Part shown: positions 1-58,592 of the stretch, piece by piece
How the letters are laid out: every line of letters starts with the position of its first letter
Numbering within the stretch: position 1 is the first letter of the stretch
Virus record (IMG/VR): IMGVR_UViG_3300041809_003506
Coordinates: 1 to 58,592 of that record
Direction: 5' to 3' (one strand)
Length of the DNA: 58,592 nucleotides
Source of the DNA: a virus
Lineage: Duplodnaviria; Caudoviricetes
Notes under the pieces: generated by a model
Seen by the model: only the letters and a program-made list of their open reading frames with translations
Told to the model about the DNA's origin: nothing
The model's database searches: none
Translations under genes and position numbers: made by a program

Positions 1-50
1 GGATTCCTTGTTTGCCGGACGGGGCACTAGATAGCGGAACCGGCCGGCGC

Positions 51-79
51 TTGCAGGGCCGGAACGCGGACTGTATAAG
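51..79 (+). promoter_or_regulatory. sigma70-like promoter of tRNA-Pro
   Basis: TTGCAG (51-56), 17-bp spacer, TATAAG (74-79), 12 bp upstream of the tRNA. Confidence 0.6.
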
Positions 80-91
80 CGCCGCCAATGT

Positions 92-168
92 CGGAGTGTA
101 GCGCAGTCTGGTAGCGCACCACGTTCGGGACGTGGGGGTCGCAGGTTCAAATCCTGCCACTCCGACCA
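92..168 (+). tRNA. tRNA-Pro (anticodon CGG); probable prophage attachment site
   Basis: 77 nt cloverleaf: acceptor CGGAGTG/CACTCCG, anticodon arm CCACG-TTCGGGA-CGTGG, T-loop GGTTCAAATCC, encoded CCA end. Confidence 0.97.
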
Positions 169-242
169 GACCTTAGCTCAAATCGCAATCCTCATTGCCA
201 ATCCTTCCGCCAATCCAACGCGGAACGAGGGGCGAACATCCG

Positions 243-836
243 ATGTCTAAATTCCAAGCTTGCAAATGGCGCCACGGTTTTCTGAGGCCCGTCGTGCGCG
301 GCGAACATGGATGGCGCCGGGTGCGCCGGCGAGCGCCTTCCCGGCGTGGCCTTCCCGATGCCCAAACGATCAGAGAATTCTGGGCGCCGATATTAGCCAG
401 ACCGCCATGGAACAAGTTTCGGTCTCCCCATCATGGTCAATTCAGCTTCGATCGATGCTTCGCCTGCGGTGCTAACTCCATGATGGCGCGGGCTCACATC
501 GTGCCTCGCTGGGACGGCGGCAGTGACCGCGCAGCTAATCTTCACCTGCTTTGCCGCATATGCCACGAAATCAGCGAGGGTTATGACGGCCTTTCTTATT
601 GGCGCTGGTTTAGGGAGCAAACCTTTCAGACCGCGATCCAACAGGGCGCCGCCATGCGGGTGACCGACGTTTTCGGTGCCGCCGCCGCCGCGGAGATCAT
701 CGGCACAATTCCAGATTACGATTTGGCTTCGCTCGCCATTCAATACGCGTTCGGCATGACAGCTGCCGATCCCTTGGCGATGTCGATAAGCGGTAGCGCT
801 TTCACTCAGGAGTTTCAAAGCAGAATAGCCGCATAA
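243..836 (+). CDS. HNH endonuclease
   Basis: CFACG...AHIVPRWDGGSDRAANLHLLCRICHE motif; ATG at 243 preferred over TTG at 195. Confidence 0.8.
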   Translation: MSKFQACKWRHGFLRPVVRGEHGWRRVRRRAPSRRGLPDAQTIREFWAPILARPPWNKFRSPHHGQFSFDRCFACGANSMMARAHIVPRWDGGSDRAANLHLLCRICHEISEGYDGLSYWRWFREQTFQTAIQQGAAMRVTDVFGAAAAAEIIGTIPDYDLASLAIQYAFGMTAADPLAMSISGSAFTQEFQSRIAA

Positions 837-886
837 CTGTAGTATTCAGATCCCCTCGACACACTACCCCTAGATTCCCCTCCCCT

Positions 887-930
887 AAAACGCAAAACAG
901 GCCCGACCTGGCATCGCTGCCAAGCCGGGC
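887..930 (-). terminator. Intrinsic terminator closing the late operon
   Basis: Minus strand GCCCGGCTTGGCA-GCGA-TGCCAGGTCGGGC (13-bp stem with G-U pairs, GNRA loop), then CTGTTTTGCGTTTT. Confidence 0.7.
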
Positions 931-1025
931 TCTAAAGTCATAGGGAGGAAACGCCCAAGGAGGGCAGTCACCGTCCGGCATTCGGTTCGGACGGCTTCTC
1001 GTTGGCGGCAGAGCCGCCGAATTCG

Positions 1026-1148
1026 TCAAGTCGCGAAGCGAGCGCCCAGGCGCGCGACGAGCAGCGACGCCAGTGCCCATCCAGCCCCGGTGAAGAAGCC
1101 AACGCAAAACCAGACGCCGATCGAATACAGCGTGACGGTTGCAGGCAT
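1026..1148 (-). CDS. 40-aa single-TM membrane protein (not in ORF track)
   Basis: MPATVTLYSIGVWFCVGFFTGAGWALASLLVARLGARFAT, preceded by AAGGAAG SD. Confidence 0.6.
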   Translation of the reverse strand: MPATVTLYSIGVWFCVGFFTGAGWALASLLVARLGARFAT

Positions 1149-1152
1149 TGGA

Positions 1153-1401
1153 TCACTTCCTTTCCGGACCCATGATGCTCGGCGTTGATCCGAGCAGAGG
1201 ATCCCACGACCGCCGCGCCAGCCCCGGCGGCGCGTCGGCGAGCACCATCTGCAGCGTCGCCAGGATGGCGATCAGGACGATGAGCATCTGGCAGACCCGC
1301 TTCGGGATCGCCGGCATCCCCAAGACCTCGCAAACGAACCAAAGGATGATCGCCATGATGGCGAGCTTGGACACCTCGATGGCGAACGCGATGACGCTCA
1401 T
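1153..1401 (-). CDS. Small two-TM membrane protein
   Basis: MSVIAFAIEV...; two hydrophobic segments; ATGA overlap with the upstream gene. Confidence 0.65.
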   Translation of the reverse strand: MSVIAFAIEVSKLAIMAIILWFVCEVLGMPAIPKRVCQMLIVLIAILATLQMVLADAPPGLARRSWDPLLGSTPSIMGPERK

Positions 1402-1544
1402 ATCCGGCCCATCAACAGCAGCACGACCAGAACGATGAGCAAGATGCCGACAATCCCGATGCCCCCATGTACGGGGCCTCCGATATAGAAGCCGCCGCCA
1501 CCAAACAAGAGCACCAGAACGATGATGAGAAGGATCAGACCCAT
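1398..1544 (-). CDS. 48-aa DUF3309-like membrane protein (not in ORF track)
   Basis: MGLILLIIVLVLLFGGGGFYIGGPVHGGIGIVGILLIVLVVLLLMGRI; AAAGGAA SD. Confidence 0.75.
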   Translation of the reverse strand: MGLILLIIVLVLLFGGGGFYIGGPVHGGIGIVGILLIVLVVLLLMGRI

Positions 1545-1597
1545 TGGAGTTTCCTTTCGTTAGCGGGCGCCGCGCGAAGCATCTCCGGCCTACTGGC

Positions 1598-2062
1598 CTA
1601 CTGGCAGGCCACGACGAATGACGCGACGTGGCTATCAACAATCGGCCAAAAGAGCCCCTGCAGCGGATTGCACCAGCGCGTCACTTGCGAATGATAGTTT
1701 GCGGGACCGCAGGCGATTGCCCCAGGGACGGGAAATTCCCGCACGAATTGAAAGCTGCCGTGGTCGATCGGCACAACCTCGGACGCATCGATGTTGTTGA
1801 GGCTCAGAACGACGCCTTGCGCATCGACGATCCAGCGATGCACGAGGCCGTGGCAATCGGCATCGAACCGACCGATCGCGGCGTTGGCTTTGAACTTGAA
1901 ATTGGCGGTCTGCCCCGGCTTGACGACATTCGGCTCGATTCGAACGTCGGCGTATTCGCGCGGCGATAATCTTTCCGCCAGCAACTCGATCGCCAGCATT
2001 CCCACGATTGCCGCCAGAATGATCGGCGGGGCGTGATAGGCCAGACGCCGCCACAGGCTCAC
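1598..2062 (-). CDS. N-terminally anchored periplasmic protein with 4 Cys
   Basis: GTG start overlapping the upstream stop; TM segment PIILAAIVGMLAIELL then a beta-rich domain. Confidence 0.6.
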   Translation of the reverse strand: MSLWRRLAYHAPPIILAAIVGMLAIELLAERLSPREYADVRIEPNVVKPGQTANFKFKANAAIGRFDADCHGLVHRWIVDAQGVVLSLNNIDASEVVPIDHGSFQFVREFPVPGAIACGPANYHSQVTRWCNPLQGLFWPIVDSHVASFVVACQ

Positions 2063-2265
2063 TGCCTGCCATGCAGGACCAGTTGAATAATACCCCAAAC
2101 CGCCAACATGGCGGCCGGCAAGGCGAGCAGCCAGCGCAATGAAGTGGCGGCGATACCACGCCAGATTGCCCGGCGCTCGTACCAATGGATTACCCGCCGC
2201 GCTTTTTGTCTTTCGTGCGCGGCCAGCGGACCTTTTGGTAGGTCGTCCTCCGGATTCCATGGCAT
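2059..2265 (-). CDS. Small membrane protein, holin candidate
   Basis: 68 aa with a C-terminal TM helix, in the lysis region. Confidence 0.5.
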   Translation of the reverse strand: MPWNPEDDLPKGPLAAHERQKARRVIHWYERRAIWRGIAATSLRWLLALPAAMLAVWGIIQLVLHGRQ

Positions 2266-2309
2266 TTCTCTCCGCGCCCCTCGTTTCCTGGTTCATGTCA
2301 TGGAACGCT

Positions 2310-2948
2310 TCATGCGGCCGTCAGTGTGGCTTTCAGTTTCAGATATGCCGCCACATCGGCGCAATAGCCGAGGATGCTGTGACAGGCGAACGGGTCACGC
2401 TGCGCCTGGCCGACTGCGATCAAGAAGTGCACGTCGAGGAACGTAAACAGCGGCGGCACGTCGAACGGCAGCATCGGCACCGGATCGTTGCCGCGGCGAT
2501 ATTGCCGCACGTCGATCGACGCCAGCGCATCGACAAACTTGCCGCCACCAAAGCGTGGCGAGCCGAACGTGACGATCGCCAGCGGCGGCTTCCCCATGCA
2601 GGCCAACAATGCGCCGACGCCGAGCGCAAGCGCACCACCGAGTGAATGCCCGGTGATGATCACCGGCTTATCGGCGAGCGCGGATTGCAGCGCCGGCATG
2701 ATGCCATTGGCGCCGTCGAGGAAGCCGACGTGGCAAAGGCCGAGCTGCGGATGATCCTTTTCCAGGACCGGCAGGCAGATGAAGTCCCGCGCCCAATCTC
2801 CCGCCGTGACCGAGCCGCGGAAGGCGACGACTTGCACGTCGCCCATAACCGTGATCCGCGCATCGGTGCCGGCCATCGGCACCGGCAGCGTCGGCGGATC
2901 GGCGTAGGTCGCAGCGCAGAGCTGCGCCAGATCGGCGTCGGAGATCAT
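2310..2948 (-). CDS. Class 3 lipase / phospholipase
   Basis: VAFRGS, HVGF, ITGHSLGGALA (GxSxG), TFGSPR, NDPVP and terminal His; start MISDAD couples to the upstream stop. Confidence 0.9.
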   Translation of the reverse strand: MISDADLAQLCAATYADPPTLPVPMAGTDARITVMGDVQVVAFRGSVTAGDWARDFICLPVLEKDHPQLGLCHVGFLDGANGIMPALQSALADKPVIITGHSLGGALALGVGALLACMGKPPLAIVTFGSPRFGGGKFVDALASIDVRQYRRGNDPVPMLPFDVPPLFTFLDVHFLIAVGQAQRDPFACHSILGYCADVAAYLKLKATLTAA

Positions 2949-3154
2949 GCGGGCATTCCGAATTTCTTCTCTGCCGCCGCGCGTATCTTTTCGTGCAGCG
3001 CGATCAGCTCGCCGAAAACCTTCATGAACTTGTCGAAGGAGACTTCGATCGCCTCGCCGGCCGACACGCGGAGCCATGCCTGGTCGGCAGCGCCGCGTAT
3101 CTGCTCGGCGAGCGTCTCGTCGATCGCGGCGAGCACGCGCTCGCCGGGCGTCAT
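2945..3154 (-). CDS. Hypothetical protein (69 aa)
   Basis: Translationally coupled on both sides. Confidence 0.6.
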   Translation of the reverse strand: MTPGERVLAAIDETLAEQIRGAADQAWLRVSAGEAIEVSFDKFMKVFGELIALHEKIRAAAEKKFGMPA

Positions 3155-4077
3155 GGCGTCAGCGTCATCGCCGGCAAGGTGATCGGCGCCAAGGCCGGCA
3201 TCAGAGCCGTTGCCGCCGCCGGCAGGATCTTGATGCCCACCATCGCCATGATTTGAATGAATGTGTTGATCTCGTCGCCGAGCAGCGGCGCGCAGCCGAG
3301 CTTGAGATAGGTGGGCAACCCGGCCTGCAACTGCGCAATGAAGTCACGCTTTTCCTGGAAGAGCTGCACGCCGACGAACTTGCCGGTCAGCTTGGCGGCG
3401 ACCGGCAATGATTGCAGGAACTTCACGGCAGCCGGATAGCAGGCATGCGAGATCGGGTCTTTGACGACCGCGGCAGCGCCAGGATTTGCCGGAACCGCCG
3501 GCGTCACGACCGTCACCCCGTCAGGCGCGATAACAGCCGGAACCGCCGGCGTCGCCGGGATCGCCGGAGTCACGACGGTGCCGGCGTCGACATCCGCCGC
3601 GTTGATGTCGACGACGATGGCGGCAACATCCTCCGCTTTGATTTTTTCCAATTTGTCCATCAAGTCGGCGATCGGATCGTTGCTCGTTGGCGGATTGGCT
3701 GCCGGAGCCGCGGGCACAGTCTTTTGCAGCGGCAACGACAACGGTTTCAACTTCGGGAAACTGACGCCATTCGCTGCCTGCGCCGGCATGGCGAAGGAAA
3801 GCGCAACGCCAATGATTAGAAAGCCGATCAGCGCCTTGACCGCCGGCGGGACCGAAGGCGTCGGGATCATCATCCCAGCGTCTTTCGACGAATACGCCGA
3901 CATTCCCGTCATGACAGTGGTACCGATGAACGCCAGCAATGCGCTCCAGCCCTTGACGTAGGGAATCCAGTCCAGCGGTACGACGTTGGTCAGCGAGACC
4001 GAACCCTGACCGATGCCCTGCTCGATCATCAACGCGATACCGAGGAAAACTACCCACTTCGGATCGATGCCTTTCAT
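3151..4077 (-). CDS. Membrane protein with holin-like N-terminal TMs and a Pro/Ala-rich exported C-terminal domain
   Basis: Two or three TM segments, an AQA site, then PAIPATPAVPAV repeats; AGGAGA SD. Confidence 0.6.
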   Translation of the reverse strand: MKGIDPKWVVFLGIALMIEQGIGQGSVSLTNVVPLDWIPYVKGWSALLAFIGTTVMTGMSAYSSKDAGMMIPTPSVPPAVKALIGFLIIGVALSFAMPAQAANGVSFPKLKPLSLPLQKTVPAAPAANPPTSNDPIADLMDKLEKIKAEDVAAIVVDINAADVDAGTVVTPAIPATPAVPAVIAPDGVTVVTPAVPANPGAAAVVKDPISHACYPAAVKFLQSLPVAAKLTGKFVGVQLFQEKRDFIAQLQAGLPTYLKLGCAPLLGDEINTFIQIMAMVGIKILPAAATALMPALAPITLPAMTLTP

Positions 4078-4119
4078 GGCCTTTGTCTCCTTGAGAAAAT
4101 GAAAACGGGATTTGTTTGG

Positions 4120-4404
4120 TCAGACTTTGGCGATCCGCGCCTGATAGTCGACGAGGAGCGCCCGCAGCTTGCCGATCAGCGCGATGGCGCTTGCCACTTC
4201 CGGCATCAGCGGTTCGAGCTCCGGCATGGCTTCGCCGAATTCCAGGAACGCTGGCTGTTGCGCCTCGACGCGCTTCAGCGCCGGCGCCAGGATCGTCTGC
4301 GCTTTCTCGACCGTTTGCAGCGCCACGACGATCTCCGGGACGAGCGGCTTCAGCTCGGGAACGAATACGGCGAGCTTGCGCAATGCGGATTCGATCTCTT
4401 GCAT
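4120..4404 (-). CDS. Amphipathic helical protein with an internal repeat
   Basis: PELKPLVPEI / PELEPLMPEV repeat; GAGGA SD. Confidence 0.55.
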   Translation of the reverse strand: MQEIESALRKLAVFVPELKPLVPEIVVALQTVEKAQTILAPALKRVEAQQPAFLEFGEAMPELEPLMPEVASAIALIGKLRALLVDYQARIAKV

Positions 4405-4412
4405 GGCTTTCC

Positions 4413-4655
4413 TCAATCAATCAGGCGATGGCCGCGCAGCACGGCGCGGCAGGCTGGCGAAATCTGCGCCTTGTTGATGATCAGACAGTGTGCGACCGGC
4501 CGCGGATCGCCGAAATACGCCGCCAACAAATCCCCGATCGAGCACAGCCGCCGGGCATCGGCTTCGCAGGCGATGCGTTCGCGCGACATCGTCGCGGCGT
4601 CAGCTTGCGAAGCGCAAAGGCAGAATGCGAGAATGAGCGGACCGATGACGCGCAT
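4413..4655 (-). CDS. Secreted cysteine-rich helical protein
   Basis: Signal peptide ending ADA; C-x7-C...C-x10-C pattern. Confidence 0.65.
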   Translation of the reverse strand: MRVIGPLILAFCLCASQADAATMSRERIACEADARRLCSIGDLLAAYFGDPRPVAHCLIINKAQISPACRAVLRGHRLID

Positions 4656-5497
4656 CAATTCGACGCCTGCCTGAGCTGTGCATTGATCGCCAGCCAGGTC
4701 TCCGGCCCGGCGATGCCGTCGGCTTCAAGCCCGACCGCCTCTTGGAACGCGGCAACAGCGCGCCGTGTCTCGCGGCCGTAGCTGTCATCGACCGTCAGCG
4801 GCGGATCGCAGCCGAGCGAATTCAATGCGCGCTGCACGTCGCCGGCGTCGCGCAAGCCGACTGGTGTCGCCATCGGCGGCGGCACGACGGCCGCGGCGAT
4901 CTGCATCGGTGCGGCGGGGAAGGCGACCGGCAGCGCCAGGTCGGGGCGCAGCTCGACGATACGAAACATCATCGGGATGACGCCGAGCTGCTCGTCGACG
5001 GCATTAGCGTCGAACACGCCGTCGCCGGTAAACTTGCTCCGCGTATAAATGCTCGTTCCCGCCCACAGGTATGGCGTGTGAACGCCGCGCGCGCGATAGC
5101 CGAAGCCGTTGAATAGCTCCCACTCGTAGCAGGATCGCTCCCAGCTCCAATTCGCGGCGCCGACAGCGTCGAGATGATCGATCTGGTAGGATTTGATCTG
5201 TGCCGCAGTAAAACTCGCGAACGGTCCGATGCCGCGCGGCACATGCACGGAAACGTGGTCCCACGGATCGCCCTGTGCCGGGCTCAATCTGAAATTCGAT
5301 GCCGCCTCGCGCTCGAATGAAGCCGCAGCGTCAATCTCCGGCACTTGCGTCGCATCACAGCCGGCCTTGTAGCGGCCTTCGTCGATGAAGCTGATCAGCC
5401 TGTGCGCAGCCGCCTCGACCGCGGTCCCGCGCGTGATCTTCATCTGCGCGAGCAAAGCGGTGTATTCCGGCGCGAGAACCGTGAACGGATGCTGCAT
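4655..5497 (-). CDS. Endolysin: lysozyme-like catalytic domain plus C-terminal peptidoglycan-binding domain
   Basis: ELFNGFGY...PYLWAGT...DG motif; VQRALN...VDDSYGRETRRAVAAFQ...GLEADGIAGPETW (PG_binding_1). Confidence 0.88.
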   Translation of the reverse strand: MQHPFTVLAPEYTALLAQMKITRGTAVEAAAHRLISFIDEGRYKAGCDATQVPEIDAAASFEREAASNFRLSPAQGDPWDHVSVHVPRGIGPFASFTAAQIKSYQIDHLDAVGAANWSWERSCYEWELFNGFGYRARGVHTPYLWAGTSIYTRSKFTGDGVFDANAVDEQLGVIPMMFRIVELRPDLALPVAFPAAPMQIAAAVVPPPMATPVGLRDAGDVQRALNSLGCDPPLTVDDSYGRETRRAVAAFQEAVGLEADGIAGPETWLAINAQLRQASN

Positions 5498-5519
5498 GTC
5501 GGTCTTTCAGCTTGTGCTT

Positions 5520-5804
5520 TTAGTCGTGCCAGCAGGCCGCGCGGCGATCGCGCAATTTCTTCTTTCTCGCGCCGACGGCCGCGCAGGAATGTGGTGCGAC
5601 CGGCTTGATTTTCGTGAAACGATAGTGCGGCGCGGGCGGAATGATGACGGACCGCGCCGGCGCCGGCTCGATGGGAACAACAGCAGGCGCAGCCGCAACC
5701 GCCTCATGGCGCTGCGCGTGATCGTAGGCATGCAAGCCAAAGGCCACGGCCAAACCGACGATGAGGCCGAGCAGCGCGCCGGGAACGTAATTGCGCAAAT
5801 TCAT
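5520..5804 (-). CDS. Small N-anchored or secreted protein
   Basis: Hydrophobic N-terminus, Pro/Ala linker, basic tail. Confidence 0.55.
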   Translation of the reverse strand: MNLRNYVPGALLGLIVGLAVAFGLHAYDHAQRHEAVAAAPAVVPIEPAPARSVIIPPAPHYRFTKIKPVAPHSCAAVGARKKKLRDRRAACWHD

Positions 5805-5811
5805 TTTTCAG

Positions 5812-6282
5812 TCAGCCTTGCACCAGGACGCCGTTGCGCAGGAAACCGTGCCAACGCTGATTGTCCATAAAGAATGAGCCGGCGCCGGCGGCGCAGGTGT
5901 TGCCCGCCTTGTCGACCGTTAGCTTTTCCCCGAACGTGCCGTGTCGCACCCAGCAGCGATGCGTCTTGTCATCCGGCTTGGTGCAGTTGCTGGCGCGATC
6001 ATCGATGTACCAATGATGCCGACTGTCCGGACCGGAATTCCCGATACAGACGCAAACGATCGAGAGCCCATCAGCGCCCGCTGGCGGGCCAGCTATCCGG
6101 ACCTTGCAGTCGCTGCGATCATTGGCATAGAGCGCGCCGATCGGCAGCTCGCCCGCGAGCTTCTGCTCGCCGGTTTCGACACATTGAAAGATCGTTGAAC
6201 GTCCGCGCCCGACACCAGACGGCAGATCAACCCAATCGGTCTGCCCTATCTGCTTCCACCAAGTGCAGACGTAATTCATCAC
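5812..6282 (-). CDS. Cys/His-rich hypothetical protein
   Basis: Multiple Cys and His; C-terminal WHGFLRNG; coupled to the upstream gene. Confidence 0.65.
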   Translation of the reverse strand: MMNYVCTWWKQIGQTDWVDLPSGVGRGRSTIFQCVETGEQKLAGELPIGALYANDRSDCKVRIAGPPAGADGLSIVCVCIGNSGPDSRHHWYIDDRASNCTKPDDKTHRCWVRHGTFGEKLTVDKAGNTCAAGAGSFFMDNQRWHGFLRNGVLVQG

Positions 6283-6899
6283 GCGCCCGCTCCCGGCAGA
6301 AAACAGCGGATTTGTGTAACGCTCTCAACGTCCCAATAGGGCCATACGACAGCGGGACCATACCTGTTGGGATCGGGGATGACCGCGGTGTCCGGCACGG
6401 CGATCCACTCCTTCCTTACGGGGCAGTCGCCTCCCCCTTCGACCCAACGCGGACATAGCCGCACGCGATAGCCGCCGTTTGGTCCGTCGGTATCCCAATC
6501 GACGTCCCTGACTTCCCTGCCGTCGGCGCCGGAACAGCACGGACCTTTGCTACTCGCGAGCCCGTTCCACCATTCCGCCGGCGGCGCTTTGCCTTGAGCG
6601 ATCAGGTTTGCCCAATAGCCGGTCGGATCGCCGGCGTGCGCCGGTCGAGCAATAAACAAACCGACCAGCCAGACGATGAGAATGACGGCCATTGCCAGCG
6701 CAGCGACGACGCCGGCGACAACGAACATTCGATGAATGCCCCTGTCGGCGTCGTGATCGAGCTGCTCCAGCGGTCCGAGATCGAGATGCGGCCAGTCGCC
6801 GTGCGCTTCCTGATGCACGTCGCGCGCCGGAATACCGAAATGCCGCGCCATCAGAAACCCCAAAGGATCAGCATGGCGAGCAAGGATCGCATCGGTCAC
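6279..6899 (-). CDS. Membrane-anchored or secreted Cys-containing protein
   Basis: Long hydrophobic segment ending PAHA, then CCSGADG...PNRYGPAVVW...IRCFLPGAG. Confidence 0.65.
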   Translation of the reverse strand: MTDAILARHADPLGFLMARHFGIPARDVHQEAHGDWPHLDLGPLEQLDHDADRGIHRMFVVAGVVAALAMAVILIVWLVGLFIARPAHAGDPTGYWANLIAQGKAPPAEWWNGLASSKGPCCSGADGREVRDVDWDTDGPNGGYRVRLCPRWVEGGGDCPVRKEWIAVPDTAVIPDPNRYGPAVVWPYWDVESVTQIRCFLPGAGA

Positions 6900-6916
6900 C
6901 TTGAAACTTTGCGCGA

Positions 6917-6945
6917 TTGCGCGCGGCTGGCGCGCGTTCTAAGCT
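6917..6945 (+). promoter_or_regulatory. Candidate promoter of the methyltransferase moron
   Basis: TTGCGC, 17 bp, TAAGCT, ending 9 bp before the ATG (near-leaderless). Confidence 0.4.
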
Positions 6946-6954
6946 ACGAGCCGC

Positions 6955-7767
6955 ATGAATATTCGGGCGACAAATCGCTGGAACCGGATCAAGGCGCGAC
7001 TTGCCACGCCGTTTTTGCGTCGCCTGCTGCGGCGCCGGAGTCATCTTGAACTGAGAGAAGAATTAGCGAGGCGATACATCCGCGGCGACGGCATCGAGGT
7101 CGGCGCGCTCAATGCCCCGTTACGCCTGCCGGATTGTGCGAACGCCCGCTACGTCGACCGCGCGCCGGGGAACGCGTTGCGGACAATGTATTCTTCCGAT
7201 ATCCGCGTGCAGTCGCCAGACATCGTATCCGATCTGGAAACGCTTGACGGCATTGGCGATGCGAGTCTCGATTTCGTCATCGCCAATCACGTGCTGGAAC
7301 ACGTCGAAAATCCACTGCAGGCGCTGGCGGCGGTCAGTCGCGTATTGCACCGGGACGGCATTGCCTTCATCACCCTGCCGGACAAAAGGTTCACCTTCGA
7401 TAAACGCCGCGCGATTACGCCGCTGCAGCATATCATCAGGGATTTCAACGAAGGACCGAGATGCTCGCGCCGCGAGCACTACCGGGATTGGGTCAAGAAC
7501 GTCGAACGATTGGCGGCAACGAAGGTTGAAAGACGTGCAACCGTGCTACAGAACCAAGGCGAAAACATTCATTTTCACGTGTGGGATTTCGCGGCGATGC
7601 GCGAAATGTTCGATTATGCCGCAACAGCCCTTCTCATAGATCTCGTTGTCGAGCATGCGCGCGAAAACCGCGGCGAAGTAGTGTGGGTGCTGCGACGAGA
7701 ACATGCCGCCGCAGCCAATACCTATCTCAATTGCCGGTCACGATTTTGCGGGTTCAGTGATGCTTAA
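6955..7767 (+). CDS. Class I SAM-dependent methyltransferase (moron, opposite strand)
   Basis: GIEVGAL, YVD, SLDFVIANHVLEHVENP, RVLHRDG motifs. Confidence 0.85.
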   Translation: MNIRATNRWNRIKARLATPFLRRLLRRRSHLELREELARRYIRGDGIEVGALNAPLRLPDCANARYVDRAPGNALRTMYSSDIRVQSPDIVSDLETLDGIGDASLDFVIANHVLEHVENPLQALAAVSRVLHRDGIAFITLPDKRFTFDKRRAITPLQHIIRDFNEGPRCSRREHYRDWVKNVERLAATKVERRATVLQNQGENIHFHVWDFAAMREMFDYAATALLIDLVVEHARENRGEVVWVLRREHAAAANTYLNCRSRFCGFSDA

Positions 7768-8503
7768 ATCCCGCGATGATGATGGCGTTGTAGTGCGACG
7801 TTCCCATTGTCGGGGCGTACTTGAGAGTTCCTGTACCGGAATTAACAACGCTGCCGCCTCCCCCGGAGGCGCTGCTGCTGTTCTCAAAAGTTAATGTGGA
7901 CGCCCATGCTGCGTTTGTTGAGTCCTGAGTAAAAGTCCCTGTGCCATTCCATCCTAAGAAGCCGACAAACAGTTCACCTGCTTGACCGGGGGTTCCGCTG
8001 GTAACGGATGGAGTCGAGCTGCTGGCAGTGGCCGACGCCGTCACCGCCGCATCTAATGGAGAAGGCGTGGTCTGGATGCAGGACGCGAAAAGCGCGCTGA
8101 TTGAAGTAGCATCACCGGAAGTCGCTTTAGTGTAGGTTATGCTACCGCCTGATAGCGGCAAGACGTTATAGGCATAGAAAAGCTGGATATTCCCCAAGCC
8201 AGAATTGCCGTTAACGTAGGCTTGTTTGATAAGCGTGTAGGAGTTGCCAGCAGAGTCAGCCACAGACCCGTTGCTGGATGGCTGTATTTCTGTAATTCCA
8301 ACGACGATGAGCGAGCGCGCCGGCACATTGACGCTAGTGAGCGCTACCGTTGCCCCCGATGCGTTGGCGTTCCCCCCAAGACTGTTGGCGGTTGGTACGT
8401 TGCAGCCAAAATCAACGATGGGCCACAGCAGTTGCGCGCGAGGCACATCGCCGTAAGCGAACAGAGAAACAAAAACGGAAAAAAATAAAAGAAATTTTTT
8501 CAC
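7754..8503 (-). CDS. Signal-peptide-bearing Ser/Thr/Gly-rich beta protein; terminal fibre or receptor-binding candidate
   Basis: GTG start overlapping the upstream TGA; MKKFLLFFSVFVSLFAYGDVPRA leader; visibly lower GC. Confidence 0.7.
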   Translation of the reverse strand: MKKFLLFFSVFVSLFAYGDVPRAQLLWPIVDFGCNVPTANSLGGNANASGATVALTSVNVPARSLIVVGITEIQPSSNGSVADSAGNSYTLIKQAYVNGNSGLGNIQLFYAYNVLPLSGGSITYTKATSGDATSISALFASCIQTTPSPLDAAVTASATASSSTPSVTSGTPGQAGELFVGFLGWNGTGTFTQDSTNAAWASTLTFENSSSASGGGGSVVNSGTGTLKYAPTMGTSHYNAIIIAGFKHH

Positions 8504-9897
8504 GATGCGGTCCAGGTACCAACAAAGGTCGTTGTCAGATAATGCGTTGAATCGAGACCGACAATGCAAACCATGTCGCCCACGGCGCCGCCGCTAGTCA
8601 ATGTTCCCGTGCCGGCCGTGCCGTACCCGGTGCGCTGGGTTTTTTCATAATAGGCGCTCGATCCGATCGCACCGAGCGTTATCACCGTGCTGACGTTGTC
8701 GCCGTTCATGACGCAGAACTGATAACCCGCCGCCGGCACCGGGGGCGTTACCGTGCAGGTCGAAGTGCAAACAAAATATCCGAAAGGTGCGGTGAGCGTG
8801 TGGCCGGTGCTTGAACCTGTTGCCAGCGACGGCGCCGATACCGAAAGTGTGCAATTTATCGATGACGTCGAATTGCACGTTCCGCTTTCGCTGATGCCCG
8901 TCCCGGCGACAATATCGACACTCGACAGCCCGCCGCCGCCGCCAGCGGCCGCATCGATCTCCGGACCGAACAGCAGCATCGCATAGGTGCCGCCAGCGCC
9001 ATTGGTCGACAGCACCCGCCCTAGCACTTCATTGCTGGTCGGATAGGTCGCCCCGGCGTCATGGCAGTCGCCCGCCACGGTCGAGCTGATCTGCACATAA
9101 TCGCCGGCCGTGGTGGCCCCGTCGAAAACGCAGGACGCTTGCCCTTCGAGCGCGATCTGCGCATTGCCGGTGGTGCCGGCGTTGCCGACGACGACGCCCA
9201 GCGCCGTATTGGTATCCGTGGTTGCGGTAATCAGCGCCGTCGACGGCGCCCCGGTCAGCTTCGCCAGCTTGTTGAGCGTGGTGCCGGTCGACGAAGCGTT
9301 GGCGATTTCAGAAATCAGCGCGTTGCTGGTGAGGTCGATCGACTCCGACGATGAAACGATCGTGCCGTTGTCGGAAAGCGCCGACGCCGTCGGCGCGCTC
9401 GAGCCATTGCCTTTGTAGATGACGTTTGAGGATTCGCTGGCGACGGTCGCGAGAGGGCCGAACGCCGTGCCACTGGTCTTGGTGCAGGTGATCGCGCCGC
9501 TTGCCGCAAGCGCGCAATCGCCACTAAGGGCCTTTGACAGCCAATCCGAGCCGGCACCCTGGTCGATCGGGATATTACCGGCGGTCGCTGCCGTGATCAG
9601 ACCGAGGGCGCTCGTTCCTTCCGCCTGCAACAGCGAATGCGCAGTTGGTGCATCGATGCCGGTGCCGCCGTTCGTCGTATTGAGCGGTGAGCTCAACGTC
9701 GCCAAGGGGCCGATCGTAACGCCGTTGACCTTGGGGCAGAGGATGACGTGCAGCGTCGGATTCCAGGTGCAGTCACCCGTCATCCACGCCCGCGGCCGCG
9801 ATCGCTCGCCGGGCGAGATGAATTGCGCCTGCGCGGCACTCAAGGTGCCGGCAAGCAACAGCGTCGCGAGCGCGATCTTGAGAGCGCGTTTCAGCAT
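8500..9897 (-). CDS. Tail-fibre-like protein with signal peptide and 12 Cys
   Basis: MLKRALKIALATLLLAGTLSAAQA/QF; GGTG and GDC...C...GPLAT shaft repeats. Confidence 0.75.
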   Translation of the reverse strand: MLKRALKIALATLLLAGTLSAAQAQFISPGERSRPRAWMTGDCTWNPTLHVILCPKVNGVTIGPLATLSSPLNTTNGGTGIDAPTAHSLLQAEGTSALGLITAATAGNIPIDQGAGSDWLSKALSGDCALAASGAITCTKTSGTAFGPLATVASESSNVIYKGNGSSAPTASALSDNGTIVSSSESIDLTSNALISEIANASSTGTTLNKLAKLTGAPSTALITATTDTNTALGVVVGNAGTTGNAQIALEGQASCVFDGATTAGDYVQISSTVAGDCHDAGATYPTSNEVLGRVLSTNGAGGTYAMLLFGPEIDAAAGGGGGLSSVDIVAGTGISESGTCNSTSSINCTLSVSAPSLATGSSTGHTLTAPFGYFVCTSTCTVTPPVPAAGYQFCVMNGDNVSTVITLGAIGSSAYYEKTQRTGYGTAGTGTLTSGGAVGDMVCIVGLDSTHYLTTTFVGTWTAS

Positions 9898-9935
9898 GGC
9901 GGCCTATTCTCTGCTTCGTCGTCCAAGGACCGCAC

Positions 9936-10442
9936 TTAGAAGTCGGCGCAGACCGCCATGAAGTTGATCTGATCGGTGGATGTCAGGTTGGTGGCGTAGG
10001 TCGCCTTCAAGGTGTCGCCGTTTGTCAGATAAAAATACGGATTGCCGTCGCTATCGACCGGCAGCCCCGGCCAGTTGGTCGACGACATCAGGTTGAGCGG
10101 CGTCCCGTAGGTCGAGGCGCCGCCGCTCAACGGGATCGTGACGGCAGCCATCGGGACCGTGGTCGAGCTGTGAATGATCTCGACGGTCAGCAGATGCGTG
10201 GCGCTGTTGTCGTTGCTCTCCGCCATCAGGCCGGTGCATTTCGAACCGTTGCTGCCGCCGGTATAAAGCGTCTTATAGGTGCCGGCGGTATCGGTGCCCT
10301 GAATGAAGGTCTGCACGCCGATATTCGGCGTCTGCACGAAGACCGGCGTCGCGGTGACCGCTGCCAGCACCGGCAGCGGCGCCAGCGCCGCGGCAACAAC
10401 AATAGCAAGCGCCGTGACGGCGCCGATGATTCTGCGCAGCAT
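9936..10442 (-). CDS. Fibre-associated beta-sandwich protein with signal peptide
   Basis: GAGGA SD; MLRRIIGAVTALAIVVAAALAPLPVLA/AVTATPVFVQTP...CADF; the upstream part of the track ORF is spurious. Confidence 0.75.
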   Translation of the reverse strand: MLRRIIGAVTALAIVVAAALAPLPVLAAVTATPVFVQTPNIGVQTFIQGTDTAGTYKTLYTGGSNGSKCTGLMAESNDNSATHLLTVEIIHSSTTVPMAAVTIPLSGGASTYGTPLNLMSSTNWPGLPVDSDGNPYFYLTNGDTLKATYATNLTSTDQINFMAVCADF

Positions 10443-10468
10443 TTTCATGTCCTCGCTGATGGTAATTT

Positions 10469-11161
10469 TCAGATGCCGCCGATGTTGGCTTGCGCAAATG
10501 CCGCGATCAGCGGCACCTGCAGATTGCCGCCGCCCTGCGATAGCCCGTAGCCGACATTGGAGACGGCGCCCGACGATCCGAGATTGACCTGACCGAAGTT
10601 GCAAGCCGTACCACCGCTGTTGACAACGAGCACCTGGTTGGCCGTACCCGTCACGTCGGCGACATTGGCCGTCGAGCTGGTGCAGTTGCCGACGACGGAT
10701 AGCGCCGCCGACTGACGGAATTTCGCGTTGCTGACGGCATTGGCGCCGATGGCGGTCACGCCGCCATTCGTGATCGTCACGTCGCCGCTGATCGTCTGAC
10801 AAGAGGGCGCGCCGGATTGCCCGATCGGAATTTGCGCGCTGGTGCAAACGGCAATGGTGGCAGGCGCGCCCCCGACGCCGCCGCCGATGACGAAGGCGTT
10901 TTGCGCCAACAGTGCGGACGATGCGATAGAGCCCGTGGTGAGAAAATACGGAATGCCGCCAGACGTGCCCGAGCTCGGCCAGCTTATCGAATTGATACTC
11001 TTGCAAGTGAGCCCATGCTCGGCTGGCGACCAGGTGCAATCGCCGATCATCCACATGCGCTGATTGGCGCGCTCGCCCGGCATCAGGAATTGCGCGTGCG
11101 CGGCGACGATGCTGCCGCACAGCCCGAACAGGACCGCAGCGATGCGAAGTGCGCGCGTCAT
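10469..11161 (-). CDS. Tail-fibre-like protein with signal peptide
   Basis: TGATG coupling; MTRALRIAAVLFGLCGSIVAAHA/QF; SGDVTI shaft motif. Confidence 0.75.
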   Translation of the reverse strand: MTRALRIAAVLFGLCGSIVAAHAQFLMPGERANQRMWMIGDCTWSPAEHGLTCKSINSISWPSSGTSGGIPYFLTTGSIASSALLAQNAFVIGGGVGGAPATIAVCTSAQIPIGQSGAPSCQTISGDVTITNGGVTAIGANAVSNAKFRQSAALSVVGNCTSSTANVADVTGTANQVLVVNSGGTACNFGQVNLGSSGAVSNVGYGLSQGGGNLQVPLIAAFAQANIGGI

Positions 11162-11613
11162 CACATGCCCCCGAGATCGCGATGCAGCGCGACGAAACAT
11201 TCAGGACATGAGACCGAAAGCGATCCGCCCGACAGATTCGACGTGATCGGTGCACTGACGGTCACCGGCGATGCTCCGAAATATGGCTTCCATACCAGCG
11301 TCGAGGTGTTGAGCGTGCCGATCTCGACCCAATTCGTGCCATCCGGCGTAACGGAGAGCACCCACGGATTGCTGGTCGTGTTCCACCAGCACTCGCCGGC
11401 GAACGCCGCGCCATTATCATTGGCCGGCGCCGAGTTGCCGCTGTTGCAGCTACCGATCGAAAGAAATGCCGCGTTGAGATATGTTGCCAGGCTCGACATC
11501 GGCAACGGCGAGCCGGGCACCGGCGACACGGTCGCCTGCGACGCGAGCGCAGGCGAAATCATAACGCCAAGCGCAAACCAGATCCCGGCAACGATCGCTT
11601 TGAAAGAGCGCAT
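11161..11613 (-). CDS. Short tail-fibre anchor-domain protein with signal peptide
   Basis: MRSFKAIVAGIWFALGVMISPALA/SQ...NSGNSAP...WWNT...DGTNW. Confidence 0.75.
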   Translation of the reverse strand: MRSFKAIVAGIWFALGVMISPALASQATVSPVPGSPLPMSSLATYLNAAFLSIGSCNSGNSAPANDNGAAFAGECWWNTTSNPWVLSVTPDGTNWVEIGTLNTSTLVWKPYFGASPVTVSAPITSNLSGGSLSVSCPECFVALHRDLGGM

Positions 11614-11619
11614 CAGCAA

Positions 11620-13320
11620 TTACCCGACCATCTGCAGTGGCGCGCCGTCGTCGTTCGCCGGCTCCAGCGCGCTCATGTATTCTATGAGCATCATTGAACT
11701 CTGCGTACCCGTGGTGAATCCGCCGAGCCAGGTGCCGGTGCCGGTTCCGTTCGTCTTCAAGTAGACGCTGTACTGCGTCGCGCTCGTCGTGTTCGGCGCG
11801 TCGAGACCGTCGAGCGCGGCAGACGCTCCCGCGTTTATCGAACCGCCGGTATAGGTGGCTGCGATATTTCCAAACAGATTTGACGGTCCAGAACTGGCGT
11901 TGCTCCGCGCGAGCTGCGCTACGGCTTCTGTGCCGACGTTAGTTCCGGTATATAGAAATCCCAGTACCTGGGCATTCACGAGATTCGCGGCCGACGTCGG
12001 CGTTATGCTCAGCACCGTGCCTGTGATCTGAAACGTGGAGCTGGTCGTGCTGGTCCCTGTTACGTTCACGCCGTAAACGATCTGCACCACGTCTCCCGGC
12101 TTCTTGATGCCGGGGCCGAACATTTGCACATAGCTCGGCGACGCCCAGCCGGTGCCCGACGTCCAGATCGCCTCGACGTAGCCGACGATGCGGATTGCCT
12201 TGCCGCTCAGGCTCGCAATCGAGGTCTGGATGGTACCCGCCGCCGTGCCGCCGGTAGTGCCAGATCCGGTATTCTGCAGCACTGCCTCGTTGAGCTGATA
12301 GATTTGCGTCGGCGTGGATTGATTGCTCAGGCCGAGCAGGATCGAGGTGCAGGCGCCGGCGCTTTCCGTCTGGCAGACCGCCGTGACCCACAGGCGGCAC
12401 AGCACCGCCGTGGTGCAGCCCATGTTGTCGGTCGAGCCGAGCGTCATGCTCAGGGCCGCTGTCAGCACGCCGGGAATGACCGCAGACGTGCTGTTGTTTC
12501 CAGTTTGGCTGCGGAAGCTGGTCAGGATCGGATTGGTCGACGAGGCGTTGGAGCCGTTGACACCGACCAATGCGACCGTGAGCTGGTTGCTCGCGCTCGA
12601 TCCGAGCAGGCTGCCGTTGATCGGAGATCCGAAGCCGGTCGCCGACGCTGCCAGAGCCGAGGAGCCGAGGCTGAGCCCGACTGACGACAGTGGCGCTCCC
12701 GTCGCGCGCATATAGACGACGACCTGCACATTGGTCGCGGTCAGCGCCATTACCAAAGCATAGTCGCCGGCCGCCGTCGTGATGTTGTTGCCGCCATTCG
12801 GCAGGCCAAGCGGCGTCCCTTGCGTCAAGGTCAGCGCGCCCTGGAACGTCACCAGCTTGAGCGAGCCCGGCACCGCATCGTTATTGGCGAGCTGCGTGAT
12901 CGTCGTCGTGCCGCTGACGGTAACCGACGATTGCGGCACCGACCACAGATCGGTGGTCGACGCCGAGGCAATGGTCTGCTGCTCGCCGCCGCCGATCTGC
13001 ATCGCGATCAGATGATTAGTCGCGTCGACATACCAAAGTGCGTTCCAGTCGGTACCGTCATATTGGCTGACGATGCTCGTCGACGTGTTCCACCACAGCA
13101 TTCCGGTCGATGCCGGCGACGGCGCCGAGCCGCCGCTGTAGACCGTGAGGATCGAGCCGGTGCAGGCATTGATATCGTTGACCAGCGTCAGGCCGGAGAC
13201 CGTGCCGGTCGTCGGCATTACGCACGAATTCTGCGAGGCGCCGGCGATGAACGGCGCGGCCAGCGCCGCCAGCAAAAGCGCGCAGCCGAACAGCGGCGCC
13301 AGGGCGCGTCTGAGCATCAT
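11620..13320 (-). CDS. Tail fibre protein with signal peptide
   Basis: MMLRRALAPLFGCALLLAALAAPFIAGA/SQ...SGGSAP...WWNT; IASASTTDL and ITTAAGD fibre motifs. Confidence 0.8.
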   Translation of the reverse strand: MMLRRALAPLFGCALLLAALAAPFIAGASQNSCVMPTTGTVSGLTLVNDINACTGSILTVYSGGSAPSPASTGMLWWNTSTSIVSQYDGTDWNALWYVDATNHLIAMQIGGGEQQTIASASTTDLWSVPQSSVTVSGTTTITQLANNDAVPGSLKLVTFQGALTLTQGTPLGLPNGGNNITTAAGDYALVMALTATNVQVVVYMRATGAPLSSVGLSLGSSALAASATGFGSPINGSLLGSSASNQLTVALVGVNGSNASSTNPILTSFRSQTGNNSTSAVIPGVLTAALSMTLGSTDNMGCTTAVLCRLWVTAVCQTESAGACTSILLGLSNQSTPTQIYQLNEAVLQNTGSGTTGGTAAGTIQTSIASLSGKAIRIVGYVEAIWTSGTGWASPSYVQMFGPGIKKPGDVVQIVYGVNVTGTSTTSSTFQITGTVLSITPTSAANLVNAQVLGFLYTGTNVGTEAVAQLARSNASSGPSNLFGNIAATYTGGSINAGASAALDGLDAPNTTSATQYSVYLKTNGTGTGTWLGGFTTGTQSSMMLIEYMSALEPANDDGAPLQMVG

Positions 13321-13344
13321 GGAACGATCCTTATCGGGAGAACG

Positions 13345-13653
13345 TCAGGCCGCGGGCTTGGCGGCGACGGCCTTGGCGATGGTCGCGCTGGTCTTGCCGA
13401 TCATGTCGAGCCAGAGGTCGACATATTTGTCGGCGAACTGTTCGATCTCCTTCACCATCGGCGGCGTCGGCGAAAATTCCGGCGCCAGATCGTCGACCAT
13501 TTCCTTGCTCGCCGCCTTGACCGCCGCGAGCATGGCCTGCGCGCGGTCGGGCGGCAGCGTCGCGGCGAGCTGGCCGGCAACGGCGGTCACCACCGCCTCG
13601 AGCGCAATCAGCCGCCCGGCAAATTCCTTGCCGCTCAAAGTCGGTCCAGGCAA
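13345..13653 (-). CDS. Hypothetical protein (102 aa)
   Basis: AGGAGG SD; co-oriented with the late operon. Confidence 0.6.
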   Translation of the reverse strand: MPGPTLSGKEFAGRLIALEAVVTAVAGQLAATLPPDRAQAMLAAVKAASKEMVDDLAPEFSPTPPMVKEIEQFADKYVDLWLDMIGKTSATIAKAVAAKPAA

Positions 13654-13678
13654 TGACGCCTCCTAATGTGCGGCCGTC

Positions 13679-14149
13679 TCAGCGCGGGCGCTTGCCGATA
13701 GTGATGATCATGAAGTCGCGGTTGCCTGGCACCACGGTGACCGCGTAACGATCGCTGAGTGCGGCCTTCAGCGCCGACGCGACCTTCCCGGCATCCGCAA
13801 GCTGTTTGTCGCCTCGCGCCGCCGTCAGCTCGATGCCATAGCCGAGCGGATAAAACGATCGGTCAAGCGCGCTGCTGACTTTCGCATCCTCGAACGCGTC
13901 ATCGAGATCCTGGGCAAGATCGGTCGCTGCCGCGTCGGCCGAGACGATATCGACCTTGTAGCGCAGACCCTTCACCGCGGCCGCGAATGCCGCCTTCTGC
14001 ACATCGGTAAGATCGGGCCACGCATGCTTGCTTACGGCGATCGAGTGCGTGACCTGCTCGACGTGCTTCGGCGCATAGTGGACCGCACCCGCACTGACAG
14101 CCACAGCAACAACGGCGGCTATCGAGCCATGAATGATGTGATCGCGCAT
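13679..14149 (-). CDS. N-terminally anchored or exported hypothetical protein
   Basis: MRDHIIHGSIAAVVAVAVSAGAVHYA hydrophobic leader. Confidence 0.6.
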   Translation of the reverse strand: MRDHIIHGSIAAVVAVAVSAGAVHYAPKHVEQVTHSIAVSKHAWPDLTDVQKAAFAAAVKGLRYKVDIVSADAAATDLAQDLDDAFEDAKVSSALDRSFYPLGYGIELTAARGDKQLADAGKVASALKAALSDRYAVTVVPGNRDFMIITIGKRPR

Positions 14150-14150
14150 T

Positions 14151-17100
14151 TCAAAACCCTTCAACGGTGAGTGTGAGCTGACGCGCGACCTTGCTGCCGC
14201 CGTTCAAGATTTCGAAGGTGACGGCCGACAGCGACAGCGCCGTGACGATCAGATCATCGCCGGCTTGCGCGTTGACGATGCCCCACGAGATTGCTGGCAA
14301 GTCCCCTGGCCCGGCACCACCATTGAACGGCGACGCCGTGCCGATTAACGGCGCAGTCGAAGTAACGCCGGATTGCCCGAATGTTACGCTGGTCGTCGCC
14401 GACGACGACGTGGTCAGCGGATATTGATCGATGCGCGGCGGGATCGTCGCCGTGATCTTAAAGACCGTGTCGTAGCCGATCGCAGCCGGATCGACCGACT
14501 CCAGAAAGAACGACCAATCGAGGAACCGCGCCTGATAGGCGCCCGGCGAGAACTTCTGCCAGTCGCCCCACGCCGGATCGGAAGCAGCGTAGAGATCGGG
14601 ATAGGCGTAAAGATCGCCAAGCGCATAGAGGTCGCCGCCGAGTGCGGTCGCCGTCTGGATCAGCGGATAGCCTTCGACGAAGGCGGTGTTGGCGGCGCCG
14701 AGAATATCCGCGGTGCCGAGAAAGTCGGCAAGCGCCAGCACGTTCTGCGATGCCGGCACGCCGGTGAGTTGATAAGCGACCGACACCGACACGTTGGCGA
14801 CATAGCCGATGTCGAGATAGGTATCGGAGGGATAGAACGTACCCGATCCGGAATCGCCGCCAATGTTGAGAATGTCCGGCGTATTGAGAAAATCGGTGAT
14901 CGCCAGGACGTTGGCGCGCGACCCGGTGCGGATCGCGTTGTCGGTCGCATCGTAGCCGACCGCGCCGGTAAAAGTCCCCGGCCAGTACGCCGCTGCCACG
15001 TCGATCGACAGAATGACGTTCTGCGTGAGAACGGCGCCTGAGATCGTGATGCTCTGCGGCGCTTCGGAGTAGACCTGCAGTCCGGATGCCGGTTGTGCGT
15101 AGGCCGACACCCAATAGGTGCCGTTGCCGGGAACGGTGAACGGCGATTGCGCGTCGTCGTCGAGAATGACCGCCGATTGCCAGGTGGCACCGACCCTGAC
15201 CTCATAGGTCGGATTGCGGAAGTCGCTCACCTTGTCCCAGATGAGCTGATTGAAGCCGATATTGGCGTTGTAGTTGGAGCGCAGGTTGGTGACGTTCGCC
15301 AGCGGCGAGGACAGTGCCGCCCCGGTGATCAGGTAGGGATAAGCCGCACAGTCGGCGAGGTTTTGTGTCCCTCCTTGATAGATGTTGAAGGATTGGAATT
15401 TCAGATAGACGACCGAGCCGATGCGGCTCTGATCGTAAGGGAAGGCGAAAATGTTGCTGTCGAGCCGGGCAAACGGCGTGCCGGCCGGATGATCGACGAT
15501 CTCGCTCTCGGTGCCGTAAGCGCCGCGCACCAGGTAGGTAAGATTATAGGCATTCGGCCCGGTCAGCGTCGCCGTTTCATAGGCGATGACTTCGCTGCCG
15601 ACCAAGCAACGCGTGTTGAGCGAGAGCACATCGAGCGTCGTACCGGATGATAGCGTGCCGGCGCTTTCCGCGAGCGAAACCGCCAGCGTGTCGGCCTGGT
15701 CGATGGTCTGTCCGGTCGGATTGATATCGACCGGCGGCAGGTCAGCGGTAGTGACGCCCATGCGCGCTGGACCGATGATCTCCCCTATCTGGGTATATTT
15801 CTCGCCATCGTAACTCGCCCAAACGTTACAGCCGCCCCAGAGACTTGTATTTTCTCCCGAGATGGCGCCGGCGATCATCAGGCCGCCGCCCGAGATCATC
15901 GTGGCGGCGAGTTCGTCGGTCGGCTCGAAGATGATCGGGGCGTTGATCGGTCCCGGATCGGCGTTGTAATTCAGCGCCGGCTGCAAGCTCGGCTGCGTGC
16001 CATATTGCGGCGCCGATACGGTGCCGAGATATTCCTCGGCGGTGATAGTGAGCGAGAAGTCCTGGTTCTCGTAAATCTCGATGATGCGGACCGGCTGCTC
16101 GAGCAGCCCCTGGCCTTCGTCGGTCACCGTGACCAGCGCCATCAGCTCAAGGATGAGCATGAAGTGGCGGCCGCAGGTCCACTGGAAAGTGCGCGCGATC
16201 TGCTGCCGGATCAGCGACAGCGTTGCTGATTGCTGTGCCGCCGCGGCCAGACAGAAGAAATGCAGTTGCTTGATGTCGCTCGGTCGCGTGCGGTTGAACG
16301 AGGTGATCGACGCCTCGTCCTTTACCTCAATGTCGACCGGGTTATAGGTGTTGTTCCTGTCGAGGTATTCGACCTTGATGTCGTTGAGCATCTGATCGCG
16401 CGACTTGCGCACACAGATCAGCGGCGAATTGTTGACGGCCAGTCCCGTGCCGAGCGTGCCCTGATTGGGCAGGAAGTCGTCGAGCGTGAAGGCGTAGAGC
16501 GGCGAGGTGTTCGGAACGTAGGACGCGGTCGCTGCGTAATTATAGGTGATCAATACGCCGGCGTTGATATCGGCCGGGCTGAAATAATAGACGCCGCCCT
16601 GCTCGTAGTATTGCCCCTGCGCCGGCGTTCCCGATGTCGAATAGCCGGTCGGCGCGTAGGTCGAAACCTTCTGTAGCGGGGCGCCGCTCAGATAAGTGAC
16701 ACCACCATCGCCGGCAAAGGTCGCATAGAAGCTGACCTTGATGCTCGGGAAATAAAGCGGCGTATTGTTGCTGTCGACGCCTTCCTGATCCTGCGGGACG
16801 TCGTAGGTTTCGGTGATGGCCTGGATCTGCCCGGCGGTAACGGACTTGTCGCCGTAGGGAACAACCGTGAACTCGCCGTCCTGCCAGCACGGCGCCGCAT
16901 TGGTGGCTGCGGTCAGATCATTGACAAAGGCAGAAGCCGCGATCGGCGAAGCGATCACCGGCGAGACGCCAAAGCCGAGCGCGATGCAATAGCTCTGCCA
17001 ATTTGCCAGCGAGCCGAGACGCGCGCTCGGGAAGCCGAGGCCGTAATACTCATTAGTCAGGAATGCCGTCAGCGCGATCGAGGGATCGCCATCAGGCTGG

Positions 17101-17672
17101 CCGGGAATAACATTGCTCTGGTTGGTCGACCCGACCTGAAAGGTGAAGTTGGGAATCGCGGTCGACGAGCCGAGCGGAAAGTTACCGAATGCACTGTAAC
17201 AGATGCCGCGATAGTTGAGCGCGTGCGACGAGTCCGTGTCGAGCATATAGCCCCACGGATCCTGCTCGTAATCGCCGAGATAATCCTCCGCCTGATAGCT
17301 GTAGTTGCCGAGCGTGAGAATGGTCGATGCCGGCAGATCGGTGTCCGGCAGCGCATTGCCGGTGCCGTTGATCCACATGCCGGAGATCGAGGCAACCGGG
17401 CCTTCGCAGATGCCGACGATGAAGGTAACGAAATAGATATAATTGCCGGAATTACCCTTGCCCGATCCGGCACTAAACAGGCCGCCTTTGCCGCCAGTCG
17501 GCGCGTTCTGATAGTTGAAGTTGGTATAGTCGATTAGATTGCCGGCGAGCCGATTGGCGCCGCCCAGCATCAACGCGATCGGGACGCCCTGCAGCGAGGT
17601 GTTGATGCGCAGCGACGTCGCCGGCGGCGAAACAGGGCTTGCACCGAAGAGACCAGTGAGAAACCGAGCCAC
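14151..17672 (-). CDS. Central tail tip / host-specificity protein (Phage-tail_3, J-like)
   Basis: 1173 aa; GICEGPV, ALNYRG, VEYLDRNNTYN, YLVRGAYGT, YLKFQSFNIY motifs; follows NlpC/P60. Confidence 0.85.
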   Translation of the reverse strand: MARFLTGLFGASPVSPPATSLRINTSLQGVPIALMLGGANRLAGNLIDYTNFNYQNAPTGGKGGLFSAGSGKGNSGNYIYFVTFIVGICEGPVASISGMWINGTGNALPDTDLPASTILTLGNYSYQAEDYLGDYEQDPWGYMLDTDSSHALNYRGICYSAFGNFPLGSSTAIPNFTFQVGSTNQSNVIPGQPDGDPSIALTAFLTNEYYGLGFPSARLGSLANWQSYCIALGFGVSPVIASPIAASAFVNDLTAATNAAPCWQDGEFTVVPYGDKSVTAGQIQAITETYDVPQDQEGVDSNNTPLYFPSIKVSFYATFAGDGGVTYLSGAPLQKVSTYAPTGYSTSGTPAQGQYYEQGGVYYFSPADINAGVLITYNYAATASYVPNTSPLYAFTLDDFLPNQGTLGTGLAVNNSPLICVRKSRDQMLNDIKVEYLDRNNTYNPVDIEVKDEASITSFNRTRPSDIKQLHFFCLAAAAQQSATLSLIRQQIARTFQWTCGRHFMLILELMALVTVTDEGQGLLEQPVRIIEIYENQDFSLTITAEEYLGTVSAPQYGTQPSLQPALNYNADPGPINAPIIFEPTDELAATMISGGGLMIAGAISGENTSLWGGCNVWASYDGEKYTQIGEIIGPARMGVTTADLPPVDINPTGQTIDQADTLAVSLAESAGTLSSGTTLDVLSLNTRCLVGSEVIAYETATLTGPNAYNLTYLVRGAYGTESEIVDHPAGTPFARLDSNIFAFPYDQSRIGSVVYLKFQSFNIYQGGTQNLADCAAYPYLITGAALSSPLANVTNLRSNYNANIGFNQLIWDKVSDFRNPTYEVRVGATWQSAVILDDDAQSPFTVPGNGTYWVSAYAQPASGLQVYSEAPQSITISGAVLTQNVILSIDVAAAYWPGTFTGAVGYDATDNAIRTGSRANVLAITDFLNTPDILNIGGDSGSGTFYPSDTYLDIGYVANVSVSVAYQLTGVPASQNVLALADFLGTADILGAANTAFVEGYPLIQTATALGGDLYALGDLYAYPDLYAASDPAWGDWQKFSPGAYQARFLDWSFFLESVDPAAIGYDTVFKITATIPPRIDQYPLTTSSSATTSVTFGQSGVTSTAPLIGTASPFNGGAGPGDLPAISWGIVNAQAGDDLIVTALSLSAVTFEILNGGSKVARQLTLTVEGF

Positions 17673-17673
17673 A

Positions 17674-18123
17674 TCAGCGCTGCCATTTGCTAAAGAATTT
17701 TACGTCGAGGATCGGAATGCCGAGATGCACGGAGGTACCGAAGCCGCGGCGCACACAGCGGGCGCCGAAATGAGCGTGAATGATCGACGGCCAGCCCGGC
17801 TTGACGATCAATGCAGCGTGAGAAAAACACTTTCCAGCCTTATACAAAACCACATCGCCGTGCTTGACATGCTCGAGCGGAATCTCGTGGGCAAATTTCC
17901 GCACCCAGCCGAGGTAACGCTCTTCCGATTGGTGAAGAAAAAACTGCGGTGAATAATAGCCGATCTCAAAAGGCTCGATCAGCCCGGCTTCCAGAAACAC
18001 GCATTTCAGAAGCGTGGCGCAATCAACTCCCGCGCCCTTGACCTCGCCATGATCGTGAAACGGCGTCCGCAGCCACGTCCGCGCGATCGCATCGACGCGG
18101 TCGCGTTCGGCTTCCTCGGTCAT
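17674..18123 (-). CDS. NlpC/P60 tail-associated peptidase
   Basis: ARTWLRTPFHDHG...GVDCA...GDVVLY...SHAAL...IIHA. Confidence 0.9.
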   Translation of the reverse strand: MTEEAERDRVDAIARTWLRTPFHDHGEVKGAGVDCATLLKCVFLEAGLIEPFEIGYYSPQFFLHQSEERYLGWVRKFAHEIPLEHVKHGDVVLYKAGKCFSHAALIVKPGWPSIIHAHFGARCVRRGFGTSVHLGIPILDVKFFSKWQR

Positions 18124-19088
18124 CCTTGCGACTCTGGCGGCGGAATCCAGGGCTGCCCGCCGTAATTAGGTTGATTGTTGAACAGACCGCATGTCGCGTA
18201 GAGCTTGTTGCAGCCCGGATAGACCGTGAATGGGTCGCCGGCGGCGATTGCAAACGGAAAGGGATTGAGCAGCGATAACGTTTGATTGCCATCCCAGCCA
18301 GAGATCGTGCGCTGGAATCCGGCGTTCAAGCCGCCGGTGAAGACAATGCGACCGAGTAGGTAGGTTCCTGATCCCAGAGGCACCGGGAAGTCGGTGCCGA
18401 CGATAACCGCTTGTGTCGAGCTGGAGCCAGCCGTTCCATTGATGGCAAAGCTCGCCGCATTCATGTTGCCGGATGCGTTGCACCCGACGTCAAACAGGGT
18501 ATGCCGGCACTGCGCTTCATAGAAGTGCAGCGGCATCTGGATGGTGAGCAGCGACCGATAATCGTTGACCGTGAGCACGGCCACGGCGTTCGTGGTGTCG
18601 ACCTCCGCGACAGTGCCGGCGAAGATGGTTCGGCATCCGACCGGCGAAGCGCCACCGGGCGGCATCGGCCACGTCGGCAATGCCGAGAAAAAGGCCTCGT
18701 CGACCTGAAAGTCCGCGGCGTCGAGAGCTCCGCCAGAGGCCGCCTGCAGCCAGGGCACCGAGCCGATGGTGTCGGGAAACGCCGCTCCGGTCACCAAATC
18801 GAACGGCCGCGGCATCAGCACCAGCACCCAGGTATCGGTATCGGTGCCGACTTTCAGATGCGCTTGGGTCTTGCTCTGTTTCTGATCGACCTTGATGCCG
18901 CCGGACGGATACCTATAGCCGTTGACCAACGTGCTTGTGGAATTCCCGACGATGTCGAAGTCGGCATCAGTGAAGCGGATTCGTCCGCCCTGAAACATCG
19001 TGATCGTGTAGAGCCTTGCAACATAGAATGGCGCGGCCGTCTCGACGATGTTATTGAACAGCGCGATCAGTGCCGGAGTTGTCGTCAT
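18120..19088 (-). CDS. Baseplate hub protein (DUF2163/BR0599-like)
   Basis: RFTDADFD, CRHTLFDVGC, GDPFTVYPGCNK...C...FNNQPNYGGQPWIP. Confidence 0.88.
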   Translation of the reverse strand: MTTTPALIALFNNIVETAAPFYVARLYTITMFQGGRIRFTDADFDIVGNSTSTLVNGYRYPSGGIKVDQKQSKTQAHLKVGTDTDTWVLVLMPRPFDLVTGAAFPDTIGSVPWLQAASGGALDAADFQVDEAFFSALPTWPMPPGGASPVGCRTIFAGTVAEVDTTNAVAVLTVNDYRSLLTIQMPLHFYEAQCRHTLFDVGCNASGNMNAASFAINGTAGSSSTQAVIVGTDFPVPLGSGTYLLGRIVFTGGLNAGFQRTISGWDGNQTLSLLNPFPFAIAAGDPFTVYPGCNKLYATCGLFNNQPNYGGQPWIPPPESQG

Positions 19089-19091
19089 GGC

Positions 19092-19703
19092 TCACGGCAA
19101 TTTTTCCGTCGAGAATTTCAGGCTTTTCACTTCAGCCAGCGTCGACATGAAGTTGGAGAATTCGATCGAGTCATCGTCGAAACGACACGGCCAGTAGAAA
19201 AACCCGGTCCACGTCAACGCCGCGCCGGATGCCGGTGCGCTCGAGAAATTCACCACGCCGTAAGGCGAGATCGATGCCGGCACTACAGGCGACCCGGCGA
19301 CGTTAATCGTCGGCGTGCCGTTGACCAGAAACACCGGCTCGGTAAAACCGCCGAGCGTGCGCACCAACTGAAACGCCGTGGTGACGCCGTCGCCGGTACC
19401 GAATTCCTGATTGGCAGCCGCGTTATCGTTCGGATCGCTATAGGCCCAGAGCTGCCCCGGCCCCTGCACCGAGTTGATGAAGCCGAGCAGCGCCTGCCAT
19501 TCCAAAGCGACAAGACCGCCGAGCGCGATCGTCGCGGAATTCAGCGCATTGATCGTCAGCTCATAACTGTAGGTCGGATAGCTGTAGAGCGGCACGCGGG
19601 TGCGTTTGCCCGACAGCGCATCCTGCTTGACGGTATTCCAATTCACCGGCCGTTTGACCGGCCAGCCCAGGGCCGACAGCGTCGGGAAAACGGGAAGTGC
19701 CAT
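19092..19703 (-). CDS. Distal tail protein (DUF2460-like)
   Basis: SGKRTR, FGTGDGVTTAFQLVR, WTGFFYWPCRFDDD. Confidence 0.85.
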   Translation of the reverse strand: MALPVFPTLSALGWPVKRPVNWNTVKQDALSGKRTRVPLYSYPTYSYELTINALNSATIALGGLVALEWQALLGFINSVQGPGQLWAYSDPNDNAAANQEFGTGDGVTTAFQLVRTLGGFTEPVFLVNGTPTINVAGSPVVPASISPYGVVNFSSAPASGAALTWTGFFYWPCRFDDDSIEFSNFMSTLAEVKSLKFSTEKLP

Positions 19704-19706
19704 CGA

Positions 19707-21761
19707 TCATGCCAAGCTCGGATTGAGTGGGCCAGCACCGGAGAGCGCCTTCATCAGCTGTAGCGTGCCGCCACGCGTGAGCCAGCTCTGCACCGACGGG
19801 CCGTCCCACGCCATGATGTTCCAGTTGTGCGTCACGCCACCGCCGCTTGAACCGCCAGGCCCGGCATAGGGCGTCTGAACGTTCGCCGGCGTGATCGTCT
19901 CGCCGGCGTGGATCATCGCCAAGCCGCCGCCGAGCACATAGCCCCCAACGTCGAGCGCAGCGATGCCCAACAGCGAGAACAACGATTTGAAGCCACTCAG
20001 CAGGCCGCCAGCGCCGCCTGCAGCCGCCGCAGCACCGCCCCCAGCGGCCACCGCTGTTTCACCACTAAGCGCTACAGTGTTGGCGGCAACCGCCGCAGTC
20101 AGCGCCGTGACGGCCGTTGTGTTGGCCGTCTGCGCCGCGGCCTGGCCGCCGCCCAGCAAACCCCCGAGCAGGGACGTCGGACCGCCGCCCGTCAGCGAGG
20201 TCAGACCGACCGCCGCCTTCTCGATCGCCAGCTTCTCGAGATATTTGATCCCATCGAGGACCAAATCCTGGATGATCCTCTTCGTCGCGGTCGCCCAATT
20301 TTCTGTGCCGTCCAACAAGCCCTTTAATTGCGAGTCAAATGCCGACGTAAACGGAGTCAATGCCGCCTGCCATTCCTTGGCGTCTTTTTCTGCGGCCGCG
20401 ATGACGATCTTGTCGTGATCTGTTCGCCATTTCTGATCGAGCAGGAGCTTTTGATCGATGAGCTTCTGATATTGCGCCGCCGTCAATCCGGCGATCTGAG
20501 ATTCCGTATTGAGCGCCGCGAGCTCCTCAGTGTGACGGCGATTGAGCGCCTGCAGAAGAAGCTGCGTTTCCTGATCATAAGTGATCTGATGCAACTTGAC
20601 TTCGCCGGCGAGAATTTCCTGTGTCTGCTTGTAGGCGGCGTCATAGAGCTTGATCTGGGTCTGGAATTGCTCCATCTGCGCCGTTATGGCAGACCTATCG
20701 GGAGCCGCTGATGATGGCGCTTGCGGCTTTGCTTCACCGGGCTCACCAGCAAGGATTTTCTGCAGTTCGGTCGCCGCCTGCCGGGCGATGGCGTTGATCT
20801 TGTCGTCGCCCTCTTTCTGGATCTGTTCGACCCGCGCCAGCCCGGCCGCCCGATCAGAAGCGATGGCGCCCCAATTGAGCGTGAAGACATCCTTGGCAAT
20901 CGTGCCGAGATTGGCCAGCGCCTGGCCGAGTTCCGCCGCGCCAGTGGCGAGCGCGATCATCTCCCGTTGCCAGACCGTATGAGTTTGAATGGCAACGTTG
21001 ACACTACCGATCAGTTCGGTGGTGCCAGTGACGGCGCGCGTCAACGCCGGCGCTAACTCCGCAACTAACGCGCCGGCGGCGCCGGTGACGGCACCCTTCA
21101 AACCAACCAGCGCGCGCTCGAGCGCGCTCAAGCTATCGACAGCAGTCTTCGAAAGGACCGCGCCGGTATTATCGGCCACACCACGGAGCTTTTCGAGCCC
21201 GTCGCTGCCCTGATCGAGCACCGGGATCATCTGCGCGCCGGCGCGGCCAAGGAGCTCAATCGCGATCGCCGTCTTGTTTGGGCCATCGCCGAATTTGGCG
21301 AAGGCGTCGGCGATCTTGTTGAGCTGCTGATCAAGCGAAAGACTGCTCAGTTCTTTCGCCGACAGACCGAGTGCTTTCAGCGCCTGATAGGCCGGTCCGG
21401 CGCCCGATTGCGCCTTCTGCAGATTGACCTGCAGCCGCTCCATGGCGAGCGATAGCCCTTCGGCATCGCCGCCGGTCGACTTGGCGATGAAGCCGAGCTC
21501 CTGCACGCTCTTGGTTGATGTACCAAGGATTGCGGACGATCGCTCGACCTGTTCGCCGAGCTCGGCCATTTGCCCGACAAATGCGATAATCTTTTCGCTC
21601 GAAAATGCAACGCCGAAAACCTCGAGCAGCGACTTCGCGCCCGCGGTCACCTTGTCGGTTGACTCCTTGACCGACTCGATTGCCGACTTGGCGTCCTCGA
21701 CGCCCTTGATCAGCGCACCAATCGAGGCGGAGAATTGCACGCGGACGGTATCGGCCATCAA
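19707..21761 (-). CDS. Tape measure protein
   Basis: 684 aa, Ala-rich and helical; LLGRAGAQMIPVL; C-terminal DVGGYV...AMIHAGETI. Confidence 0.88.
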   Translation of the reverse strand: MMADTVRVQFSASIGALIKGVEDAKSAIESVKESTDKVTAGAKSLLEVFGVAFSSEKIIAFVGQMAELGEQVERSSAILGTSTKSVQELGFIAKSTGGDAEGLSLAMERLQVNLQKAQSGAGPAYQALKALGLSAKELSSLSLDQQLNKIADAFAKFGDGPNKTAIAIELLGRAGAQMIPVLDQGSDGLEKLRGVADNTGAVLSKTAVDSLSALERALVGLKGAVTGAAGALVAELAPALTRAVTGTTELIGSVNVAIQTHTVWQREMIALATGAAELGQALANLGTIAKDVFTLNWGAIASDRAAGLARVEQIQKEGDDKINAIARQAATELQKILAGEPGEAKPQAPSSAAPDRSAITAQMEQFQTQIKLYDAAYKQTQEILAGEVKLHQITYDQETQLLLQALNRRHTEELAALNTESQIAGLTAAQYQKLIDQKLLLDQKWRTDHDKIVIAAAEKDAKEWQAALTPFTSAFDSQLKGLLDGTENWATATKRIIQDLVLDGIKYLEKLAIEKAAVGLTSLTGGGPTSLLGGLLGGGQAAAQTANTTAVTALTAAVAANTVALSGETAVAAGGGAAAAAGGAGGLLSGFKSLFSLLGIAALDVGGYVLGGGLAMIHAGETITPANVQTPYAGPGGSSGGGVTHNWNIMAWDGPSVQSWLTRGGTLQLMKALSGAGPLNPSLA

Positions 21762-22049
21762 TCAGCCTCGCATGATCCCGTCGGGATAGCGCATCTTGAT
21801 TTCCGCGATGGTCGGCGGCCGCCGCTTGTCGTCAGGGGATGTATCGGGCGGGGGTTTGTAGCCGATGAAGCCAGCAACCAGGTCGCGCAGCGGGGGATGC
21901 TTGCGCCAGTATTTGAGCAATGCCATCACGTCGTCGAAGGTCATTTCCTCGATCTGCGCCGGCGTCCATCCGGTATTGGAAATCAGCCGCCCGAACAGCT
22001 CGTCCCAGAACTCTATCCAGTTGCCTCCGCCCGGGGCGCCGTAGGGTTT
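21762..22049 (-). CDS. Tail assembly chaperone, second (-1 frameshift) segment
   Basis: The -1 frame opens exactly at A AAC CCT and reads KPYGAPGGGNWIEFWDELFGRLISNTGWTPAQIEEMTF...YWRKHPP. Confidence 0.7.
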   Translation of the reverse strand, partial: KPYGAPGGGNWIEFWDELFGRLISNTGWTPAQIEEMTFDDVMALLKYWRKHPPLRDLVAGFIGYKPPPDTSPDDKRRPPTIAEIKMRYPDGIMRG

Positions 22050-22303
22050 TCAGCCGCAGCCTTCGTGAAGCCGGCGAACTCAAGGATCGCCGAGACGGCG
22101 GCGCCGATCTCGGTAACCTCGGCCTCGATCGCCATCGGGTCGATCGGCTTTGGATCGGCGCGCTTGAGCGCAATCGCCAGGATCGAGAACGAGATATCGT
22201 CCTTGTCCCCGGAGAACGCCTTGGTGACCTCGCGCATTTGCCCGAGGTTGAGCTTGGGGACGGAATAATCGACGCCGCCCAGCGTCACTGTGATGCTGGC
22301 CAT
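22013..22303 (-). CDS. Tail assembly chaperone (G-like)
   Basis: MASITVTLGGVDYSVPKLNLGQ; lies between the tail tube and tape measure genes. Confidence 0.75.
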   Translation of the reverse strand: MASITVTLGGVDYSVPKLNLGQMREVTKAFSGDKDDISFSILAIALKRADPKPIDPMAIEAEVTEIGAAVSAILEFAGFTKAAAENPTAPRAEATG

Positions 22304-22305
22304 GA

Positions 22306-23046
22306 TCAGAACGTATCCGGGAAGGACCACTCGCCCATATTGCCGGCGGCGTTGACGTAGCACTCGCCCTCGAAGTCCGGCAGCGTGAAATCCTCGAGCT
22401 TGGTGCCGAAGGAAAGCTTCGCCATCACCACATTGTAGAGCTGCAGCGTCATGTTGCCGCCTGTGGTCGGATCGACGGTATAGAGATTGGCGCCGAAGCT
22501 CACGGTCGGACCGATCAGCGGATTGGGAATCGTGATCGTCTGCCCGGTCGAGGCAACCGTGTAATTGTACGAGATCAACACCTTCGCCGAGGCGTCGCCG
22601 GAATAGAACGTATAAACGCCGGCCGAGACGCTGTATTGCCCGACGGCTGAAACCGAAGCAACCCGCGTCAGCGGCAATCCGGTTGCCGCATAGATGACGC
22701 CCTGATCTTGCACCCAAGTCGTATGATTTGCGGTCTGGATGGTGTAGGTCGAGCTCGCCGGAACTGTGCCCGCTTCGCCGATCGCCGTGGTGTTTTGACC
22801 GGCGACGGCTGCGATGCCGTAATAGAGCGAAGCAAACATCAGCCCGCTGATGCGGGCCGACTTCGCTTTCAGCGTCGTCTTGATGGTTCCTGCCCCGACG
22901 GCGAGCGCCCGGCGGTTCTGCCCAAAGAGCGACTTGAGCGTGCCGGCCTCATCGAAGGTTGCTTCTTGGATGAGACCGAAATTCACTGGCGTCGGCACTG
23001 CTCCCGCAGGAGTGCCGATCAAAACGCCGGAGCCGAATGAGAACAT
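22306..23046 (-). CDS. Major tail (tube) protein
   Basis: AGGAGG SD; MFSFGSG...KSLFGQ...KLEDFTLPDFE; synteny. Confidence 0.8.
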   Translation of the reverse strand: MFSFGSGVLIGTPAGAVPTPVNFGLIQEATFDEAGTLKSLFGQNRRALAVGAGTIKTTLKAKSARISGLMFASLYYGIAAVAGQNTTAIGEAGTVPASSTYTIQTANHTTWVQDQGVIYAATGLPLTRVASVSAVGQYSVSAGVYTFYSGDASAKVLISYNYTVASTGQTITIPNPLIGPTVSFGANLYTVDPTTGGNMTLQLYNVVMAKLSFGTKLEDFTLPDFEGECYVNAAGNMGEWSFPDTF

Positions 23047-23099
23047 GGTCGAGCCCTCCTGAAAGAGCCTGGGTTGCTGGTGTTAAAGAAAGAAAGTTC

Positions 23100-23288
23100 T
23101 CAGCCGGCCTTATCGAGCCGCACCTTGAGATCGTCGAGCGCCTTCTGCAGCACGTTCCAGCACTCGGTATTCCGAGATATCGCCGAGTTGACGAAGTTCG
23201 CGGCGACCCATTGGCTGACGAGCTGATCGTATTTGCCAGCCGGCGCAGCGGCGGCATTGGCTGCAGTCGCGGTTGTCTCTTCGACCAT
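23100..23288 (-). CDS. Small hypothetical protein
   Basis: MVEETTA...; 62 aa, in the operon. Confidence 0.55.
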   Translation of the reverse strand: MVEETTATAANAAAAPAGKYDQLVSQWVAANFVNSAISRNTECWNVLQKALDDLKVRLDKAG

Positions 23289-23302
23289 GATATTTGATCC
23301 CT

Positions 23303-23752
23303 CTATGGCAGGATAATTTCGATCGGCACGGCGCACAGGCTCTTGCCGGTAGTGTCGCCGGCGGCACGGACGCCTTCGGCTTTCAGCATGCAGGAATAGA
23401 CCAGGCCGCCGAGCGTAAAGCGCCCGACCATCGGATTATCGGGTGCCAACGCAGCCTCGATCGCTTCCATGAAGTAATTGACCTGCGTCGCCGGGATCAG
23501 ATTTTCGTCCGTGCCGACGTCGGTGTAGAGGATCGCCCACACCAGCATCTTGCGGATCGGCGGAACGGAGGGCGACGGCCGCTCCCATTCGTCCTTGTAT
23601 TCGACCAGAAACAACGCGGGGCGTTCGTTGCCGGGAACATTCTCAGGATCGCGCAGCCGGCGGCCGATTGCCACCAGCGCCTTACCCTGCGCGGTGATAC
23701 CTTCGAGCTGCGCCACCAGCGCAGTCATGATCTGCTCGCGGGTCGCGCCCAT
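23303..23752 (-). CDS. Tail terminator / completion protein
   Basis: REQIM...PALFL...TLGGLVYSC...VPIEIILP; synteny. Confidence 0.7.
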   Translation of the reverse strand: MGATREQIMTALVAQLEGITAQGKALVAIGRRLRDPENVPGNERPALFLVEYKDEWERPSPSVPPIRKMLVWAILYTDVGTDENLIPATQVNYFMEAIEAALAPDNPMVGRFTLGGLVYSCMLKAEGVRAAGDTTGKSLCAVPIEIILP

Positions 23753-24255
23753 CAGTCATTCCCGGCTTCCGACTGATCGATTGCCCCAGATGCAGCCATG
23801 GTCCCGGCCGCGGTCAAGCGCGCCTGAATATCGTCTTTCTGTTCCTGCAGCGTCGAATTGAGCACCGAATGCGGTTTGATCTGCGCGCCGGGATTGTGGA
23901 CGAGCCCGGCAAAGACTTCGCCGCTCGAGCCGAGGAAATGCAGCGCCTTGACATTCTTCGGCGCGATATCTCTTGGCGGTGTATGGCCGCCCCATTCCAG
24001 AACGCCCGCCCGAGGATCCTTGGTGAAGACCTGGCCGCTCACGCTCTTGGGGTTGACCTTCACCTTCGACTGGAAGCTTTCCAGATATTCTCCGGTGATG
24101 ACCTTGACGACATCGCCGCCGGCCTTTTCCTTGACCGCGCCGAACAGTAATTCCGTCAGGAGGGTCGCTTCGCCGACCAGCGCTTGCTTGACGACATCAG
24201 GAAGCTGATCAAGCTTGCCAGACAGATCCCCGGTATTGACCGTGACGCGGAGCAT
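23752..24255 (-). CDS. Neck / tail-completion protein (HK97 gp10-like)
   Basis: LEWGG...KALHF...VHNPG motif; synteny. Confidence 0.7.
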   Translation of the reverse strand: MLRVTVNTGDLSGKLDQLPDVVKQALVGEATLLTELLFGAVKEKAGGDVVKVITGEYLESFQSKVKVNPKSVSGQVFTKDPRAGVLEWGGHTPPRDIAPKNVKALHFLGSSGEVFAGLVHNPGAQIKPHSVLNSTLQEQKDDIQARLTAAGTMAASGAIDQSEAGND

Positions 24256-24668
24256 CAGACGCCCTCCGCTTTGCCCGCAATAGCGCCCGCAACAATGCGA
24301 GTGCCAGGATCGACTTCAGTGATATTGAAAAGCTCCGTTCCAGGAACGAATGAGTCATCGACCATCGTCCCCGGAATGATCCGATCGTTCTTGCGCAGCG
24401 GCAACGGAAAGCGCTGCTCGGCAAGATCGGCCTGCAGCACGATGAACTCGCGCAAGCCCTCGCTGATTGCCCCAGACTTCGCACCCGATCCGATCGGCGC
24501 CGTCGGCTGATAGGCGCGGAACACCGCCAGCACGACAGCGTCCGTCGTTGCGACGTTCGGCGCCTGGCCGGAAACGCGGCGGAACAGTACCGCTTGCCCG
24601 GTGCGCGCCAGCATGCGCCGATAGGCCGCGACCGCGTTGCGGTCGGGAAGCGCCGGCGCGATGGTCAC
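24255..24668 (-). CDS. Head closure / joining protein
   Basis: Size and synteny downstream of the connector. Confidence 0.55.
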   Translation of the reverse strand: MTIAPALPDRNAVAAYRRMLARTGQAVLFRRVSGQAPNVATTDAVVLAVFRAYQPTAPIGSGAKSGAISEGLREFIVLQADLAEQRFPLPLRKNDRIIPGTMVDDSFVPGTELFNITEVDPGTRIVAGAIAGKAEGV

Positions 24669-25138
24669 CGCGCCACGCCGTTGACGGCGACCAAGGTCTG
24701 CCCGGCATAGGTGCCGGTCGAAACCACGCAGGCCTGCAAACGATCTCCGATCGGTCCGTTGAGCACCGTGTTATTCGACAAGGCAAGATTGCTCGGCGCC
24801 GTCGGCGTGGTGACGGAATTCAACCCCGACAGATTGACCAGCTCGACGCCGGATGAAGTCGTGAATTCGATATTGGCAATATCGAAGAAGCTCTGCCCCT
24901 GATCGACGCTCGTCTGGATGAAGACGTTGGTCTGCGTTCCGCCGGAACCGTAGGCAAAGCGCACCTGCAGGGTGACGGCATCGAGGCCTTGAAGGTTTAT
25001 AACCGGAACCGGCGAGCATTGCGTCCCGGCCGCGGCAACGATGAAGTTGCCGAGGTTAAAGGGACCGGGATTGTCCATCGCCAGCGCCGGCGCGAGCAAC
25101 GCGCAGAGCGCGAAAAGCAAAACTCCGATGCGGCGCAT
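24665..25138 (-). CDS. Virion-associated beta protein with signal peptide
   Basis: MRRIGVLLFALCALLAPALA/MDNPGP; FAYGSGG...IQTSVDQG..FFDIA. Confidence 0.7.
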   Translation of the reverse strand: MRRIGVLLFALCALLAPALAMDNPGPFNLGNFIVAAAGTQCSPVPVINLQGLDAVTLQVRFAYGSGGTQTNVFIQTSVDQGQSFFDIANIEFTTSSGVELVNLSGLNSVTTPTAPSNLALSNNTVLNGPIGDRLQACVVSTGTYAGQTLVAVNGVAR

Positions 25139-25142
25139 GTTA

Positions 25143-26201
25143 TTATCCAATCACCGGCATGCGATGCTGATCGATCATCGCGGCGATATCAGGCGGGAAC
25201 TGGCCATCGGAACCGGGCCCCGAGGCGAACCAATATTGCGTCTCCAGCGCGCCGACGACGTTCTCGGAACGGATCGAGGGATCGCGCAACCGCCCGTAGT
25301 AGCGCCGCTTGATCAATTGCTCGCAGGCGTCCTGCAGCTCGGGCGGCAGCGTTTCTTTGGTATAGCCCGCCCAATACTGCACGGCGATCGGCAGTGCCTC
25401 CCAGCGCCGCGGCATGCCGTCTGTGAAGTACCGGGTGAGCTGCGCCTTGCCTCGATCGGCGATGTAATCGACGCCCTCGATCAGATTGGTCGGCAGATTG
25501 TTATTGTCAGCATTCGGGACATTCACGGTCACCGAAATGAAGATCGGAAACGTCGGCGCCTGGCCTGCAGTCAAGAGCCCCGCGGCGGGCTCGGTCCATG
25601 ATGCATTCAGGCTGATCGGCGAGGCATTCTGCAGGATCTCCGTTCCTGCGCTCGTCGAGACATAGACGTTCCAGCCGATGGCAAGAGCGGCCGGATCCGG
25701 TTGCGGGTTATCGACCTGCAACAGGCTTCCTGCCGGCACTACGAGGTTCTGTTCTGTCGACGTCCCGGTCTCGCCGGTTGCCGTCACGAACGTCGTGCGC
25801 ACGAAGTAGTTTGTCCGTGCCAGAGATCCGCCGCCCACCGCAGCGATCGTCGATGGCAGCGGCGGCGCCGTGCCGGAGAGCGAAGGTGTGCCTCCGATCG
25901 GCCATTGCGAGAGCTGCAACGGTGCGAATCCCGAGGGCAGCTGCCACGGATAGGGATCGCGGAACGCCCAGAATTGCTCGAGATAGCCCTGCAGCTGGAA
26001 CGTGCGATTGCAGTGCCTTCGAATATCGGTCGAGACCCGCGTGATCGCCCGCTGCAGGAACTTATCAGCGGAACCATCCTTGATATCGAGATCGTCCTTG
26101 AGCGTCGGCAGATCGATCAGATCGTACAAACCGCCGCCCTGGAACAATCCCGCGGTCGGAACCGCGACCGACTCGATGATGGTAGGGCCGGGAGAGACCA
26201 T
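25143..26201 (-). CDS. Head-tail connector (gp6/gp15-like) with inserted FN3-like domain
   Basis: LIDLPTLKDDL...IRRHCNR and YWAGY...LPPELQDAC flanking a beta-rich insert. Confidence 0.75.
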   Translation of the reverse strand: MVSPGPTIIESVAVPTAGLFQGGGLYDLIDLPTLKDDLDIKDGSADKFLQRAITRVSTDIRRHCNRTFQLQGYLEQFWAFRDPYPWQLPSGFAPLQLSQWPIGGTPSLSGTAPPLPSTIAAVGGGSLARTNYFVRTTFVTATGETGTSTEQNLVVPAGSLLQVDNPQPDPAALAIGWNVYVSTSAGTEILQNASPISLNASWTEPAAGLLTAGQAPTFPIFISVTVNVPNADNNNLPTNLIEGVDYIADRGKAQLTRYFTDGMPRRWEALPIAVQYWAGYTKETLPPELQDACEQLIKRRYYGRLRDPSIRSENVVGALETQYWFASGPGSDGQFPPDIAAMIDQHRMPVIG

Positions 26202-26220
26202 GGTCGACCTTCCGGCTCAT

Positions 26221-26697
26221 TCAGGACGTCAGCTTCGTCCAGCGCACTAGCAGTTTGCCGCCGGTCGTCGCCGTGCCGCCGGTATTGTTGATGGTGTTAG
26301 CGCCGGTGATGGTGAATTGGCTGGTGAGATCGGAGATATCGGTCACCGCCGTACCGGCGCCGATGAAATACAGCACTTCGTCGAGCTCGTCGCCGACTTT
26401 GATCCCGGTCGCCGTAAAATTGCCCGCCGCGCCGCCAGCAAGCAAAATGTGTTTGGCGAAGCCGCCGCCGCCGATACCCGATCCGGCCACCACCGGCTGC
26501 ACCGCCGATGCCGCAGCTGCACCCTCGGCTGCCGTAGCAAAGGCCGATGATGCCTGAGTTGCCGCGGAGCCGAGCCCGAGAGCAGTCCGGGCCGCCCCCG
26601 CATTCCCTGCAAAAATATCGGCGACAGATGCGTCACTCGGCGTTTCGCCGCTGGCGCTGGTCTCACTGACAACGAGCTTAGTGTTGACATCGACCAT
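26221..26697 (-). CDS. Head-fibre or decoration-like protein
   Basis: AARTALGLGSAAT fibre motif; Gly/Ala/Thr rich. Confidence 0.6.
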   Translation of the reverse strand: MVDVNTKLVVSETSASGETPSDASVADIFAGNAGAARTALGLGSAATQASSAFATAAEGAAAASAVQPVVAGSGIGGGGFAKHILLAGGAAGNFTATGIKVGDELDEVLYFIGAGTAVTDISDLTSQFTITGANTINNTGGTATTGGKLLVRWTKLTS

Positions 26698-26710
26698 CTT
26701 AGCGGTCCCC

Positions 26711-27127
26711 TCAGTTATAGTTCGCCGAGATGAACGCCGTGTCGGTGCCGGTGGTGTAGGTGAAGGGCGATGACGCAGAGGTCACCAGGATGGTGATGCC
26801 CAGCGAAAACTCGATGCCGCCCGGCGAATAGTTGATCAAGCAGCCCGCGCCGCTGGTATCGAAATAGCAAGCATCGAGCACCAGCGCGCCGGTCAGCGAG
26901 CCGGTATTCGGCGCCGCGACGCCATTATACGCGATGCACCAGCCGGCTGCGCCGCCGACGACGCCGGTGCAATTGAAATACGCCAGGACATGCTGCGGCT
27001 TGGTCTCAACGACCAAGGAGGTTCCGAGCGAGAGGCTATTGGCATGCGAGAACAGCGCGGTCTGCGCCAGCGCCGCGCCGCAGAACAGAAACCACAGACC
27101 GACGATTGATCGGGCGATCAGCTTCAT
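26711..27127 (-). CDS. Virion-associated beta protein with signal peptide
   Basis: MKLIARSIVGLWFLFCGAALA/QT; 4 Cys in the mature part. Confidence 0.7.
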   Translation of the reverse strand: MKLIARSIVGLWFLFCGAALAQTALFSHANSLSLGTSLVVETKPQHVLAYFNCTGVVGGAAGWCIAYNGVAAPNTGSLTGALVLDACYFDTSGAGCLINYSPGGIEFSLGITILVTSASSPFTYTTGTDTAFISANYN

Positions 27128-27134
27128 GACCGGC

Positions 27135-27458
27135 TCATTTCTGTTCGCTAGTGTTTGCTTGCTCATTGCCGAGGATTTCGGCAAACGCGCTTTTAACCTC
27201 GGCGGTCTCAGCGCGAATGCGCTTGACGCCTTCCTTGCCGTTGGCGATCTCGGTCGCGAGCTCGGTCAGCGCGGCGGCGGAATCAAGTTTCAGATCGTCG
27301 ATCTGCTTTTTAAGATCAACGAGTCCCAGGCGCACCTGCGCCGCCAATGACTTGCCACCGATCTCCGGCATCTTTGCAACCTCGCGCGGCTTTGCACCGC
27401 CGAATTGGGCGATCGCCTCACTCAACATGCGATCGAGTTTTTCGCCCGCAGGCGTCAC
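27135..27458 (-). CDS. Coiled-coil hypothetical protein
   Basis: GTG start overlapping the upstream TGA. Confidence 0.55.
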   Translation of the reverse strand: MTPAGEKLDRMLSEAIAQFGGAKPREVAKMPEIGGKSLAAQVRLGLVDLKKQIDDLKLDSAAALTELATEIANGKEGVKRIRAETAEVKSAFAEILGNEQANTSEQK

Positions 27459-27646
27459 GTAGGGCGGACCGTCGCCGTCAAATGCGTCGCGACGGCGCTG
27501 GCCAGTGCCGCGACCACCGTCGGATCGGTTTTCAGATCCTCGAGGATCTGTTGCCGGATGCCATCGATCAATGTGCCGACGGTGATATCGAGCGCCGAGC
27601 CATGCGGATCGACGTACAGAAGCCGCATGTCGCGATCGAGCGGCAT
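27455..27646 (-). CDS. Small hypothetical protein
   Basis: Fills the operon gap; coupled. Confidence 0.5.
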   Translation of the reverse strand: MPLDRDMRLLYVDPHGSALDITVGTLIDGIRQQILEDLKTDPTVVAALASAVATHLTATVRPT

Positions 27647-27649
27647 CTG

Positions 27650-27874
27650 TTAGATCATCCGCGCCGCGGCTGCGCCCTTGAGCTTGCGGGCAGCCTTGGT
27701 CAGATAGGTCTGCGGCTTGTGCGCTTCGAGCGGAGGGGAAGGCTTGGCACCAGGCGGCCAATCCTCCGCCGAGACAACTTCGCCGCGCGCTGCGGCTGCC
27801 GCTGCGACATCATCCGGCACCAGCGCCGGATTGCCCATGCCTCGAAGCATGCGGTTGAAGGTTACAAGTTTCAT
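27650..27874 (-). CDS. Small hypothetical protein (74 aa)
   Basis: GGAGG SD; ATGA overlap with the glycosyltransferase stop. Confidence 0.55.
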   Translation of the reverse strand: MKLVTFNRMLRGMGNPALVPDDVAAAAAARGEVVSAEDWPPGAKPSPPLEAHKPQTYLTKAARKLKGAAAARMI

Positions 27875-29376
27875 TCTGCGGCCTCCAGGCGCTCGACCGG
27901 CGCCGGCAACATGGTTTCGGCGAGCGCGCCGGTCCATGCCTTGCTGCCGACATGCGACAGCACAATTTCCGGATCGACCCATATCGAACCGCCGAGCTCG
28001 CGCCAGCGCTGACAGAACACATAGTCCTCGCCCATCTCCCGCTGGTCGTCGGGATCGAAGCGGAAAAACTGATAGTAATTCGCCCTGATGTCGGCCGGCA
28101 TATTCGGCGGACCGTCGCGCTTCCAGTCCGGATGCGCGGCGATCAGTTGCTCGAACACGCAGCGCTCCACTTTCATGAACGCAGTGCCGACCGCAAACAC
28201 TTCCACGGCGCCCATGGAGTCCTGCGGCGGGAAACTCATGTCCTTGGCGACCTTGCGGTGCAGGCACCAGACTTCCGGATCGCTGTTCGGCTTGTCGACC
28301 TTCATGCGGCCGACACCGGCAATAACTTTCTGCTCGGAGGCCAATAAGCGCAGCAGCGCATCCGGATTCCAGCCCATGTCGTCGTCGATGAAGACAAGGT
28401 CGGTGCATCGCGACGCCAGGAACTTCGCCGCGATCTTGTTGCGGGCGGCGGGAAGGTTCGACGAGCCGATGATGAAATAGGTCTCGTATGCCATGCCGAG
28501 CTGCGTCAGCTTCACCAGCGTGTCGGCGAAGGCGACCGTGAACTCGAAGACCGGCTGCCGCGCCGTCGGCACACCGATCATCACGCGGCGCGAAACAGCG
28601 CGCTTGCGCCGCGCTTCCACGATCGGATCGGCTTTGGCAGCGACCTTCAATCGCGCCGGCTCATTGCGATGGCTCCTGATCTTCGCTGAGATGACCGCGC
28701 GATCACCCTGCAGCCAGGCGCGATAGATTTCCTCGTCGCCCTTCCACAGACCATTGTGTAGATCCGGCCCATGATGCTTCTGCGTGAAGCCTGCGCCATA
28801 GACATCCTGATGCGTCGCGTCGGGCTGGGCTTCGCCCTTCATGACGTGGGCGTGGCGCACCATCACGTCCATCAGTACGCGCCAGCAAGAGCTGTCGCGG
28901 CCGATCGTTTCCCAAAGATCGTCGACGAACAGATGATGCATGCCGGGCGCGAAGATATAGTCAACCGCTCGGATAAGCTCACCGGACATCACCCAGCAAT
29001 TGGCGACGCGGTTCGGCGCCAGCCAGCCGTCGTTGCAGGACACGATGCCGACGTTCCAGCCATCGAGCGCATCGACCAGGCGCCGATCCCAGGCGATCGT
29101 CTCGGGCACATTGTCGTCGCCGATCAGGCCGAGCCAACCGATGCCCTGCCTTGCCGTTTCCCAAATTTCGCGGATCTTGTCGCCTTGGGTCACACCAATG
29201 GTCTTGATGATCCGCCAATCGTGCGGCAGCTCGAGCGCGTCGTAAGCTTGCCGATGGCGCTCGTAGTCCTTGGCATCGATCAGAAGGAGGCCGGGCGTCG
29301 ACAGGCCGGTCGATCGGCAGGCGTCGAAGAAACGCTCGAGATGACCAGGACGGTCTTTACTAGGCAGCAGCCACAT
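27871..29376 (-). CDS. Two-domain GT-A fold glycosyltransferase
   Basis: Domain 1: LLPSKDRP...LIGDD...FVDD...H. Domain 2: IGVPT...ARNK...FIDDD...GEDYVFCQRW...HVG. Confidence 0.85.
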   Translation of the reverse strand: MWLLPSKDRPGHLERFFDACRSTGLSTPGLLLIDAKDYERHRQAYDALELPHDWRIIKTIGVTQGDKIREIWETARQGIGWLGLIGDDNVPETIAWDRRLVDALDGWNVGIVSCNDGWLAPNRVANCWVMSGELIRAVDYIFAPGMHHLFVDDLWETIGRDSSCWRVLMDVMVRHAHVMKGEAQPDATHQDVYGAGFTQKHHGPDLHNGLWKGDEEIYRAWLQGDRAVISAKIRSHRNEPARLKVAAKADPIVEARRKRAVSRRVMIGVPTARQPVFEFTVAFADTLVKLTQLGMAYETYFIIGSSNLPAARNKIAAKFLASRCTDLVFIDDDMGWNPDALLRLLASEQKVIAGVGRMKVDKPNSDPEVWCLHRKVAKDMSFPPQDSMGAVEVFAVGTAFMKVERCVFEQLIAAHPDWKRDGPPNMPADIRANYYQFFRFDPDDQREMGEDYVFCQRWRELGGSIWVDPEIVLSHVGSKAWTGALAETMLPAPVERLEAAE

Positions 29377-30580
29377 AGGCGCGCTCTCCGTTCAACAACT
29401 TGCGCGTCATGGCGCGCACATCGGCATCGGCCGCAAGCTTGATGACGCCGGCGGCCGGATAATCGAGCCGCGCCTCGTCGATGATGTAGCCGCGATAACG
29501 CTTGGCTGGCTCGATCTCGTGATCGCCGAAGCTCTGCAGATAGCCGCGATCGATTCCGTCGCAAACGTGCATGGCCTGGCAGCCGCGGCACTTCTCCGGA
29601 AACACCTTGCCGGATCCAGCCCGCGCCGCGAACAACTCGATATTGCCGACGCGCTCTTTCAGATCGCGCAGCGGAAATTGCGTTTGTGTATCCTTCAGTG
29701 GCCAGGGCTTGCCCATCTCGCGCATCGAGGAAGACGTTGCCGCAACCGGATCGGCCGTATGGTCGATCTGATTCATCCACTCGTGGGTATCGTGGCGGAC
29801 GCCGACAACGCCGACGTGATTGCGTTCCATGCCGGCGATCATGCACTGCGGCGCGTAGCGGACGGTGCACGCGATGCCCGCAGCTTCAACGGTTGCCACC
29901 GCCTCGCGCAGATAGCCGGCGATCTCCGTGTAGCTCACCCGATGATCGCCGCTGTGTGTCGGCCGCGACCATTGATAGTAGGGCATGAAGAACAGGAACG
30001 TCGTCGCGTAGACTTCCGGACGCGCCGCGATCCACTTGGCGATCTCCGGCAGATATTTGTAATTCTGCTCGGTGATCGTCGTGTTGGTGATGTATTGGAA
30101 GCCGCGACGCTGCAGCGCGTCCATCGCCGCGACCAGAAGCGAGAGCTCGCCGCCGGTCATGGCCTTGAACATCGCCGCGTCGGTCGAATGCAGCGAGAAC
30201 CGAAAATCAACAAGTCCAGCCTCGAGCAGCCGCTCGAGCAGATTGCGCCGCGTGAGGAACTGGCCGAGCGTGATGATGCGCGAGGCAAGCCCGCGCGACG
30301 TTGCATACGCTATCAGATCGACGATATGCGGAAACGCGCCAGGCTCGCCGCCAGTCACATCGAAGCCGAGAAAGCCGTGCTCGGCTAATGAATCGACCAG
30401 CGCCCGCAGATTATCGATGCCATGCCACTTGGCGTGGCGCATGCCGGTGAACTGATCTTCCGTGTCGCCAAGATATGAGTAGAAGCAATGGCGGCATGAA
30501 TGCGTGCATTTGAGGCCCACATCCACGACGCCCCACCGGGACAGCCGGCCTGGCGCGTGGATGTGGAGTCCTTCAAACAC
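29360..30580 (-). CDS. Radical SAM enzyme with C-terminal auxiliary Cys cluster
   Basis: CTHSCRHC (CxxxCxxC), TGGEP, FSLH, and C-terminal CRGC-x5-CDG. Confidence 0.9.
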   Translation of the reverse strand: MFEGLHIHAPGRLSRWGVVDVGLKCTHSCRHCFYSYLGDTEDQFTGMRHAKWHGIDNLRALVDSLAEHGFLGFDVTGGEPGAFPHIVDLIAYATSRGLASRIITLGQFLTRRNLLERLLEAGLVDFRFSLHSTDAAMFKAMTGGELSLLVAAMDALQRRGFQYITNTTITEQNYKYLPEIAKWIAARPEVYATTFLFFMPYYQWSRPTHSGDHRVSYTEIAGYLREAVATVEAAGIACTVRYAPQCMIAGMERNHVGVVGVRHDTHEWMNQIDHTADPVAATSSSMREMGKPWPLKDTQTQFPLRDLKERVGNIELFAARAGSGKVFPEKCRGCQAMHVCDGIDRGYLQSFGDHEIEPAKRYRGYIIDEARLDYPAAGVIKLAADADVRAMTRKLLNGERAYVAAA

Positions 30581-30593
30581 GATCGTTACGCTA

Positions 30594-31115
30594 TCAGACC
30601 GCAGGCGCCGCGAGCTGGTCGAAGCCGCCCACTACCATGCCGACCGCACGGATCTGCCCGGTATCGGTTCCGGTTGCCGACAAATGCGGCACCCCGAGAT
30701 AACGCAGATACCGCGCCGCCGCGCCGAGATTGATGCCGGGGCCCGGCGACGGATTGTCGGCCGTGGTCTGCACCGTCATCCGGTGCACGCCGTTGACCGC
30801 GCCGCCGCCGGAAGGTCCGGTAGCGAGCGTGGCCTGCTCCGAAGCGTAGGGCGTCCACGTCGAATTGTCCGGCGAGCTGTCGATCTCGGAATAGAGCGTG
30901 AGCGTCTTTCCCGAGGCCAGCGTCGCCGACCAATAGATTTCGACATCCATCGACCGCGGCATAGAGCCGGTGGCAAAACCTTCGCGATCGACCGAGGTCG
31001 ACGTGAAGGTGACGGAGTCCGAACCGCCGCCGGCGGTCCACGGATAATCGGGGGCCGCGATCGACGCGACGTCGATCAAGGCGCCGATGTTTTTCTGTTG
31101 GACGATGTCGCCCAT
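30594..31115 (-). CDS. Capsid decoration / cement protein candidate
   Basis: Directly after MCP; AGGAGA SD; beta-rich, ARYLR motif. Confidence 0.6.
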   Translation of the reverse strand: MGDIVQQKNIGALIDVASIAAPDYPWTAGGGSDSVTFTSTSVDREGFATGSMPRSMDVEIYWSATLASGKTLTLYSEIDSSPDNSTWTPYASEQATLATGPSGGGAVNGVHRMTVQTTADNPSPGPGINLGAAARYLRYLGVPHLSATGTDTGQIRAVGMVVGGFDQLAAPAV

Positions 31116-31151
31116 GAAAGTATCTCCTAGCGAGAGGGGAATGGGGGTGAA

Positions 31152-31176
31152 GGGTGCCGGGGGTTAACCGGCACCC
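31152..31176 (-). promoter_or_regulatory. Stem-loop after the major capsid gene
   Basis: GGGTGCCGG-7 nt-CCGGCACCC perfect 9-bp stem; weak U tract. Confidence 0.55.
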
Positions 31177-31195
31177 GAGCTCACGGTTAGGACAC

Positions 31196-32689
31196 TTAGG
31201 TCAGCGCCGGCGCCCAGATCACGCCCTGGTCGACCGCGACCGACGGCAGATGCCGCATCTGGAAATCGTGCTCGGCGATGGCGCGCACGATGGTCTGATC
31301 CTTCTGGAACGCGGACTGCAGCGCGCCAGTCGTATCGTAGTAGGTGCCCTCGCGAGAGATCGCGAGTTCCAGCGTCATCGAGTCGAGGATCATGGCGTCG
31401 TCCATTTCCACCAGGAAGATGAACGTGCAGATCTTCTGCGCCGCATTGGTATCCCACAGGTTGATCGGGATCTGCGTCGACTTCGAGAACGGGTATCCGA
31501 GCAACGTGCCGCGGCTCAGCTCGTCGCGATATACATAGACGCCGAGCGAGTTGAGCAGGTTGTTCAGATAGTTGAAGATCCGCGGATGGAAGAACCAACG
31601 CCGGCGGATATCCGGCACGTTGGCGGTATCGAGCTTGTTGACCAAACCGGCCAGCTCGTTCGCCACCGTTGTGAGCGTGTTGGTCTCGTTCGACGTGATG
31701 AAGTTGCCACCGACCGCATAGGTCGAGTCCGCGGTCGCCGACCAGACGCCGACAGTGCCAGCCTGGTTCGCAACATAGTTGTTGGCGAAGCCAAGAAAGC
31801 CCTTCGGGGTATCGAGCGTGCCGTCGCCGGTGATGAAGGCGAGATCCTCACGCAGCGCGATCACCTTCACCAGGTCGTCGCGCACGAAGGCATCGGCGGC
31901 CGGATCGGCGAAGCGCATCAGGTCGTTGGAGACCGGAACCAAGGCGGTCAGTTTCTTATAGGTCGCAACGATCTGACCGACCTGTTGCTGCGAGGCGTTG
32001 ATCTGCGCGTTTTCCCCGCCGTAGGTCGCGGTCGCCGCGGCCGTCTGTGCCGGGAGCGTCATCGTGCCGCGCGGCATCGGCATGGTGCGCGGGTTTGCAC
32101 TGCGCACGACCGCACGCGGCCGCAAGAGCTCGATGATCTCATTGACGTACTCGGGCGGCACGATGAAGCCGCCGGAAGCGCCGATGCCGGCCGCCAATGC
32201 CTTGGCGATCTGCACCGTGACCGGATGATTCTCGCCATAGGCCTGCTTCGATGCCGCGAGCGCATTGAACGGCGAACCGCCGCCCATCAACAGCGCCTTG
32301 GCGAAGCCACCGACGATCAGACCCTTGTTGGTCATGAGGCCGCGCGCTTTGGCAGCTTCCTCACTGGTATAGGGATCCTTGTTGACGGTGGCGGAAACGC
32401 TGCGTTGCGTTTCCTCCTGGCCGGCAACCGGGACTGCGGTGCGGCGCTCCGCGTCCTGCAGATCGACGGCGCGCTGGATCTCGGCGTCAAACTCTTCGGT
32501 CGTCGCCTTGATCAGAATGTCGACGTCCTCGAGCACTTTCTTGCAGCGATCGAATTCGGCCTGATCGACGGACTTCTTGAAGTCCCTCTTCTCGGCAATG
32601 GCCTTGAAGGCATCGAAGGCGGTTTTGCGCTTGCCGGCGAGCTCGTCGAGCTTCGCCTGTTTGGCTGCGCGCAGGGCTGCGATTTTCAT
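31196..32689 (-). CDS. Major capsid protein, HK97 fold, with delta domain
   Basis: GGFIVPPE, VSNDLM, EDLAFITGDG, LLGYP, RAIAEHDF; GGAGA SD before MKIAAL. Confidence 0.93.
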   Translation of the reverse strand: MKIAALRAAKQAKLDELAGKRKTAFDAFKAIAEKRDFKKSVDQAEFDRCKKVLEDVDILIKATTEEFDAEIQRAVDLQDAERRTAVPVAGQEETQRSVSATVNKDPYTSEEAAKARGLMTNKGLIVGGFAKALLMGGGSPFNALAASKQAYGENHPVTVQIAKALAAGIGASGGFIVPPEYVNEIIELLRPRAVVRSANPRTMPMPRGTMTLPAQTAAATATYGGENAQINASQQQVGQIVATYKKLTALVPVSNDLMRFADPAADAFVRDDLVKVIALREDLAFITGDGTLDTPKGFLGFANNYVANQAGTVGVWSATADSTYAVGGNFITSNETNTLTTVANELAGLVNKLDTANVPDIRRRWFFHPRIFNYLNNLLNSLGVYVYRDELSRGTLLGYPFSKSTQIPINLWDTNAAQKICTFIFLVEMDDAMILDSMTLELAISREGTYYDTTGALQSAFQKDQTIVRAIAEHDFQMRHLPSVAVDQGVIWAPALT

Positions 32690-32808
32690 TTCGATATCTC
32701 CGAAAGAGTTGAGTGAATGCGCCTCACGGGTCGGGCGTGTCGCGATGCGACGCGCTCGGCGCGGCGAAAACCCCGGCGTGTCACCGGGCAAAAAGCTGGA
32801 ACGGAAAG

Positions 32809-34782
32809 TCAGGCGGCGCTGGTCGCCATCAGTTCGACCTGGCGCTTACGCTGCTCGGCCTCGAAGGCGAGCTCGTTGTCGGCATTGGCCGGATCGGGAT
32901 CTTGCTCGGCATCGGCAGCGGGCTTCGCTGATTTCACCATCGCCTCGGCGTGCTCGCCGGCGGACGTGCCGTGATCTTGCCACTCGACCAGCTGATCGTG
33001 CAGATCGTCGTGGAGGTCCGCGGCCTTCTGATAGCAATCGGCCATCTTGCCGAAGCACTTCTGCATCTCGGCTAGGTGATTCATGTTCGCTTCGGAGAGC
33101 ACGCGGCCGGCCTTGCGGAAGGCGGCGCGCAGATTCTTGGCCTGCGGCGTGGCCGCGGCTTCGACGTAAACAACGTCGACGACAAGCGGATCGACCCGGC
33201 CGGCCAAAAGCTCGGCAGTTTCCTCCTGCGTCATTGCCACGAGAGCATCAGCGCAGAGCTTCATCACAGCGGCGAGCATGGCCGGCAGCTTGGAATCGTC
33301 GCCCTCGGCCTCCGCTTCCCACTTCGCCATGTCCTGGATGAAGCCGAGATCATTGAGCACGCGGGCAAGCTCCGCGCAATGATAGAGCCCCTTGATCTTT
33401 GCTTTGCCGTTGGCGCCGAGAATGATGGTCTTGGTACGCGGCGCGTTGCCGCCCTTCCCGTCGCCGTCTTTCATTTTCGCCTCATAATGATCGATGACGG
33501 CGCGCGCCTTCTTGGCGACGTCGTCGGGAATGTCGGTTTGCGGCAGCCGCGACGCGGCGTTGCGAATGCCGGCGGCGATCGCGACCAGCCGGCCGTCCTT
33601 CACCGTGGCAAAGGGCAGCTTGTACGATCCCTTGAGCTTCGGGTTGGCCGCGTCATAGACCAGGAAACCCTTGCGCGCGAACGTGGTGTCGGGCTTGTCG
33701 CCGTCGAAGTTGGCGTGCTCGAAGATCGCGGCCTTGGCCGCGGCGCCGTCCCAGCTCGAGTCCTCGTCGATCGACAGATTGCGCGAGGCACCGACTTTCC
33801 ATTCGTGCTTGTCGGCCTTGTTTGTTTGCTCGGCAGACAGCGCACGTTGAATCACGGTCGCCGCCGGATTGGCAGGGACGCTGACGCAAGAGATCTCCAT
33901 CAGTTCCCATTTCTCGTAACGCAGGCCGCCATCCTTGATCGGCTTGACGTCGATCGGATCGAAGCCGACCGAGACCGCGCTCATGACGCCGCACTTATAG
34001 AGCCCGCAATATTCGTCAGCCTTGACGGAAATTCCCTTCGGCGCGAATTCGATCAGCGCCTCGAGGCGGCCGTTCTGTATCGTCGGCACCGCGCGTCCGA
34101 TCGGATGATCGGCGTCGTGATTGGCCAACACGATCGGATTCGATTTGTAGTTATCGAGCACGCAGCCTTCCGGCACCATAACGTCCTTAACACGATCGAC
34201 CGTCGGATCGCTGGCGACGACGCGGATCTGCCGCTCGCCCAACGTCGCGTCGGCGACGACGGCGCCCTGCAGGAACTTACGGACTGCTGTCATCCGAAAC
34301 CCCTTGTTGTCCTCGATGATCGCTTCGAGCGCGGCCTTGTCGTCGTCATCAACAAATACCCGCTTATCGATATCGGCGGGGACGCTCGTCATCGCCTCGT
34401 CGGCGACTTCGCGGACGTAGGCTTCGATTTCCTCTTGGTATGCTTGCCAGTCGCCACCGAGCTCTTCAACGCGGCGTTTCTCGCAAGGATTGCCGCAGCT
34501 TTGGTGCGCTTCGTCATAAACCTTGCCCTCGTTCATCCCGAGCCATTCGCCGAGCTCGTGGTAGGGCAGCGTTAGGCCGGTATTGATCTGCGTCTTCGGC
34601 AGGATGACCGGAACGCACTCGTCGATAAAAACAACGCGGCCGTCGATCGAACGATTGGCCAGCCATGGGATGGTGTGATCGCGATCGACGCGAGCGGCAT
34701 CAACCAGGTCCGTCACCCGGCGGTAGAAGTCATCGTCGATCACCGGAACATCGTTCCGGTCGGCATGGTGACCAGCGGACAT
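32809..34782 (-). CDS. HK97-family prohead protease with extra N- and C-terminal domains
   Basis: VDRVKD, NPIVLANHD, SVGF, ELMEISCVSVPANPAA; internal SD plus ATG at 34293. Confidence 0.88.
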   Translation of the reverse strand: MSAGHHADRNDVPVIDDDFYRRVTDLVDAARVDRDHTIPWLANRSIDGRVVFIDECVPVILPKTQINTGLTLPYHELGEWLGMNEGKVYDEAHQSCGNPCEKRRVEELGGDWQAYQEEIEAYVREVADEAMTSVPADIDKRVFVDDDDKAALEAIIEDNKGFRMTAVRKFLQGAVVADATLGERQIRVVASDPTVDRVKDVMVPEGCVLDNYKSNPIVLANHDADHPIGRAVPTIQNGRLEALIEFAPKGISVKADEYCGLYKCGVMSAVSVGFDPIDVKPIKDGGLRYEKWELMEISCVSVPANPAATVIQRALSAEQTNKADKHEWKVGASRNLSIDEDSSWDGAAAKAAIFEHANFDGDKPDTTFARKGFLVYDAANPKLKGSYKLPFATVKDGRLVAIAAGIRNAASRLPQTDIPDDVAKKARAVIDHYEAKMKDGDGKGGNAPRTKTIILGANGKAKIKGLYHCAELARVLNDLGFIQDMAKWEAEAEGDDSKLPAMLAAVMKLCADALVAMTQEETAELLAGRVDPLVVDVVYVEAAATPQAKNLRAAFRKAGRVLSEANMNHLAEMQKCFGKMADCYQKAADLHDDLHDQLVEWQDHGTSAGEHAEAMVKSAKPAADAEQDPDPANADNELAFEAEQRKRQVELMATSAA

Positions 34783-34783
34783 C

Positions 34784-36229
34784 TCAGGCGGCTTCTTGCG
34801 AAGCGGAGCCGTTCAGACTTTTCGGATCGACCGGCGGCATGGTGAATCTCATTTCCGTTGCCGCAGTTTTTTCGCCTTCGCCTTCCTCGTCCGCGGCAAG
34901 CGGCTTGGCCGGCGCTATGCTCGGCCCCGGCAATGTTCCCGCTTCCGGCCGTCCCGCGCCATCCGGCGCGCCGCCGGTCTTGTCCGAGCCGACCGCCGCG
35001 ATATTGCTCGGCTGATAGAGCACGTCGCCGGCAGGTCCAATAGATGGCAGGCCTTCACCGGCACGGACCTCGTTGATGGTGAGAAAGCTGGCACCACCGA
35101 GTCCGATGCGATTGTTGGCAAACCGCGTCTTCGTGGCAGATCGCAACAGCGCCCGTTCGTCGAATGACACCATGAGATTCTGCGCCGGCAGATCGAACGT
35201 GTCGCCGAATTTCTCTTCCAGCCGCGTCAAGTCCGGCATAATGGTGCCGGACACGTAGTCGTTGTTGATCTCTTCGATATCAATGCCGCGGATTTCAGTG
35301 GCACCGATCTTGAAGGGAGGCACCCGGAAGAACCGCGTGATGTCGGTGACCGAGAAATTCCGCTGCGCCATGAACTCGAGATCGACCGAGGTGAGCTGCA
35401 GCTCCTTGGCCTCGAGGCCATCCTCGAGCACAACCGTGTTGCCGGTATTCTCGATGCCGGACTTGAAGGTATCCCAGGCCTGCTTCAGACGATCCGCCGC
35501 GGCTTTGGTCAGCGCCTTCTTCGATTGCAGCACCACGCTCGGCCGCGAGCCGTTCTTCATCCAGCGGGCGGTCTGCTGCTCGAGTCCCATGGCGACGCCG
35601 ACCGCATCGCGGGCGACGCCGATGGTAGAGAGCGCAACCAGCGCATTGAACGTCAGGCCGCGCAGATAGAACATATCCTCGCTGGCGATCGCCGGCGGGA
35701 ATTCCCGCAGCATGGCGATCTGCCAAAGCCCGAGCCGGTTGACGTTGTAGAAGATCTCGCCGTTCCAGGATTCCAGCACCAGGACCGCGTCGGGATTGAT
35801 CGGGATGAGCTCGTTGACGATCTTGCGCTTGCTGTTGCGCTTGATGGCGGCATAGCCGCCGCCGCGCAGCAGATAGGCGACCATCATCTGCTCGATGAAC
35901 TCGAACCAATCTTGTTGCCGGTTTGGCTTCTTGAACAGTTCGACCAGGTCGTGCTCGGTCACTTGCTCGCGCGTGCCGCTTTTCGGCTTCTCGTAGTAGA
36001 GCCGAGGCTTACAGCGCGCCACGTCCTGCGCGCGGATGGTCACGCAGGCATAGACCGCGGCGACCGACATCGCCGTGCCCTGGCTGATCAACAGCCCGGT
36101 AGCGGACGGCGTCGCACCCAGCGTCGGCAGAAAACCGCCGCCGCCCTGGTTGGCGGAGGGCGCGCCGGCTGCCGCGTCTTTGGCAACCAGCACGGATCCG
36201 GCGGCGCGGAGGCGGGAGACTAGACCCAT
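34784..36229 (-). CDS. Portal protein, HK97 family
   Basis: AVYACV, KPN, ITRFFRVPP, TINEVRAGEGLP. Confidence 0.93.
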   Translation of the reverse strand: MGLVSRLRAAGSVLVAKDAAAGAPSANQGGGGFLPTLGATPSATGLLISQGTAMSVAAVYACVTIRAQDVARCKPRLYYEKPKSGTREQVTEHDLVELFKKPNRQQDWFEFIEQMMVAYLLRGGGYAAIKRNSKRKIVNELIPINPDAVLVLESWNGEIFYNVNRLGLWQIAMLREFPPAIASEDMFYLRGLTFNALVALSTIGVARDAVGVAMGLEQQTARWMKNGSRPSVVLQSKKALTKAAADRLKQAWDTFKSGIENTGNTVVLEDGLEAKELQLTSVDLEFMAQRNFSVTDITRFFRVPPFKIGATEIRGIDIEEINNDYVSGTIMPDLTRLEEKFGDTFDLPAQNLMVSFDERALLRSATKTRFANNRIGLGGASFLTINEVRAGEGLPSIGPAGDVLYQPSNIAAVGSDKTGGAPDGAGRPEAGTLPGPSIAPAKPLAADEEGEGEKTAATEMRFTMPPVDPKSLNGSASQEAA

Positions 36230-37935
36230 CAGATCACCAGGAAGCCGCCGGACCGCTCTTGCGAGTCATAGACCGATTTCGCGTTTTTCGGTTCCGGATT
36301 GCGCACCATCACCGTCGCGGCATCAAACAACGCCATGACCGGATCGATCTTGGCATCGCCGGCGTTCTGTTTGGTGGCGCGGATCGCCGTCGCCAACGGC
36401 TCGATCTTGACGTTCTCGACGCACCAATTCATCAGCCGGCTCGGCGCGTGCAAGAAAGTCCCGTTGGCGAGCTTGCGCTCGGCTGTCTTGATCGCCGACA
36501 TCAGCTTATAGCCCTGACCGACGCCGACAATCTGCTCGCTTTCCTCGTTGATGCCGATTCCGTCGAGGGCGTCGACAAATTCGCCAAAGGGCCCCTCGGC
36601 ATCGAGCGCCACACAGCCGAGCAGCCCGGCATCGTTGATCTGCGCGATGATCTCAATAATCGCGCTGACGTCCTCGAGCTTGTCGCCGACGATGGTCAGT
36701 TCGCCGTCGGCGGCGAAGCCCTCGAGTGCCGCGGCGATGGTCTGCCGGCGCTGTAGCACGCCCTTATGGCACCAGGCGTGCGACCAGCTCAACCAGCGCT
36801 TGGTTTCCTTTTCGCGGCCCAGAATCGTCAAGCCGAACAGATCGTCGAGGCCACCGCCATCGATGCCGGCCACGATCACTTCGCAGCGCTCGAGCAGAGC
36901 GTCGAGCGCCAGCGTCGGATCTTCCGACTCGAGCCAAAACTCGGCGCCGGGCCAGCGGTCAGTTTTCAGTCCGATGCCGATCTCGATGTTGAGGTGATTT
37001 GATGCCCAGACGCGGATCGCGTGGTCGCCCTTCGCCCGCTCGGTTTGCCAATCGGCCGACAAGCTCCCAAGATGCACGGATCTTCCCAAATTCGGCATCA
37101 CCATCGGCCAATTCGAAGGATCCTGCCAGCGCGCGGGATCCTTGGCGATCGCCAACGGCAATTCGTAGATAATCGGCAGCATCGGGCGGATGTTTTGTCC
37201 GCGGAACCGGCCGTCGCGGATCTTCCGCGCCATCATCAGTTCGTCACGAAAGGCGCCGGCGGGAATGTCGTCGCTCTGCGTGGTGATGATGAGAAGCATG
37301 CCTTCCGGCGTCTTCTCCAGGCCGCCCCTGATCTGGCGCAGCACCTTGCCGGTGTGCGGGTTGCGGCCGAGCAGGTGCAGCTCGTCGACCAGCGCCAGGA
37401 TGAGGATGGTGCCGGTCAGGATGTTGACGTCGAACGTCTTGACCTTGAGCTCCGACTTGGTGACCAGGTCTTCGATGGTCTTGACGTGGTCGCGGGTGCG
37501 GAAGCGGCGCTTGAGGTCGGCCGAGGCCTCCACCATGCCGACCGCCTTGTCGTAAGCGTTATCGGCGATCGCCTGCGTCGGGCCGACGAACAGCGCCTCC
37601 GCCCGCGGGCGTTTGTTCATCAGCATGGCCGCCAGCAGCAGGCCGGCGCTGTAGGTTGTTTTCGACTGCCCCTTCGGTAGCATCGCGAAGATGTCGCGGA
37701 CGTAGCGCAGCTGCGCGGCCGAATCCCATGAGCCGAAGGCGACACGGACGATGTCGCGGAACCATTGCCCGGCGCCATCGCGCATCTTGGGCAGACCGGG
37801 AACGTCGGGAAGCTGCAGCTCGTCGAAAAATGCCAGCCCGAGCTTGGCCTCGGATTCAACCAGCGGCAGATCGGGGATAAGCGATCGTCCCTCCCGGATG
37901 CGATCTTCCCAATCCGGACAGCTGAGATCCCACAT
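36229..37935 (-). CDS. terL: Terminase large subunit
   Basis: LPKGQSKTT Walker A, LVDELH Walker B, ITTQSD, GIDGGGLDDL, KIDPVMA. Confidence 0.95.
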   Translation of the reverse strand: MWDLSCPDWEDRIREGRSLIPDLPLVESEAKLGLAFFDELQLPDVPGLPKMRDGAGQWFRDIVRVAFGSWDSAAQLRYVRDIFAMLPKGQSKTTYSAGLLLAAMLMNKRPRAEALFVGPTQAIADNAYDKAVGMVEASADLKRRFRTRDHVKTIEDLVTKSELKVKTFDVNILTGTILILALVDELHLLGRNPHTGKVLRQIRGGLEKTPEGMLLIITTQSDDIPAGAFRDELMMARKIRDGRFRGQNIRPMLPIIYELPLAIAKDPARWQDPSNWPMVMPNLGRSVHLGSLSADWQTERAKGDHAIRVWASNHLNIEIGIGLKTDRWPGAEFWLESEDPTLALDALLERCEVIVAGIDGGGLDDLFGLTILGREKETKRWLSWSHAWCHKGVLQRRQTIAAALEGFAADGELTIVGDKLEDVSAIIEIIAQINDAGLLGCVALDAEGPFGEFVDALDGIGINEESEQIVGVGQGYKLMSAIKTAERKLANGTFLHAPSRLMNWCVENVKIEPLATAIRATKQNAGDAKIDPVMALFDAATVMVRNPEPKNAKSVYDSQERSGGFLVI

Positions 37936-37936
37936 C

Positions 37937-38407
37937 TCAATTCGTCGGCTGGCCCTGGCGCTCCGCCATAAGGCTGCCGAGCGTCGATCCGGCGTCAGGC
38001 ATCCGCGCATCGCGAGCCGCCTGGTCCTTCTTCCCGAGCTTGGGTTCCTTCGGCTTCGGCGGCTCGGTCTGGCCGTACACCATCAGATCGTTCTGCTCGA
38101 GCAGCGCCCGGAATTCCTTGCCGGCGGCGACGTTGCCCGCCATGAACAGCGACCAAAGCTGCGTCGCGAGCTCGGCGTTGAGCCGATCGCGGGCGACATC
38201 GCGAAATTTGAGCTCGGAAAAATAATGCTTGCGCAGCGTCGGCAGCGTGACGAAGATTGCGTCGGCAATCCGCTTGTTGCTCCAGCCGAGCGCCACTAAC
38301 ATGCTGACGCGATTCCGGTTTTTCTGACTGGCGATGTGCTCGGGGCGGCCGCGCTGGCCCCAATTGGCGGGGACCGGGTCGCCGAACAGGTCCAAAATTT
38401 CAGTCAT
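37937..38407 (-). CDS. terS: Terminase small subunit
   Basis: GRPEH, HTH ...TLRKHYFSEL, GNVAA, KLGKK; upstream of terL. Confidence 0.85.
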   Translation of the reverse strand: MTEILDLFGDPVPANWGQRGRPEHIASQKNRNRVSMLVALGWSNKRIADAIFVTLPTLRKHYFSELKFRDVARDRLNAELATQLWSLFMAGNVAAGKEFRALLEQNDLMVYGQTEPPKPKEPKLGKKDQAARDARMPDAGSTLGSLMAERQGQPTN

Positions 38408-38472
38408 CGAAAAAAAATCCTTGGATTAGGGCGGCGCTTACTGCGCGGCGGCGGCGGCGATTGTTAAACCCC

Positions 38473-38817
38473 CTACCCGCTGCGGCTGTCCCGCTCTGAC
38501 TTCATGAGCGCCGTCTTGGCCTCGTGGTGACCGTGGCAAAGGCATTGCCCATTGCTGAGGTCGGTGGGCGATCCGCCATCCTCAATCTCGACGATGTGAT
38601 CAGCGTAGAGGCGATGGCTCGGTGAAGCATGCTTGCAGCGCTCGCCTGAAATGAGGATTGCCTGGCAGCGCCAGCCAGCGCGTTTAAGAACCGCGCTGCG
38701 CCACGCCCGATGTTCGGGCTTTTGATACCAGTCCCGATCGACCTTGCGATGCAGATTGGCGAACGGACTCGACAACGCCTTGATGAGCGGCGGCAGCTTG
38801 CGCAGGGGCATCGCCAT
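38473..38817 (-). CDS. Packaging-associated HNH endonuclease
   Basis: ADHIVEIEDGG...NGQCLCHGHHEAKT; adjacent to terS. Confidence 0.88.
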   Translation of the reverse strand: MAMPLRKLPPLIKALSSPFANLHRKVDRDWYQKPEHRAWRSAVLKRAGWRCQAILISGERCKHASPSHRLYADHIVEIEDGGSPTDLSNGQCLCHGHHEAKTALMKSERDSRSG

Positions 38818-39136
38818 GCAGCCTTACCATCATCCACACCCGCCAGGCACCCGTTCGGTCGCATTGGATATCGCAGACAACAGCGTCTAAGGACAGACGT
38901 TCATCTTCAATCGCACGGTGTATCCAATGATGCTTCACTGGCACGTAGCCGATGATCAAGTGCGGCGCGTTGGCTGGCGATATGGCAACCGCGTCGGCAT
39001 CGAACGGATTGTCAGGTTCGAGCCGGAAGAGCAGCCGATCGCCGACGTGAACGTGGACGGCGCAATAGCGCGCGCGATTGAAGCCGTCACGCCCGTGATG
39101 GCTCAACCCAGCGACGAAGCTTGGATATTCCTGCAT
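38684..39136 (-). CDS. HIRAN-domain protein
   Basis: VAGL...LEPDNPFDADAVAI...IGYVP; the 3' end overlaps the HNH gene. Confidence 0.75.
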   Translation of the reverse strand: MQEYPSFVAGLSHHGRDGFNRARYCAVHVHVGDRLLFRLEPDNPFDADAVAISPANAPHLIIGYVPVKHHWIHRAIEDERLSLDAVVCDIQCDRTGAWRVWMMVRLHGDAPAQAAAAHQGVVESVRQSASQGRSGLVSKARTSGVAQRGS

Positions 39137-39296
39137 CGCTATCCCCCGCACGCCGTCACATGACGCCAGGGAATCAGCGTTTCTGCGCTATGTCAATGTC
39201 CGAAAAAGCAAAACGCCCCAGAATGGACATTCCGAGGCGCGGACGACTCACAGAGCAACACAGTGGCAATTTACTGCCCCTGATGCGTACCCCATG

Positions 39297-40043
39297 TCAA
39301 GGCCGCGACTTCGCCGCAAGAACGGCACGATGCAATTGTGGGCTCCAGGCATAGCGTGCCGCTTCGTCGAACACGTCACGCGCGCGGCGCGGTCCGCGGG
39401 CGCCTTTAGCTTCGATGCTGATGCCGAGTTCGCTGGCGATCGTATCGAGGCATTCGCGAAAGCGAACGCCCAGCGCCCGCTGCTCCCATTGGCCGCTGCG
39501 CCCGAGCAGCAATATCACTTTTTTCAGGTCGTACTTATGGCCGAGCACCCAAGTGACGATCCGATCGCCGACAATGCCGAGCGCCTGGCGCAGTTCGTTG
39601 AGCTGCGCTTGCGCGGACAATCGCGCATCGGTATCCGGCATTTCGAAGCGGCCGCCATCGACGATGTCGCGTGTTGGATCGATGCCTCGAGCGCCGCCGA
39701 TTTCGGCGAGCTCATAGAGCCGCTGCCATCGCCGCGCTGCTTTGAGCCGCATTTCGGTTTCGGTGATGCTGTCGCCGAGCTGGCCGCGCTTCGCCATCTG
39801 ACCGACCGGGTCATCACGCAGATTGACTATTTTGGCGCGGACCTCGCCGTTGGCATCATGCGGGTCGGAAACGTAATGCACGCCGAGATCATCGCGGCCG
39901 TTGATGTAAGGCACGCGCCGTTCGGCGACGTCGGCGAGCGCCGTTTCGAGCAACTTCTCCGCAGCACGCGCCTGCTTGCGCTTACGTCTCAGATCGGCGT
40001 CAACAGCATTCCGCGCAGCAGTCCGTTTTTTTGCTTCGCTCAT
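39297..40043 (-). CDS. Late transcriptional regulator / antiterminator candidate (DUF6456-like)
   Basis: Q-like position; IDPTRDIVDGG...FRECLDTIA. Confidence 0.65.
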   Translation of the reverse strand: MSEAKKRTAARNAVDADLRRKRKQARAAEKLLETALADVAERRVPYINGRDDLGVHYVSDPHDANGEVRAKIVNLRDDPVGQMAKRGQLGDSITETEMRLKAARRWQRLYELAEIGGARGIDPTRDIVDGGRFEMPDTDARLSAQAQLNELRQALGIVGDRIVTWVLGHKYDLKKVILLLGRSGQWEQRALGVRFRECLDTIASELGISIEAKGARGPRRARDVFDEAARYAWSPQLHRAVLAAKSRP

Positions 40044-40100
40044 TCGCCGTTTCCCTCTTAATCTTGCTGTTGCGGCCGAACACTGGCGGTTACGGAGCAC

Positions 40101-40427
40101 AACGCTTTTGGCAATTTGCCAAAAGCGTTCCGGGAGGCAGTGGGAGGATCAGAAAATCAGCGCATGCGATCCTCCCACGTCGAAAAGCCAACAAACACAA
40201 GATTTTTAGAAGCGATTTGGGAGGATGGGAGGATTGGGAGGATTTTGGTAACTGTGACTCACGTGTGCGCGCTCGCGCACATACACGTGAGTCCTCATTG
40301 CCAATAAGCTGCGAAACCTTCCACATCCTCCCGACGCCTTTTCTAACAATGGGTTACACGGACGCCACAAGCTCCCAATCCGGGAGGATGGGAGGATCAG
40401 AACGTGACTTCTTCATCCAATCCTCCC
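40101..40427. repeat. Putative replication origin: GGGAGGAT iterons and palindromes
   Basis: Nine GGGAGGAT copies in both orientations; perfect 14-bp inverted repeat at 40101-40129; imperfect one at 40256-40293; directly after the helicase gene. Confidence 0.7.
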
Positions 40428-42226
40428 CTATTGACATTTTGCGAATCACCCTTGAGCACGTGACCGTCGCTGTCGACGAAGTCGCTGACCTGGTGCTTGA
40501 GCTTGACGCCGAGCCACCACATCACGTCCGAATGTTTAGAGATAAAGCCGCGCTCCTTGAGCGCCATCGCCAATCCCTTCGGCGACCACTCGGCGACCGA
40601 GTTGGCCTTACCCCACGCGCAGAACAGCGCATGCATTTCGCTCGAGCGCACGCGGCCGGCCTTTGAAACGACGACGCAGGCCTCGAGGAAGCGGCCGCAC
40701 GGATCACTGTCGCGGCGATAGTCGGCTGTGGCGGCAGTGACGTCTTCCGGCGTGACCAACCCATGCTCGAGCCAATCGCGCAGACCGTCAAGCAAACGAT
40801 TGAGAATGCCGGAGGCCTCAGCGCGCACTTTCGCGCCCAGATGGCGATCGATTTTCTCCTTCGGCACGGTGATGGCCCACGGCACGAGCTCGACGCGACG
40901 CCAGATGCCTTCATCGGCGCCGACGATTTGCGGTCGATAATTGCCGCTGATCGTGAGCTTGAATTGCGGATAGAACTTGAAATAGTCGCGGTTGAGATGG
41001 CGCGCGAGCAGCGGCTCGCCGCCGGTCGCGAGCTTGATTAATGTTTCGGCGAGCTTGGCGCCCTTGTCAGGCTCCGACGTGCGCAGATGGCGAACGCCCG
41101 GGAGGATGGCCAGATCCGGCGTCGCCTGACCAGCATTGCGCGATCGACCTTCGTTCAAAAAGGTTTCGATCGGCACGGTCTCGGAATAGTCGCCGGCGAC
41201 GTAAGCGCAAACATCGATGAAGGTGGACTTGCCGTTCTTGCCCTTGCCCCAGAACACGCAGAGTTTTTGATCGGTGACGTCGCCGGTGAGCGACAGGCCT
41301 TGCCATTGCAAGAGGAAGCGTCGGTTTTCCGCCTTTGGCTGCACGTAGGCAAGGAAATCATCGAAGATCGGACAGACCGCGTCCTTGTTGTAGACGACCG
41401 GCGAGCACTTGGTCATGAGGTCGGCGGGATCGTGTTGCTTGAATGTGACGCTGTCGCCTTCCGCGACCTTGCGGCAGATTAGCGTGCCGTTGGCGACGTT
41501 GAGCTTGAACGGATCGGCGTCGAGGAGCTCCGTTGCAACGTGCAGATATGGCGCCGCGCGCTTGGCGATCGGCGCCAGACGGTTCGCCTGTTCCGAAGAA
41601 CGTCCCCAGGCGCGCAATTTGTCCGACATGAGGATCACGCCCTGACCCTTCGGGACTTCGAAGTCGCGGCCGCTGGCGGCGAGCGCAGTGCCTTCGTCCT
41701 GAATAGCTCGGACGGTGACGTGCTCGGCGAGCTTGACCTTTTCCTCTGATCCGTCACGGCACCAACGCTTGCCGTCCCACCACAACCAGCCGAGCGCCGG
41801 ACACCAGAGAAGCTTGCCGCGGTAGCGCTCACGGAAGCGCTCGGCGTTGCCGAGATCGGTGTGCGGAAAGAACGCCAGCCGAAGATTGAGGCCGTCGCCG
41901 TCGTCATCGGCAGGTGCCAGCGGCGGCAGATCGCCTCTGTTGCCGCCGCCTCCACTTTCCGATGATGGATGCTTTTGCGGTAACGCTCCCATTTGGGAGG
42001 ATGTTCGAAAAGAAACGACATTGCCGCCGACAGGCGCGGCAACCGGCGCGGCCGCGGCGGCAGTGGGAGGATCTGTGCCCTTGTCGCTGGAAGGCGAAGA
42101 CCGATCGGTGCGCGCCTGGCGGCGCGCCGGTTTTTTCGCAGCGCGCTCCGCGCGCGGGATCTCGGGCGCCTCGATCGGCCCCGCAGCATCGATGATGGCG
42201 ACGATACGTTCCCAGCCCATGCGCAA
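40397..42226 (-). CDS. P4-family D5-like SF3 helicase
   Basis: TDLGNAERF, WDGKRW, GKGKNGKST Walker A, TGGEPLLAR, DEGIWRR. Confidence 0.92.
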   Translation of the reverse strand: MRMGWERIVAIIDAAGPIEAPEIPRAERAAKKPARRQARTDRSSPSSDKGTDPPTAAAAAPVAAPVGGNVVSFRTSSQMGALPQKHPSSESGGGGNRGDLPPLAPADDDGDGLNLRLAFFPHTDLGNAERFRERYRGKLLWCPALGWLWWDGKRWCRDGSEEKVKLAEHVTVRAIQDEGTALAASGRDFEVPKGQGVILMSDKLRAWGRSSEQANRLAPIAKRAAPYLHVATELLDADPFKLNVANGTLICRKVAEGDSVTFKQHDPADLMTKCSPVVYNKDAVCPIFDDFLAYVQPKAENRRFLLQWQGLSLTGDVTDQKLCVFWGKGKNGKSTFIDVCAYVAGDYSETVPIETFLNEGRSRNAGQATPDLAILPGVRHLRTSEPDKGAKLAETLIKLATGGEPLLARHLNRDYFKFYPQFKLTISGNYRPQIVGADEGIWRRVELVPWAITVPKEKIDRHLGAKVRAEASGILNRLLDGLRDWLEHGLVTPEDVTAATADYRRDSDPCGRFLEACVVVSKAGRVRSSEMHALFCAWGKANSVAEWSPKGLAMALKERGFISKHSDVMWWLGVKLKHQVSDFVDSDGHVLKGDSQNVNRGGLDEEVTF

Positions 42227-42232
42227 TTTTCT

Positions 42233-43429
42233 CTAGGCCGCTCGCCGCAGCTCATCGTTGAAGTCCTCGCCATCGGGTGCCCAGGCGACGCGCACGCTGC
42301 GACCAGGCGCGGCATAACGTCGAGCTGATCGAGCCAGGGCGCATTGCGTGGTGAAGCGATCGCTGTCGCCGTCGCCGAGCAGTACCAGGTCCGTCACGCT
42401 CTCCGGTATCGTTAGACCTGGCGCGCGCAGATCGGGCTCAGCGCCCGGCACCCGCCGCGTGCGGCCGGCTTTATCTTTCAATGTCGGATGCGGCACGCTG
42501 TCGGCCGCCTTGCCGGCGAGGTTGCCGAGATCGACGGCCGACCAGAACGCCATATTGACCATGCCGACCGTGTCCTTGTTGCGCCGGCGGTCCAAGAGCA
42601 GCGCCAGCCAGACCGAGAGAACCGTTTCGATGCCCTCGCCGATCATCAACGTGTGCGGCCACTCGCTCATGCAGGCCACGCGAATGATGTTGCCGGCCTT
42701 CGAACCGCGCACCTTTTTCGCCGGCAGCGTGGCGTTGGGATCCTCGCTGTCCGTGTCTCGTATCCAGGCCTTGCGCCCGGGCTTGACCGGATCGAGCCAG
42801 GTGATGTGCACAGCACGGAAACGTCGCTCAGCGTCGACGATCGCCGCCAGCATCGCCGGCCCGCGATAGACGACGCGCGGCGACATGCGGCCAACCTCGT
42901 TTTCCGCCTCGCCATGGAAATAGGCGACGTCGGGAGCAAAACGCAGCGGCACGCGATCGGGCAGTTCCACCAAGCCGCGATGGATCAAATAATCCTCGGC
43001 CCAAGAACCGCGCAGTTCGGCGCCGGCGTGCCAGATATCGAAGGCGACCTTGCGTTCCCGTTCACGATAGCTGTTGGCCTCGCGCTCCGACAGTTGGCGC
43101 TTCTCCTCGCGTTCGCGCTCGAGCTCGGCCGCGCGATCGGCGGATGGCTCGGCTGAGCCGCCCAACAATTCGACGGCACGGGGAAAATCGACGTCCTCGC
43201 GCTTCATCATGAGCTTGATGACGTCGCCGCCGTCGGCGCAGACGGCGCACACCCAGCCATCGGCGTCACATTCGAACGCCGTGGAATCCCGCGCCTGTGG
43301 ATCGGGCGAATGCAGCGGGCACGGCCCAATCAGCTTCTTGCCGTGCTTGCGCAGCTTCACCCACTTACCCGCGACCTGGTCGCAGGGATTGCGGGCTTTC
43401 AGATCGGCAAGGGCGGCCTCGGAGATCAT
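42233..43429 (-). CDS. DNA primase (CHC2 zinc finger plus Toprim)
   Basis: GPCPLH...CAVC...GGDVI; IGEGIET; LGDGD; DFND. Confidence 0.9.
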   Translation of the reverse strand: MISEAALADLKARNPCDQVAGKWVKLRKHGKKLIGPCPLHSPDPQARDSTAFECDADGWVCAVCADGGDVIKLMMKREDVDFPRAVELLGGSAEPSADRAAELEREREEKRQLSEREANSYRERERKVAFDIWHAGAELRGSWAEDYLIHRGLVELPDRVPLRFAPDVAYFHGEAENEVGRMSPRVVYRGPAMLAAIVDAERRFRAVHITWLDPVKPGRKAWIRDTDSEDPNATLPAKKVRGSKAGNIIRVACMSEWPHTLMIGEGIETVLSVWLALLLDRRRNKDTVGMVNMAFWSAVDLGNLAGKAADSVPHPTLKDKAGRTRRVPGAEPDLRAPGLTIPESVTDLVLLGDGDSDRFTTQCALARSARRYAAPGRSVRVAWAPDGEDFNDELRRAA

Positions 43430-43950
43430 GTGCCGACCTTCGGCCCTTCCGAGCCATCATTCTCATACCAAGTAAATTCGCCGTCCTCGCCGACCGGGAA
43501 ATGGGCACGGCACGTGGTGCAGAAGGTGCCGTTATAGAACTTTGGATCGCGAGCGTATGTCTCGGCGATTTCGCGGCTCATGGTGGTGATCTTGCCGCAC
43601 TTCAAATGCCGATAGGCGTCACGTACCGGTCGCACAAAGCCTTTAGCTCGTTCGGCGGGCGTCAAAACGATGTAGCCTTTTTGTTGGCCGGTTGAAGGAT
43701 TGATCTCGCGATGATCTTCCGTCACGGAACCGCCGCCGGATAGCTCGCGCGCCGAACGATCAACCGGGATGGCCTCCGCGGCTTTCCTCTTTGCTATCTC
43801 CCATTTTGCATACGCTGCGGAAACAGTCTTCTCCGCTTCGTACAAAGCCATCCTGGCCTGTTCTTTCAACAAGACTGCCCGGTCATAGTCCCATTGCGCG
43901 CGCTCGAGCTCGGTCGTCGATTGCTCGGGAAGACTGTCGCCGTGGCCCAT
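43426..43950 (-). CDS. Hypothetical zinc-ribbon protein
   Basis: HLKCG...FCTTCRAH; coupled. Confidence 0.65.
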   Translation of the reverse strand: MGHGDSLPEQSTTELERAQWDYDRAVLLKEQARMALYEAEKTVSAAYAKWEIAKRKAAEAIPVDRSARELSGGGSVTEDHREINPSTGQQKGYIVLTPAERAKGFVRPVRDAYRHLKCGKITTMSREIAETYARDPKFYNGTFCTTCRAHFPVGEDGEFTWYENDGSEGPKVGT

Positions 43951-43960
43951 TGTTTTTTCC

Positions 43961-44239
43961 TCAGTGGACGGTATCGCGGACTTCTCTCATCTGCTTCAGC
44001 AGATACTCGGAAATTCCGCGCTCGTTGGTCTCTCGGATCGTCGCCCATGACATTTCGATGATCAGGGCCTTGTCATCCATCGCCACGGCGAATCTCACAG
44101 CCTCGCGAGATCGCGCCGCGACAATCTTGCCGCCAACGTCATCAGCAACTTTCTCGCCGCGCTCTACGCGCTTGAGGATCTCGGCGATACGGTCAGCTTG
44201 CTGCTTGAGGACGCGAAGCGGCGATCGAGCCGTCGTCAT
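43961..44239 (-). CDS. Hypothetical protein
   Basis: GGAGGTG SD; ATGA coupling. Confidence 0.6.
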   Translation of the reverse strand: MTTARSPLRVLKQQADRIAEILKRVERGEKVADDVGGKIVAARSREAVRFAVAMDDKALIIEMSWATIRETNERGISEYLLKQMREVRDTVH

Positions 44240-44469
44240 GCCGTCACCTCCGCCAGGCGCTCGGCCTTGCGCTGCGCATTGAGGCATTTGCGCAGCCCGA
44301 GCTTGCGCTGCCAGAGCCTGATCGTGGATTCCTTGACGCCGAGCTCCTCCGCCAACAGCGCCGGATCGACGCCGGCATGGCTGCGCAGGAAGGCCGCGCG
44401 TTCGCTGGTGAGCCAATAGGGCTTCGGCTCCCATAGTTCGGGCGCGTGGACTTTGACCTGGCGCGTCAT
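44236..44469 (-). CDS. Small HTH protein
   Basis: LAEELGVKESTIRLWQRKLGL. Confidence 0.65.
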   Translation of the reverse strand: MTRQVKVHAPELWEPKPYWLTSERAAFLRSHAGVDPALLAEELGVKESTIRLWQRKLGLRKCLNAQRKAERLAEVTA

Positions 44470-44903
44470 CGGGCGCCTTCCTGTAGCCGCTGCAGCAACG
44501 GATCGGGGAGGCGCTGTGCCGATATGATTTTGGACTTGTTACGTCGCCGTCCGGCCCATTGGCGCTTTCGCACCTTCGGGTTCTTGTTGATCTTGATGCA
44601 GTGGAACCGCGCCTGGCGGCGCATTTCCGGCCGCGACATGACATCGGCCATCACCGCTGCCTGCACCGAGCGGTACGCCGGCGCGCGCCGCACCCGCTTC
44701 TGCCCGCGGATGCACTTATTCTTCAGTGCCTCGTTGTCGCGCATGCACGCGTTGAGCCGCTTCATGCGGCCGGACCTGGCAGCCCGCTCATCGGCGGTGA
44801 TCGTTGCCGGTCGGCGGTCAGCGTATTGGCCGCTGCGCCACCGCTGCCGCATCGCGGCGCTGAAGGCTTCCCGGCGCTCTGGTGTCCAGGGCTTGCCGCT
44901 CAT
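44466..44903 (-). CDS. Basic Arg-rich DNA-binding-like protein
   Basis: WTPERREAFSAAMRQRW; coupled on both sides. Confidence 0.55.
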   Translation of the reverse strand: MSGKPWTPERREAFSAAMRQRWRSGQYADRRPATITADERAARSGRMKRLNACMRDNEALKNKCIRGQKRVRRAPAYRSVQAAVMADVMSRPEMRRQARFHCIKINKNPKVRKRQWAGRRRNKSKIISAQRLPDPLLQRLQEGAR

Positions 44904-45256
44904 GCCGCCTTCTCCGTCTTGCGGCCCTTGAGGCGATCGATGATCTCGCGATCGGCGACGACGCGGTCGATCAGCTTGGCGCAGGCGCGCAGTTCCTGTG
45001 CGCGTCTGAGCATCGGCTGATAGCGATAGGTGCGGATGGGCGGCGACGTCGGCGTGTTCATCACCAGGGCGTCTTGCGATGACTCGATGCGCTCGGCTTC
45101 GGTCAATGCGGCGTCACGCATCCGGGCAAAGGTCATCGGCAGACACGCAGGCGGCGCGTCGCCGTCGTCCCAGGCGAGCCCGCAGCGTTCGCATTCCCAG
45201 CCGCTTGTGAGCTGCTGGGCGACGCAGACAACGGTCGGGGTTTTCTGCTCGCTCAT
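44900..45256 (-). CDS. Hypothetical zinc-binding protein
   Basis: C...CERCG...C; coupled. Confidence 0.55.
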   Translation of the reverse strand: MSEQKTPTVVCVAQQLTSGWECERCGLAWDDGDAPPACLPMTFARMRDAALTEAERIESSQDALVMNTPTSPPIRTYRYQPMLRRAQELRACAKLIDRVVADREIIDRLKGRKTEKAA

Positions 45257-45567
45257 GCTCGGCATGCCTCTTTCGGCGAGTTGTCGATGATGTGAAATTC
45301 GATCGGCTGCTCCGGATAGAACACGCCGAGCCGCACCAGCCATTCCTCGACCTCGCGGCGGATGATTTCGCGCGCCGCTTCGAAGGATGGCGCCGGCCGG
45401 AAGCTGGACCTGTGATATTCCGGCAATCGCAGCGAGAACGTCGCCTTGATGCGCTGCCCGCGATATTCGGAGATCTCGCCGACGATCACGTCGCCGAGCC
45501 GCACCAGTTCGCGATCGAACTCGCCGCGGGTGAAGGTGAGGATCGGCGTCACGGCACGATCCACCAT
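45253..45567 (-). CDS. Hypothetical protein
   Basis: Co-oriented; ATGA coupling. Confidence 0.55.
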   Translation of the reverse strand: MVDRAVTPILTFTRGEFDRELVRLGDVIVGEISEYRGQRIKATFSLRLPEYHRSSFRPAPSFEAAREIIRREVEEWLVRLGVFYPEQPIEFHIIDNSPKEACRA

Positions 45568-45616
45568 GCGATGCCGGCGGCGGCGAGCAAAGCGAGGAGG
45601 GTGATTATTTCATCGC

Positions 45617-46048
45617 TCATATGCTCGACCATCCCTGCTCGCGATGCGTCTTGCCGTGGGCGAGCGGCAGTTTCAGAATCTCCGGAAACAGCTCGCGCAA
45701 TTCATTCAGCGTCGGCTCTTGCTTGTCCGGCTCCCATTCCCGCGCCCGGCTGCAGAGCTGATCGGCGATGATCCACCAGCTGGCGATCATCGATTTGGAA
45801 TCGATCGCCTTCTGGATGTGATCGGTCATGCGACGGAGCAAGTTCTCGCACTCAATCAGATAGCGGCGGTCATCCTCGCGGCCATCTTCGAGCACGCCGC
45901 CCTTGGTGACCGGATGCTTGATCATCTCGACCAGGGTGCGGCGATCGTCGATCGACAACCTGGCGCCGGCCCAGGCCAGGCATTTGCGCAGATTGGAATT
46001 CTCCAGCTCGGCGAGATCGCAGCACTCGGGCGATGGATGCGTGGTCAT
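45617..46048 (-). CDS. Hypothetical protein
   Basis: GGAG SD; ATGA coupling. Confidence 0.55.
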   Translation of the reverse strand: MTTHPSPECCDLAELENSNLRKCLAWAGARLSIDDRRTLVEMIKHPVTKGGVLEDGREDDRRYLIECENLLRRMTDHIQKAIDSKSMIASWWIIADQLCSRAREWEPDKQEPTLNELRELFPEILKLPLAHGKTHREQGWSSI

Positions 46049-46400
46049 CGCTGCGGCTCCGCTTCGATCTCGACCAGCCTGCCGAGCGGCTCGCGATACT
46101 TACCGGCGATCAAATCAAGGAGCGTGCCAAAGGGGCCGGCGGCGGAGCCATCCGGATTGCGGGTGATGGTTTCGCGTATGGCGTCGATCGAGCATCCATG
46201 CTGCAGCAACAGGCTGAGCATGACCGCGCCGTCCCTGGCGTGCGTCTCCAGCGCAGTGCCGGATTTGCTGACGTTCAAGAAGACTTCGCCGATGCGGCCG
46301 TGCCCATAGCGGCCGACGCCGGCCGTGTAGTGAAAGCCGCAGTGGTCGAACTCGAAAACCTCATGACTGCGGAGATCGGGCATGCGTGAGCGGGCGGAGC

Positions 46401-46404
<4 letters not shown>
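46045..46404 (-). CDS. Stand-alone TSCPD (NrdJ C-terminal-like) domain protein
   Basis: GRIGEVFL...K.GT...ARDGAVMLSLLLQHG. Confidence 0.75.
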
Positions 46405-47560
<1,156 letters not shown>

Positions 47561-47564
<4 letters not shown>

Positions 47565-48931
47565 TCGGCGGCCTCTTTGAGCTCAGCAATCGTAACCGCA
47601 GGGATCATGTCGCCGTGCCCATCCCATTTCTCGCCGCGATCGACGGTCTCGAACAGCGTGGCATAACGCGGCGCCGCGACCAGGCGTTCGAAGTCATCGA
47701 AGAACTTCTTCGGCTTGAGCGAATGACGCTTCTTATCGATCGCGCCATGAAAGAACGTGGTGATGTTGTCGACCTGGATGACCGGCTTGCCGCGCGTGGC
47801 GATGATGCAATGCTCGGTCTGGCCGCGCAGCACCTGGCCGCGTCCCATACGGTCTTTGACCCAGGTCTTTATGGTGACGGGATCGAAGCCCCAAGCTTTG
47901 AATATCTCGACGTGATCGCCGCGCGCCAGGTGATAGTTGGTGATCCAAAGCCCGAGCACGCAATCATCGTGCGCGATCGAAGCGACTGGAACCGCGGCGA
48001 TCTGCGCCGGCGTCATCGTCGGATAGGGATAGTAGCCACGTTCCAGGCGCGCCGGATCCTCATCATCCGGCTCGGCCGCCCATGGCGGATCGACGACGAT
48101 GCCGCGATAGGGACCGTTGCCCGGCAAGGGCGGCGGCTCCTTGCGGATCTGCTCGGCCGCCTGCATGGTCTGCAGCCGTTTGAACGGGCCGTCGACGCGG
48201 CCCGATTTGTCCATGTCAGATTTGAGCTTGCCGAACCGGCTGGGGTTTTTCTCCGCCGCATCGACGATCGCTTCCGCCTTCTCAATGGTGCGCCGCGACT
48301 TGCCGGTAAACGACGCCGCGCGCTCGCCGGCGTTGATCTTGTCGTCAGTCGCTGCAGGGCCGCCCTTGCGTCCAGGCGCCGTCTTGCCGTGCGCCTGGCG
48401 CGCCTTGCCGAGCGGCTTCAGCCGGGCCTCGATCTCGCGCTTAATGGCAACGGCTTCCGATGGCCGGAAGTCCATGCGCAGCGCCGGATCGTTCTCCGCC
48501 CATTCGCCGGCGACGATGTCCTCGAGCGGCACGACGCGGACTGGGATCGGCTGATCGCGGAAGATCGAGAGCTGCCAGGCTTTCAACCGGCGCTCGCCGG
48601 CAATCAAGATATTGTCGCGGCTAACGACGATCGCGTGCAGCAATCCGTGTTCGTTGATGTCGCGGGCGAGCGCGGCAATATTGCCCATCTCCTTTCGATG
48701 GCGCTTGCCGATCTTGATCTTCTTCCAGGGAACGCAAATCTGCATGCGCTCGTCGAGCGTTAGTGCGCCTTTTTTCCAGCCGGCGGCGCGAACATCTTCT
48801 GCAGCCGCACGCTTATCAGCGGCCGCCATCTCCGCGAGCACAGGATCCGAGCGTTTGCGCGGCCGTGCGGCCTTGTGCTTCTTCGCCGGCGCCGGCTTGC
48901 GGGCGCGTTTTTTGGTGTGGCGCTTTTTCAT
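47561..48931 (-). CDS. ParB-N domain fused to MT-A70 family adenine methyltransferase
   Basis: GLLHAIVV...LIAGERRLKA...EN; VDPPW, YPTM, WVK, RGQTEH, HSLKP. Confidence 0.88.
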
Positions 48932-49797
48932 GCGCGCTTCCTCGCCTTAAACTGTTTCTCGAGTGCATCGACTAGGCGCGACTCGAACTGATTGAGCGTT
49001 GAAGTGCCTTTCATCCTGGCCGCCGCCGACGCGCCCTCGACGTACAGCACGCCGAGATCGATCTGGTCGAAGGCCGCCGCTAACAGTTTTTGATTGCTGC
49101 GCCATTCCGGATGATCGGCGAGCACCTCGCAGGCGCCATAGATAATCGTCTGCGTGAGGAGCCCGGCGTTGTCCTCGCAAGCCCGTATTGCCTTCAATGT
49201 CGGAATGATGCTGTCGCCGAATTTCGCCACAGCGCGGCCAAGGGCGCGAACCGAAACCGTTTCGCCTGGCTTCATGTCGACCGTCTTTTTCGGGTAACGA
49301 CAGACCGTTATCCCGACATGGGCGCAGACTTCGGCGATGCGCACAGCTTCCGGCTCTCCCGCCATGACCGCGGCGTGATAAACCTGGATGGAATGCAGTC
49401 GCGTCGTGTTGTTGTTGATCGCCTTGAAGGCTGCGGCTTGCTCGCTGCGGCTGCATTCGATGATCGCGCAGGGCACACGATCGAGACCGCACAAGGCGGC
49501 GGCCGTCACGCGATGCTGACCATCGACAATCGCAAATCTGCCCCCCCCCGCGGCAGCGACGGCAACGGGTGTAAACATCGACCAGTTGAATTCCGATGCG
49601 ATGCGGCGGATATTTTGGCGGCCATTATAGCCAACGTCGCGTTGATAGTCGGGATCGACTACCAGATCGCGGATGGCCAACCATTCAAGACGCGGCGGCT
49701 TGCCGAAGGTCGAAGGCGGCCTGATTTTATTCGCGTGCGAAAGCTTCGGGCTCAGAAAGCTCTCGATTTCGATGGCACGGAAAGCCGGCGCGCTCAT
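48928..49797 (-). CDS. ParB/Srx-like nuclease-domain protein
   Basis: LVVDPDYQR...IVDGQHR...F..IN. Confidence 0.8.
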   Translation of the reverse strand: MSAPAFRAIEIESFLSPKLSHANKIRPPSTFGKPPRLEWLAIRDLVVDPDYQRDVGYNGRQNIRRIASEFNWSMFTPVAVAAAGGGRFAIVDGQHRVTAAALCGLDRVPCAIIECSRSEQAAAFKAINNNTTRLHSIQVYHAAVMAGEPEAVRIAEVCAHVGITVCRYPKKTVDMKPGETVSVRALGRAVAKFGDSIIPTLKAIRACEDNAGLLTQTIIYGACEVLADHPEWRSNQKLLAAAFDQIDLGVLYVEGASAAARMKGTSTLNQFESRLVDALEKQFKARKRA

Positions 49798-50147
49798 CGT
49801 GTTGGCCTTTCCGGAGTGTCGTGCATCGAGGCGAGAGCAGCGCCGGCATCGGCGCGTGCGATCGGCATCAGATGGCCAATGACGCCGTCCCAATCCTTGG
49901 CGCCGATTTCGTTGAAGAGATGCCGGCAATAGAGCGAGCGATCGACGGCATGCAGGAGTGCCGGCGCTGCATTATCGAGGAAGCGCGCACCCGTGCCACT
50001 GGCGGCGATCGCCGCCTCCAGCGTGCCCTCGAGCGCCTCGCAGCGCAGCCGCCGCGGATCCAGGTCGCCGGTCGGCGGCCGGCAGAGGATCTCCTGCGCG
50101 AAGCCGACGATCTCGATGAGCAGCCCGGAGGCTTCGTAGGGGGTCAT
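49794..50147 (-). CDS. Hypothetical protein
   Basis: Coupled on both sides. Confidence 0.55.
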   Translation of the reverse strand: MTPYEASGLLIEIVGFAQEILCRPPTGDLDPRRLRCEALEGTLEAAIAASGTGARFLDNAAPALLHAVDRSLYCRHLFNEIGAKDWDGVIGHLMPIARADAGAALASMHDTPERPTR

Positions 50148-50458
50148 GGCTTAGCCGCCTCATAGAATTCCGTCGGCTGGCGGCCTGATCTAAGCCATCG
50201 CTCTTCGACCGGAATGCTTTCCTGAATTTGATCGGATCGCTCTTGCGCGCATTTTCGATGTGCCATGACCCTGCAACGCACGCGACCTGGCGCGCCGAAC
50301 TTGCTGCCGATGCGGAAGCGCACTGCGGACTTCGGATGCCCGGCTTCGCCGCCTTGATAATCGAGAATGGCATCCTCGCCGCAGATGTGGCATTTGCCGT
50401 TCTGCTTGTTGAACAGATAGGCGAGCTGCTCGCGGCGATCGGTCCTGGTCTCGGTCAT
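50144..50458 (-). CDS. Degenerate HNH-like zinc protein
   Basis: QNGKCHICG...AHRKC. Confidence 0.55.
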   Translation of the reverse strand: MTETRTDRREQLAYLFNKQNGKCHICGEDAILDYQGGEAGHPKSAVRFRIGSKFGAPGRVRCRVMAHRKCAQERSDQIQESIPVEERWLRSGRQPTEFYEAAKP

Positions 50459-50585
50459 CGCGGCGCTCCCCCAATCCAGGCGAGGCCATAGACGACAACG
50501 CCAAGCAGCGGCCCGATGATCAAACACACGGCGCGGATGTAGAGATCGGCGGCGCCGGAGGCGAGATGATCGAGGAGCTGCGCGG

Positions 50586-51158
50586 TCATGCGGCCGGCTT
50601 TCTCGGCTCGAGCGCCTCCGACATGGCCTCCCATTGAGATCGCTTATGCGCCGGCCGTGTCTTGAGCCGATCGAACCGTTCACCCTCGGCCAAGATCAAA
50701 GCGCCGGCGCGGACAAGATCACGGCGGAAGTTCTGCGGCTTCCACCACGATCGATCCCATGGCCAGGTCGAGGGCATCGGCACATCTTCGCCGGCATAGA
50801 AGGCATAATGCGAAGCGGCCTTCGCTAACTCGCCTCGCTCATGAAAGTCGTCGTGCTCGTGCGACCAGCCTTCGGATTCGATCTGTCGATAGCGCTCCGA
50901 AATCACGGCCTGCATGAAGGGCGACAGTGCTCGACGGATATGCAGCGCCTCGAAGATGCGCCGCATGCCGTACTGCCGCGCGATCGAGATGACCGTCATG
51001 ATCAGCGCGAAGATGAAATTCTGCCGTAAGCTGATCTCAAGGCCGAGCAGCGGGAGAAACGTCGCCTGCGCCGCCATCGAAATGCCGAAGCCGACCAGGA
51101 TGCTGACGAACGCCTCGATCAGCGACATGATTTTGGACTGCTTCAACGAATCCCCCAT
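50586..51158 (-). CDS. Two-TM domain fused to a conserved phage domain
   Basis: QSKIMSLIEA...SIARQY; ERYRQI..EGW..EHDD...RRDLVRAGALILAE. Confidence 0.7.
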   Translation of the reverse strand: MGDSLKQSKIMSLIEAFVSILVGFGISMAAQATFLPLLGLEISLRQNFIFALIMTVISIARQYGMRRIFEALHIRRALSPFMQAVISERYRQIESEGWSHEHDDFHERGELAKAASHYAFYAGEDVPMPSTWPWDRSWWKPQNFRRDLVRAGALILAEGERFDRLKTRPAHKRSQWEAMSEALEPRKPAA

Positions 51159-51226
51159 TGCTCGCGTTCAATCGAAACGCGGGAACGCAAAGCAACAACA
51201 CTGACTTACGCGGGAAAGAACAGACG

Positions 51227-52234
51227 CTAGGAACGACCCTCGGCCCCTTGTTGTTCGGATAAGCCGAGGCTACGGATCAGATTGGCACTATCGGCGAAAC
51301 GCGCATGGCCGAGCCATGCGGCAAGGAAGCTATCGAGACGTTTATGATCGCCGGCGGCGCGATAGGCGGCGATCTTGCGTCGTGCACGGATGACGCTGTC
51401 GCGCCGCAATAGCTTGTGCGTCGACCAGATGAGGTAGCCGAGAAAATTGATGCCGCGGCTTGCCGGCGCGATCTGCCATTTCGAGAAGCGCAAGCCCAGC
51501 TCAGCGCGCGAGAACGCCTCGATGCTCTCCTTGACGGCGCGCAGATGACGGGAGCTCTCGCCGAGCACAACGAGATCGTCCATGTAGCGAAACCAGTAAT
51601 CCTCGCCCAGCGTCTGCTGCAGATGCCGATCGAGCGTAGCGCCGGTGTAAAGATTGGCGAAGACTTGCGAGGTGAGGCTGCCGATCGGCAGGCCGATGCC
51701 GCGCCGCGGCACCATCGCTTCGATCAACCGCAACGTGGCTTGGCAGCTGATCTTCGCTTCGATCAGGCGCCAGAGCGCGCCATGCTCGATCGAGGCAAAG
51801 TATCGAGAGAAATCCGTCTTCAGGAAATAGACCTGGCCCCGGCGCGAGAGATGCCGGAGATCGCGCTGCAGGGCGATCGCGCCGGCGTGCGTGCCCTTGC
51901 CGGGGCGGCAGGCGAAGCTACGCGGCAGCAACGCGCGATCGAAGATCGGCGCGATGATCAGGCACAACGCCTGCTGCGCGACCCGGTCGCGGAACGGCAA
52001 CGCCGAGATCAATCGTCGCTTCGGATCGAGGATGAAAAACTCGTTCGGAGCGCCAGGCGAATAATGACCGGCCGCCATGTCCTGGGCGAGATCGGCGAGA
52101 TTGAGCGCGTCATATTCCTTGAAATCGAGATAGCCAGCGGTCAGACGCTTGCCGCGCGCCGTCAACCGATAGGCTGTCTGCATCGTTTCGAACGATGTGA
52201 TCTGGCCGATGAGGTTGCGGTAACGCTGTGACAT
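51227..52234 (-). CDS. brt: DGR reverse transcriptase
   Basis: PFRDRVAQ, GKGTH, LKTDFSRYF, GLPIGSLTSQ, RYMDD, FLGY; no maturase or endonuclease domain; the ORF stays open upstream to 52552. Confidence 0.95.
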   Translation of the reverse strand: MSQRYRNLIGQITSFETMQTAYRLTARGKRLTAGYLDFKEYDALNLADLAQDMAAGHYSPGAPNEFFILDPKRRLISALPFRDRVAQQALCLIIAPIFDRALLPRSFACRPGKGTHAGAIALQRDLRHLSRRGQVYFLKTDFSRYFASIEHGALWRLIEAKISCQATLRLIEAMVPRRGIGLPIGSLTSQVFANLYTGATLDRHLQQTLGEDYWFRYMDDLVVLGESSRHLRAVKESIEAFSRAELGLRFSKWQIAPASRGINFLGYLIWSTHKLLRRDSVIRARRKIAAYRAAGDHKRLDSFLAAWLGHARFADSANLIRSLGLSEQQGAEGRS

Positions 52235-52417
52235 TCCTGGTTCGCACGCTGAGATGAAGATGCCGGCCGCGGGTCTCGACGGGCTTTGCCCGCTACGCCC
52301 CGCTCTGCCGGACCTTGAAGTGTGTTCGCCGAAGCAGGACAGACGGGCTGACCACCGACCTTGATCTTGTGTGGCCGGCCGGCGTGACCTTAGTCGTCGC
52401 CGAGCCGTGATCCGGTC
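52235..52417 (-). ncRNA. DGR spacer RNA segment (IMH* and priming region) between TR and RT
   Basis: Position matches the BPP-1 spacer; GC-rich hairpins such as CGGGC-AAA-GCCCG. Confidence 0.5.
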
Positions 52418-52544
52418 GTCACAGCGGCCGCGAGCGCCCAAGTTATCGTTCGAGTTGTCCGGCCAGTTGTAGGCGACGTTCGCGTAGCGCGAGCCCGCGT
52501 TGTCGACGTTGAGCCAGGAACCGCCGAAGAAGGAAGCGCGCGGC
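52418..52544 (-). repeat. DGR template repeat (TR)
   Basis: 127 bp, 118/127 identical to 52982-53108; 20 adenines and 7 AAC codons. Confidence 0.97.
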
Positions 52545-52548
52545 AGCA

Positions 52549-52935
52549 TCATATCCCCGTCCGCCCTCCGAGCTTCTTTTGCCACGCGCCCAGCATCCGC
52601 CCCGGCTCCGACAAGAGCGCTAGAGCAGTCTTGTGTTGATGCGGGGTGATGATCCGGATGCTGTCGCGGGCTAAGAAGCGCAGGTATGACCGCAAGGTCG
52701 CGAACTGAGCATCGACGGCGTGCAGCCGGGATATCTGTCTCGACTTTGCGGAGTGATAGAGGCCGCCGATCGGCTCGAACAACGCGGTTAACACGGTGTC
52801 GCGAAGAACGCCATGTTGACGCGGGCTGCGCTGCAGGATCGGGTAGAGATAGCTCACGAAGGCCTCGTATTTTTCGACGATCGCCAAAGCGTCAGTGCTG
52901 GTATTTTCGTCTCTGATGATCGTCGTTTCGTTCAT
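52549..52935 (-). CDS. avd: DGR accessory variability determinant (four-helix bundle)
   Basis: 128 aa between VR and TR; YLYP...P+..G.LR...LRSYLRF...EPGRMLGAW. Confidence 0.9.
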   Translation of the reverse strand: MNETTIIRDENTSTDALAIVEKYEAFVSYLYPILQRSPRQHGVLRDTVLTALFEPIGGLYHSAKSRQISRLHAVDAQFATLRSYLRFLARDSIRIITPHQHKTALALLSEPGRMLGAWQKKLGGRTGI

Positions 52936-52944
52936 TTCTCAAGC

Positions 52945-52964
52945 GCCGTCGCTGTCGCGCCGGC
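52945..52964 (-). promoter_or_regulatory. DGR target-recognition hairpin downstream of VR
   Basis: GCCGGCGC-GACA-GCGACGGC: 8-bp stem with one mismatch and a GRNA loop, at the target stop codon. Confidence 0.7.
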
Positions 52965-53878
52965 TAAGCAAGCTGCAGGTGGTCACAGCGGCCGCGAGCG
53001 CCCAAGTTATCGTCCGAGCTGTCCGGCCAGACGCAGGCGACGTCCGCGTAGCGCGAGCCCGCGTAGACGACGTAGAGCCAGGAACCGCCGAAGAAGGAAG
53101 CGCGCGGCTCGTCCGGATCGCCATCGTGGCCCCAAACCCACATATTGCCGGTCGCCTGCATCAAGCCGAATTTGCTGGTGCGAGGCGCATCAAGCGCGGT
53201 GACGCGAGGGTTGCTGGAATGCGCGGTCTTTTCCGTCACGCCGAGGGCGGCGGCAAAGAACTCCTCAACGCTGAGCAATCCCTTGCCGTGATGCTTCATG
53301 ACGGCAACGGCCGTGTCATAGTCGAGCTTGGAGAAATGCTTGCCGTTCGGCTTTGCCGGCGGATCGTCGCCGTCCGCGATCGTCGCACCCAACTTGCTGG
53401 TGCCGTCGGCGACGTGGCTGACGCCGAGTAAATAGATATCGCACCAAAATTTGCCGGTCGGCGCATCGACCAGCACCATGCCGCGCGGATCGGGGCATAC
53501 CGGACGAAAACTCAGATCCCATAGTGAGTAGGGATTAATCGCCGGGATCTCATCGCCGCCTTTACGCGCTGCCGCGCTGCCGCCTGGCGCGAAGTGGAAA
53601 CCGCCGAGGATATCGTCTCCGACGATCGGCGAGGTTAGATGAGCGTAGCCGACTGCCCCGTCCTTGATCACAACGACGTAGTCGCAGCCAGGCTCCAAGG
53701 GAATGTCGAAAACGACGGGCGTATCCTTATCAAAGGTCACGCCGGCGTAGATCGTGCCGGCCTTGATTGCAATTGAATCTCGTCCGGTCACCAGCAGCGC
53801 CGGCGAGTTCGGATCCTTTTTGACCATCGTCGCCGTCGCGGCGGCGAGCCCGGTCTTCAATGCAGCATGCGAGTTCAT
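52964..53878 (-). CDS. mtd: DGR target: Mtd-like C-type-lectin-fold protein lacking the N-terminal beta-prism
   Basis: IKAGTI, GGFHFAPG, YSLWD..FRP..DPRGM, FWCDIYLLG, GTSK, TSKFG..QATG, FGGSW...GSR...GARGRCDHL. Confidence 0.9.
   Translation of the reverse strand: MNSHAALKTGLAAATATMVKKDPNSPALLVTGRDSIAIKAGTIYAGVTFDKDTPVVFDIPLEPGCDYVVVIKDGAVGYAHLTSPIVGDDILGGFHFAPGGSAAARKGGDEIPAINPYSLWDLSFRPVCPDPRGMVLVDAPTGKFWCDIYLLGVSHVADGTSKLGATIADGDDPPAKPNGKHFSKLDYDTAVAVMKHHGKGLLSVEEFFAAALGVTEKTAHSSNPRVTALDAPRTSKFGLMQATGNMWVWGHDGDPDEPRASFFGGSWLYVVYAGSRYADVACVWPDSSDDNLGARGRCDHLQLA
52982..53108 (-). repeat. DGR variable repeat (VR)
   Basis: Nine substitutions relative to TR, all at TR adenines (5 A>G, 4 A>T). 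Confidence 0.97.
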
Positions 53879-54166
53879 GTGTCAGGACTCCAGGTAATGC
53901 CGGCACCCCGCCGGCGGGGTGCAAGAGGATCGGGCGACGGCGGGGCACATAGCGCGATCACGCGCCTTCCCGACGGAGGCGGCCGCAAAGCAGGCCCCCG
54001 CATATTTGACCCGGGCTCATGGATGCCAAGGCCGCCGCCCGAACTGAATATCCCCATCAGAAGCGTCAGAACTCCGGCGGGCGTCGCTTGCCAATGGCGA
54101 CGGTGGTCCCTTTTGGCAGGCTGCCGGCATTTCGTATGACCTACGCTGACGCTCCTGGTGGGGATT

Positions 54167-54400
54167 TCAATCGACGAATTCTTTGTTGACGACGACGATG
54201 CCGCGCGCCGGCACTTTGCGCTCGCCGTTGATGATGCGATTGGCGTGGCGCTCGCTGCACCGGATGCGCTGCGCGAGCCATTGTGCCGGCTTGATGCCGC
54301 CGGCGAGCGCGACGATGCATTTGCCGAAGGAACTCTTAGGGACCAATTGGTCCCTAATTGGTTTTGACCGGCGCCGCTTCCTTGTGAACGATTCGCGCAT
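54167..54400 (-). CDS. CII-like HTH regulator
   Basis: LAQRIRCSERHANRIINGER; downstream of cro; GGAG SD. Confidence 0.55.
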   Translation of the reverse strand: MRESFTRKRRRSKPIRDQLVPKSSFGKCIVALAGGIKPAQWLAQRIRCSERHANRIINGERKVPARGIVVVNKEFVD

Positions 54401-54636
54401 GACAACACTCCAACGCAGACACAACACAACTTCGCCGCGGCGAGACGCGGGCCGACCGGATTGGAGGGCAAGTCCAGCGTACCGATCGGCCCGCACGCAC
54501 CGCGCGAAAAACTCTCGATCGTCCCCGCAAACGAGGGGCTGTGCACAATGGTGCATAAGTTCACCCTTGCGTTGCGTCCGCTTGCGTACATCGCAAGATT
54601 GTCTTGCGTGGAGCATACAAGCGGGGAGCTTGGGCA

Positions 54637-54894
54637 ATGAGTGGGAATGGAAATGGAGAATTGTTGGAGCTGACAAGCATCGCGGATGTATTTGCAGACG
54701 ACATCCATCACGTCGAGGTTATCGGCGACAACTGCCGGATGGTCTTCTTTCGCTGGCGAATGATCGAAGGAACCTGGCGCCGCGTCGCCGTCGAATGGGC
54801 AATGGTGCGCCCGATCAAATCGTTGCATCTGCCACTGCCGGCCTGGGGATCCCTGGTGACCCCGCAGCGGGAGAGCGTCGTGCTGCACAGTTAA
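54637..54894 (+). CDS. Small hypothetical protein, antisense to the early operon
   Basis: GGGGAG SD; DVFADDIHHVEVIGDNCRMVFF looks like a natural beta domain. Confidence 0.55.
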   Translation: MSGNGNGELLELTSIADVFADDIHHVEVIGDNCRMVFFRWRMIEGTWRRVAVEWAMVRPIKSLHLPLPAWGSLVTPQRESVVLHS

Positions 54895-54899
54895 GCCGC

Positions 54900-55109
54900 T
54901 CATTCGGCAGCCTCGAGAAAATCGTTGGCTGTCACAGCACCGCGCGTCTCGCGGCGGATGGCTTCCATCTTGTCTTTTCCCGGCCATATCCGGCCCTCAG
55001 CGTATTCGGTCACCATCGTCGGCGTGACGCCGATCGCCTGCGCGAATTTGTATCTGCGCTTGCGGGAACCGTCGGCGTTGGGGATGCGTAACCAGTCGGC
55101 CAGCTTCAT
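54900..55109 (-). CDS. cro: Cro-like repressor
   Basis: MKLADWL...FAQAIGVTPTMV..Y..G...P...TRGAVTANDF; divergent from cI. Confidence 0.88.
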   Translation of the reverse strand: MKLADWLRIPNADGSRKRRYKFAQAIGVTPTMVTEYAEGRIWPGKDKMEAIRRETRGAVTANDFLEAAE

Positions 55110-55142
55110 GTGCGAATCTCTGCGTGCGAATCTCTACCATGA

Positions 55143-55215
55143 ATGAAATTCTAGCTCAACAAGATTTATGGCCACACTCGATGGCACCCGCTACAGGTAT
55201 GGCTAAAATTCTAGT
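55143..55215. promoter_or_regulatory. Candidate rightward operators (two imperfect CTAAAATTCTAG-type palindromes)
   Basis: ATGAAATTCTAGC (55143) and GCTAAAATTCTAGT (55202); similar sites at 55876-55906. Confidence 0.5.
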
Positions 55216-55216
55216 T

Positions 55217-55585
55217 ATGCCGAAGAAAGGCCCATATCTGCGCCGGCAGGAGCATCGCCTTCGGCTGCGCGAAAAGACGAACTTCGTGCGCGAGTGGCGC
55301 GAGACGAAGGGCTGGACGCAAGAAGAGCTGGCCGCTGAGTCGGGACTATCGGTCTCCAGCATTTCGGCCTACGAGCGGCTCACGATCGACGGCAACGATC
55401 CGAGCGTCGAGGCGCTGCGCAAGCTCGGCAAGGCCCTCGGCGTGCCCGGCGGCATGATCCTCGATATTGACCCGACTCAGGATCCGACGCTCTGGTCGGC
55501 GTTTCAGCGCGCCACGCCGGATCAACGGCGCGATATGGGAAGGGCCTTCGATGCAATGGTCGGACCGCAGAAGCGGAAGAAATAG
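55217..55585 (+). CDS. cI: CI-like XRE repressor (no S24 peptidase domain)
   Basis: VREWRETKGWTQEELAAESGLSVSSISAYER...PSVEALRKLGKALGV; start uncertain. Confidence 0.85.
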   Translation: MPKKGPYLRRQEHRLRLREKTNFVREWRETKGWTQEELAAESGLSVSSISAYERLTIDGNDPSVEALRKLGKALGVPGGMILDIDPTQDPTLWSAFQRATPDQRRDMGRAFDAMVGPQKRKK

Positions 55586-55868
55586 CTTCGTCGCCGCGAT
55601 CGTTGCCGCGGCGCTGCTCGCCGGCTGCGCCACGCAGTCAGCCGTGCCGCAGATCGACCCGCATCGCTACACGGAGCTGACGCCGGGCACCTCGACGAAG
55701 GATGAGGCGATCGCGAGGCTCGGTACGCCACAGAGCATTTCGGCGATGCCGGCCGGGGCCAGCCTGTTGCAGTGGATCGACAATTACTCCGCGGCGCCGA
55801 TCCACGTTGCCATCATGTTCGGCGCCGATGGCCGCATGATCCGCGTCGAGCACGTTTTCAGCCAGTGA
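55551..55868 (+). CDS. Lipoprotein, SmpA/BamE-like fold
   Basis: Lipobox LLAGC; L.PG.STK.E....LG.P; F..DG. Confidence 0.75.
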   Translation: MQWSDRRSGRNSFVAAIVAAALLAGCATQSAVPQIDPHRYTELTPGTSTKDEAIARLGTPQSISAMPAGASLLQWIDNYSAAPIHVAIMFGADGRMIRVEHVFSQ

Positions 55869-55875
55869 TTGCCTT

Positions 55876-55906
55876 ACTAAAAATCTAGTTGTGCCGTAGT
55901 TCTAGC
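55876..55906. promoter_or_regulatory. Candidate operators and promoter of the int-proximal early operon
   Basis: ACTAAAAATCTAGT and CCGTAGTTCTAGC, followed by TATAAG. Confidence 0.5.
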
Positions 55907-55943
55907 TGAGCTATAAGTCCCTCGTCTTTTCGACGGGGCACTC

Positions 55944-56180
55944 ATGGCACTCATTCTCCCACTGCACGCGTTCTGCCCGAAGTGCCGGAAGCCAATCCGG
56001 CTGGCGCTGATCGAGCCGCATCCGACGCGGGATGACGTCGCGCATCACATCTTCGACTGCGCCAAGTGCGGGCCGGTTCTTACCATCGTCGAAAATCTGA
56101 TCGAGGAAACGGCCGAGGTCGTCGAGATCGATTACCTGCGCACGATGGCGCGGATTTCGCGCGTCATGGCGGCGGGGTGA
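55944..56180 (+). CDS. Zinc-ribbon protein
   Basis: CPKC...CAKCG. Confidence 0.65.
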   Translation: MALILPLHAFCPKCRKPIRLALIEPHPTRDDVAHHIFDCAKCGPVLTIVENLIEETAEVVEIDYLRTMARISRVMAAG

Positions 56181-56185
56181 ACGCC

Positions 56186-56299
56186 ATGCCCTCCGATCGC
56201 CCGCGCCGAAATCAAACTTCATTGTTCACGGCCATCAGCGTGTTCGCCACCGTGGGCTCGATCATTTTCATTCTGTCGATCGCGGCGGGGATGCATTGA
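56186..56299 (+). CDS. Small single-TM protein
   Basis: GGGGTG SD; hydrophobic C-terminal half. Confidence 0.45.
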   Translation: MPSDRPRRNQTSLFTAISVFATVGSIIFILSIAAGMH

Positions 56300-56679
56300 T
56301 GATCCGCCGTCAACGCCTCTCCACCAAGCAGAAGGTCGCGCTGTTCGAACGCCATCGTGGCATCTGCCACATCTGCGAACGGCCGATCATTCCCGGCCAG
56401 CGATGGGAAGTCTCGCACGTCATCCCGCTCGGCCTGGGCGGCCTCGATGTCGAGAGCAACCGCGCGCCGGCGCACAAGCGTCCCTGCCACGAATGGCAGA
56501 CCCGCGTCACTGACCTTCCGGCGATCGCCAAATCCCGTCGCATCTATGCCCGCTACATCGGCGCCTATGAGCCGCGCCGGCGCTTGCCGTTCGGCCGCGA
56601 CGATCGATTGAAGCGCCGGATCGGCGGCCAAATCGTTTTCAGATCAACCGGCGAACCTTGGGGAAGACCAAGAGCATGA
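56296..56679 (+). CDS. HNH endonuclease
   Basis: CHIC...SHVIPLGLGG.D..SN..PAH..CH. Confidence 0.85.
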   Translation: MMIRRQRLSTKQKVALFERHRGICHICERPIIPGQRWEVSHVIPLGLGGLDVESNRAPAHKRPCHEWQTRVTDLPAIAKSRRIYARYIGAYEPRRRLPFGRDDRLKRRIGGQIVFRSTGEPWGRPRA

Positions 56680-57002
56680 AAACCAGCATTGCAATTGCAG
56701 TTCTTGCGACGACCATCATGGCGCATCCAGCCAGGGCAACCATCGCATCCTGTTACGGCACTGAGACCGGAAACCGCACGGCGACCGGCGCGCGCTACGA
56801 TCCGAACGGCTTGAGCGCGGCACATCGCACACTGCCGTTCGGCACCAAGGTGCGCATCACCAACATCGCCAACGGGCGATCGGTAACCGTGCGGATCAAT
56901 GATCGCGGGCCTTTCATTCGCGGCCGCGAATACGATCTTTCGCTCGGCGCCTGCCGGGCCATCGGTCTCAGCCTCGGTCAAGTCAATGCGGAGATCCTAT
57001 GA
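56676..57002 (+). CDS. RlpA-like (DPBB) lytic transglycosylase with signal peptide
   Basis: ASCYG...TATG...SAAHRTLPFGTKVR...VRINDRGPF...DLS; leader ending ARA. Confidence 0.9.
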   Translation: MKTSIAIAVLATTIMAHPARATIASCYGTETGNRTATGARYDPNGLSAAHRTLPFGTKVRITNIANGRSVTVRINDRGPFIRGREYDLSLGACRAIGLSLGQVNAEIL

Positions 57003-57214
57003 GCGAAGTCACTGACATCATCCTCGCCACGCTCGAGAAGGCGCCAGAGGGCCTGCTCTCCGCCGAGGTCGTCGCGCGTTCAGGTTTACCCTCCTACGTC
57101 GTCGGCAGCAGGCTCTCAAAGCTCGCTGCCTACGGGCACATCGATAAGCGGCCGGGCACAACCAAACAGAACTTCCGCTGGGCGACGAAGCGAATGGCCG
57201 CACATCCCGCATGA
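56999..57214 (+). CDS. Winged-helix protein
   Basis: GL.SAEV...SGL....V.SRLSKL...G.I. Confidence 0.6.
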   Translation: MSEVTDIILATLEKAPEGLLSAEVVARSGLPSYVVGSRLSKLAAYGHIDKRPGTTKQNFRWATKRMAAHPA

Positions 57215-57660
57215 CGCGCGCCCTACCCTCACGCGATCAGATCGGCCCCGACACGCCGCTGCGACTCGCCGACGCCGTCGCCACGGCCTACCCCTGCGGC
57301 GGAATGACCGTTAGCGGGTTACGCACAGAGGCACGCAAGGGGCGCCTTGTCATCGAGCGCGTGGCGGGCAAGGATTTCACCACCTTGGCGGCGATCGAAC
57401 GTATGAGGGTACTATGCCGCGGACAGCAACCGGACCTCACCTCTGGCTCCGCCCCGAACGCCGCAATCGACGCGGACACGTCACTCACCAGGCCAGCTGG
57501 ATCATTGTCGACGGAAAACATCAACAAGGCACTAGCTGCCTTCACAGTGACCGCCGAGGAGCTGAGCGAGCGCTTGAACGCTACATCGGCCTCAAATACC
57601 GCGACGCGGCGAAAGCGGGCACCCGTGATCCAGCTTCGATCCCGGTCGTCGACGTCCTAA
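57211..57660 (+). CDS. xis: Excisionase-like protein
   Basis: PLRLADA...MTVSGLRTEARKGRL..ERVAGKDFTT; overlaps the start of int. Confidence 0.75.
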   Translation: MTRALPSRDQIGPDTPLRLADAVATAYPCGGMTVSGLRTEARKGRLVIERVAGKDFTTLAAIERMRVLCRGQQPDLTSGSAPNAAIDADTSLTRPAGSLSTENINKALAAFTVTAEELSERLNATSASNTATRRKRAPVIQLRSRSSTS

Positions 57661-58592
57661 CTCTCTATGCAGCGAACATCGTCCCGCGCCATGCGCGGCC
57701 GCGCGAGACGCTGGCCCGCATTCAACGGTTGGTCGACTTCTTCGGCAATAAGGCGCTCGCCGATATCAACGGCGAGCTCTGCCGCAGCTTCGTCCGCGCG
57801 CGGTCGACGCCAGGTGCCGGCCGTGACGATCTCAGCGTGCTGCGCGCCGCGATCAATCACCATCGCGAGGAAGGGTATTGCCGCGAGCTCATCAGCGTCG
57901 CGCTGCCGGAAAAGAGCCGCGGCCGGGAACGATGGCTGACCCGCGCCGAGGCGGCCGAGCTGATCTGGCGCGCCTGGCGCTTCCGCGAAAAACAAAAGGG
58001 CAGGGCGACGGCGCGGGCAAGCCGCCAGCACGTCGCCCGGTTCATCCTGGTCGCGCTCTACACCGGGAGCCGCGCCGGCGCCGTCTGTTCGGCAGCGCTC
58101 GATCCGATCGAGGGTAGGGGCTTCATTGATCTCGACCGCGGCATCTTCTACAGGCGCCCTGCGGGGGCCGCTGAAACGAAGAAGCGGCGGCCGCCAGTAC
58201 CGTTGCCCCGGCGGCTTTTGACTCACCTACGGCGCTGGAAACGGCGCGGGCAGGCCTTTGCCGTCGAATGGAATGGCGCACCCGTCAGAGACGTCGACAA
58301 AGCGTTCCGCCACGTCGCCCACGAAGCCGGCATGCACGACGTCACCCCGCACGTTCTCCGCCACACGGCGGCGACATGGCTGATGCAGCTCGGCACGGAT
58401 CTATGGGAAGCCGCCGGGTACCTCGGCATGAGCGTCGACCAGCTCGAGCGCAATTATGGTCACCATCACCCCGATCATCTCAAGGGTGCCAGGGATGCTT
58501 TCGATCGGCCGCCAAAACGTCGCCAATCCAACGCCATCGCCGAGAGCGATTTAACGGCTTCGAATGTGCGCAAGATCGCCGATAATCGTTGA
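57414..58592 (+). CDS. int: Tyrosine recombinase / phage integrase
   Basis: YTGSR, K, HVLRHTAATW, YLG, YGHH catalytic residues. Confidence 0.95.
   Translation: MPRTATGPHLWLRPERRNRRGHVTHQASWIIVDGKHQQGTSCLHSDRRGAERALERYIGLKYRDAAKAGTRDPASIPVVDVLTLYAANIVPRHARPRETLARIQRLVDFFGNKALADINGELCRSFVRARSTPGAGRDDLSVLRAAINHHREEGYCRELISVALPEKSRGRERWLTRAEAAELIWRAWRFREKQKGRATARASRQHVARFILVALYTGSRAGAVCSAALDPIEGRGFIDLDRGIFYRRPAGAAETKKRRPPVPLPRRLLTHLRRWKRRGQAFAVEWNGAPVRDVDKAFRHVAHEAGMHDVTPHVLRHTAATWLMQLGTDLWEAAGYLGMSVDQLERNYGHHHPDHLKGARDAFDRPPKRRQSNAIAESDLTASNVRKIADNR

Follow-up and report, generated by a model that had tools for sequence, protein, structure and literature searches.

Locus organization

The window, by which we mean the whole 58,592-nucleotide stretch of viral DNA that was analysed, carries on its minus strand (7754-13320) six consecutive ORFs, denoted A to F, which are flanked by the tail-tip gene g15 (14151-17672) and the gene for a soluble endolysin (4655-5497). 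All six starts named in the initial annotation (13320, 11613, 11161, 10442, 9897 and 8503) were present on this strand, and the genes are packed as tightly as it described: B begins 6 nt after the A stop codon, the C ATG and the B stop overlap by 1 nt, and the GTG start of F overlaps the E stop (GTGA). AGGA/GAGGA-like sites lie 7-12 nt upstream of the A and D starts. A sigma-70 consensus scan of the minus strand between g15 and F returned no promoter-like site, and no terminator-like site on that strand separates the six genes, those found being weak and gene-internal.

The location between tail tip and lysis genes, taken earlier as a fibre position, was borne out. Upstream lie genes for a DUF2460 protein, a BR0599 hub, an NlpC/P60 protein and the Phage-tail_3/Rcc01698_C tail-tip protein. 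Downstream is the endolysin (4655..5497, minus strand), which has a C-terminal Pfam PG_binding_1 domain, matches PHROG endolysin families and has neither a leader nor a SAR segment at its N-terminus. The interval between F and the endolysin holds a plus-strand methyltransferase gene (6955-7767) and two unassigned ORFs. Two small minus-strand ORFs lie between g15 and the fibre genes. The first (161 aa, 13679..14164) has one N-terminal hydrophobic segment, no cysteine and no family match in Pfam, PHROG or NCBIfam, and L094, L095 and L098, the closest relatives, carry a homologue of it at the corresponding site. The second (102 aa, 13345..13653), adjacent to A, has no match in the same three collections and no homologue among the fetched loci.

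None of the six proteins A-F matches a family in Pfam, PHROGs or NCBIfam, and a Pfam search found no S74 domain in them. The best explanation is that they form the distal tail-fibre or receptor-binding module of a soil-type siphophage whose tail is GTA-like and whose host is probably a Bradyrhizobium-like alphaproteobacterium.

N-terminal leaders

Each of the six N-termini begins, as had been noted, with a basic segment (one to three Lys/Arg), followed by a hydrophobic stretch and an Ala-X-Ala site with small residues at -3 and -1; the cleavage site of F is ambiguous. The predicted leaders, all on the minus strand, comprise 28 residues in A (residues 1-28, 13237-13320), 24 in B (1-24, 11542-11613), 23 in C (1-23, 11093-11161), 27 in D (1-27, 10362-10442) and 24 in E (1-24, 9826-9897), and that of F has either 16 or 23 (approximately 1-16 to 1-23, about 8435-8503). 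Leaders were called by a home-made rule on hydrophobicity, charge and the -3/-1 residues, combined with reading by eye and with comparative evidence. Taking a basic n-region, an h-region of about 7-15 hydrophobic residues and small residues at -3 and -1 as the marks of a Sec-type leader, we recognized one by eye in each of the six proteins, and the heuristic agreed for A, B, C and E. Over the whole window, the heuristic flagged 9 of 64 greedily called ORFs, a gene call from which D and F were absent; apart from A, B, C and E these were 3151-4077, 5520-5804, 13345-13653, 24665-25150 and 56658-57002. The rule errs in both directions: it overlooked some leaders plainly recognizable by eye, and its flag on the 102-aa ORF at 13345-13653, which by eye is unlike a signal peptide, is a probable false positive. 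Against a background of 5/60, six leaders in a row are far beyond chance. The capsid, tail and tail-tip proteins of the same phage are without leaders.

No mature N-terminus among A-F has the lipobox cysteine at +1, which argues against signal peptidase II. Whether the leaders would use Sec or Tat had been raised at the outset, some of them containing Arg-Arg. The leaders of A and D contain this pair, but it is unconserved in those of their homologues (19-34 residues long), so that the comparison leans towards Sec. The homologues' leaders vary freely in sequence while keeping the basic, hydrophobic and Ala-X-Ala pattern. Judged by sequence, the leaders look like genuine export signals added to ordinary fibre proteins.

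In the related loci L012-L022 and L094-L098, fibre genes likewise follow the tail-tip gene immediately. Across 36 loci anchored on g15, the rule flagged 30 of the 60 ORFs that are 250 aa or longer and lie within 7 kb downstream, compared to 2 of 96 upstream (Fisher p 3e-13, on rows that are not independent). In ppBdUSDA122-1, a cultured Bradyrhizobium phage, the tail protein gene is followed directly by the genes of two leader-bearing proteins, one annotated as a tail fiber protein; the main text of the paper on this phage mentions neither proteomics nor tail fibers.

Fibre A and its predicted docking on g15

Fibre A (566 aa, 11620..13320, minus strand) consists of the leader, a docking motif (residues 36-48, 13177-13215), a type-1 N-domain extending to about residue 110, a widespread middle domain (residues 111-211) and a C-terminus modelled as beta-sandwiches, the last being a TNF/C1q-like lectin tip. 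It has 505 homologues, and among 599 pattern-matched IMG/VR stretches 462 encode a protein related to its middle domain; the motifs IASASTTDL and ITTAAGD, cited in the initial annotation as fibre motifs, are located in this common part. In the AF2 model (pLDDT 83.6), residues 1-26 are unstructured and lie outside the fold. Sequence searches among solved structures returned no relative for either A or the g15 C-terminus. The A model matched PLTL lectin in the PDB (E 9e-6, TM 0.71-0.77 depending on the target) as well as BC2L-C, its tip matched that of Bdellovibrio Bd2734 (8okw, E 1.7e-4), and in BFVD it matched 296 viral models at E <= 1e-3, some of them named tail fiber, C1q or tail collar.

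In loci that have g12-g15 in common, the gene directly after g15 carries the A N-domain, with a leader in L012, L013, L014, L021 and L022 and without one in L015, L016 and L017. Over residues 29-212, A shares 62% identity with the L015 protein, which lacks a leader.

The g15 product itself (1173 aa, 14151..17672, minus strand; Pfam Phage-tail_3 and Rcc01698_C) is leaderless, and its N-terminal part (residues 10-190) gave matches to the RcGTA megatron chains 6tba/6teh and to 8gtc. Its C-terminal module (residues 785-1173) is predicted to be the docking platform for A. This module contains a DFL..DIL-type motif in tandem, at residues 922-935 (14868-14909) and 978-991 (14700-14741), and the modelled interface covers residues 976-996, within which columns L979, L985, D989 and L991 are invariant across 10 homologues. 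On the other side, 45 homologues of A, most of them leader-bearing, show little or no variation at P35, T36, G38, S41, G42 and L43, and nowhere are the leader-bearing members of the A family more conserved than in the docking motif. When three A N-domains were modelled together with residues 785-1173 of g15, the score was 0.70 (runs 0.71, 0.69 and 0.70) versus 0.01 for the best control. Among solved complexes 58 of 80 attained this mark of 0.70, and among mismatched pairs 2 of 110. At least 93% of contacts were common to the runs, with a partner pLDDT of at least 87; the score is a model confidence obtained with self-built alignments, and A is the one protein of the six for which docking was modelled.

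These models support A being a virion fibre protein. The fibre identity assigned earlier to all six genes is supported for A by its position after g15, conserved motif, docking model and fold; for D and F what we see is a viral neighbourhood and a generic jelly-roll.

Proteins B to F

B (150 aa, 11161..11613, minus strand, as are the four that follow) is a type-1 N-domain with a short tail. This N-domain recurs at the head of fibres of 727-729 aa in L094, L095 and L098, the closest relatives, to which B is 59-64% identical in alignments that begin inside the leader. C (230 aa, 10469..11161) and E (465 aa, 8500..9897) have a type-2 N-domain in common (E-value 8.5e-14). The remainder of C is similar to a portion of the ppBdUSDA122-1 protein annotated as tail fiber (L011; 51% identity over 141 aa). 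In E, the N-domain is followed by mosaic fibre segments that are scattered over different viral proteins on viral contigs L001-L009, and among its 922 mosaic homologues a leader was flagged in 93 of the best 120.

D (168 aa, 9936..10442) was modelled as a generic jelly-roll beta-sandwich (pLDDT 92.5) and has 525 homologues, a leaderless one of which sits inside the fibre cluster of L092. F (249 aa, 7754..8503) starts with GTG, and its first codons are AT-rich; a leaderless homologue is the first gene past g15 in L124. The Atlas clusters nearest to D and F are 83-100% viral.

In lambda, lom follows J, and the region behind the tail-tip gene is a known moron site. A comparable origin for A-F, as non-structural morons or host-derived secreted cargo expressed in the lysogen, would fit their lack of matches in family databases and the AT-rich beginning of F beside an opposite-strand methyltransferase gene. 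We nevertheless consider it very improbable, as many related phages carry a homologue of A, with or without a leader, at the corresponding position, viral members dominate the D and F families, in which leaderless proteins are encoded within fibre clusters (L092 and L124), the A and D models are soluble beta-sandwiches and not membrane barrels, and the starts are coupled with no terminator-like site between genes. The specific candidate of a Lom/Ail-type outer-membrane moron was rejected on the missing Pfam match, the soluble folds of A and D and the lack of a sigma-70-like promoter between the genes.

Leaderless relatives and cysteine pairs

In two unrelated families, leaderless homologues start exactly at the predicted cuts. 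Leaderless members of the A family begin Met-Ser-Gln where leader-bearing ones show Ala followed by Ser-Gln. In the D family, 60 of 150 listed representatives are leaderless, and their residue 1-2 aligns to D residue 28. The combination of Ala-X-Ala sites with leaderless starts right after them suggests cleavage rather than a SAR-type uncleaved anchor.

The mature proteins A-F contain 6, 4, 6, 2, 12 and 2 cysteines, all even numbers and arranged in close pairs. Among D-family proteins with a leader (n=85), 68 have two mature cysteines, 10 have four, 4 have six, 2 have none and 1 has three, whereas among those without (n=54), 26 have none, 26 have one, 1 has two and 1 has three. Leader and cysteine pair were both present in 79 rows, both absent in 50 and discordant in 4 (2 / 2). 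The leader state changed at least 13 times on the D-family tree; a relatedness-aware comparison found four independent pairs on supported branches, three changing in the same way, none in the opposite way and one not at all (sign test p 0.25, underpowered). Among A-type proteins encoded after g15, 18 of 19 with a leader had at least two cysteines in the N-terminal 192 aa, versus 3 of 12 without one (two pairs when relatedness was considered, p about 1, underpowered). In the motif-anchored A family, the median was 8 cysteines with a leader (n=82) and 3 without (n=7; Mann-Whitney p 2e-4).

Because leaderless proteins start at the predicted cuts, leaders go with cysteine pairs and cysteine counts are even, export of A-F out of the cytoplasm is well supported by comparison. 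The same comparison supports cutting where predicted and an oxidising compartment as the destination, and probably the whole fibre set is sent out of the cytoplasm, the compartment in which the particle is built.

The leaders could still be inert in vivo, either as uncleaved anchors or because the proteins fold and assemble before Sec engages, leaving ordinary cytoplasmic fibres. All other tailed-phage fibres known to us are assembled in the cytoplasm, and fast-folding trimers are poor substrates for Sec. Moreover, among 57 motif-bearing homologues, 56 have the cysteine pair of the E middle domain, 11 of them unflagged by the leader rule, so this pair does not track the leader. We judge such a lack of export improbable. 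It would leave unaccounted for the leaderless starts in the A and D families, the leaders that diverge freely around a constant pattern and the cysteine pairs that accompany them; in addition, with the docking motif only 8 residues past the cut, an uncleaved anchor would in the model abut the g15 interface, and the first 26 residues of A are modelled outside the fold.

A candidate assembly route and an alternative destination

A soluble endolysin leads us to expect a hole-forming holin for release. Our tentative reading is that Sec-exported, disulfide-bonded fibres join the particle only once this holin opens the inner membrane. Each of A-F would be made as a Sec-type precursor, its leader would carry the unfolded chain over the inner membrane, and signal peptidase would cut behind the Ala-X-Ala site. 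Folding, trimerisation and disulfide formation would take place in the periplasm, and the rest of the particle, g15 included, would be built in the cytoplasm. Mature A would retain its conserved g15-docking motif eight residues past the cleavage site. With the fibres periplasmic and the g15-bearing particle cytoplasmic, the two would meet only upon opening of the inner membrane, and final assembly would occur in the merged compartment or in the lysate. Of the earlier interpretation, export is supported by comparison (leaderless starts in A and D, cysteine pairs), the fibre identity of A is supported as well, and we infer the Sec route, as opposed to Tat, and loading after lysis. We know of no tailed-phage part that is assembled after lysis, and the literature searched yielded neither such a precedent nor a prior account of tailed-phage fibre sets with secretion leaders. 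If this route operates, its advantage might be disulfide-stabilised fibres, or lectin-like fibres kept from cytoplasmic sugar precursors.

The exported proteins might instead stay off the virion, forming trimeric lectin-like fibres that are free or bound to the envelope. These might mask the phage's receptor (superinfection exclusion, or protection of progeny from cell debris), bind or loosen envelope polysaccharides, or mediate adhesion of the kind provided by the mosaic adhesive trimer (MAT) fibres of Bdellovibrio bacteriovorus, which as described are a published precedent with the same layout (PMC10769870) and one of which, Bd2734, has a tip matched by that of A. Mixed sets in relatives fit this alternative at least as well: L017 encodes one leaderless and one leader-bearing protein with docking domains identical in kind, and L016 a leaderless first fibre with a leader-bearing E-like fibre, as would be expected of a virion copy plus an exported decoy. 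Most relatives of E, leader-flagged in the proportion given above, also lie on contigs without known context, some of 120-434 kb. In the window, however, all six fibres bear leaders and none remains as a leaderless virion copy; the motif that is most conserved in leader-bearing A, and that docks on g15 in the model, would be needless in a decoy. The genes are translationally coupled in a late tail operon, with no sigma-70-like promoter on their strand between g15 and F, and display on the cell surface would need an additional outer-membrane step for which no window gene accounts. On balance an off-virion destination is the strongest competitor of our tentative reading, and somewhat less likely than it.

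Comparison with known systems

Filamentous phage coat proteins such as g3p and g8p are made with cleavable Sec leaders and assembled outside the cytoplasm, and these phages are extruded through the envelope without lysis. The window proteins would likewise be made as precursors with leaders, but the window phage is tailed, is released by lysis, and has a leaderless capsid, tail and tail tip. Leader-bearing proteins are also encoded beside tail or fibre genes in other tailed phages, including Lom and Bor of lambda, Llp of T5 and Cor, some of which block the phage's own receptor; none of these small outer-membrane proteins and lipoproteins is related to fibres. The window proteins, in contrast, have no lipobox or barrel, and they combine homology to fibres with a retained docking domain.

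The MAT fibres of B. bacteriovorus, as far as they are described in PMC10769870, all have a signal peptide (21 of 21) and a conserved N-domain of about 130 aa, and are phage-like trimeric fibres displayed on the surface, with tips that include TNF-like folds with disulfides. The likeness to the window fibres (signal peptide, N-domain, phage-like fibre and variable tip) is one of architecture only: the MAT genes are cellular and their products sit on the predator surface (PMC10769870), whereas the window genes occupy the fibre position of a phage tail operon, and their N-domain is that of leaderless phage fibres and docks on the tail-tip protein in the model.

Close counterparts are the ordinary cytoplasmic, leaderless fibres of siphophages with GTA-like tails (L015, L016 and L017) and a baseplate of the RcGTA type; the g15 N-terminus matches megatron chains 6tba/6teh. 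These fibres are encoded in the same place directly after g15, and have the N-terminal docking domain, middle domain and mosaic C-termini in common with A. To this plan the window fibres add a Sec-type leader of 23-28 residues before the docking domain and a richer complement of paired cysteines, and they carry the leader on every gene of the fibre module.

A leader-bearing gene cluster follows the tail tip

The minus strand of the window (about 62% G+C) encodes, in order, an HK97-type capsid protein (31196-32791), a tape-measure-sized ORF (19707-21761), a DUF2460 protein (19092-19703), a BR0599-type hub (18120-19088), an NlpC/P60 protein (17674-18123) and the 1173-aa tail-tip protein g15, with Phage-tail_3 and Rcc01698_C domains (14151-17672). 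The megatron chains of 6tba/6teh and 8gtc match the g15 N-terminus, and the capsid-to-g15 set corresponds to the RcGTA-like siphophage tail module. Two small ORFs (161 and 102 aa) separate g15 from six consecutive minus-strand genes, A (11620-13320, 566 aa), B (11161-11613, 150 aa), C (10469-11161, 230 aa), D (9936-10442, 168 aa), E (8500-9897, 465 aa) and F (7754-8503, 249 aa). Beyond F lie a plus-strand methyltransferase gene, two ORFs without an assigned role and then the endolysin gene (4655-5497), whose product has neither a leader nor a SAR segment.

Several features around this cluster stand out. The 161-aa protein directly after g15 (13679-14164, minus) has a single N-terminal hydrophobic segment, occupies the same place in the closest relatives (loci L094, L095 and L098), always ahead of leader-bearing fibers, and could be an assembly factor. 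At the other end, the SAM-dependent methyltransferase gene (6955-7767, plus) converges on F from the opposite strand, and the first codons of F (8470-8503, minus) are strikingly AT-rich for a 62% G+C genome, which hints at a separate acquisition of the cluster's methyltransferase side. Between the capsid and connector genes, an unusual site for such enzymes, lie genes for a radical SAM protein (29360-30580, minus) and for a 501-aa product whose N-terminus is glycosyltransferase-like (27871-29376, minus). The left end of the record, with genes for a class-3 lipase/esterase (2310-3077, minus), a tRNA-Pro (92-168, plus) and an HNH endonuclease (195-836, plus), may be an integration end.

The six leaders resemble Sec signal peptides

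The initial annotation proposed that A to F each begin with a cleavable signal peptide. Our analysis bears out the six leader-bearing ORFs, and the starts named there (13320, 11613, 11161, 10442, 9897 and 8503) are the best ones as judged by coupling and upstream purine-rich sites. Six nucleotides separate the A stop from the B start, the C start and B stop overlap by one base, the F start and E stop overlap (GTGA), and purine-rich sites stand at the usual distance ahead of A and D. Each N-terminus has one to three basic residues, then a hydrophobic run and small residues at -3/-1. Our crude home-made leader rule, based on hydrophobicity, charge and the -3,-1 residues, picked out 9 of the window's 64 called ORFs, among them A, B, C and E; neither D nor F was in the gene call to which it was applied. 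The rule is imperfect, since another flagged ORF (13345-13653, 102 aa) looks like a false positive.

The same annotation had left the choice between Sec and Tat export to be settled, and the homologues resolve it towards Sec. The leaders of A and D contain Arg-Arg, but their homologues' leaders, 19-34 residues long, mostly lack it, and we rejected Tat export because the pair is not conserved. A lipoprotein reading was rejected, no cysteine following the predicted cut in any of the six, and an outer-membrane-barrel reading was rejected on the predicted models of A and D.

Signal-peptide-like leaders also begin two ORFs within the head/neck section of the structural operon, 24665-25150 and 26711-27127 (both minus). 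They have two and four post-leader cysteines, respectively, both even numbers, and match neither PHROG families nor any fetched locus. Exported head/neck accessories would fit the leader habit of A to F.

A to F are fiber-module proteins

Scans of Pfam, PHROGs and NCBIfam assigned none of A to F to a family. Among INPHARED phage records, the DNA of 7754-17672 and the E and D proteins had no match, and A had a weak one. Wider searches found 505 homologues of A at E <= 1e-3, many being full-length, and a pattern from the A alignment found relatives encoded in 462 IMG/VR stretches. In the AlphaFold model of A (pLDDT 83.6), residues 1-26 are unstructured and are followed by a small N-domain, a widespread middle domain and beta-sandwiches; the last ~145 residues match TNF/C1q-like trimeric lectins and a Bdellovibrio fiber tip. 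Against predicted viral structures, this model gave 296 matches at E <= 1e-3, among them entries that bear the names tail fiber or C1q.

B consists of an A-type (type-1) N-domain and a short tail, and in the nearest relatives this N-domain heads fibers of 727-729 aa. C and E have an N-domain in common (type 2; E-value 8.5e-14), for which proteins of 255-814 aa yielded no further relative, and the rest of C matches a protein of Bradyrhizobium phage ppBdUSDA122-1 that is annotated as a tail fiber. E is a mosaic whose C-terminal third recurs in loci L001, L002 and L005 and whose middle is found again in L003, L004, L006 and L007; fibers of 1208 and 1506 aa share a short segment with it. D and F adjoin clusters that are 83-100% viral. 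The model of D (pLDDT 92.5) is a jelly-roll of a kind common in virion proteins. Its best VIA-align match is a phage cement protein (Z 9.2, rmsd 3.2 over 111 residues). Since many further rows score near Z 8, the match is to a generic viral jelly-roll and indicates fold class only; Foldseek returned weak rows only. We take A to F to be fiber-module proteins, not cargo; that they are moron cargo fits the comparative data poorly and is very improbable.

Docking on the tail tip is predicted to be retained

The most conserved stretch of the A alignment (45 mostly leader-bearing sequences) spans positions 35-43 and starts eight residues past the cut. We ran a controlled complex prediction with g15 residues 785-1173 and three copies of the A N-domain, the type-1 docking domain. 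The complex scored 0.70 (runs 0.71, 0.69 and 0.70) against 0.01 for the best control; 58 of 80 solved complexes attained that mark, as did 2 of 110 mismatched pairs. Contacts agreed between runs at >=93%, with partner pLDDT >=87. The modeled interface sets A residues 35-47 against g15 residues 976-996, a segment in which ten homologues share four invariant columns. Sequence comparison found no solved structure similar to A or to the g15 C-terminus, so the docking prediction is unlikely to reproduce a known structure. On this model, docking would be retained in leader-bearing A.

Within its C-terminal region, g15 carries two tandem copies of a 14-residue DFL..DIL-type motif, the first at residues 922-935 (14868-14909, minus) and the second, the modeled docking site of A, at residues 978-991 (14700-14741, minus). 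Beside these two copies, the window encodes two proteins with a type-1 N-domain, A and B. The g15 C-terminal module also accompanies type-1 fibers on other tail-tip backbones (L011, L018 and L020).

Leaders are an add-on to ordinary fibers

Phages sharing the g12-g15 genes encode a protein with an A-type N-domain directly after g15. This gene is leader-bearing in L012, L013, L014, L021 and L022 and leaderless in L015, L016 and L017, where it starts within 10 bases of the g15 stop. Residues 29-212 of A share 62% identity with the leaderless protein of L015. Of 31 distinct A-type proteins whose genes follow g15 homologues, 19 are leader-bearing and 12 leaderless; the leaderless ones open Met-Ser-Gln, whereas the others have Ala, the cut and then Ser-Gln or Ala-Gln. 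The D family repeats this pattern independently: among the 150 representatives listed plus D, 88 are leader-bearing and 60 leaderless, and residue 1 or 2 of leaderless members aligns to D residue 28, its predicted first mature residue. A leaderless D homologue occurs in L092 within an all-leaderless fiber cluster, and in L124 the gene immediately following g15 encodes a leaderless F homologue. We conclude that the leaders are an add-on to ordinary fibers. Leaders without function fit these comparative data poorly, and we consider them improbable.

In L017 (7998-11180), a leaderless and a leader-bearing fiber with the same docking domain are adjacent; in L016 (4142-9021), the first fiber is leaderless and an E-like fiber is leader-bearing. 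These loci are the best natural cases for comparing the roles of exported and cytoplasmic fibers. Their holding both kinds favors the main rival explanation, that exported fibers act off the virion, as does a layout equal to that of the Bdellovibrio mosaic adhesive trimers (MAT fibers). The window itself retains no leaderless fiber, however, and the docking motif is conserved, and we regard an off-virion role as rather unlikely.

Leaders and cysteine pairs go together in the D family

Exported bacterial proteins favor even cysteine numbers. Mature A to F contain 6, 4, 6, 2, 12 and 2 cysteines, all even and closely paired, and their destination looks oxidising. Mature cysteines were counted in 85 D-family proteins with a leader and 54 without. 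Two cysteines were found in 68 leader-bearing proteins and 1 leaderless protein, four in 10 and 0, and six in 4 and 0; leaderless proteins mostly had none (26, vs 2 with a leader) or one (26 vs 0), and three occurred once in each group. On a tree built with cysteines masked, the family shows at least 13 leader-state changes, with leader and cysteine state discordant in 4 of 133 rows. The formal test is underpowered, as supported branches yield only 4 independent pairs (3 changing the same way, 0 opposite; p 0.25). The A-type proteins after g15 have at least two cysteines in their first 192 residues in 18 of 19 cases with a leader vs 3 of 12 without, with two supported independent pairs and hence the same lack of power. 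The middle domain of E gave a contrary result, its cysteine pair being present in 56 of 57 motif-bearing homologues regardless of leader flag. The repeated co-switching in the D family makes a clean natural data set on protein adaptation to a change of compartment.

The leader habit is concentrated in one phage group

We surveyed 36 g15-anchored IMG/VR loci with G+C >=0.52, duplicate proteins removed. Among ORFs of at least 250 aa, 30 of the 60 lying up to 7 kb downstream of g15 were leader-flagged, compared with 2 of 96 upstream (Fisher p 3e-13, indicative only since rows are related). In an A-anchored sample of 80 viral loci only 8 had leaders, indicating that the habit is concentrated in this g15-anchored phage group. 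The 7754-13320 region was also sought in sequencing runs: 0.49 of its sampled words occur in the wetland metatranscriptome X3, a word share that by itself tells nothing of expression, and 0.71 and 1.00 in two DNA runs; X4 and X5 have small shares.

The habit extends to a cultured phage. In ppBdUSDA122-1, both genes after a 1252-aa tail protein, which encode proteins of 483 and 866 aa, start with leaders, and the second, annotated as a tail fiber protein, has 18 cysteines. A small leader-bearing protein of the window (56658-57002, plus) has homologues in L017, L102 and L110, and a similarly placed ppBdUSDA122-1 gene is annotated as an RlpA-family lytic transglycosylase. Our literature searches found no account of leader-bearing tail fibers of tailed phages. 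The main text of the paper describing such Bradyrhizobium phages has no mention of tail fibers, signal peptides or proteomics, and the passages checked in PMC3556154, PMC9144972, PMC13001222 and PMC8421802 deal only with spanins or methods. A direct test is possible in a cultured, non-pathogenic system, Bradyrhizobium diazoefficiens USDA 122 with the phage that it releases spontaneously.

Lysis as a possible assembly step

Our favored reading, held tentatively and at a little short of even confidence, is that the whole fiber module leaves the cytoplasm through Sec, undergoes processing and oxidation in the periplasm, and joins the particle at g15 after the holin opens the inner membrane. Head, tail and tail tip would be assembled in the cytoplasm, while all six distal proteins would pass through Sec and be processed and disulfide-bonded in the periplasm. 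The holin would then open the inner membrane and merge the compartments, and fibers would be clipped onto g15 within seconds. A hole-opening holin is expected because the endolysin is soluble. Holin lesions are large and fiberless T4 particles take up fibers in vitro, making loading after lysis physically plausible. Leaders on all six genes fit a multi-part fiber whose parts must fold in one compartment. A broader proposal, which we hold with slightly greater reserve, combines this two-compartment morphogenesis with leaders in about half of the large post-g15 genes of soil and wetland phages and with repeated switching between cytoplasmic and periplasmic states accompanied by gain or loss of cysteine pairs.

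If the fibers are exported yet found on the particle, lysis would be an assembly step and not release alone, phage receptor-binding proteins could use periplasmic disulfide chemistry, and fiber attachment would lend itself to study as a natural two-stage reaction. If they instead act off the virion, they would form a large unrecognised class of phage-encoded secreted lectin-like fibers with a bearing on superinfection exclusion and surface biology. Either way, pipelines that assume leaderless structural proteins will misjudge such genes in annotation, and engineered fibers from these phages would need periplasmic expression.

Tail fibers are a known kind of protein, and the combination of leader, N-domain and fiber seen in A to F is the architecture already known from Bdellovibrio MAT fibers. 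What appears undescribed is this combination inside a phage tail operon, at the fiber position, and its spread. In textbook accounts tailed-phage morphogenesis is entirely cytoplasmic, and two-compartment morphogenesis, if true, would be categorically new.

Follow-up and report, generated by a model that had tools for sequence, protein, structure and literature searches.

The particles of tailed phages are regarded as being built entirely in the cytoplasm. Host Sec does have phage users, among them Sec-dependent and signal-anchor-release endolysins and the coats of filamentous phages; the latter are virion parts with cleaved leaders that are assembled at the membrane, and the endolysins are not virion fibres. 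Lom and Bor of lambda, Llp of T5 and Cor of phi80 and N15 are exported products encoded beside host-recognition genes, as are the proteins considered here, but these are either lipoproteins or proteins of the outer membrane, have no relation to virion proteins and are often transcribed separately. The proteins of the present locus differ from them in having structural-module homologues, in having no lipobox and in being encoded inside a late operon. We are aware of no fibre or decoration protein of a tailed phage that has been shown to be Sec-exported, and we found in the literature no earlier description of leader-grafted tailed-phage fibre or decoration proteins such as these. Our analysis suggests that in this prophage and some of its relatives tail-fibre and head-associated proteins have received export signals grafted at their former first residue, and that parts of a virus particle may mature outside the cytoplasm.

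Leader-bearing genes of the provirus

The window, by which we mean the whole 58,592-nucleotide stretch analyzed (IMG/VR record IMGVR_UViG_3300041809_003506), is an RcGTA/phiJL001-like siphovirus provirus. A first-pass annotation had picked out four of its ORFs, all on the minus strand, as leader-bearing and had named their mature ends, and its observation was confirmed, for the leaders by direct reading of the N-termini and a strict leader rule, and for the predicted ends by where homologues begin. P0001 (also P0127; 157 aa, 24665..25138) has a 20-residue leader (25079-25138) that ends ALA and is followed by MDNPGP and a jelly-roll domain, the predicted structure of which has a pLDDT of 92.7; the stop codon of a head-tail adaptor gene (25143..26201, minus strand) lies 4 nt ahead of its leader ATG. 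The fibre-like P0002 (566 aa, 11620..13320) has a 28-residue leader (13237-13320) ending AGA, and its mature part, starting SQNSC, opens with an N-terminal fibre domain bearing a Cys pair. P0003 (150 aa, 11161..11613) has a 24-residue leader (11542-11613) ending ALA and a mature end SQATV, and past the leader it is a fibre N-terminal domain and nothing else. In P0004 (170 aa, 9936..10448), the ATG of which is preceded by a GAGGA motif, a 29-residue leader (10362-10448) ending VLA gives way to the mature end AVTATPVF, and the jelly-roll domain has a single Cys pair.

Four further minus-strand genes of the window, beyond those of the first-pass annotation, also bear leaders. Two encode fibre-like proteins: one of 230 aa (10469..11161), in which a 23-residue leader precedes QFLMPGER and the start overlaps the P0003 stop codon, and one of 465 aa (8500..9897), in which a 24-residue leader precedes QFISPGER and the mature part holds 12 Cys. 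A 249-aa protein with a GTG start and an 18-residue leader-like N-terminus (7754..8503) closes the leader-bearing cluster, and 26711..27127, upstream of the connector genes, encodes a protein of 138 aa that has 4 Cys and a leader of 21 residues. The fibre-type genes come after the gene for the Rcc01698-like host-specificity (megatron) tail protein (14151..17672, minus strand), with which the conserved tail module, itself leaderless, comes to an end. Between that gene and the leader-bearing fibre genes lies one for a 161-aa protein with a single N-terminal hydrophobic anchor (13679..14164, minus strand), a protein that the related provirus G001 also has. The N-terminal domain of P0003 matches an annotated tail fiber protein of Bradyrhizobium phage ppBdUSDA122-1 (E 1e-12), and by similarity and position we regard P0002, P0003 and the products of 10469-11161 and 8500-9897 as probable phage tail fibre proteins.

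Are the leaders real signal peptides? The original four all have K/R at the start, then a hydrophobic stretch free of charge, and small residues at positions -3 and -1. The Sec/signal peptidase I pattern of a positively charged n-region, a hydrophobic core of about 10-15 residues and these -3/-1 residues is found in these four ORFs and in the four others. The calls come from direct reading and a strict rule of our own; the rule flags 8 of the 29 curated structural-module genes of the window, against a background of 6 in 1025 (0.6%) among same-strand neighbor ORFs at 74 related loci where the gene itself is leaderless. The rule often cuts 2-9 residues ahead of the sites given above; those sites rest on where the homologues begin. 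Direct reading of the four original leaders revealed no L-x-[GAS]-C lipobox, the single Cys of the P0001 leader having Leu at -1 and not being conserved among homologues; the Tat motif S/T-R-R-x-F-L-K is likewise absent, an RR occurring in P0001, P0002 and P0004 without the rest of the motif. As the first-pass annotation had held, the leaders have no common sequence: their DNA is unrelated, the longest matches being GC-rich and of at most 13 nt.

High-GC DNA contains many spurious long ORFs, and a looser version of our leader rule was noisy; the leaders could therefore be artefacts, that is, upstream open frames or miscalled starts. However, signal-peptide properties persist while the leader sequences diverge, in 56, 141 and about 247 homologues of three families, the leaders covary with Cys pairs and with the state of neighboring genes, and the strict-rule background is low, so that we consider an artefact close to refuted already. 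The leaders appear to be real and of the Sec/signal peptidase I type, which would imply cleavage and export.

Leaderless relatives and the mature N-terminus

Leaderless phage homologues were found to begin where the leaders are predicted to be cut. Among 117 aligned relatives of the MDNPG jelly-roll protein (P0001), 61 are leaderless and start (M|DNPG) at the +1 column or within 4 residues of it, and 56 bear a leader; the adaptor gene precedes the MDNPG gene in 50 of 80 viral loci. For the AVTATP jelly-roll family (P0004), 24 of 47 full-length loci in viral contigs are leaderless (M|AVTATP, M|TVTATP or M|AANTAP), with Met immediately ahead of the +1 column in most, and they are found among tail-fibre genes. 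For both families the closest Atlas clusters consist of viral proteins, of 131-174 aa, and structural matches of 131-153 aa align from residue 20-22 for the MDNPG family and from residue 29, in one case 37, for the AVTATP family. In a fourth family, encoded downstream of the AVTATP homologue, the protein starts M|F..PG.R at leaderless loci, whereas at leader loci, and in the window, it reads A.A|QF..PG.R.

The SQ-type fibre domain is different in that its leader is near-universal (144/150 and 103/107 relatives). No clean leaderless form occurs in the set of 150, an M|SQ start is found in two of the 107 (P0430 and P0498), and a leaderless M|AQ fibre N-domain is present in one phage record, G009. 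The first-pass annotation had given M-SQ, M-AQ, M-AVTATP and M-AANTAP as common starts of leaderless homologues, and had proposed that the leaders preserve the native N-terminus. All four starts exist, although the SQ-type ones are rare; homologues start at the predicted cut sites in the three families it named and in the fourth; and leaderless starts and predicted mature ends coincide as it had supposed.

We propose that Sec leaders were joined in frame to the ancestral start codons of at least four structural-module families: the adaptor-linked jelly-roll (MDNPG), the jelly-roll of the tail-fibre module (AVTATP), the SQ/AQ fibre N-domain and the F..PG.R fibre N-type. Most phages carrying these families would make leaderless proteins and assemble them in the cytoplasm, whereas in the lineage of the provirus the proteins would go to the periplasm, where new cysteine pairs can form disulfides, and the position of the cut would leave the exported protein and the cytoplasmic form with identical free N-termini. 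By the established Met-aminopeptidase rule, an ancestor with a small second residue (M-A, M-S) would drop its Met, and the exported form would begin with A or S; one with a large second residue (M-D, M-N) would retain it, and the exported form would have Met at +1. Of the leaderless AVTATP proteins, 21/26 have A, T, S or P directly after the initial M, and 131/141 leader forms of that family begin with A; a large second residue occurs in 53/61 leaderless MDNPG proteins, and 22/56 leader-bearing ones, including that of the window, have Met at +1. Both routes would thus lead to an identical mature N-terminus, which would explain the Met at +1.

Could this Met instead be a second start, from which a short cytoplasmic form is made beside a long exported one so that the protein serves both compartments? 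Its presence in those 22 proteins invites the question, but the window has no SD-like motif ahead of the internal ATG of P0001, 34/56 leader-bearing MDNPG proteins have no Met at +1, the AVTATP and SQ families have none at that position, and the aminopeptidase rule suffices to explain the Met. Dual initiation seems to us highly improbable.

Cysteines, neighboring genes and the direction of change

Leaders covary with cysteines. At least two Cys are present in 59/59 leader rows of the AVTATP family against 0/26 leaderless rows, and one or other of two leader-specific Cys pairs in 46/56 leader rows of the MDNPG family against 0/61; the Cys count is even in 55/56 leader and 34/61 leaderless members of the latter, and even and non-zero in all eight leader proteins of the window. 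Only a few contrasts are phylogenetically independent: three of three agree in direction for AVTATP (p 0.25), and for MDNPG one agrees and two show no difference. The sequences lend good support to export with disulfide folding, and leader cleavage and disulfide formation are probable in these proteins.

Leaders also agree between adjacent genes. The next gene after the AVTATP homologue is leader-like at 23/23 leader loci and at 1/23 leaderless loci, and this one, L167, was a false call on inspection. Under the strict rule, leader-like neighbors number 64/235 against 8/247 (Fisher p 1.5e-14, relatedness ignored). Within 10 kb on either side of six leader-bearing MDNPG loci there is no leader enrichment (0/58). 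G020, G004, G002 and G025 combine a leaderless MDNPG gene with leader-like ORFs located 12-19 kb further downstream, and over the whole genome the coupling is therefore not exclusive. The co-occurrence proposed as a check in the first-pass annotation is thus seen between adjacent genes and is less strict across the genome, and the trait would seem to belong to gene modules rather than to single genes, adjoining fibre genes changing state jointly.

Were the leaders gained, or were they lost? In the unrooted MDNPG and AVTATP trees leader forms make up minority branches within phage families whose members mostly have no leader, and in a 197-row unrooted tree 56 of 58 leader rows fall within one starred clade of 64 rows. 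The minimum number of state changes in three unrooted trees is 4, 5 and 6, of which starred branches force 3, 3 and 4. Since the trees are unrooted, gain and loss are formally indistinguishable, and the leader could be ancestral, the leaderless phage forms having arisen by repeated loss at the cleavage site. The high frequency of leaders in the SQ-type domain fits this direction, and there the leader may indeed be ancestral; so do the leaderless rows nested inside leader clades (P0177/P0181/P0184, P0028/P0059/L144, L148 and L165), which look like losses. Against it, in both jelly-roll families the leaderless forms outnumber the others and are the more divergent (they fill 139 of the 197 rows, and there is a deep leaderless clade of 21 rows), they occupy standard slots of cytoplasmically assembled tail and connector modules, and the Met at +1 is more readily understood as a leftover start codon. 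We therefore judge the reverse direction improbable overall, and gain is the favored one. The repeated gain claimed in the first-pass annotation is thus partly borne out by the minority branches, each family needing at least 3-4 state changes, and tempered by the unrooted trees, the apparent losses and the joint switching of neighboring genes, since whole-module exchange may explain part of it. Taken as a whole, we put the explanation that leaders were added in frame at ancestral starts, leading to export, disulfides and an unchanged N-terminus, as a trait of modules, at a probability of about 0.65.

Virion parts or envelope proteins

Do these proteins, once exported, still attach to the virion when lysis mixes the compartments? 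That they may do so is the least certain step of our proposal. The alternative is that the proteins are no longer virion parts and have been redirected to a moron-like job in the periplasm or envelope, for instance superinfection exclusion, the masking of receptors on lysing cells or a change of the lysogen surface; signal-peptide-bearing morons beside tail genes do such jobs in other phages. The leader genes are grouped at the far end of the tail module, a common site of accessory genes; neither PHROG nor Pfam gave a match for any of the eight leader proteins; leader-like ORFs occur in the region even where the MDNPG gene is leaderless; and the MDNPG domain is equally close to the exported XepA of PBSX and to the BPP-1 capsid cement protein (Z 9.2 each). 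However, the genes keep their syntenic slots and lie close together within the late operon, with gaps of 4 nt and 6 nt and an overlap of 1 nt. A weak sigma-70-type scan found no promoter-like site, and terminator-like sites, in a test that is also weak, numbered 4 against 6.8 expected from shuffles. A docking-type N-terminus is conserved from residue +1 across hundreds of clusters, PF07484 phage tail collar domains occur in 7/107 fibre homologues, the leaders have no lipobox, and the provirus holds one gene copy per family, with no leaderless paralogue found that could do the virion job. Loss of the virion role is accordingly unlikely in our estimation, though less so than the other alternatives. 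Membership of the moron/superinfection-exclusion class was considered and rejected on promoters and terminators (by the weak scan), composition (leader genes have a GC of 0.60-0.65, matching the rest of the window), tight gene spacing and the absence of a lipobox. Against our own proposal, export of the single copies would remove these proteins if the cell interior needs them during assembly.

A fuller picture, which we offer tentatively and at rather less than even odds, is that one lineage of temperate tailed phages, with Alphaproteobacteria of soils and wetlands as hosts, exports side fibres and accessory jelly-rolls by Sec, folds and locks them with disulfides in the periplasm and arms its cytoplasm-built particles with them only at lysis. 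If true, such a two-compartment route of assembly would be undescribed for tailed phages, and the fit of the leaders would leave the docking N-terminus unchanged. At least four unrelated structural-module families would have shifted to an export route as a block, keeping their N-termini and gaining cysteine pairs. Should the proteins be virion-bound, this would mean a new assembly logic, with oxidative folding of environment-facing parts and arming after lysis; should they not be, it would be a clear case of virion proteins repeatedly recruited to envelope functions. Either way the families would offer a clean natural example of a signal peptide added onto an existing protein, and annotators may take from them that a leader on a fibre gene need not be a start-codon error. 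In ppBdUSDA122-1, the only two fibre-region proteins that match are both leader-bearing. Bradyrhizobium diazoefficiens USDA 122 releases this phage spontaneously, and the release is described as one of siphovirus particles (PMC10127595).

Several known systems resemble parts of this locus. The MDNPG fold compares with the cement proteins Bbp16 of BPP-1 (3j4u_H), Carin1 (8cjz_B) and epsilon15 (3j40_N) at Z 9.2, 8.6 and 6.8 (rmsd 2.6 over 106 residues for 3j4u_H), a range that is common among jelly rolls and tied with unrelated ones. An Atlas structural neighbor of the domain (TM 0.57) belongs to a cluster in which 29% of members have PF21190 (Bbp16); assignment of P0001 itself to that family by profile was rejected, a Pfam scan returning no family at E up to 0.1. 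The MDNPG gene adjoins the adaptor gene and not the capsid gene, and none of the three cement proteins is, to our knowledge, leader-bearing. PBSX XepA (6i56_D; "exported" in its entry title) and SPbeta YomS (6i5o_A) are, like the MDNPG protein, prophage beta-sandwich proteins (Z 9.2 and 8.5), but they differ in their Gram-positive host, in their place in a lysis cassette and in lacking sequence similarity. Bdellovibrio fibre adhesins (Bd2133, 8ok3/8ond), which presumably have signal peptides, are phage-fibre-like, are used outside the cytoplasm and are weak fold neighbors, but they are chromosomal and lie outside any phage tail module. The leaderless homologues in IMG/VR phage contigs and among metagenome proteins share the domains, gene slots and predicted mature N-terminus of the window proteins; they differ in having neither leader nor leader-type Cys pair, and presumably fold and assemble in the cytoplasm.

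Leader-bearing genes in the siphovirus morphogenesis region

The window is an IMG/VR provirus record of 58.6 kb whose minus strand holds a complete siphovirus morphogenesis region. The head genes come first (large terminase, portal, protease and major head protein, in that order), followed by those for the head-tail adaptor, the neck and tail terminator proteins, a major-tail-like protein and the tape measure, and then by a distal tail set of the RcGTA/phiJL001 type (DUF2460, hub, NlpC/P60 and an Rcc01698-like megatron). Four minus-strand genes whose products begin with a predicted Sec-type signal peptide, or leader, belong to this order: one lies directly behind the adaptor gene (24665-25138) and three lie beyond the megatron (11620-13320, 11161-11613 and 9936-10448). 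The N-termini claimed for them in the first-pass annotation are all visible in the translations: each opens with basic residues, continues into a hydrophobic core free of charges and closes on a small-x-small motif, after which the ORFs read MDNPGP, SQNS, SQATV and AVTATPVF, respectively. Also as claimed, the leaders have no sequence in common, the DNA matches among them being GC-rich only and no longer than 13 nt. Four further minus-strand genes have the same leader build (10469-11161, 8500-9897, 7754-8503 and 26711-27127), and the leader genes form a tight operon-like row (spacers, 4 and 6 nt; one overlap, 1 nt). A weak sigma-70-type scan gave 0 promoter-like sites, and terminator-like sites numbered 4 against 6.8 expected, which adds nothing to this picture.

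By our own strict rule, 8 of the 29 curated structural genes of the window are leader-like, against a background of 6 of 1025 same-strand neighbor ORFs across 74 related phage loci. Its cut often falls a few residues too early, and the cut sites quoted here are homolog boundaries; a looser census of the whole record was too noisy, missing genes beneath a spurious 439-aa ORF, and was replaced by the strict rule. That the leaders are an artefact is, at this background, hardly credible.

Pfam and PHROGs scans placed none of the eight leader proteins in a family. In tblastn searches of 50,697 phage records, the 24665-25138 and 9936-10448 products had zero matches and those of 11620-13320 and 11161-11613 had matches in a single phage. 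A genome-contig search returned 12 loci, all aligned from residue 20 onward and so yielding no host for the leader forms. Contigs at least 99% alike to the structural region at 7301-27300 are present in further wetland metagenome runs. Contigs from an RNA-library (metatranscriptome) run span 29 of 30 bins of this 20-kb region about evenly, a cover in which transcription and DNA carry-over are inseparable and the leader genes are not distinguishable from the others.

Several other minus-strand genes of the region deserve mention. Two genes at 27871-30580, one radical-SAM-like (406 aa) and one of 501 aa with glycosyltransferase/methyltransferase-like PHROG matches, separate the major head protein gene from the connector genes and are unusual cargo for a head module. 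Between the megatron and the leader-bearing fiber genes are two that encode proteins of 161 aa (13679-14164; one N-terminal membrane anchor) and 102 aa (13345-13653). The former is conserved at the same place in the related provirus G001 (40% identity) and could be a membrane-anchored helper for exported fibers. Downstream of the leader-bearing cluster, a 280-aa protein (4655-5497) matches endolysin PHROGs over its C-terminal 60 residues and is likely the product of the lysis gene.

Leaderless relatives and the direction of change

The first-pass annotation expects leaderless homologs to start where the leaders are predicted to be cut. For the 24665-25138 product and its relatives (the MDNPG family) this is what we observed. 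From the best 120 of 242 relatives we aligned 117 rows, with the window protein represented by P0127 and with P0158 (frameshift-like), P0180 (a fragment) and P0189 (aberrant) left out. A leader is present in 56 rows and absent from 61, and all 61 leaderless proteins begin within four residues of the first column past the predicted cut (+1), mostly with M-D/N-N-P-G. Of 80 viral loci, 74 have the gene without a leader, and by our count it lies behind an adaptor match in 50 of the 80.

For the 9936-10448 product (the AVTATP family), our first search was misleading: 118 of the best 120 of 258 matches had a leader and two did not, and the leaderless majority among remoter relatives emerged only from a scan of viral contigs. 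That scan gave 47 full-length loci, 23 with a leader and 24 without. The starts named in the first-pass annotation were found there: the 24 leaderless loci begin with Met followed by AVTATP, TVTATP, AVTPNS or similar, and the M-AANTAP start occurs at locus L195. The leaderless genes are located among tail-fiber genes. Immediately downstream of the AVTATP homolog is a fourth family with a similar boundary, in which Met precedes F..PG.R in leaderless loci whereas A.A precedes QF..PG.R in leader loci; the window genes at 10469-11161 and 8500-9897 are of the latter kind.

The SQ-type fiber N-domain is a different case. An all-against-all HMMER comparison found 494 representative clusters for it. 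Leaders are present in 144 of the best 150; of the six exceptions, three are fragments, one is a probable truncated call and two are chimeras with an odd N-terminus. Among 107 matches to the N-domain of the 11620-13320 product, 103 have a leader and two are ambiguous. The M-SQ starts named in the first-pass annotation do exist in clean leaderless form (P0430 and P0498), but in only 2 of these 107 relatives. An M-AQ start, likewise named there, was found in a leaderless form in phage record G009 when a domain HMM was run over 2.9 Mb of DNA. For this domain the change may have gone either way.

Two further N-terminal arrangements of this domain were observed. Nine of the 107 relatives, counted among the 103 leader forms, have a longer N-terminus (P0434, P0443, P0446, P0453-P0455, P0470, P0471 and P0475), in which a hydrophobic anchor comes first, then a conserved linker (..NILDVGREY.., about 30 residues), then a cut-like site between A.A and (A/S)QG, and finally the domain. 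P0280 and P0291 open with a short cold-shock-protein-like stretch (..KVKFFNETKG..) that takes the place of the leader and of the beginning of the domain; each may be a real fusion or the result of chimeric assembly.

Were leaders gained repeatedly, as had been proposed? On unrooted trees of the mature domain, leader state changes at least 4, 5 and 6 times (117, 85 and 197 rows, respectively), of which the starred branches force 3, 3 and 4. In the 197-row tree one starred clade of 64 rows contains 56 of the 58 leader rows, and the remaining 133 rows are leaderless almost throughout. In the AVTATP tree, 21 leaderless rows and one leader row form a deep clade on long branches, and the 52 leader rows of a shallower clade have five leaderless rows nested among them. 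The proposal thus stands as to several state changes, with gain favored for the main clades, but the trees are unrooted and some switches look like losses; the nested leaderless rows are best read as later losses or module replacements. Gain is favored because leaderless forms are more numerous and more divergent, because they occupy standard slots in cytoplasmically assembling modules, and because Met is retained at +1 in 22 of the 56 MDNPG leader forms. The reverse, an ancestral leader with leaderless forms arising by loss, would account for the loss-like switches and is, given the same three observations, quite improbable.

Cysteines, gene modules and mature ends

Cysteine content follows leader state. 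In the AVTATP family at least two cysteines occur in 59 of 59 leader rows versus none of 26 leaderless rows, and in the 120-sequence alignment 98 of the 118 leader forms have cysteines at columns 118 and 230 and 17 at columns 136 and 211. One of two cysteine column pairs is found in 46 of 56 MDNPG leader forms versus 0 of 61 leaderless forms, and an even count in 55 of 56 versus 34 of 61. The two M-SQ proteins are without the N-domain pair, and the counts in the eight leader proteins of the window are all even and non-zero (4, 2, 6, 4, 6, 2, 12 and 2). Such a pattern is what export into an oxidizing periplasm would predict. Independent contrasts were concordant in 3 of 3 cases in one family and in one case, beside two ties, in the other, too few for significance in independent-pair sign tests.

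Leader state also appears to be a trait of gene modules. In all 23 leader loci the AVTATP homolog is followed by a leader-like gene, versus 1 of 23 leaderless loci (this one, L167, proved on inspection to be a false call), and the concordance holds for three off-clade loci (L145, L144 and L148). By the strict rule, 64 of 235 neighbors are leader-like in leader loci versus 8 of 247 in leaderless loci (Fisher p = 1.5e-14, uncorrected for relatedness of the loci), with at least one in 21 of 23 versus 6 of 24 loci; part of these neighbors have tail-protein PHROG matches. Co-occurrence of leader versions within genomes, which the first-pass annotation had suggested examining, is found for adjacent genes and more loosely across whole records. 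Some records are all-leader (G000, the window relative G001, and G040) or all-leaderless (G009 and G051). In four others (G020, G004, G002 and G025) the MDNPG gene is leaderless and convincing same-strand leader-bearing ORFs of 184-1004 aa lie 12-19 kb downstream, which indicates that leader-bearing fiber-region proteins are spread beyond the lineage of the window. On these discordant records, among few informative ones, we reject a strict genome-wide coupling of the MDNPG leader with the fiber leaders; the MDNPG gene is present in just 1 of 33 AVTATP-bearing records.

The Met at +1 raises the question of dual initiation, in which ribosomes would also start at the internal ATG. We consider this very unlikely: the internal ATG of the MDNPG gene in the window has no Shine-Dalgarno-like motif ahead of it, and Met is absent from the +1 column in 34 of the 56 leader-bearing relatives. 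Methionine aminopeptidase removes Met only ahead of small residues. Among 26 leaderless AVTATP proteins, 21 have A, T, S or P behind the Met, which would give the mature end A/T/S/P-V-T, and the leader forms have A first in 131 of 141. In leaderless MDNPG proteins the second residue is large in 53 of 61, so Met would be kept, and the +1 position of the leader forms is occupied by Met in 22 of 56 and by another hydrophobic residue in the others. Taken together, the rule and these counts imply that the export and cytoplasmic routes yield the same mature end, from which we infer that the free N-terminus is under constraint.

A possible route to the particle and resemblance to known phages

Our preferred reading, to which we assign a probability of roughly 0.65, is that genuine Sec leaders were joined on at the old start codon of structural-module proteins, that the exported proteins would fold oxidatively in the periplasm, and that the docking N-terminus would stay as in the cytoplasmic form. 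Processed proteins might then join the particle, presumably once lysis mixes the compartments. We hold this last step tentatively, at a little under even odds; it is favored by the retained late-operon synteny, the conservation of the N-terminus from residue +1 and a provirus that has no leaderless paralog. Alternatively, the exported proteins may have been repurposed for an envelope function, which we regard as unlikely beside the three observations just listed.

No account of Sec leaders on tailed-phage fiber or decoration proteins came up in a literature search of limited coverage, and in the phiCbK paper the matches were to lysis proteins only. The sequence-level leader pattern is solid and, as far as we can tell, unreported.

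The MDNPG and AVTATP window proteins are predicted with confidence (pLDDT 92.7 and 90.0) to be jelly rolls behind a helical leader. The closest folds to the MDNPG domain are XepA, the BPP-1 cement protein, the Carin1 capsid protein and YomS (Z 9.2-8.5, a common range for this fold), while the AVTATP domain weakly matches phage cement proteins, a pentameric capsid protein and TNF-like folds. Foldseek gave weak generic jelly-roll matches only, and the Atlas neighbors of both families are viral hypothetical proteins, with structural matches that cover the mature part alone. Aligned with each other by hhalign, the two families gave 91% probability (E 9e-7) over 79 columns, from within the leaders to the first part of the mature domains, a span from which we conclude nothing on a common origin. 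The larger leader proteins are fiber-like, and the domain of the 11161-11613 product matches an annotated tail fiber protein of Bradyrhizobium phage ppBdUSDA122-1. The parts of the report on this phage that we could consult (PMC10127595) make no mention of signal peptides or proteomics. In ppBdUSDA122-1, spontaneously released by B. diazoefficiens USDA 122 and produced as siphovirus particles (PMC10127595), the tail fiber protein and its neighbor have leaders at their start as well.

Follow-up and report, generated by a model that had tools for sequence, protein, structure and literature searches.

Glycan coats of phage particles alter antibody recognition and may also affect stability and adsorption. 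To our knowledge, a few actinobacteriophages are the only phages for which such coats have been demonstrated, in no case with a radical SAM enzyme, and we know of no radical SAM-dependent glycan described on any virus. As summarised in PMC11256854 from Freeman et al. 2023, the capsids of mycobacteriophages Che8 and Rita are glycosylated by phage-encoded glycosyltransferases that target abundant virion proteins and give the particle a glycan coat; the same text places the glycosyltransferase genes of mycobacteriophage Maravista near the 3' end of the genome. Our literature search returned no paper on a radical SAM enzyme in phage virion or capsid glycosylation, and the phage radical SAM genes mentioned in PMC10783043 and PMC12801897 are unrelated to the locus described here.

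We have analysed a 58,592-nucleotide stretch of viral DNA (IMG/VR record IMGVR_UViG_3300041809_003506; hereafter the window) in which a radical SAM (rSAM) gene and a tandem glycosyltransferase (GT) gene form a cassette. The likeness to Che8 and Rita, as PMC11256854 presents them, lies in phage-encoded glycosyltransferases carried by a temperate siphovirus. The differences are several: the host of the temperate phage studied here is Gram-negative and likely alphaproteobacterial; the virion modification is a proposed one; the GT is a tandem GT-A enzyme outside any Pfam family; an rSAM enzyme is part of the cassette; and the genes lie inside the head operon, whereas the same text puts those of Maravista near the 3' genome end. 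We favour, at slightly better than even confidence, the reading that the cassette, expressed late, glycosylates virion proteins in the cytoplasm with a glycan tailored by the rSAM enzyme.

The cassette within the head operon

The features of the locus are as follows:

31196..32791, minus strand: major capsid protein (MCP), HK97 type (PF05065, E 2.5e-38; phrog_10, E 3.4e-47); candidate acceptor.
30594..31115, minus strand: 173-aa Bbp16-like jellyroll protein, probable capsid cement or decoration protein (Atlas features and structure); candidate acceptor.
29360..30580, minus strand: rSAM enzyme with one auxiliary Cys4 site, twitch-like (PF04055, 57.3 bits).
27871..29376, minus strand: 501-aa tandem GT-A/GT-A glycosyltransferase (PHROG matches, AlphaFold2, Foldseek).
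28663..29376, minus strand: N-terminal GT-A domain of the GT, aa 1-238 (phrog_14945, glycosyltransferase, E 7.8e-19).
27871..28602, minus strand: C-terminal GT-A domain of the GT (GT_C), aa 259-501, stop codon included (phrog_1574, E 3.7e-22).
27650..27874, minus strand: 74-aa ORF, in translational coupling with the GT gene through an ATGA overlap, with GGAGG lying 8 nt upstream.
25143..26201, minus strand: head-tail adaptor (neck), closing the head block on its downstream side (phrog_442, E 2.8e-15; PF05135, E 1.5e-4).
24665..25150, minus strand: 161-aa jellyroll protein with a hydrophobic N-terminus (tblastn, Atlas structural matches).

A preliminary description of this DNA had named an MCP, an rSAM enzyme, and a GT-A/GT-A fusion, with the two enzyme genes overlapping and upstream of the neck genes. 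All three are present on the minus strand at the coordinates above, the overlap measures 17 nt (29360-29376), and both enzyme genes precede the head-tail adaptor. Only 13 nt separate the 173-aa gene from the rSAM gene. The operon-embedding scan found no promoter-like site; terminator-like sites did not exceed background (9, with 6.3 +/- 2.7 expected), and the minus strand of 27871-31196 is free of them. The cassette has the GC content of its flanks, and about 27 kb of the record lie on each side of it. With at least 200 homologues of the rSAM enzyme (E down to 1e-266) and 120 of the GT (E down to 0), we take both to be real genes rather than chance ORFs.

The MCP and its 173-aa neighbour are candidate acceptors. 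The 173-aa protein has no match in Pfam (E 0.01, PF21190 included), PHROG, or NCBIfam, and it was placed by the Atlas, which by features (score 0.96) set it among viral proteins of Bbp16 type and matched it structurally (TM 0.75/0.85) to a 1003-member cluster in which 39% carry PF21190; across the Atlas clusters that it matches, this share is 14-39%. By Atlas features and structure it resembles models of the family of Bbp16, the cement protein of Bordetella phage BPP-1 (PF21190), and differs from that family in lacking a PF21190 match at E 0.01. Since the placement comes from the Atlas without a family match, the "decoration protein" of the preliminary description becomes a supported lead rather than a proven identity; we infer that the protein serves as capsid cement. 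Serine and threonine make up 20% of its residues, and 20-21% across a set that adds two neighbouring small proteins and a 246-aa tail protein, against 7-12% in the enzymes. The window also holds a BPP-1-like diversity-generating retroelement, a further feature shared with the phage of Bbp16.

Downstream of the GT gene, the 74-aa ORF has weak relatives in two related loci (L008, E 4e-6; L010, E 0.004) and no Pfam family. The 161-aa protein has tblastn matches in nine related loci, where its gene comes right after the GT gene, a position directly 3' of the GT that it holds in most relatives; it matches viral Atlas clusters structurally (TM 0.80/0.93), Bbp16- and CBM-like folds more weakly, and reaches a maximum 19-residue hydropathy (KD19) of 2.22 at residue 8. 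Three small ORFs (27135-27761, 26711-27184, and 26221-26697) were considered as substrate peptides and rejected: none has a relative in the related loci, which places them outside the conserved module.

Related phages and the position of the gene pair

The preliminary description had made its proposal depend on conservation of the gene pair next to capsid genes, and this conservation was borne out: 11 of 13 related phage loci keep the order MCP, 173-aa protein, rSAM, (methyltransferase), GT. In these 11, the MCP gene lies directly upstream of the cassette and the 173-aa gene always stands between the MCP and rSAM genes, as it does in the window. With the near-copies L001/2/4 and L005/6 taken into account, they amount to about eight distinct lineages. 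The double GT comes after the rSAM gene, on its 3' side, in 12 of the 13 loci, and the thirteenth contig stops at the rSAM gene. An FkbM-type methyltransferase gene is inserted between the two in four loci, and one locus (L007) carries the rSAM and GT genes between the tail tube and tail chaperone genes.

In phages that share this capsid family, the slot after the capsid genes varies in content: it holds the GT alone in L078 and L082 and the GT_C domain alone in L079 and L081, and in L080 a GT_C gene lies just before the gene of a 246-aa protein of the tail block (tail246), which belongs to no named family in Pfam or PHROG. To follow the stand-alone GT_C family further, 13 long loci were chosen from the 80 returned. 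GT_C sits in the structural block in 8 of these 13 annotated loci, mostly directly after the capsid gene, and it does so also with podovirus-type capsids (L083, L100, L120) and in a deposited podovirus record. GT_C-related stretches number at least 597 in viral contigs, and as they often come just after the capsid gene, capsid glycosylation may be much commoner than the literature suggests. It is from gene position that we infer virion proteins to be the acceptor.

Position also bears on a second reading, in which the two enzymes hypermodify phage DNA, the GT glycosylating a modified base and the rSAM enzyme tailoring the added group; we regard it as very improbable. Other phages do use radical SAM enzymes in thymidine hypermodification, and some phage GT-A enzymes glycosylate DNA. 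A TET-associated DNA glycosyltransferase is among the viral fold matches of the GT at rank 47, which makes the fold compatible with a DNA acceptor. GT_C also has genes of replication or nucleotide metabolism as its neighbours in 4 of the 13 surveyed loci (the T4-like L110, L123, and L145, plus L152), one phage locus (L009) has an rSAM-GT2 fusion near DnaB/primase genes rather than head genes, and relatives of the N-terminal GT domain adjoin ThyX, RNR, and nucleotidyltransferase genes in Streptomyces phages. Against this reading stand the late head-operon position of the pair, the protein and polysaccharide context of rSAM relatives (fused to GT2, GT4, GT41, or TPR domains, or beside flagellin), and the gene content of the window. 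A Pfam scan of 57 ORFs (15 + 42), which outside 22-36 kb was confined to ORFs of 90 aa or more, found no hydroxymethylase, TET/JBP, base-kinase, or 7-deazaguanine gene; only an MT-A70 methyltransferase and a DUF5131 protein turned up. By the pattern of known phage DNA glycosylation (T4 glucosyltransferases and TET-associated glycosyltransferases), a dCMP/dUMP hydroxymethylase or TET/JBP companion is absent from these 57 ORFs. The preliminary description had likewise ranked DNA hypermodification lower, and the scan upholds that ranking.

The radical SAM enzyme and its bacterial relatives

The enzyme belongs to the radical SAM superfamily, with a PF04055 score of 57.3 bits (cut-off 29.5), a CX3CX2C motif formed by Cys25, Cys29, and Cys32, and an invariant GGE motif (Gly78, Glu79). 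Four further cysteines (Cys246, Cys331, Cys334, and Cys340) complete the CxxxCxxC-plus-auxiliary pattern reported earlier, and none of the seven varies across the 61 phage and bacterial homologues. The SPASM motif uses seven cysteines for two auxiliary clusters and includes CX2CX5CX3C; twitch-type enzymes (BtrN, MoaA, BlsE) have a shortened C-terminal domain and a single auxiliary [4Fe-4S] cluster. Here only four extra cysteines are invariant, 53 of 61 homologues have Asp where CX2CX5CX3C would end in Cys, and PF13186 gives no match at E 0.01. Of the "SPASM/twitch" label in the preliminary description, a twitch-like reading fits better and full SPASM membership falls away: the four extra cysteines fit one predicted auxiliary cluster.

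The AlphaFold2 model of the enzyme (pLDDT 87.5, pTM 0.89) finds its best structural match in BlsE, the cytosylglucuronate decarboxylase of blasticidin S biosynthesis (PDB 7vob/7voc), with a Z score of 19.6 and an rmsd of 3.6 over 265 residues spanning 12-381 (7vob, VIA-align). BlsE is also the best solved-structure match by sequence (E 2.7e-5 with a single sequence, 5e-10 with a profile), and is itself an rSAM enzyme that acts on a sugar carried by a nucleoside. The reaction is not readable from this homology: identity is only 16% (16-23% across comparisons), the Z score lies within about 1 of those of unrelated rSAM enzymes (viperin, SuiB, GDGT-MAS), so that neither substrate nor reaction can be transferred, and the phage protein scores 30.1 bits on the BlsE equivalog TIGR04466, where the NCBIfam cut-off is 400. 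Foldseek matched the common rSAM core alone (TMq at most 0.49). Deposited phages offer no close homologue, the sole matches being Campylobacter phages of the CP220 type at 23% identity.

The similarity of the enzyme to PqqE, SuiB, and SkfB in sequence and fold, together with the small ORFs adjoining the cassette (27650-27874, 26711-27184, and 26221-26697), would suit a peptide maturase of the sactipeptide, SuiB, or PqqE type that cross-links or otherwise modifies a capsid protein or a small neighbouring one, with the GT acting independently. We consider this very improbable. With the cysteine motif beginning at residue 25, an N-terminal peptide-recognition domain would not fit ahead of it; the full SPASM motif is missing; the neighbouring small ORFs are not conserved with the rSAM-GT pair; and the constant partner of this rSAM family, often in the same polypeptide, is a glycosyltransferase.

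That partnership was seen in 50 bacterial rSAM loci, where a GT2 domain is fused to the enzyme in 22 and lies within 3 kb in 21, the match being short (~90-130 aa) in 12 of the latter. Giant fusions also carry GT4, GT41, TPR, and methyltransferase domains. Flagellin genes occur near the rSAM homologue in only 6 of the 50 loci: in five, flagellin was found inside the locus by tblastn, and in the sixth it lies 1.9 kb beyond it, at the end of a same-strand run of rSAM-multiGT, GT9, GT, GT9, flagellin, and FlaG. When five whole genomes were checked for flagellin, it adjoined the rSAM locus in one.

The phage enzymes share 36-46% identity and all seven cysteines with the rSAM-GT2 fusions of flagellin-linked islands (e.g., L025/L156, L055, L040). 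In a quick tree (quick search, midpoint rooting), they form one clade (SH-aLRT 98) nested inside a GT2-fused clade (95) that contains all six flagellin-linked loci. The bacterial fusions appear to work with several glycosyltransferases and methyltransferases beside the gene of a polymeric surface protein. The phage enzyme differs in standing alone, its partner GT coming from another, Pfam-less GT-A family, and the GT2 domain of the bacterial fusions has no match in the phage loci at 1e-5. Our literature search found neither a paper on, nor a described function for, rSAM-GT2 fusions in flagellin islands.

The tandem glycosyltransferase and the proposed glycan

The 501-aa GT matches no Pfam family at E 0.01, which sets it apart from CAZy GT2 / PF00535, and no solved structure usably by sequence (best E 0.56 for a single sequence, 0.28 for a profile); among deposited phages, 0 of 74 records cover 80% of it. 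Its two halves are recognised by PHROG (aa 3-191, phrog_14945, glycosyltransferase; aa 259-481, phrog_1574), and the AlphaFold2 model (pLDDT 90.8) has two alpha/beta domains with a disordered linker (240-248) between them. Of 237 PDB matches at E <= 0.001 in Foldseek, GT-A enzymes stand at the top, and these matches, with DxD-type motifs, identify a GT-A fold. In the N-terminal domain, Asp87 is invariant, with Asp88 (GDD), His148, and Asp152 (32 homologues); in GT_C, the homologue alignment shows invariant Asp331 and Asp333 (DDD motif), Asp451, and His475, and Foldseek matches STIV A197 (TMt 0.63) and WrtF. Both domains are presumably catalytically active.

The top Foldseek matches of the whole chain (E 9e-12 to 3e-8) are two-domain GT-A enzymes: human LH3 and COLGALT1, Pasteurella PmHS2, E. 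coli K4CP, LARGE1, and mimivirus R699. The likeness consists of two GT-A-like domains per chain, with an acidic DxD-type motif in each phage domain. The differences are an identity of 9-11% without a sequence-level match, and a whole-chain TM of only 0.2-0.3, which indicates that the phage domains are arranged differently. The architecture is that of alternating co-polymerases (heparosan, chondroitin, and matriglycan synthases), so that, in the speculative scenario put forward below, the product could be a repeating-disaccharide polymer.

Fold matches to PmHS2, K4CP, and LARGE1, which we take to be polysaccharide co-polymerases, also lend themselves to a reading in which the pair assembles or alters a glycan on a host non-virion acceptor (a lipid-linked envelope precursor, an exopolysaccharide, or a surface protein such as flagellin), late in infection, so as to block superinfection or stop progeny from re-adsorbing to debris. 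The cellular glycosylation islands that house the bacterial rSAM homologues point the same way, as does a deposited relative labelled 'polysaccharide biosynthesis'. We consider this reading, its purpose included, unlikely. Prophage seroconversion modules (GtrABC) consist of a membrane-bound glycosyltransferase and a flippase, have their own lysogen expression, and lie near the attachment site. Here, neither enzyme has a membrane-type segment (maximum KD19 1.23 for rSAM, 1.19 for the GT), no flippase, polymerase, or Gtr-type membrane partner appears among the 57 ORFs scanned, the genes are coupled to the late head operon and not near an integrase or attachment site, and their position follows capsid or tail-tube genes across different phage lineages. 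Lacking membrane-type stretches, both enzymes should act in the cytoplasm, where virions assemble.

For virion glycosylation, we envisage the following steps. The cassette would be transcribed together with the head genes, late in infection, and the soluble tandem GT-A enzyme, working in the cytoplasm, would attach sugars to an abundant virion protein, most likely the Bbp16-like cement protein or the MCP, and in some relatives the tail tube. The rSAM enzyme, with its SAM cluster and one auxiliary Fe-S cluster, would perform an oxygen-independent radical tailoring of a sugar, on either the nucleotide-sugar donor or the attached glycan; decarboxylation, oxidation, epimerisation, and dehydration are candidate reactions, and we suggest the sugar and the reaction only in these general terms. 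In the four relatives that have it, the FkbM-type methyltransferase may add a further step. The preliminary description had spoken of 'an unusual glycan or cross-link': the links to GT2, the methyltransferase, and the flagellin neighbours independently support a glycan-building role for the rSAM enzyme, and nothing points to a protein cross-link.

A broader scenario, which we put forward as speculative and rather doubtful, is that environmental alphaproteobacterial phages co-opted the rSAM core of bacterial flagellin-glycosylation islands and, with a two-domain GT, came to glycan-coat their heads and some tail tubes, possibly with a capsule-like polymer on the cement protein.

If virion glycosylation is what the cassette does, the trait extends to phages of Gram-negative soil and freshwater bacteria, a twitch-like rSAM enzyme becomes a new enzymatic ingredient of it, and phage capsid decoration is tied to the equally uncharacterised rSAM-glycosyltransferase fusions of bacterial flagellin-glycosylation islands. 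The cement protein, the rSAM enzyme, and the GT would also make a compact three-protein test bed for the reaction of this rSAM family.

Finally, the conserved, Ala-rich C-termini of both enzymes were considered as a capsid-targeting tag, an idea that we rejected since overlapping coding and signals explain them: the C-terminal tail of rSAM is the other reading frame of the conserved N-terminus of the GT, and the tail of the GT encodes the GGAGG ribosome-binding site and the ATGA start of the next ORF.

The cassette within the late operon

The window, 58,592 bases long, constitutes a complete virus record; one of its ends carries a tRNA-Pro and the other an integrase. Its late genes run in one direction, with a radical SAM (rSAM) enzyme and a 501-aa glycosyltransferase (GT) protein, together the cassette, placed between the capsid and neck genes.

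Late genes around the cassette
36229–38010, minus strand: large terminase, late gene
34784–36229, minus strand: portal, late gene
32809–34782, minus strand: S78 protease/scaffold, late gene
31196–32791, minus strand: HK97-type major capsid protein (MCP), late gene
30594–31115, minus strand: 173-aa protein, between the MCP and rSAM genes
29360–30580, minus strand: rSAM enzyme, after the 173-aa gene
27871–29376, minus strand: 501-aa GT protein, after the rSAM gene
between the GT gene and the head-tail adaptor, minus strand: several small ORFs
25143–26201, minus strand: head-tail adaptor, followed by more neck and tail genes

On balance, we favor a reading in which virion proteins are glycosylated in the cytoplasm with an rSAM-tailored sugar, where the acceptor, the identity of the sugar, and the chemistry of the rSAM step are our inferences. 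The rSAM enzyme would partner a soluble GT, both being transcribed together with the genes that encode the most abundant virion proteins and located next to them; the soluble GT would put the sugar on virion proteins in the cytoplasm, and the rSAM enzyme would tailor that sugar.

The cassette is embedded in the operon. The gap between the 173-aa gene and the rSAM gene is 13 nt, rSAM and GT share a 17-nt overlap, and the stop codon of the GT gene overlaps with the start (ATG) of a 74-aa ORF (27650–27874, minus strand; ATGA, with GGAGG upstream), which belongs to no family and has weak relatives only in L008 and L010 (L numbers denote related viral or bacterial loci retrieved by homology searches). 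We found no promoter-like sites, no excess of terminator-like sites, and a GC content equal to that of the surroundings, which, together with the overlaps, rules out a moron. Both enzymes end in a conserved Ala-rich stretch; a targeting signal was considered for these C-termini and rejected because the rSAM/GT and GT/74-aa ORF overlaps account for both.

The two enzymes

The rSAM enzyme matches PF04055 at 57.3 bits (cut-off 29.5) and carries a CX3CX2C motif (Cys25/29/32) and four extra cysteines (246, 331, 334, and 340); these seven are unchanged across all 61 phage and bacterial homologues compared. Where a SPASM CX2CX5CX3C motif would have its last Cys, 53 of these 61 have Asp, and no SPASM profile matches the protein, which argues that it most likely binds one auxiliary cluster that is twitch-like and not SPASM. 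Similarity to NirJ2, AhbD, MoaA, PqqE, and BlsE in NCBIfam falls far below thresholds, and the best sequence matches among solved structures are BlsE and PqqE. The AlphaFold2 model (pLDDT 87.5, pTM 0.89) has as its top structural match the cytosylglucuronate decarboxylase BlsE (Z 19.6 over 265 residues), with viperin, SuiB, and GDGT-MAS within ~1 Z unit; the reaction is not readable from sequence and structure comparison with solved enzymes.

The 501-aa protein has no family in Pfam or NCBIfam, and one half matches phrog_14945 ('glycosyltransferase'), the other phrog_1574, for which no function is given. The preliminary description had called it a GT-A/GT-A fusion, which is borne out by a confident AlphaFold2 model (pLDDT 90.8) in which residues 240–248 form a disordered linker between two alpha/beta domains, by GT-A matches in Foldseek, and by acidic motifs in both halves. 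Foldseek returned 237 PDB matches at E ≤ 0.001, led by LH3, PmHS2, COLGALT1, mimivirus R699, LARGE1, and K4CP, which are enzymes with two GT-A-type domains; the single-domain viral GT-A STIV A197 is also among the matches, and a search of a viral structure library agrees with the PDB result. Invariant in 32 homologues are Asp87 (in GDD), His148, and Asp152 in the N-terminal half and Asp331 and Asp333 (in DDD), Asp451, and His475 in the C-terminal half, and both halves are plausibly active.

Relatives in bacteria and phages

Among 50 bacterial loci with rSAM homologues (33–46% identity), a GT2 domain is fused in the same open frame in 22, lies within 3 kb in 21 (the match being short in 12 of these), is elsewhere in the locus in one, and was not found in six. 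Ten loci were picked for annotation and nine scanned, L020 being left out; they encode giant proteins uniting rSAM with GT2, GT4, GT41, TPR, and methyltransferase domains, with FkbM methyltransferases, sugar epimerase/dehydratases, and more rSAM genes as neighbors. Flagellin genes lie inside the locus stretch examined in five bacterial loci, and a sixth flagellin-linked locus, L025 (Nitrospiraceae), has a same-strand run of PilZ/YcgR, methyltransferase, rSAM-multiGT, GT9, GT, GT9, a 188-aa protein, flagellin, and FlaG, which is, by gene order, how a flagellin glycosylation island is laid out. In a quick maximum-likelihood tree of 58 rSAM rows, rooted at the midpoint only and omitting near-copies L002, L004, and L006 as well as rows with short or interrupted matches, the ten phage enzymes form a single clade (SH-aLRT 98) nested in a GT2-fused clade (SH-aLRT 95) that holds all six flagellin-linked loci. 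The rSAM family is, as judged from gene context, a glycosylation-pathway enzyme; its nearest relatives accompany GTs, in at least six cases adjoining a gene that encodes a polymeric surface protein. We consider it very improbable that the enzyme acts as a peptide maturase.

Many bacterial loci (L038, L044, L045, L047, L050, L052, L053, L056, L058, L064, and others) carry a second, paralogous rSAM gene (23–27% identical) 1–3 kb away, and some carry B12-binding rSAM genes, which suggests multi-step radical tailoring in these islands.

A profile search for true rSAM homologues retrieved 13 contigs, 12 viral and one from a genome bin (43–68% identity), representing about eight independent lineages, as L001/2/4 and L005/6 are near-copies. 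The order MCP, 173-aa protein, rSAM is kept in 11 of these 13 loci, and the double GT is then present in 12, the 13th contig stopping at rSAM; four phage loci have an FkbM-family methyltransferase inserted between the two genes. Two loci deviate: L007 places rSAM and GT between the tail tube gene and the tail assembly chaperone, and L009 carries an rSAM-GT2 fusion, together with a shorter double-GT, close to DnaB/primase genes, not head genes. The L009 stretch (7950–15125) encodes the 660-aa fusion, a 1016-aa protein with a LAGLIDADG intein, and then the double-GT.

The slot after the capsid differs among phages sharing the capsid family: L078 and L082 have the double GT without rSAM, L079 and L081 the C-terminal GT domain (GT_C) alone, and L080 has GT_C directly before the gene of a 246-aa tail-block protein whose only match is a PHROG family without known function. 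GT_C occurs in at least 597 viral contig stretches; in 13 long loci picked from 80 of these and annotated, it lies in the structural block in eight, mostly straight after the capsid gene (three podovirus-type), amid replication or nucleotide-metabolism genes in four, and ambiguously in one. A deposited podovirus record has the same order, coat then GT; relatives of the N-terminal GT domain in Streptomyces phages lie instead in a nucleotide-metabolism region. In the low-GC T4-like contigs L110, L123, and L145, a stand-alone GT_C (phrog_1574, E about 1e-63 to 1e-66) lies between SbcCD/peptide deformylase and sliding clamp/clamp loader genes, a context unlike the capsid-adjacent one and compatible with a non-virion substrate. 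For the cassette, a host-envelope or other non-virion acceptor would be unlikely, and DNA hypermodification we regard as very improbable.

Acceptors, novelty, and other features

Under the favored virion glycosylation, the acceptor would most likely be the cement-like 173-aa protein or the capsid protein. The 173-aa protein has no family match and 20% Ser+Thr, and the Atlas groups it with Bbp16-like viral proteins, Bbp16 being the jellyroll protein that serves Bordetella phage BPP-1 as cement. A second jellyroll, the 161-aa protein (24665–25150, minus strand), has a hydrophobic N-terminus. This and the 157- and 158-aa head-module proteins (26221–27184, minus strand) are Ser/Thr-rich (16–21%), and in two of the three the N-terminus is strongly hydrophobic and resembles a signal peptide (KD19 1.93 and 2.22), an uncommon feature in virion proteins; none of the related phage loci has a relative of the 157- or 158-aa protein.

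The tail-tip genes (14151–19703, minus strand) are of gene-transfer-agent type (DUF2460, BR0599/phiJL001 gp84, NlpC/P60, and Rcc01698-like), families that phages of alphaproteobacteria and gene transfer agents typically carry. Their type fits an alphaproteobacterial host, and the nearest related genome-bin locus, L016, bears the label Alphaproteobacteria.

Capsid glycosylation is reported for mycobacteriophages Che8 and Rita (PMC11256854), which the virion glycosylation proposed here parallels. Our literature search returned no description of rSAM in phage virion glycosylation or of bacterial rSAM-GT2 fusions. We rate phage virion glycosylation as already known, and the enzyme component (rSAM), the GT family, and the host group as new.

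In the early region, an MT-A70 DNA methyltransferase (47561–48931) adjoins a DUF5131 protein (46401–47564, E 3e-96), both on the minus strand; no other candidates for DNA modification were seen in the record. A diversity-generating retroelement (51227–53878, minus strand) is located at a great distance from the tail genes:

51227–52585, minus strand: reverse transcriptase (PF00078)
52549–52935, minus strand: bAvd accessory protein (PF22296, E 2.7e-26)
52964–53878, minus strand: Mtd-like target protein (weak PF21916)

Follow-up and report, generated by a model that had tools for sequence, protein, structure and literature searches.

A DGR cassette with a truncated Mtd homolog as its target in the early operon of alphaproteobacterial temperate phages

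The DGRs of phages are usually taken to be host-range switches acting on tail proteins. What, then, is the role of a DGR target encoded among early genes and tens of kilobases from any tail gene? The question is raised by a 58,592-nt stretch of Caudoviricetes DNA (IMG/VR record IMGVR_UViG_3300041809_003506), here called the window, which comes from a dormant (temperate) virus of a soil-type bacterium. A first-pass annotation, made from the letters alone, described the target as a truncated Mtd in the early operon. It considered either a non-virion early role or attachment to virions through an unknown adaptor.

A complete and intact DGR of the BPP-1 type is confirmed at 51227-53878 on the minus strand, on which all of its parts lie: target, Avd, TR, DGR RNA and RT. 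The target gene (52964-53878) encodes a protein of 304 aa, the Mtd core, with a beta-sandwich and a C-type-lectin fold, and the VR (52978-53108) encodes its residues ~257-301. The Avd accessory protein of 128 aa (52549-52935; PF22296 bAvd, E 2.7e-26, 92.6 bits against a cut-off of 40) is followed by the TR with 21 adenines (52414-52544). The spacer between TR and RT (52262-52405) matches the Rfam family RF03022 Phage_DGR at 89.2 bits (gathering score 50; E 4.9e-15) over model positions 1-127 of 127. The RT gene (51227-52234; RVT_1, E 2.6e-18) encodes 335 aa from the ATG at 52234, including IGSLTSQ, which we take to be the DGR-type motif. A longer listed RT ORF extending to 52585 reads through the TR and was set aside for the start at 52234. 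RT homologs in related loci share 52-80% identity.

VR and TR form a direct repeat of 131 nt. Of the 10 mismatches between them, nine fall at TR adenines (of 21 adenines) and one is a G>C change at the 3' end, and the mismatches change eight residues in the encoded stretch of the target. Similarity between VR and TR ends after repeat position 127, as seen in a check for IMH and IMH*, and the sequence 3' of the VR yields no hairpin that folds better than shuffled sequences (z -0.81). An adenine-agnostic scan of both strands of the window recovered only the TR and the target VR adjacent to it, in agreement with the earlier remark that no second VR was seen in tail genes.

Among PDB chains, phmmer matches the target to Mtd 1yu3 at E 2.9e-51, in an alignment of query residues 17-303 with Mtd 56-380. 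Identity to Mtd of the BPP-1 group is 38-40% over 94% of the protein, and the AF2 model of the target reaches a TMq of 0.79 against 1yu0. The target also matches the PHROG family phrog_11262 "tail protein" at E 8.5e-77 (profile positions 72-392 of 393), and the Pfam domain PF21916 mtd_2nd scores 24.0 bits, just below its cut-off of 24.6. The first ~55 residues of Mtd are missing. No match to Mtd_N (PF18454, the beta-prism) occurs at E<=1 in any of the six frames of the window, and a tblastn query with Mtd residues 1-60 finds nothing at E<=0.01 in the window or in the related loci L003-L019. Alignments of full-length Mtd by tblastn in the same set do not start before residue 43, L005 being the exception with a start at residue 14. 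The truncated Mtd lacking its N-terminal beta-prism is thus borne out, also by the alignment to Mtd structures that the first-pass annotation had proposed as a check. By tblastn (E<=0.01), homologs of BPP-1 bbp9/bbp10 and of P12026 gp18/gp19 are absent from the window and L003-L019.

The target was also described as having no signal peptide, unlike the fibres. Judged by eye and by Kyte-Doolittle hydropathy alone, this description is accurate: the best N-terminal 12-residue mean is 1.21 in the target versus 2.26-2.59 in four fibre-like ORFs. Proteins matching the target at E<=1e-10 number 753, and most of the best 120 are ~300 aa long. The first ~15 residues are variable in 34 aligned family members, which argues against a conserved docking peptide. 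The target contains no effector domain.

Mtd is presumed to be held on the tail fibre by its N-terminal domain. In one reading, the target is still a virion receptor-binder or auxiliary adhesin, with an Mtd core that would trimerise by itself and dock non-covalently to a tail or fibre protein through an unknown adaptor or surface. We consider this reading possible, if on balance doubtful. The close identity to Mtd over nearly the whole protein, the strong match to a PHROG tail-protein family and the shared fold speak for it, but the target has neither Mtd_N nor a conserved N-terminal peptide by which to dock.

In the window, the target gene lies on the early side of the repressor region. A cI-like repressor (55124-55585, plus strand; HTH_3, E 2.7e-13) is divergent from an ORF of 69 aa (54900-55109, minus strand) that is called cro-like by this position only. 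A small conserved early ORF of 77 aa from an internal ATG (54167-54400, minus strand) carries a cII-like label that is also positional only, and neither ORF has a family match. The 77-aa ORF is kept in L006, L101, L106, L112 and L113, with GC3 of 0.80-0.88. An ORF of 370 aa abutting the target (53875-54987) was rejected as a gene, having low GC3 and overlapping the 77-aa ORF in another frame. The first operon gene after the RT encodes DUF7220 (50586-51158, minus strand; PF23858, E 4.2e-24), and ParB-like, ParB-MT-A70, primase and primase/helicase genes are found further downstream of the DGR. The tail genes, including those for the TMP (19707-21761) and a J-like protein (14151-17672), are 36-46 kb from the target gene. 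ORFs at 7754-13320 are fibre-like by position and composition only, with no Pfam or PHROG match.

The early placement proposed in the first-pass annotation thus stands as a location after the divergent ORF and the small ORF and upstream of the replication genes, with cro and cII-like retained as positional labels lacking a family match. A misassembly, raised at the same time, is rejected by contigs from a DNA run that span 36200-52447 and 53079-56199, with the TR/VR repeats crossed by short contigs only; the run may be the window's own source and is then not independent.

The layout recurs in relatives of the target. We collapsed 95 related loci into 80 non-redundant groups and searched for markers within 6 kb. 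These loci are the closest relatives of the target and share ancestry, so that they do not represent independent events. An early or DNA-metabolism marker is found in 62 of the 80 groups, on both sides in 17 of them. Packaging markers occur in five groups, tail markers, which were few and insensitive, in two, and none of the markers in 17. A one-off insertion is therefore rejected; the first-pass annotation had proposed to look for the placement in other Hyphomicrobiales prophages. Among the carriers of family members are two harmless soil bacteria in culture, Bradyrhizobium sp. YR681 (L010) and Mesorhizobium sp. SP-1A (L014).

Neighboring genes include those of DNA metabolism and modification. 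A Pfam tally of 147 neighbours from 16 loci includes MT-A70 (7), GapR (5), integrase (4), HTH_36 (4), C5 methylase (3) and DUF7220 (3), with no tail family among the 25 families shown. Family-wide, the target is found near MT-A70, C5 and N6/N4 methylases, GapR and SNF2. Avd and RT accompany the target in 68 of the 80 groups, and the genes upstream of the target vary between loci with no adjoining partner or adaptor gene conserved. Where a viral record had a tail marker (19 records), the distance between it and the target was 10.9-44.5 kb, with a median of 26 kb. Two loci adjoin tail genes. The L008 target, a short form with 58% identity, is 3.2 kb upstream of tail-fibre, fibre-assembly and sheath genes, and the L019 target gene comes directly after a J-like tail gene. 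Both loci favor a virion receptor-binder, but the variable upstream neighbours, the lack of a conserved partner gene and the 11-44 kb that separate targets from tail markers do not. If the protein did serve on the virion, its early site might reflect a mosaic region tolerant of insertions, or early RT expression might aid retrohoming.

The virions of the carrier phages differ. The window encodes a backbone of TerL phrog_9, portal phrog_12, MCP phrog_10 and a J-like protein, and L003 a lambda-like one of TerL phrog_15, portal phrog_21 and MCP phrog_29. Among 39 viral records, seven have a sheath gene and 12 others a J-like gene. The target protein is carried by HK97-like, lambda-like and sheathed phages, and hence by three virion backbones. 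For a receptor-binding role on the virion, a single conserved protein would need to fit tails of the HK97-like, lambda-like and contractile kinds.

Many alphaproteobacterial temperate phages have the whole cassette in their early operon, as a mobile and accessory module. ParB-MT-A70 relatives of the window have no DGR cassette in four of four retrieved loci. L101 shares synteny with the window, with 92% identity in one ORF, and has other small genes at the cassette site; that such a close relative of the early region does without the cassette also argues against a receptor-binding role on the virion. A TerL gene (PF03354, phrog_9) lies 9-26 kb from the cassette on the same contig in L005, L007, L010, L011, L012, L014 and L015. 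L003, with neither a PF03354 nor a phrog_9 TerL, has its lambda-like structural module ~15 kb downstream of the cassette. L003 and these seven TerL-bearing loci provide no clear case of a remnant prophage keeping the cassette without structural genes.

The family is diversifying. An ungapped scan of target copies against the TR identified 113 VR-like copies among 121, with 1253 adenine mismatches versus 54 others and frames that stay open. The other eight copies no longer match their own TR. Some loci have two or three tandem diversified target copies, which would suit multivalent display by a virion receptor-binder. In the window itself, contigs show no other letters inside the VR, at the contig level only, and X2 contigs have alternative letters at 53109, 53123 and 53135, just outside the VR 5' edge. 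A hitch-hiking cassette, selfish or decaying and with a target of no present function, is very improbable. Variable presence of an accessory cassette and the eight unmatched copies would be expected of a hitch-hiker, but not the ~300-aa open frames kept across hundreds of proteins, the strong excess of adenine mismatches in open frames, the retention of Avd and RT in most groups or a DGR RNA that exceeds the Rfam threshold by a wide margin.

Operon position and tight spacing suggest that the target is co-transcribed with early genes. By crude gene calls, 10 of 17 loci have a same-strand ORF whose end lies within 50 nt of the first target gene, on its upstream side. In the window, the intergenic stretch upstream of the target is 288 nt long and contains a conserved structured non-coding element (53925-54048, minus strand), which ends 47 nt upstream of the target ATG and is not part of the DGR. 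The element has no Rfam family. The target is the first gene after this leader in the window, and in relatives the element stands at the head of the early operon. A scan of the minus strand at 50000-56000 found no sigma-70-like promoter, a weak test for an alphaproteobacterium, and the sole terminator-like site near the target was inside the target gene. Contigs of RNA library X3 cover all 30 bins of 36200-56199, TerL and DGR alike; as contigs with possible DNA carry-over, they have no bearing on early versus late expression. Runs X4-X6 hold small shares only and were left out for habitat.

The leader element could instead point to a moron-like gene expressed from the prophage, with which a lysogen would bind or exclude incoming phages or other invaders as a pre-diversified host defence. 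The long intergenic stretch with its element, the accessory nature of the cassette and a DGR role in immunity hypothesised by Belalov 2023 (PMC10053308) are compatible with such expression. It is nevertheless improbable, as the layout implies that a cI-like repressor should silence the cro-side operon in a lysogen, the promoter scan (weak as it is) was negative, 10 of 17 loci leave no space for a separate promoter, and the target has no effector domain.

Among the more distant relatives of the target, half are tips of fibre-like proteins. The core forms the C-terminus of a longer protein in 74 of the 150 best cluster representatives, and 11 further representatives have an extension of 31-100 aa. 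All five long forms inspected have fibre-like N-terminal regions, and one of them resembles the L008 fibre at its N-terminus (37% over 57 aa, E 6.5e-6). Three long close relatives that might pass for natural fusions were discarded: in P0121 the gene call joins a ParB-like gene to the target gene, P0122 has a mis-set start and P0124 an HTH tail. The long N-terminal extensions and the match to the L008 fibre favor a virion receptor-binder, as do short lectin-only DGR targets of gut phages that published reports presume to bind receptors (PMC10743442; 10.1101/2024.10.15.618418).

We tentatively favor, at a little short of an even chance, a target that is an early-made hypervariable binder acting off the virion, soluble and cytoplasmic. 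The genomic context suggests the off-virion role, and the N-terminus suggests the cytoplasmic location. With help from Avd and with the TR-spacer RNA for priming, the RT would copy the TR with adenine errors. The cDNA would then replace the VR and rewrite ~8-14 residues on the binding face of the lectin fold. Made with the early genes and soluble in the cytoplasm, the target might act off the virion in conflicts of the phage with its host or with other phages, for instance as a binder of variable defence or other factors of the host. We favor this off-virion role because the target has no anchor domain or conserved N-terminal peptide, because no adaptor gene is conserved beside it, because the same protein occurs in phages with three different virion backbones and because its neighbours are DNA-modification genes. 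The reading is weakened by the fact that Mtd, the nearest characterised relative, is a virion receptor-binder, by the 74 of 150 best cluster representatives with the core on longer proteins, by the tail genes adjoining L008 and L019 and by the lack of an effector domain. Mtd-type binding is furthermore reported to rely on multivalent avidity on the virion, which a soluble trimer would lack (Miller 2008, PMC2408619). A more specific proposal, which we regard as rather unlikely, is that the DGR provides alphaproteobacterial temperate phages with a pre-emptive intracellular "antibody library", the binding face being rewritten per genome. A variant neutralising a host defence protein or variable factor would let its genome replicate, and might thus be selected without virion display.

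A large clade of hundreds of proteins, seen in 80 non-redundant loci, is without any recognisable virion anchor, and travels as a cassette within an early operon of DNA-modification genes in phages whose virions are unrelated. We found no description of this alphaproteobacterial Mtd-core clade in the literature searched. If the target truly acts off the virion, targeted hypermutation would also serve intracellular phage-host conflict, an idea put forward once before, for a Bacteroides phage of the gut (Benler 2021, PMC8008677). If it acts on the virion, an unknown docking mode would join a receptor-binder to very different tails, which would be useful for engineering.

The closest known system is the BPP-1 DGR (mtd-avd-TR-brt), with the same order of target, Avd, TR, spacer RNA and RT and with adenine-specific mismatches. 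The target resembles BPP-1 Mtd (PDB 1YU0-1YU4, 2IOU) in its beta-sandwich and C-type-lectin domains and C-terminal VR, at 38-40% identity. Unlike Mtd, it is without the first ~55 residues (Mtd_N), and the window has no bbp9-type fibre gene. In BPP-1, mtd comes directly after the tail-fibre gene bbp9; the window target comes after cro and an early ORF and is 36-46 kb away from the tail genes. The same core, at 33-52% identity, is found in gp20 of Marinomonas phage P12026 (494 aa) and in metagenomic proteins of 400-1000 aa. The gp20 gene comes after tail-fibre genes, and gp20 and the metagenomic long forms have N-terminal extensions of >100 aa, fibre-shaft-like in the five metagenomic ones inspected; the window target has none.

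Small DGR targets without a beta-prism anchor are also described for gut phages, namely nd4_tgt2 and nd12_tgt2 (Baykov 2023, PMC10743442) and the second target of FP_Toutatis, 17.5 kb from its TR (Egorov, 10.1101/2024.10.15.618418). As described there, they differ from the window target as DUF6273 proteins without a beta-sandwich, and their authors presume receptor binding. A non-structural phage DGR target as such is already in print: in Quimbyvirus, which infects gut Bacteroides, Benler 2021 (PMC8008677) describes a second DGR target that lies away from the structural module, with genes for DNA modification and counter-defence as neighbours, and suggests a role in phage-host conflict. The window target likewise has a lectin fold and lies outside the structural module beside DNA-modification genes (ParB-like, ParB-MT-A70). 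The Quimbyvirus protein, as described, belongs to another protein family than the Mtd core, and its host to another phylum. Quimbyvirus has its remote second target in addition to a structural one, whereas the target in the window is the sole one and the whole cassette resides in the early operon.

The DGR in the window (an IMG/VR provirus record of 58,592 bases, estimated completeness 82%) is complete and has one target, because all parts are present and no further repeat copy was found. The cassette lies on the - strand and begins with the 304-aa target ORF (52964-53878, -). The target is followed by the gene for Avd (52549-52935, -; PF22296, E 2.7e-26), a 131-nt template repeat (TR; 52414-52544, -), the DGR RNA (52262-52405, -; Rfam Phage_DGR, 89.2 bits against a gathering score of 50) and the reverse transcriptase (RT; 51227-52234, -; RVT_1, E 2.6e-18). 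TR and the variable repeat (VR) within the target differ at 10 of 131 positions, nine of them among the 21 TR adenines and one a G>C change at the 3' edge, and the differences alter eight residues. A scan of both window strands that ignored TR adenines recovered no further TR or VR copy, as the first-pass annotation had suggested for a second VR in the tail genes. The target family is under diversification. Among loci with Avd and RT, redundant loci included, 113 of 121 target copies match their own TR at no less than 93% of non-adenine positions over 100 nt. Mismatches in the family TR comparison fall at 1253 adenines versus 54 other positions, and of the 38 multi-copy loci (redundant loci included), 33 have VR-like copies only. 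We consider it highly improbable that the target is a functionless hitch-hiker.

The target is an Mtd core without the N-terminal domain. A phmmer search of all PDB chains matched five variants of Mtd, the receptor-binding major tropism determinant of phage BPP-1, at E 1e-45 to 3e-51, with target residues 17-303 aligned to Mtd 56-380. The match to the PHROG 'tail protein' family phrog_11262 (E 8.5e-77) starts only at profile position 72. In the alignment to Mtd structures proposed earlier, an AlphaFold2 model built with 34 homologs (pLDDT 76.8, low in residues 1-13 and VR) reached a TM of 0.79 on 1yu0. None of the window's frames matched Pfam Mtd_N (PF18454) at E<=1. By tblastn, no homolog was found of the BPP-1 genes bbp9 (tail fibre) and bbp10, of gp18/gp19 of Marinomonas phage P12026, or of the first 60 Mtd residues as a separate query. 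The N-terminus of the target also has no hydrophobic core, with a best 12-residue hydropathy of 1.21 versus 2.26-2.59 in four fibre-like ORFs. The first-pass annotation had thus rightly described a similarity starting late in Mtd, a missing N-terminal part and, unlike in the fibres, no clear signal peptide. The beta-prism is presumed to be the fibre-attachment part of Mtd (Baykov 2023, PMC10743442), and the loss of any anchor argues against a receptor-binder on the virion.

The short form is not an accident. At E<=1e-10, 753 proteins match the target, most of the best 120 being about 300 aa long, and when 1.84 billion cluster representatives were searched without a profile, 528 matched at E<=1e-3. 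The best 150 representatives include 36 short forms, 11 with an N-terminal extension of 31-100 aa (BPP-1 type), 74 extended by over 100 aa (the five examined look fibre-like) and 29 that align only partially. When 34 short forms are aligned, the sequence varies freely over the first ~15 residues and conservation begins at the K-x-D-P-x-x-P-A strand, which opens the beta-sandwich. Three apparently long close relatives read as errors of gene calling: in P0121 the target gene is joined to a ParB-like gene, P0122 has a mis-set start, and P0124 has an HTH tail after VR. The genome of the L003 prophage carries a third Mtd-core copy on another contig (G040:C2:2100011-2100937) inside a 759-aa open frame, which may be a long fibre-fused form beside short early-operon forms.

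Nearly all window genes lie on the - strand, starting with a cro-like ORF (54900-55109, -) and extending leftwards as far as the tail and lysis genes. On the other side of this ORF, the + strand encodes a cI-like repressor (55124-55585, +; HTH_3) and an integrase open past the window end (57414-58592, +). A tRNA-Pro (CGG) gene at the opposite record end (92-168, +) is a likely attachment site, with the other junction outside the window. Upstream of the target, the cro-like ORF is the most distant in transcription order, followed by a possible small ORF, a conserved 77-aa ORF (54167-54400, -) and a 288-nt stretch without coding signal. RT is followed by DUF7220, a ParB-like gene, a ParB-MT-A70 methylase, phrog_2045, a primase and a primase/helicase. 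Further downstream are HNH, TerS, TerL, portal, protease, MCP and then tail genes, among them those for TMP (19707-21761) and for a J-like tail protein (14151-17672). The layout between cro and the replication genes given in the first-pass annotation stands, but the 77-aa ORF it called cII-like matches no family. The distance of ~40 kb to a fibre cluster also holds (36-46 kb to the tail end), but that cluster (7754-13320, -) has no Pfam or PHROG match and is fibre-like by position and composition only. It consists of five Ser/Thr/Gly-rich ORFs (566, 152, 243, 465 and 271 aa) downstream of the J-like protein, with signal-peptide-like hydrophobic N-termini and an N-terminal motif common to two; they may encode fibres or proteins for secretion. 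Within the structural module, the genes placed between major capsid and head-tail adaptor include a 406-aa radical-SAM gene and a 501-aa gene with glycosyltransferase- and methyltransferase-like matches (27871-30580, -).

The 288-nt stretch contains a conserved element of ~125 nt (53925-54048, -), with copies at L101:6839-6962 (94% identity, the flanking coding sequence being far less conserved), at L010:6569-6691 (80%) and in loci L105-L116. Its 28-nt core was found in 12 viral contigs. Alignment of 14 copies yields 37 predicted pairs in four helices; 10 of the pairs show compensatory changes on both sides, and few pairs are broken. No Rfam family matches the element. It lies upstream of early genes on the same strand in the window and 7 of 12 viral-contig loci, and just after the small conserved ORF in the window, L106, L112 and L113. 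The element may act in cis as a leader of the early operon, perhaps for antitermination, or be a small RNA.

The early-region placement is not a one-off. We compared 17 genome loci, mostly from Hyphomicrobiales (Bradyrhizobium, Rhodopseudomonas, Afipia, Nitrobacter, Mesorhizobium, Hyphomicrobium and Devosia), and 78 IMG/VR loci from the best 80 of 492 relatives, collapsed to 80 non-redundant groups. Markers drawn from the window and annotated neighbours were searched within 6 kb of the target. Early/DNA-metabolism markers occur in 62 of 80 groups, on both sides in 17, where DUF7220, phrog_2045 and DUF3102 have no known function and count as early by position only. The first-pass annotation had raised both a shared placement in Hyphomicrobiales prophages and a one-off insertion; these counts support the former and contradict the latter. 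No marker was found in 17 groups, many of them short contigs, and packaging markers occur in five. Two full-length target copies are present in 34 groups and three in one. Among 147 neighbours of at least 105 aa within 6 kb in 16 loci, the leading Pfam families are MT-A70, GapR, integrase, HTH_36, C5 methylase and DUF7220. None of the 25 families listed is a tail family, with 51 more beyond that listing. By crude gene calls, 10 of 17 loci have an ORF on the same strand that ends no more than 50 nt from the first target gene, which suggests co-transcription.

Homology alone would make the target a receptor-binder, and a virion protein held by an unknown adaptor is a possible, somewhat doubtful reading. 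The two groups with tail markers speak for it. In L008, whose short form shows 58% identity to the target, ParB/DUF3102 genes lie on one side, and on the other is a tail-fibre gene 3.2 kb downstream, then a fibre-assembly gene and a sheath gene; the N-terminus of this fibre is common to one long form. In L019 (Opitutales, 40% identity), the homolog directly follows a J-like tail gene. However, no partner gene is conserved beside the target, DNA-modification genes are its constant company in a co-oriented early operon, and the same conserved protein occurs in phages whose virions are of three kinds. In the window, an HK97-like head module is combined with a J-like tail protein. In the L003 prophage, the cassette is followed after ~15 kb, past a replication initiator and a DnaB-type helicase, by lambda-like genes for TerL, portal, protease, decoration protein and MCP. 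Among 39 long cassette-bearing viral records, a tail sheath is present in seven and a J-like protein in a separate set of 12, and tail markers lie 10.9-44.5 kb from the target (median 26 kb, 19 records with a marker).

The cassette is accessory. The ParB-MT-A70 protein of the window retrieved four loci, none of which has Mtd, Avd or RT within 10 kb, and L101, syntenic with the window early region (one ORF 92% identical), has other small genes in the cassette's place. One of these (L101:7545-8381) is a 278-aa ORF that combines an extended Gly-Ser-Tyr/Asp repeat with a globular part at the C-terminus. We tentatively favour an early binder acting off the virion, whereas an exclusion role expressed from the prophage seems unlikely. 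Mtd binding is reported to depend on avidity, with 12 trimers per virion (Miller 2008, PMC2408619); such avidity would be missing in a soluble protein, which weighs against the off-virion binder.

No description of the alphaproteobacterial Mtd-core clade was found in the main texts of the literature searched. Viral DGR targets were classed mostly as tail proteins (Roux 2021, PMC8144416), and previously known phage DGR targets were structural according to Benler 2021 (PMC8008677). In BPP-1 and P12026 the Mtd homolog gene follows fibre genes, unlike the window target far from the tail end, and in Synechococcus phage S-CBS3 the annotated mtd homolog (locus 6779-7939) lies between the major head protein and head-tail genes, not beside fibre genes; both arrangements weigh against an off-virion role. 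DGR-based immunity has been hypothesised (Belalov 2023, PMC10053308), and the Quimbyvirus DGR is described as having a second target 'nested within defense-related genes', adjoining DNA-modifying enzymes (Benler 2021, PMC8008677).
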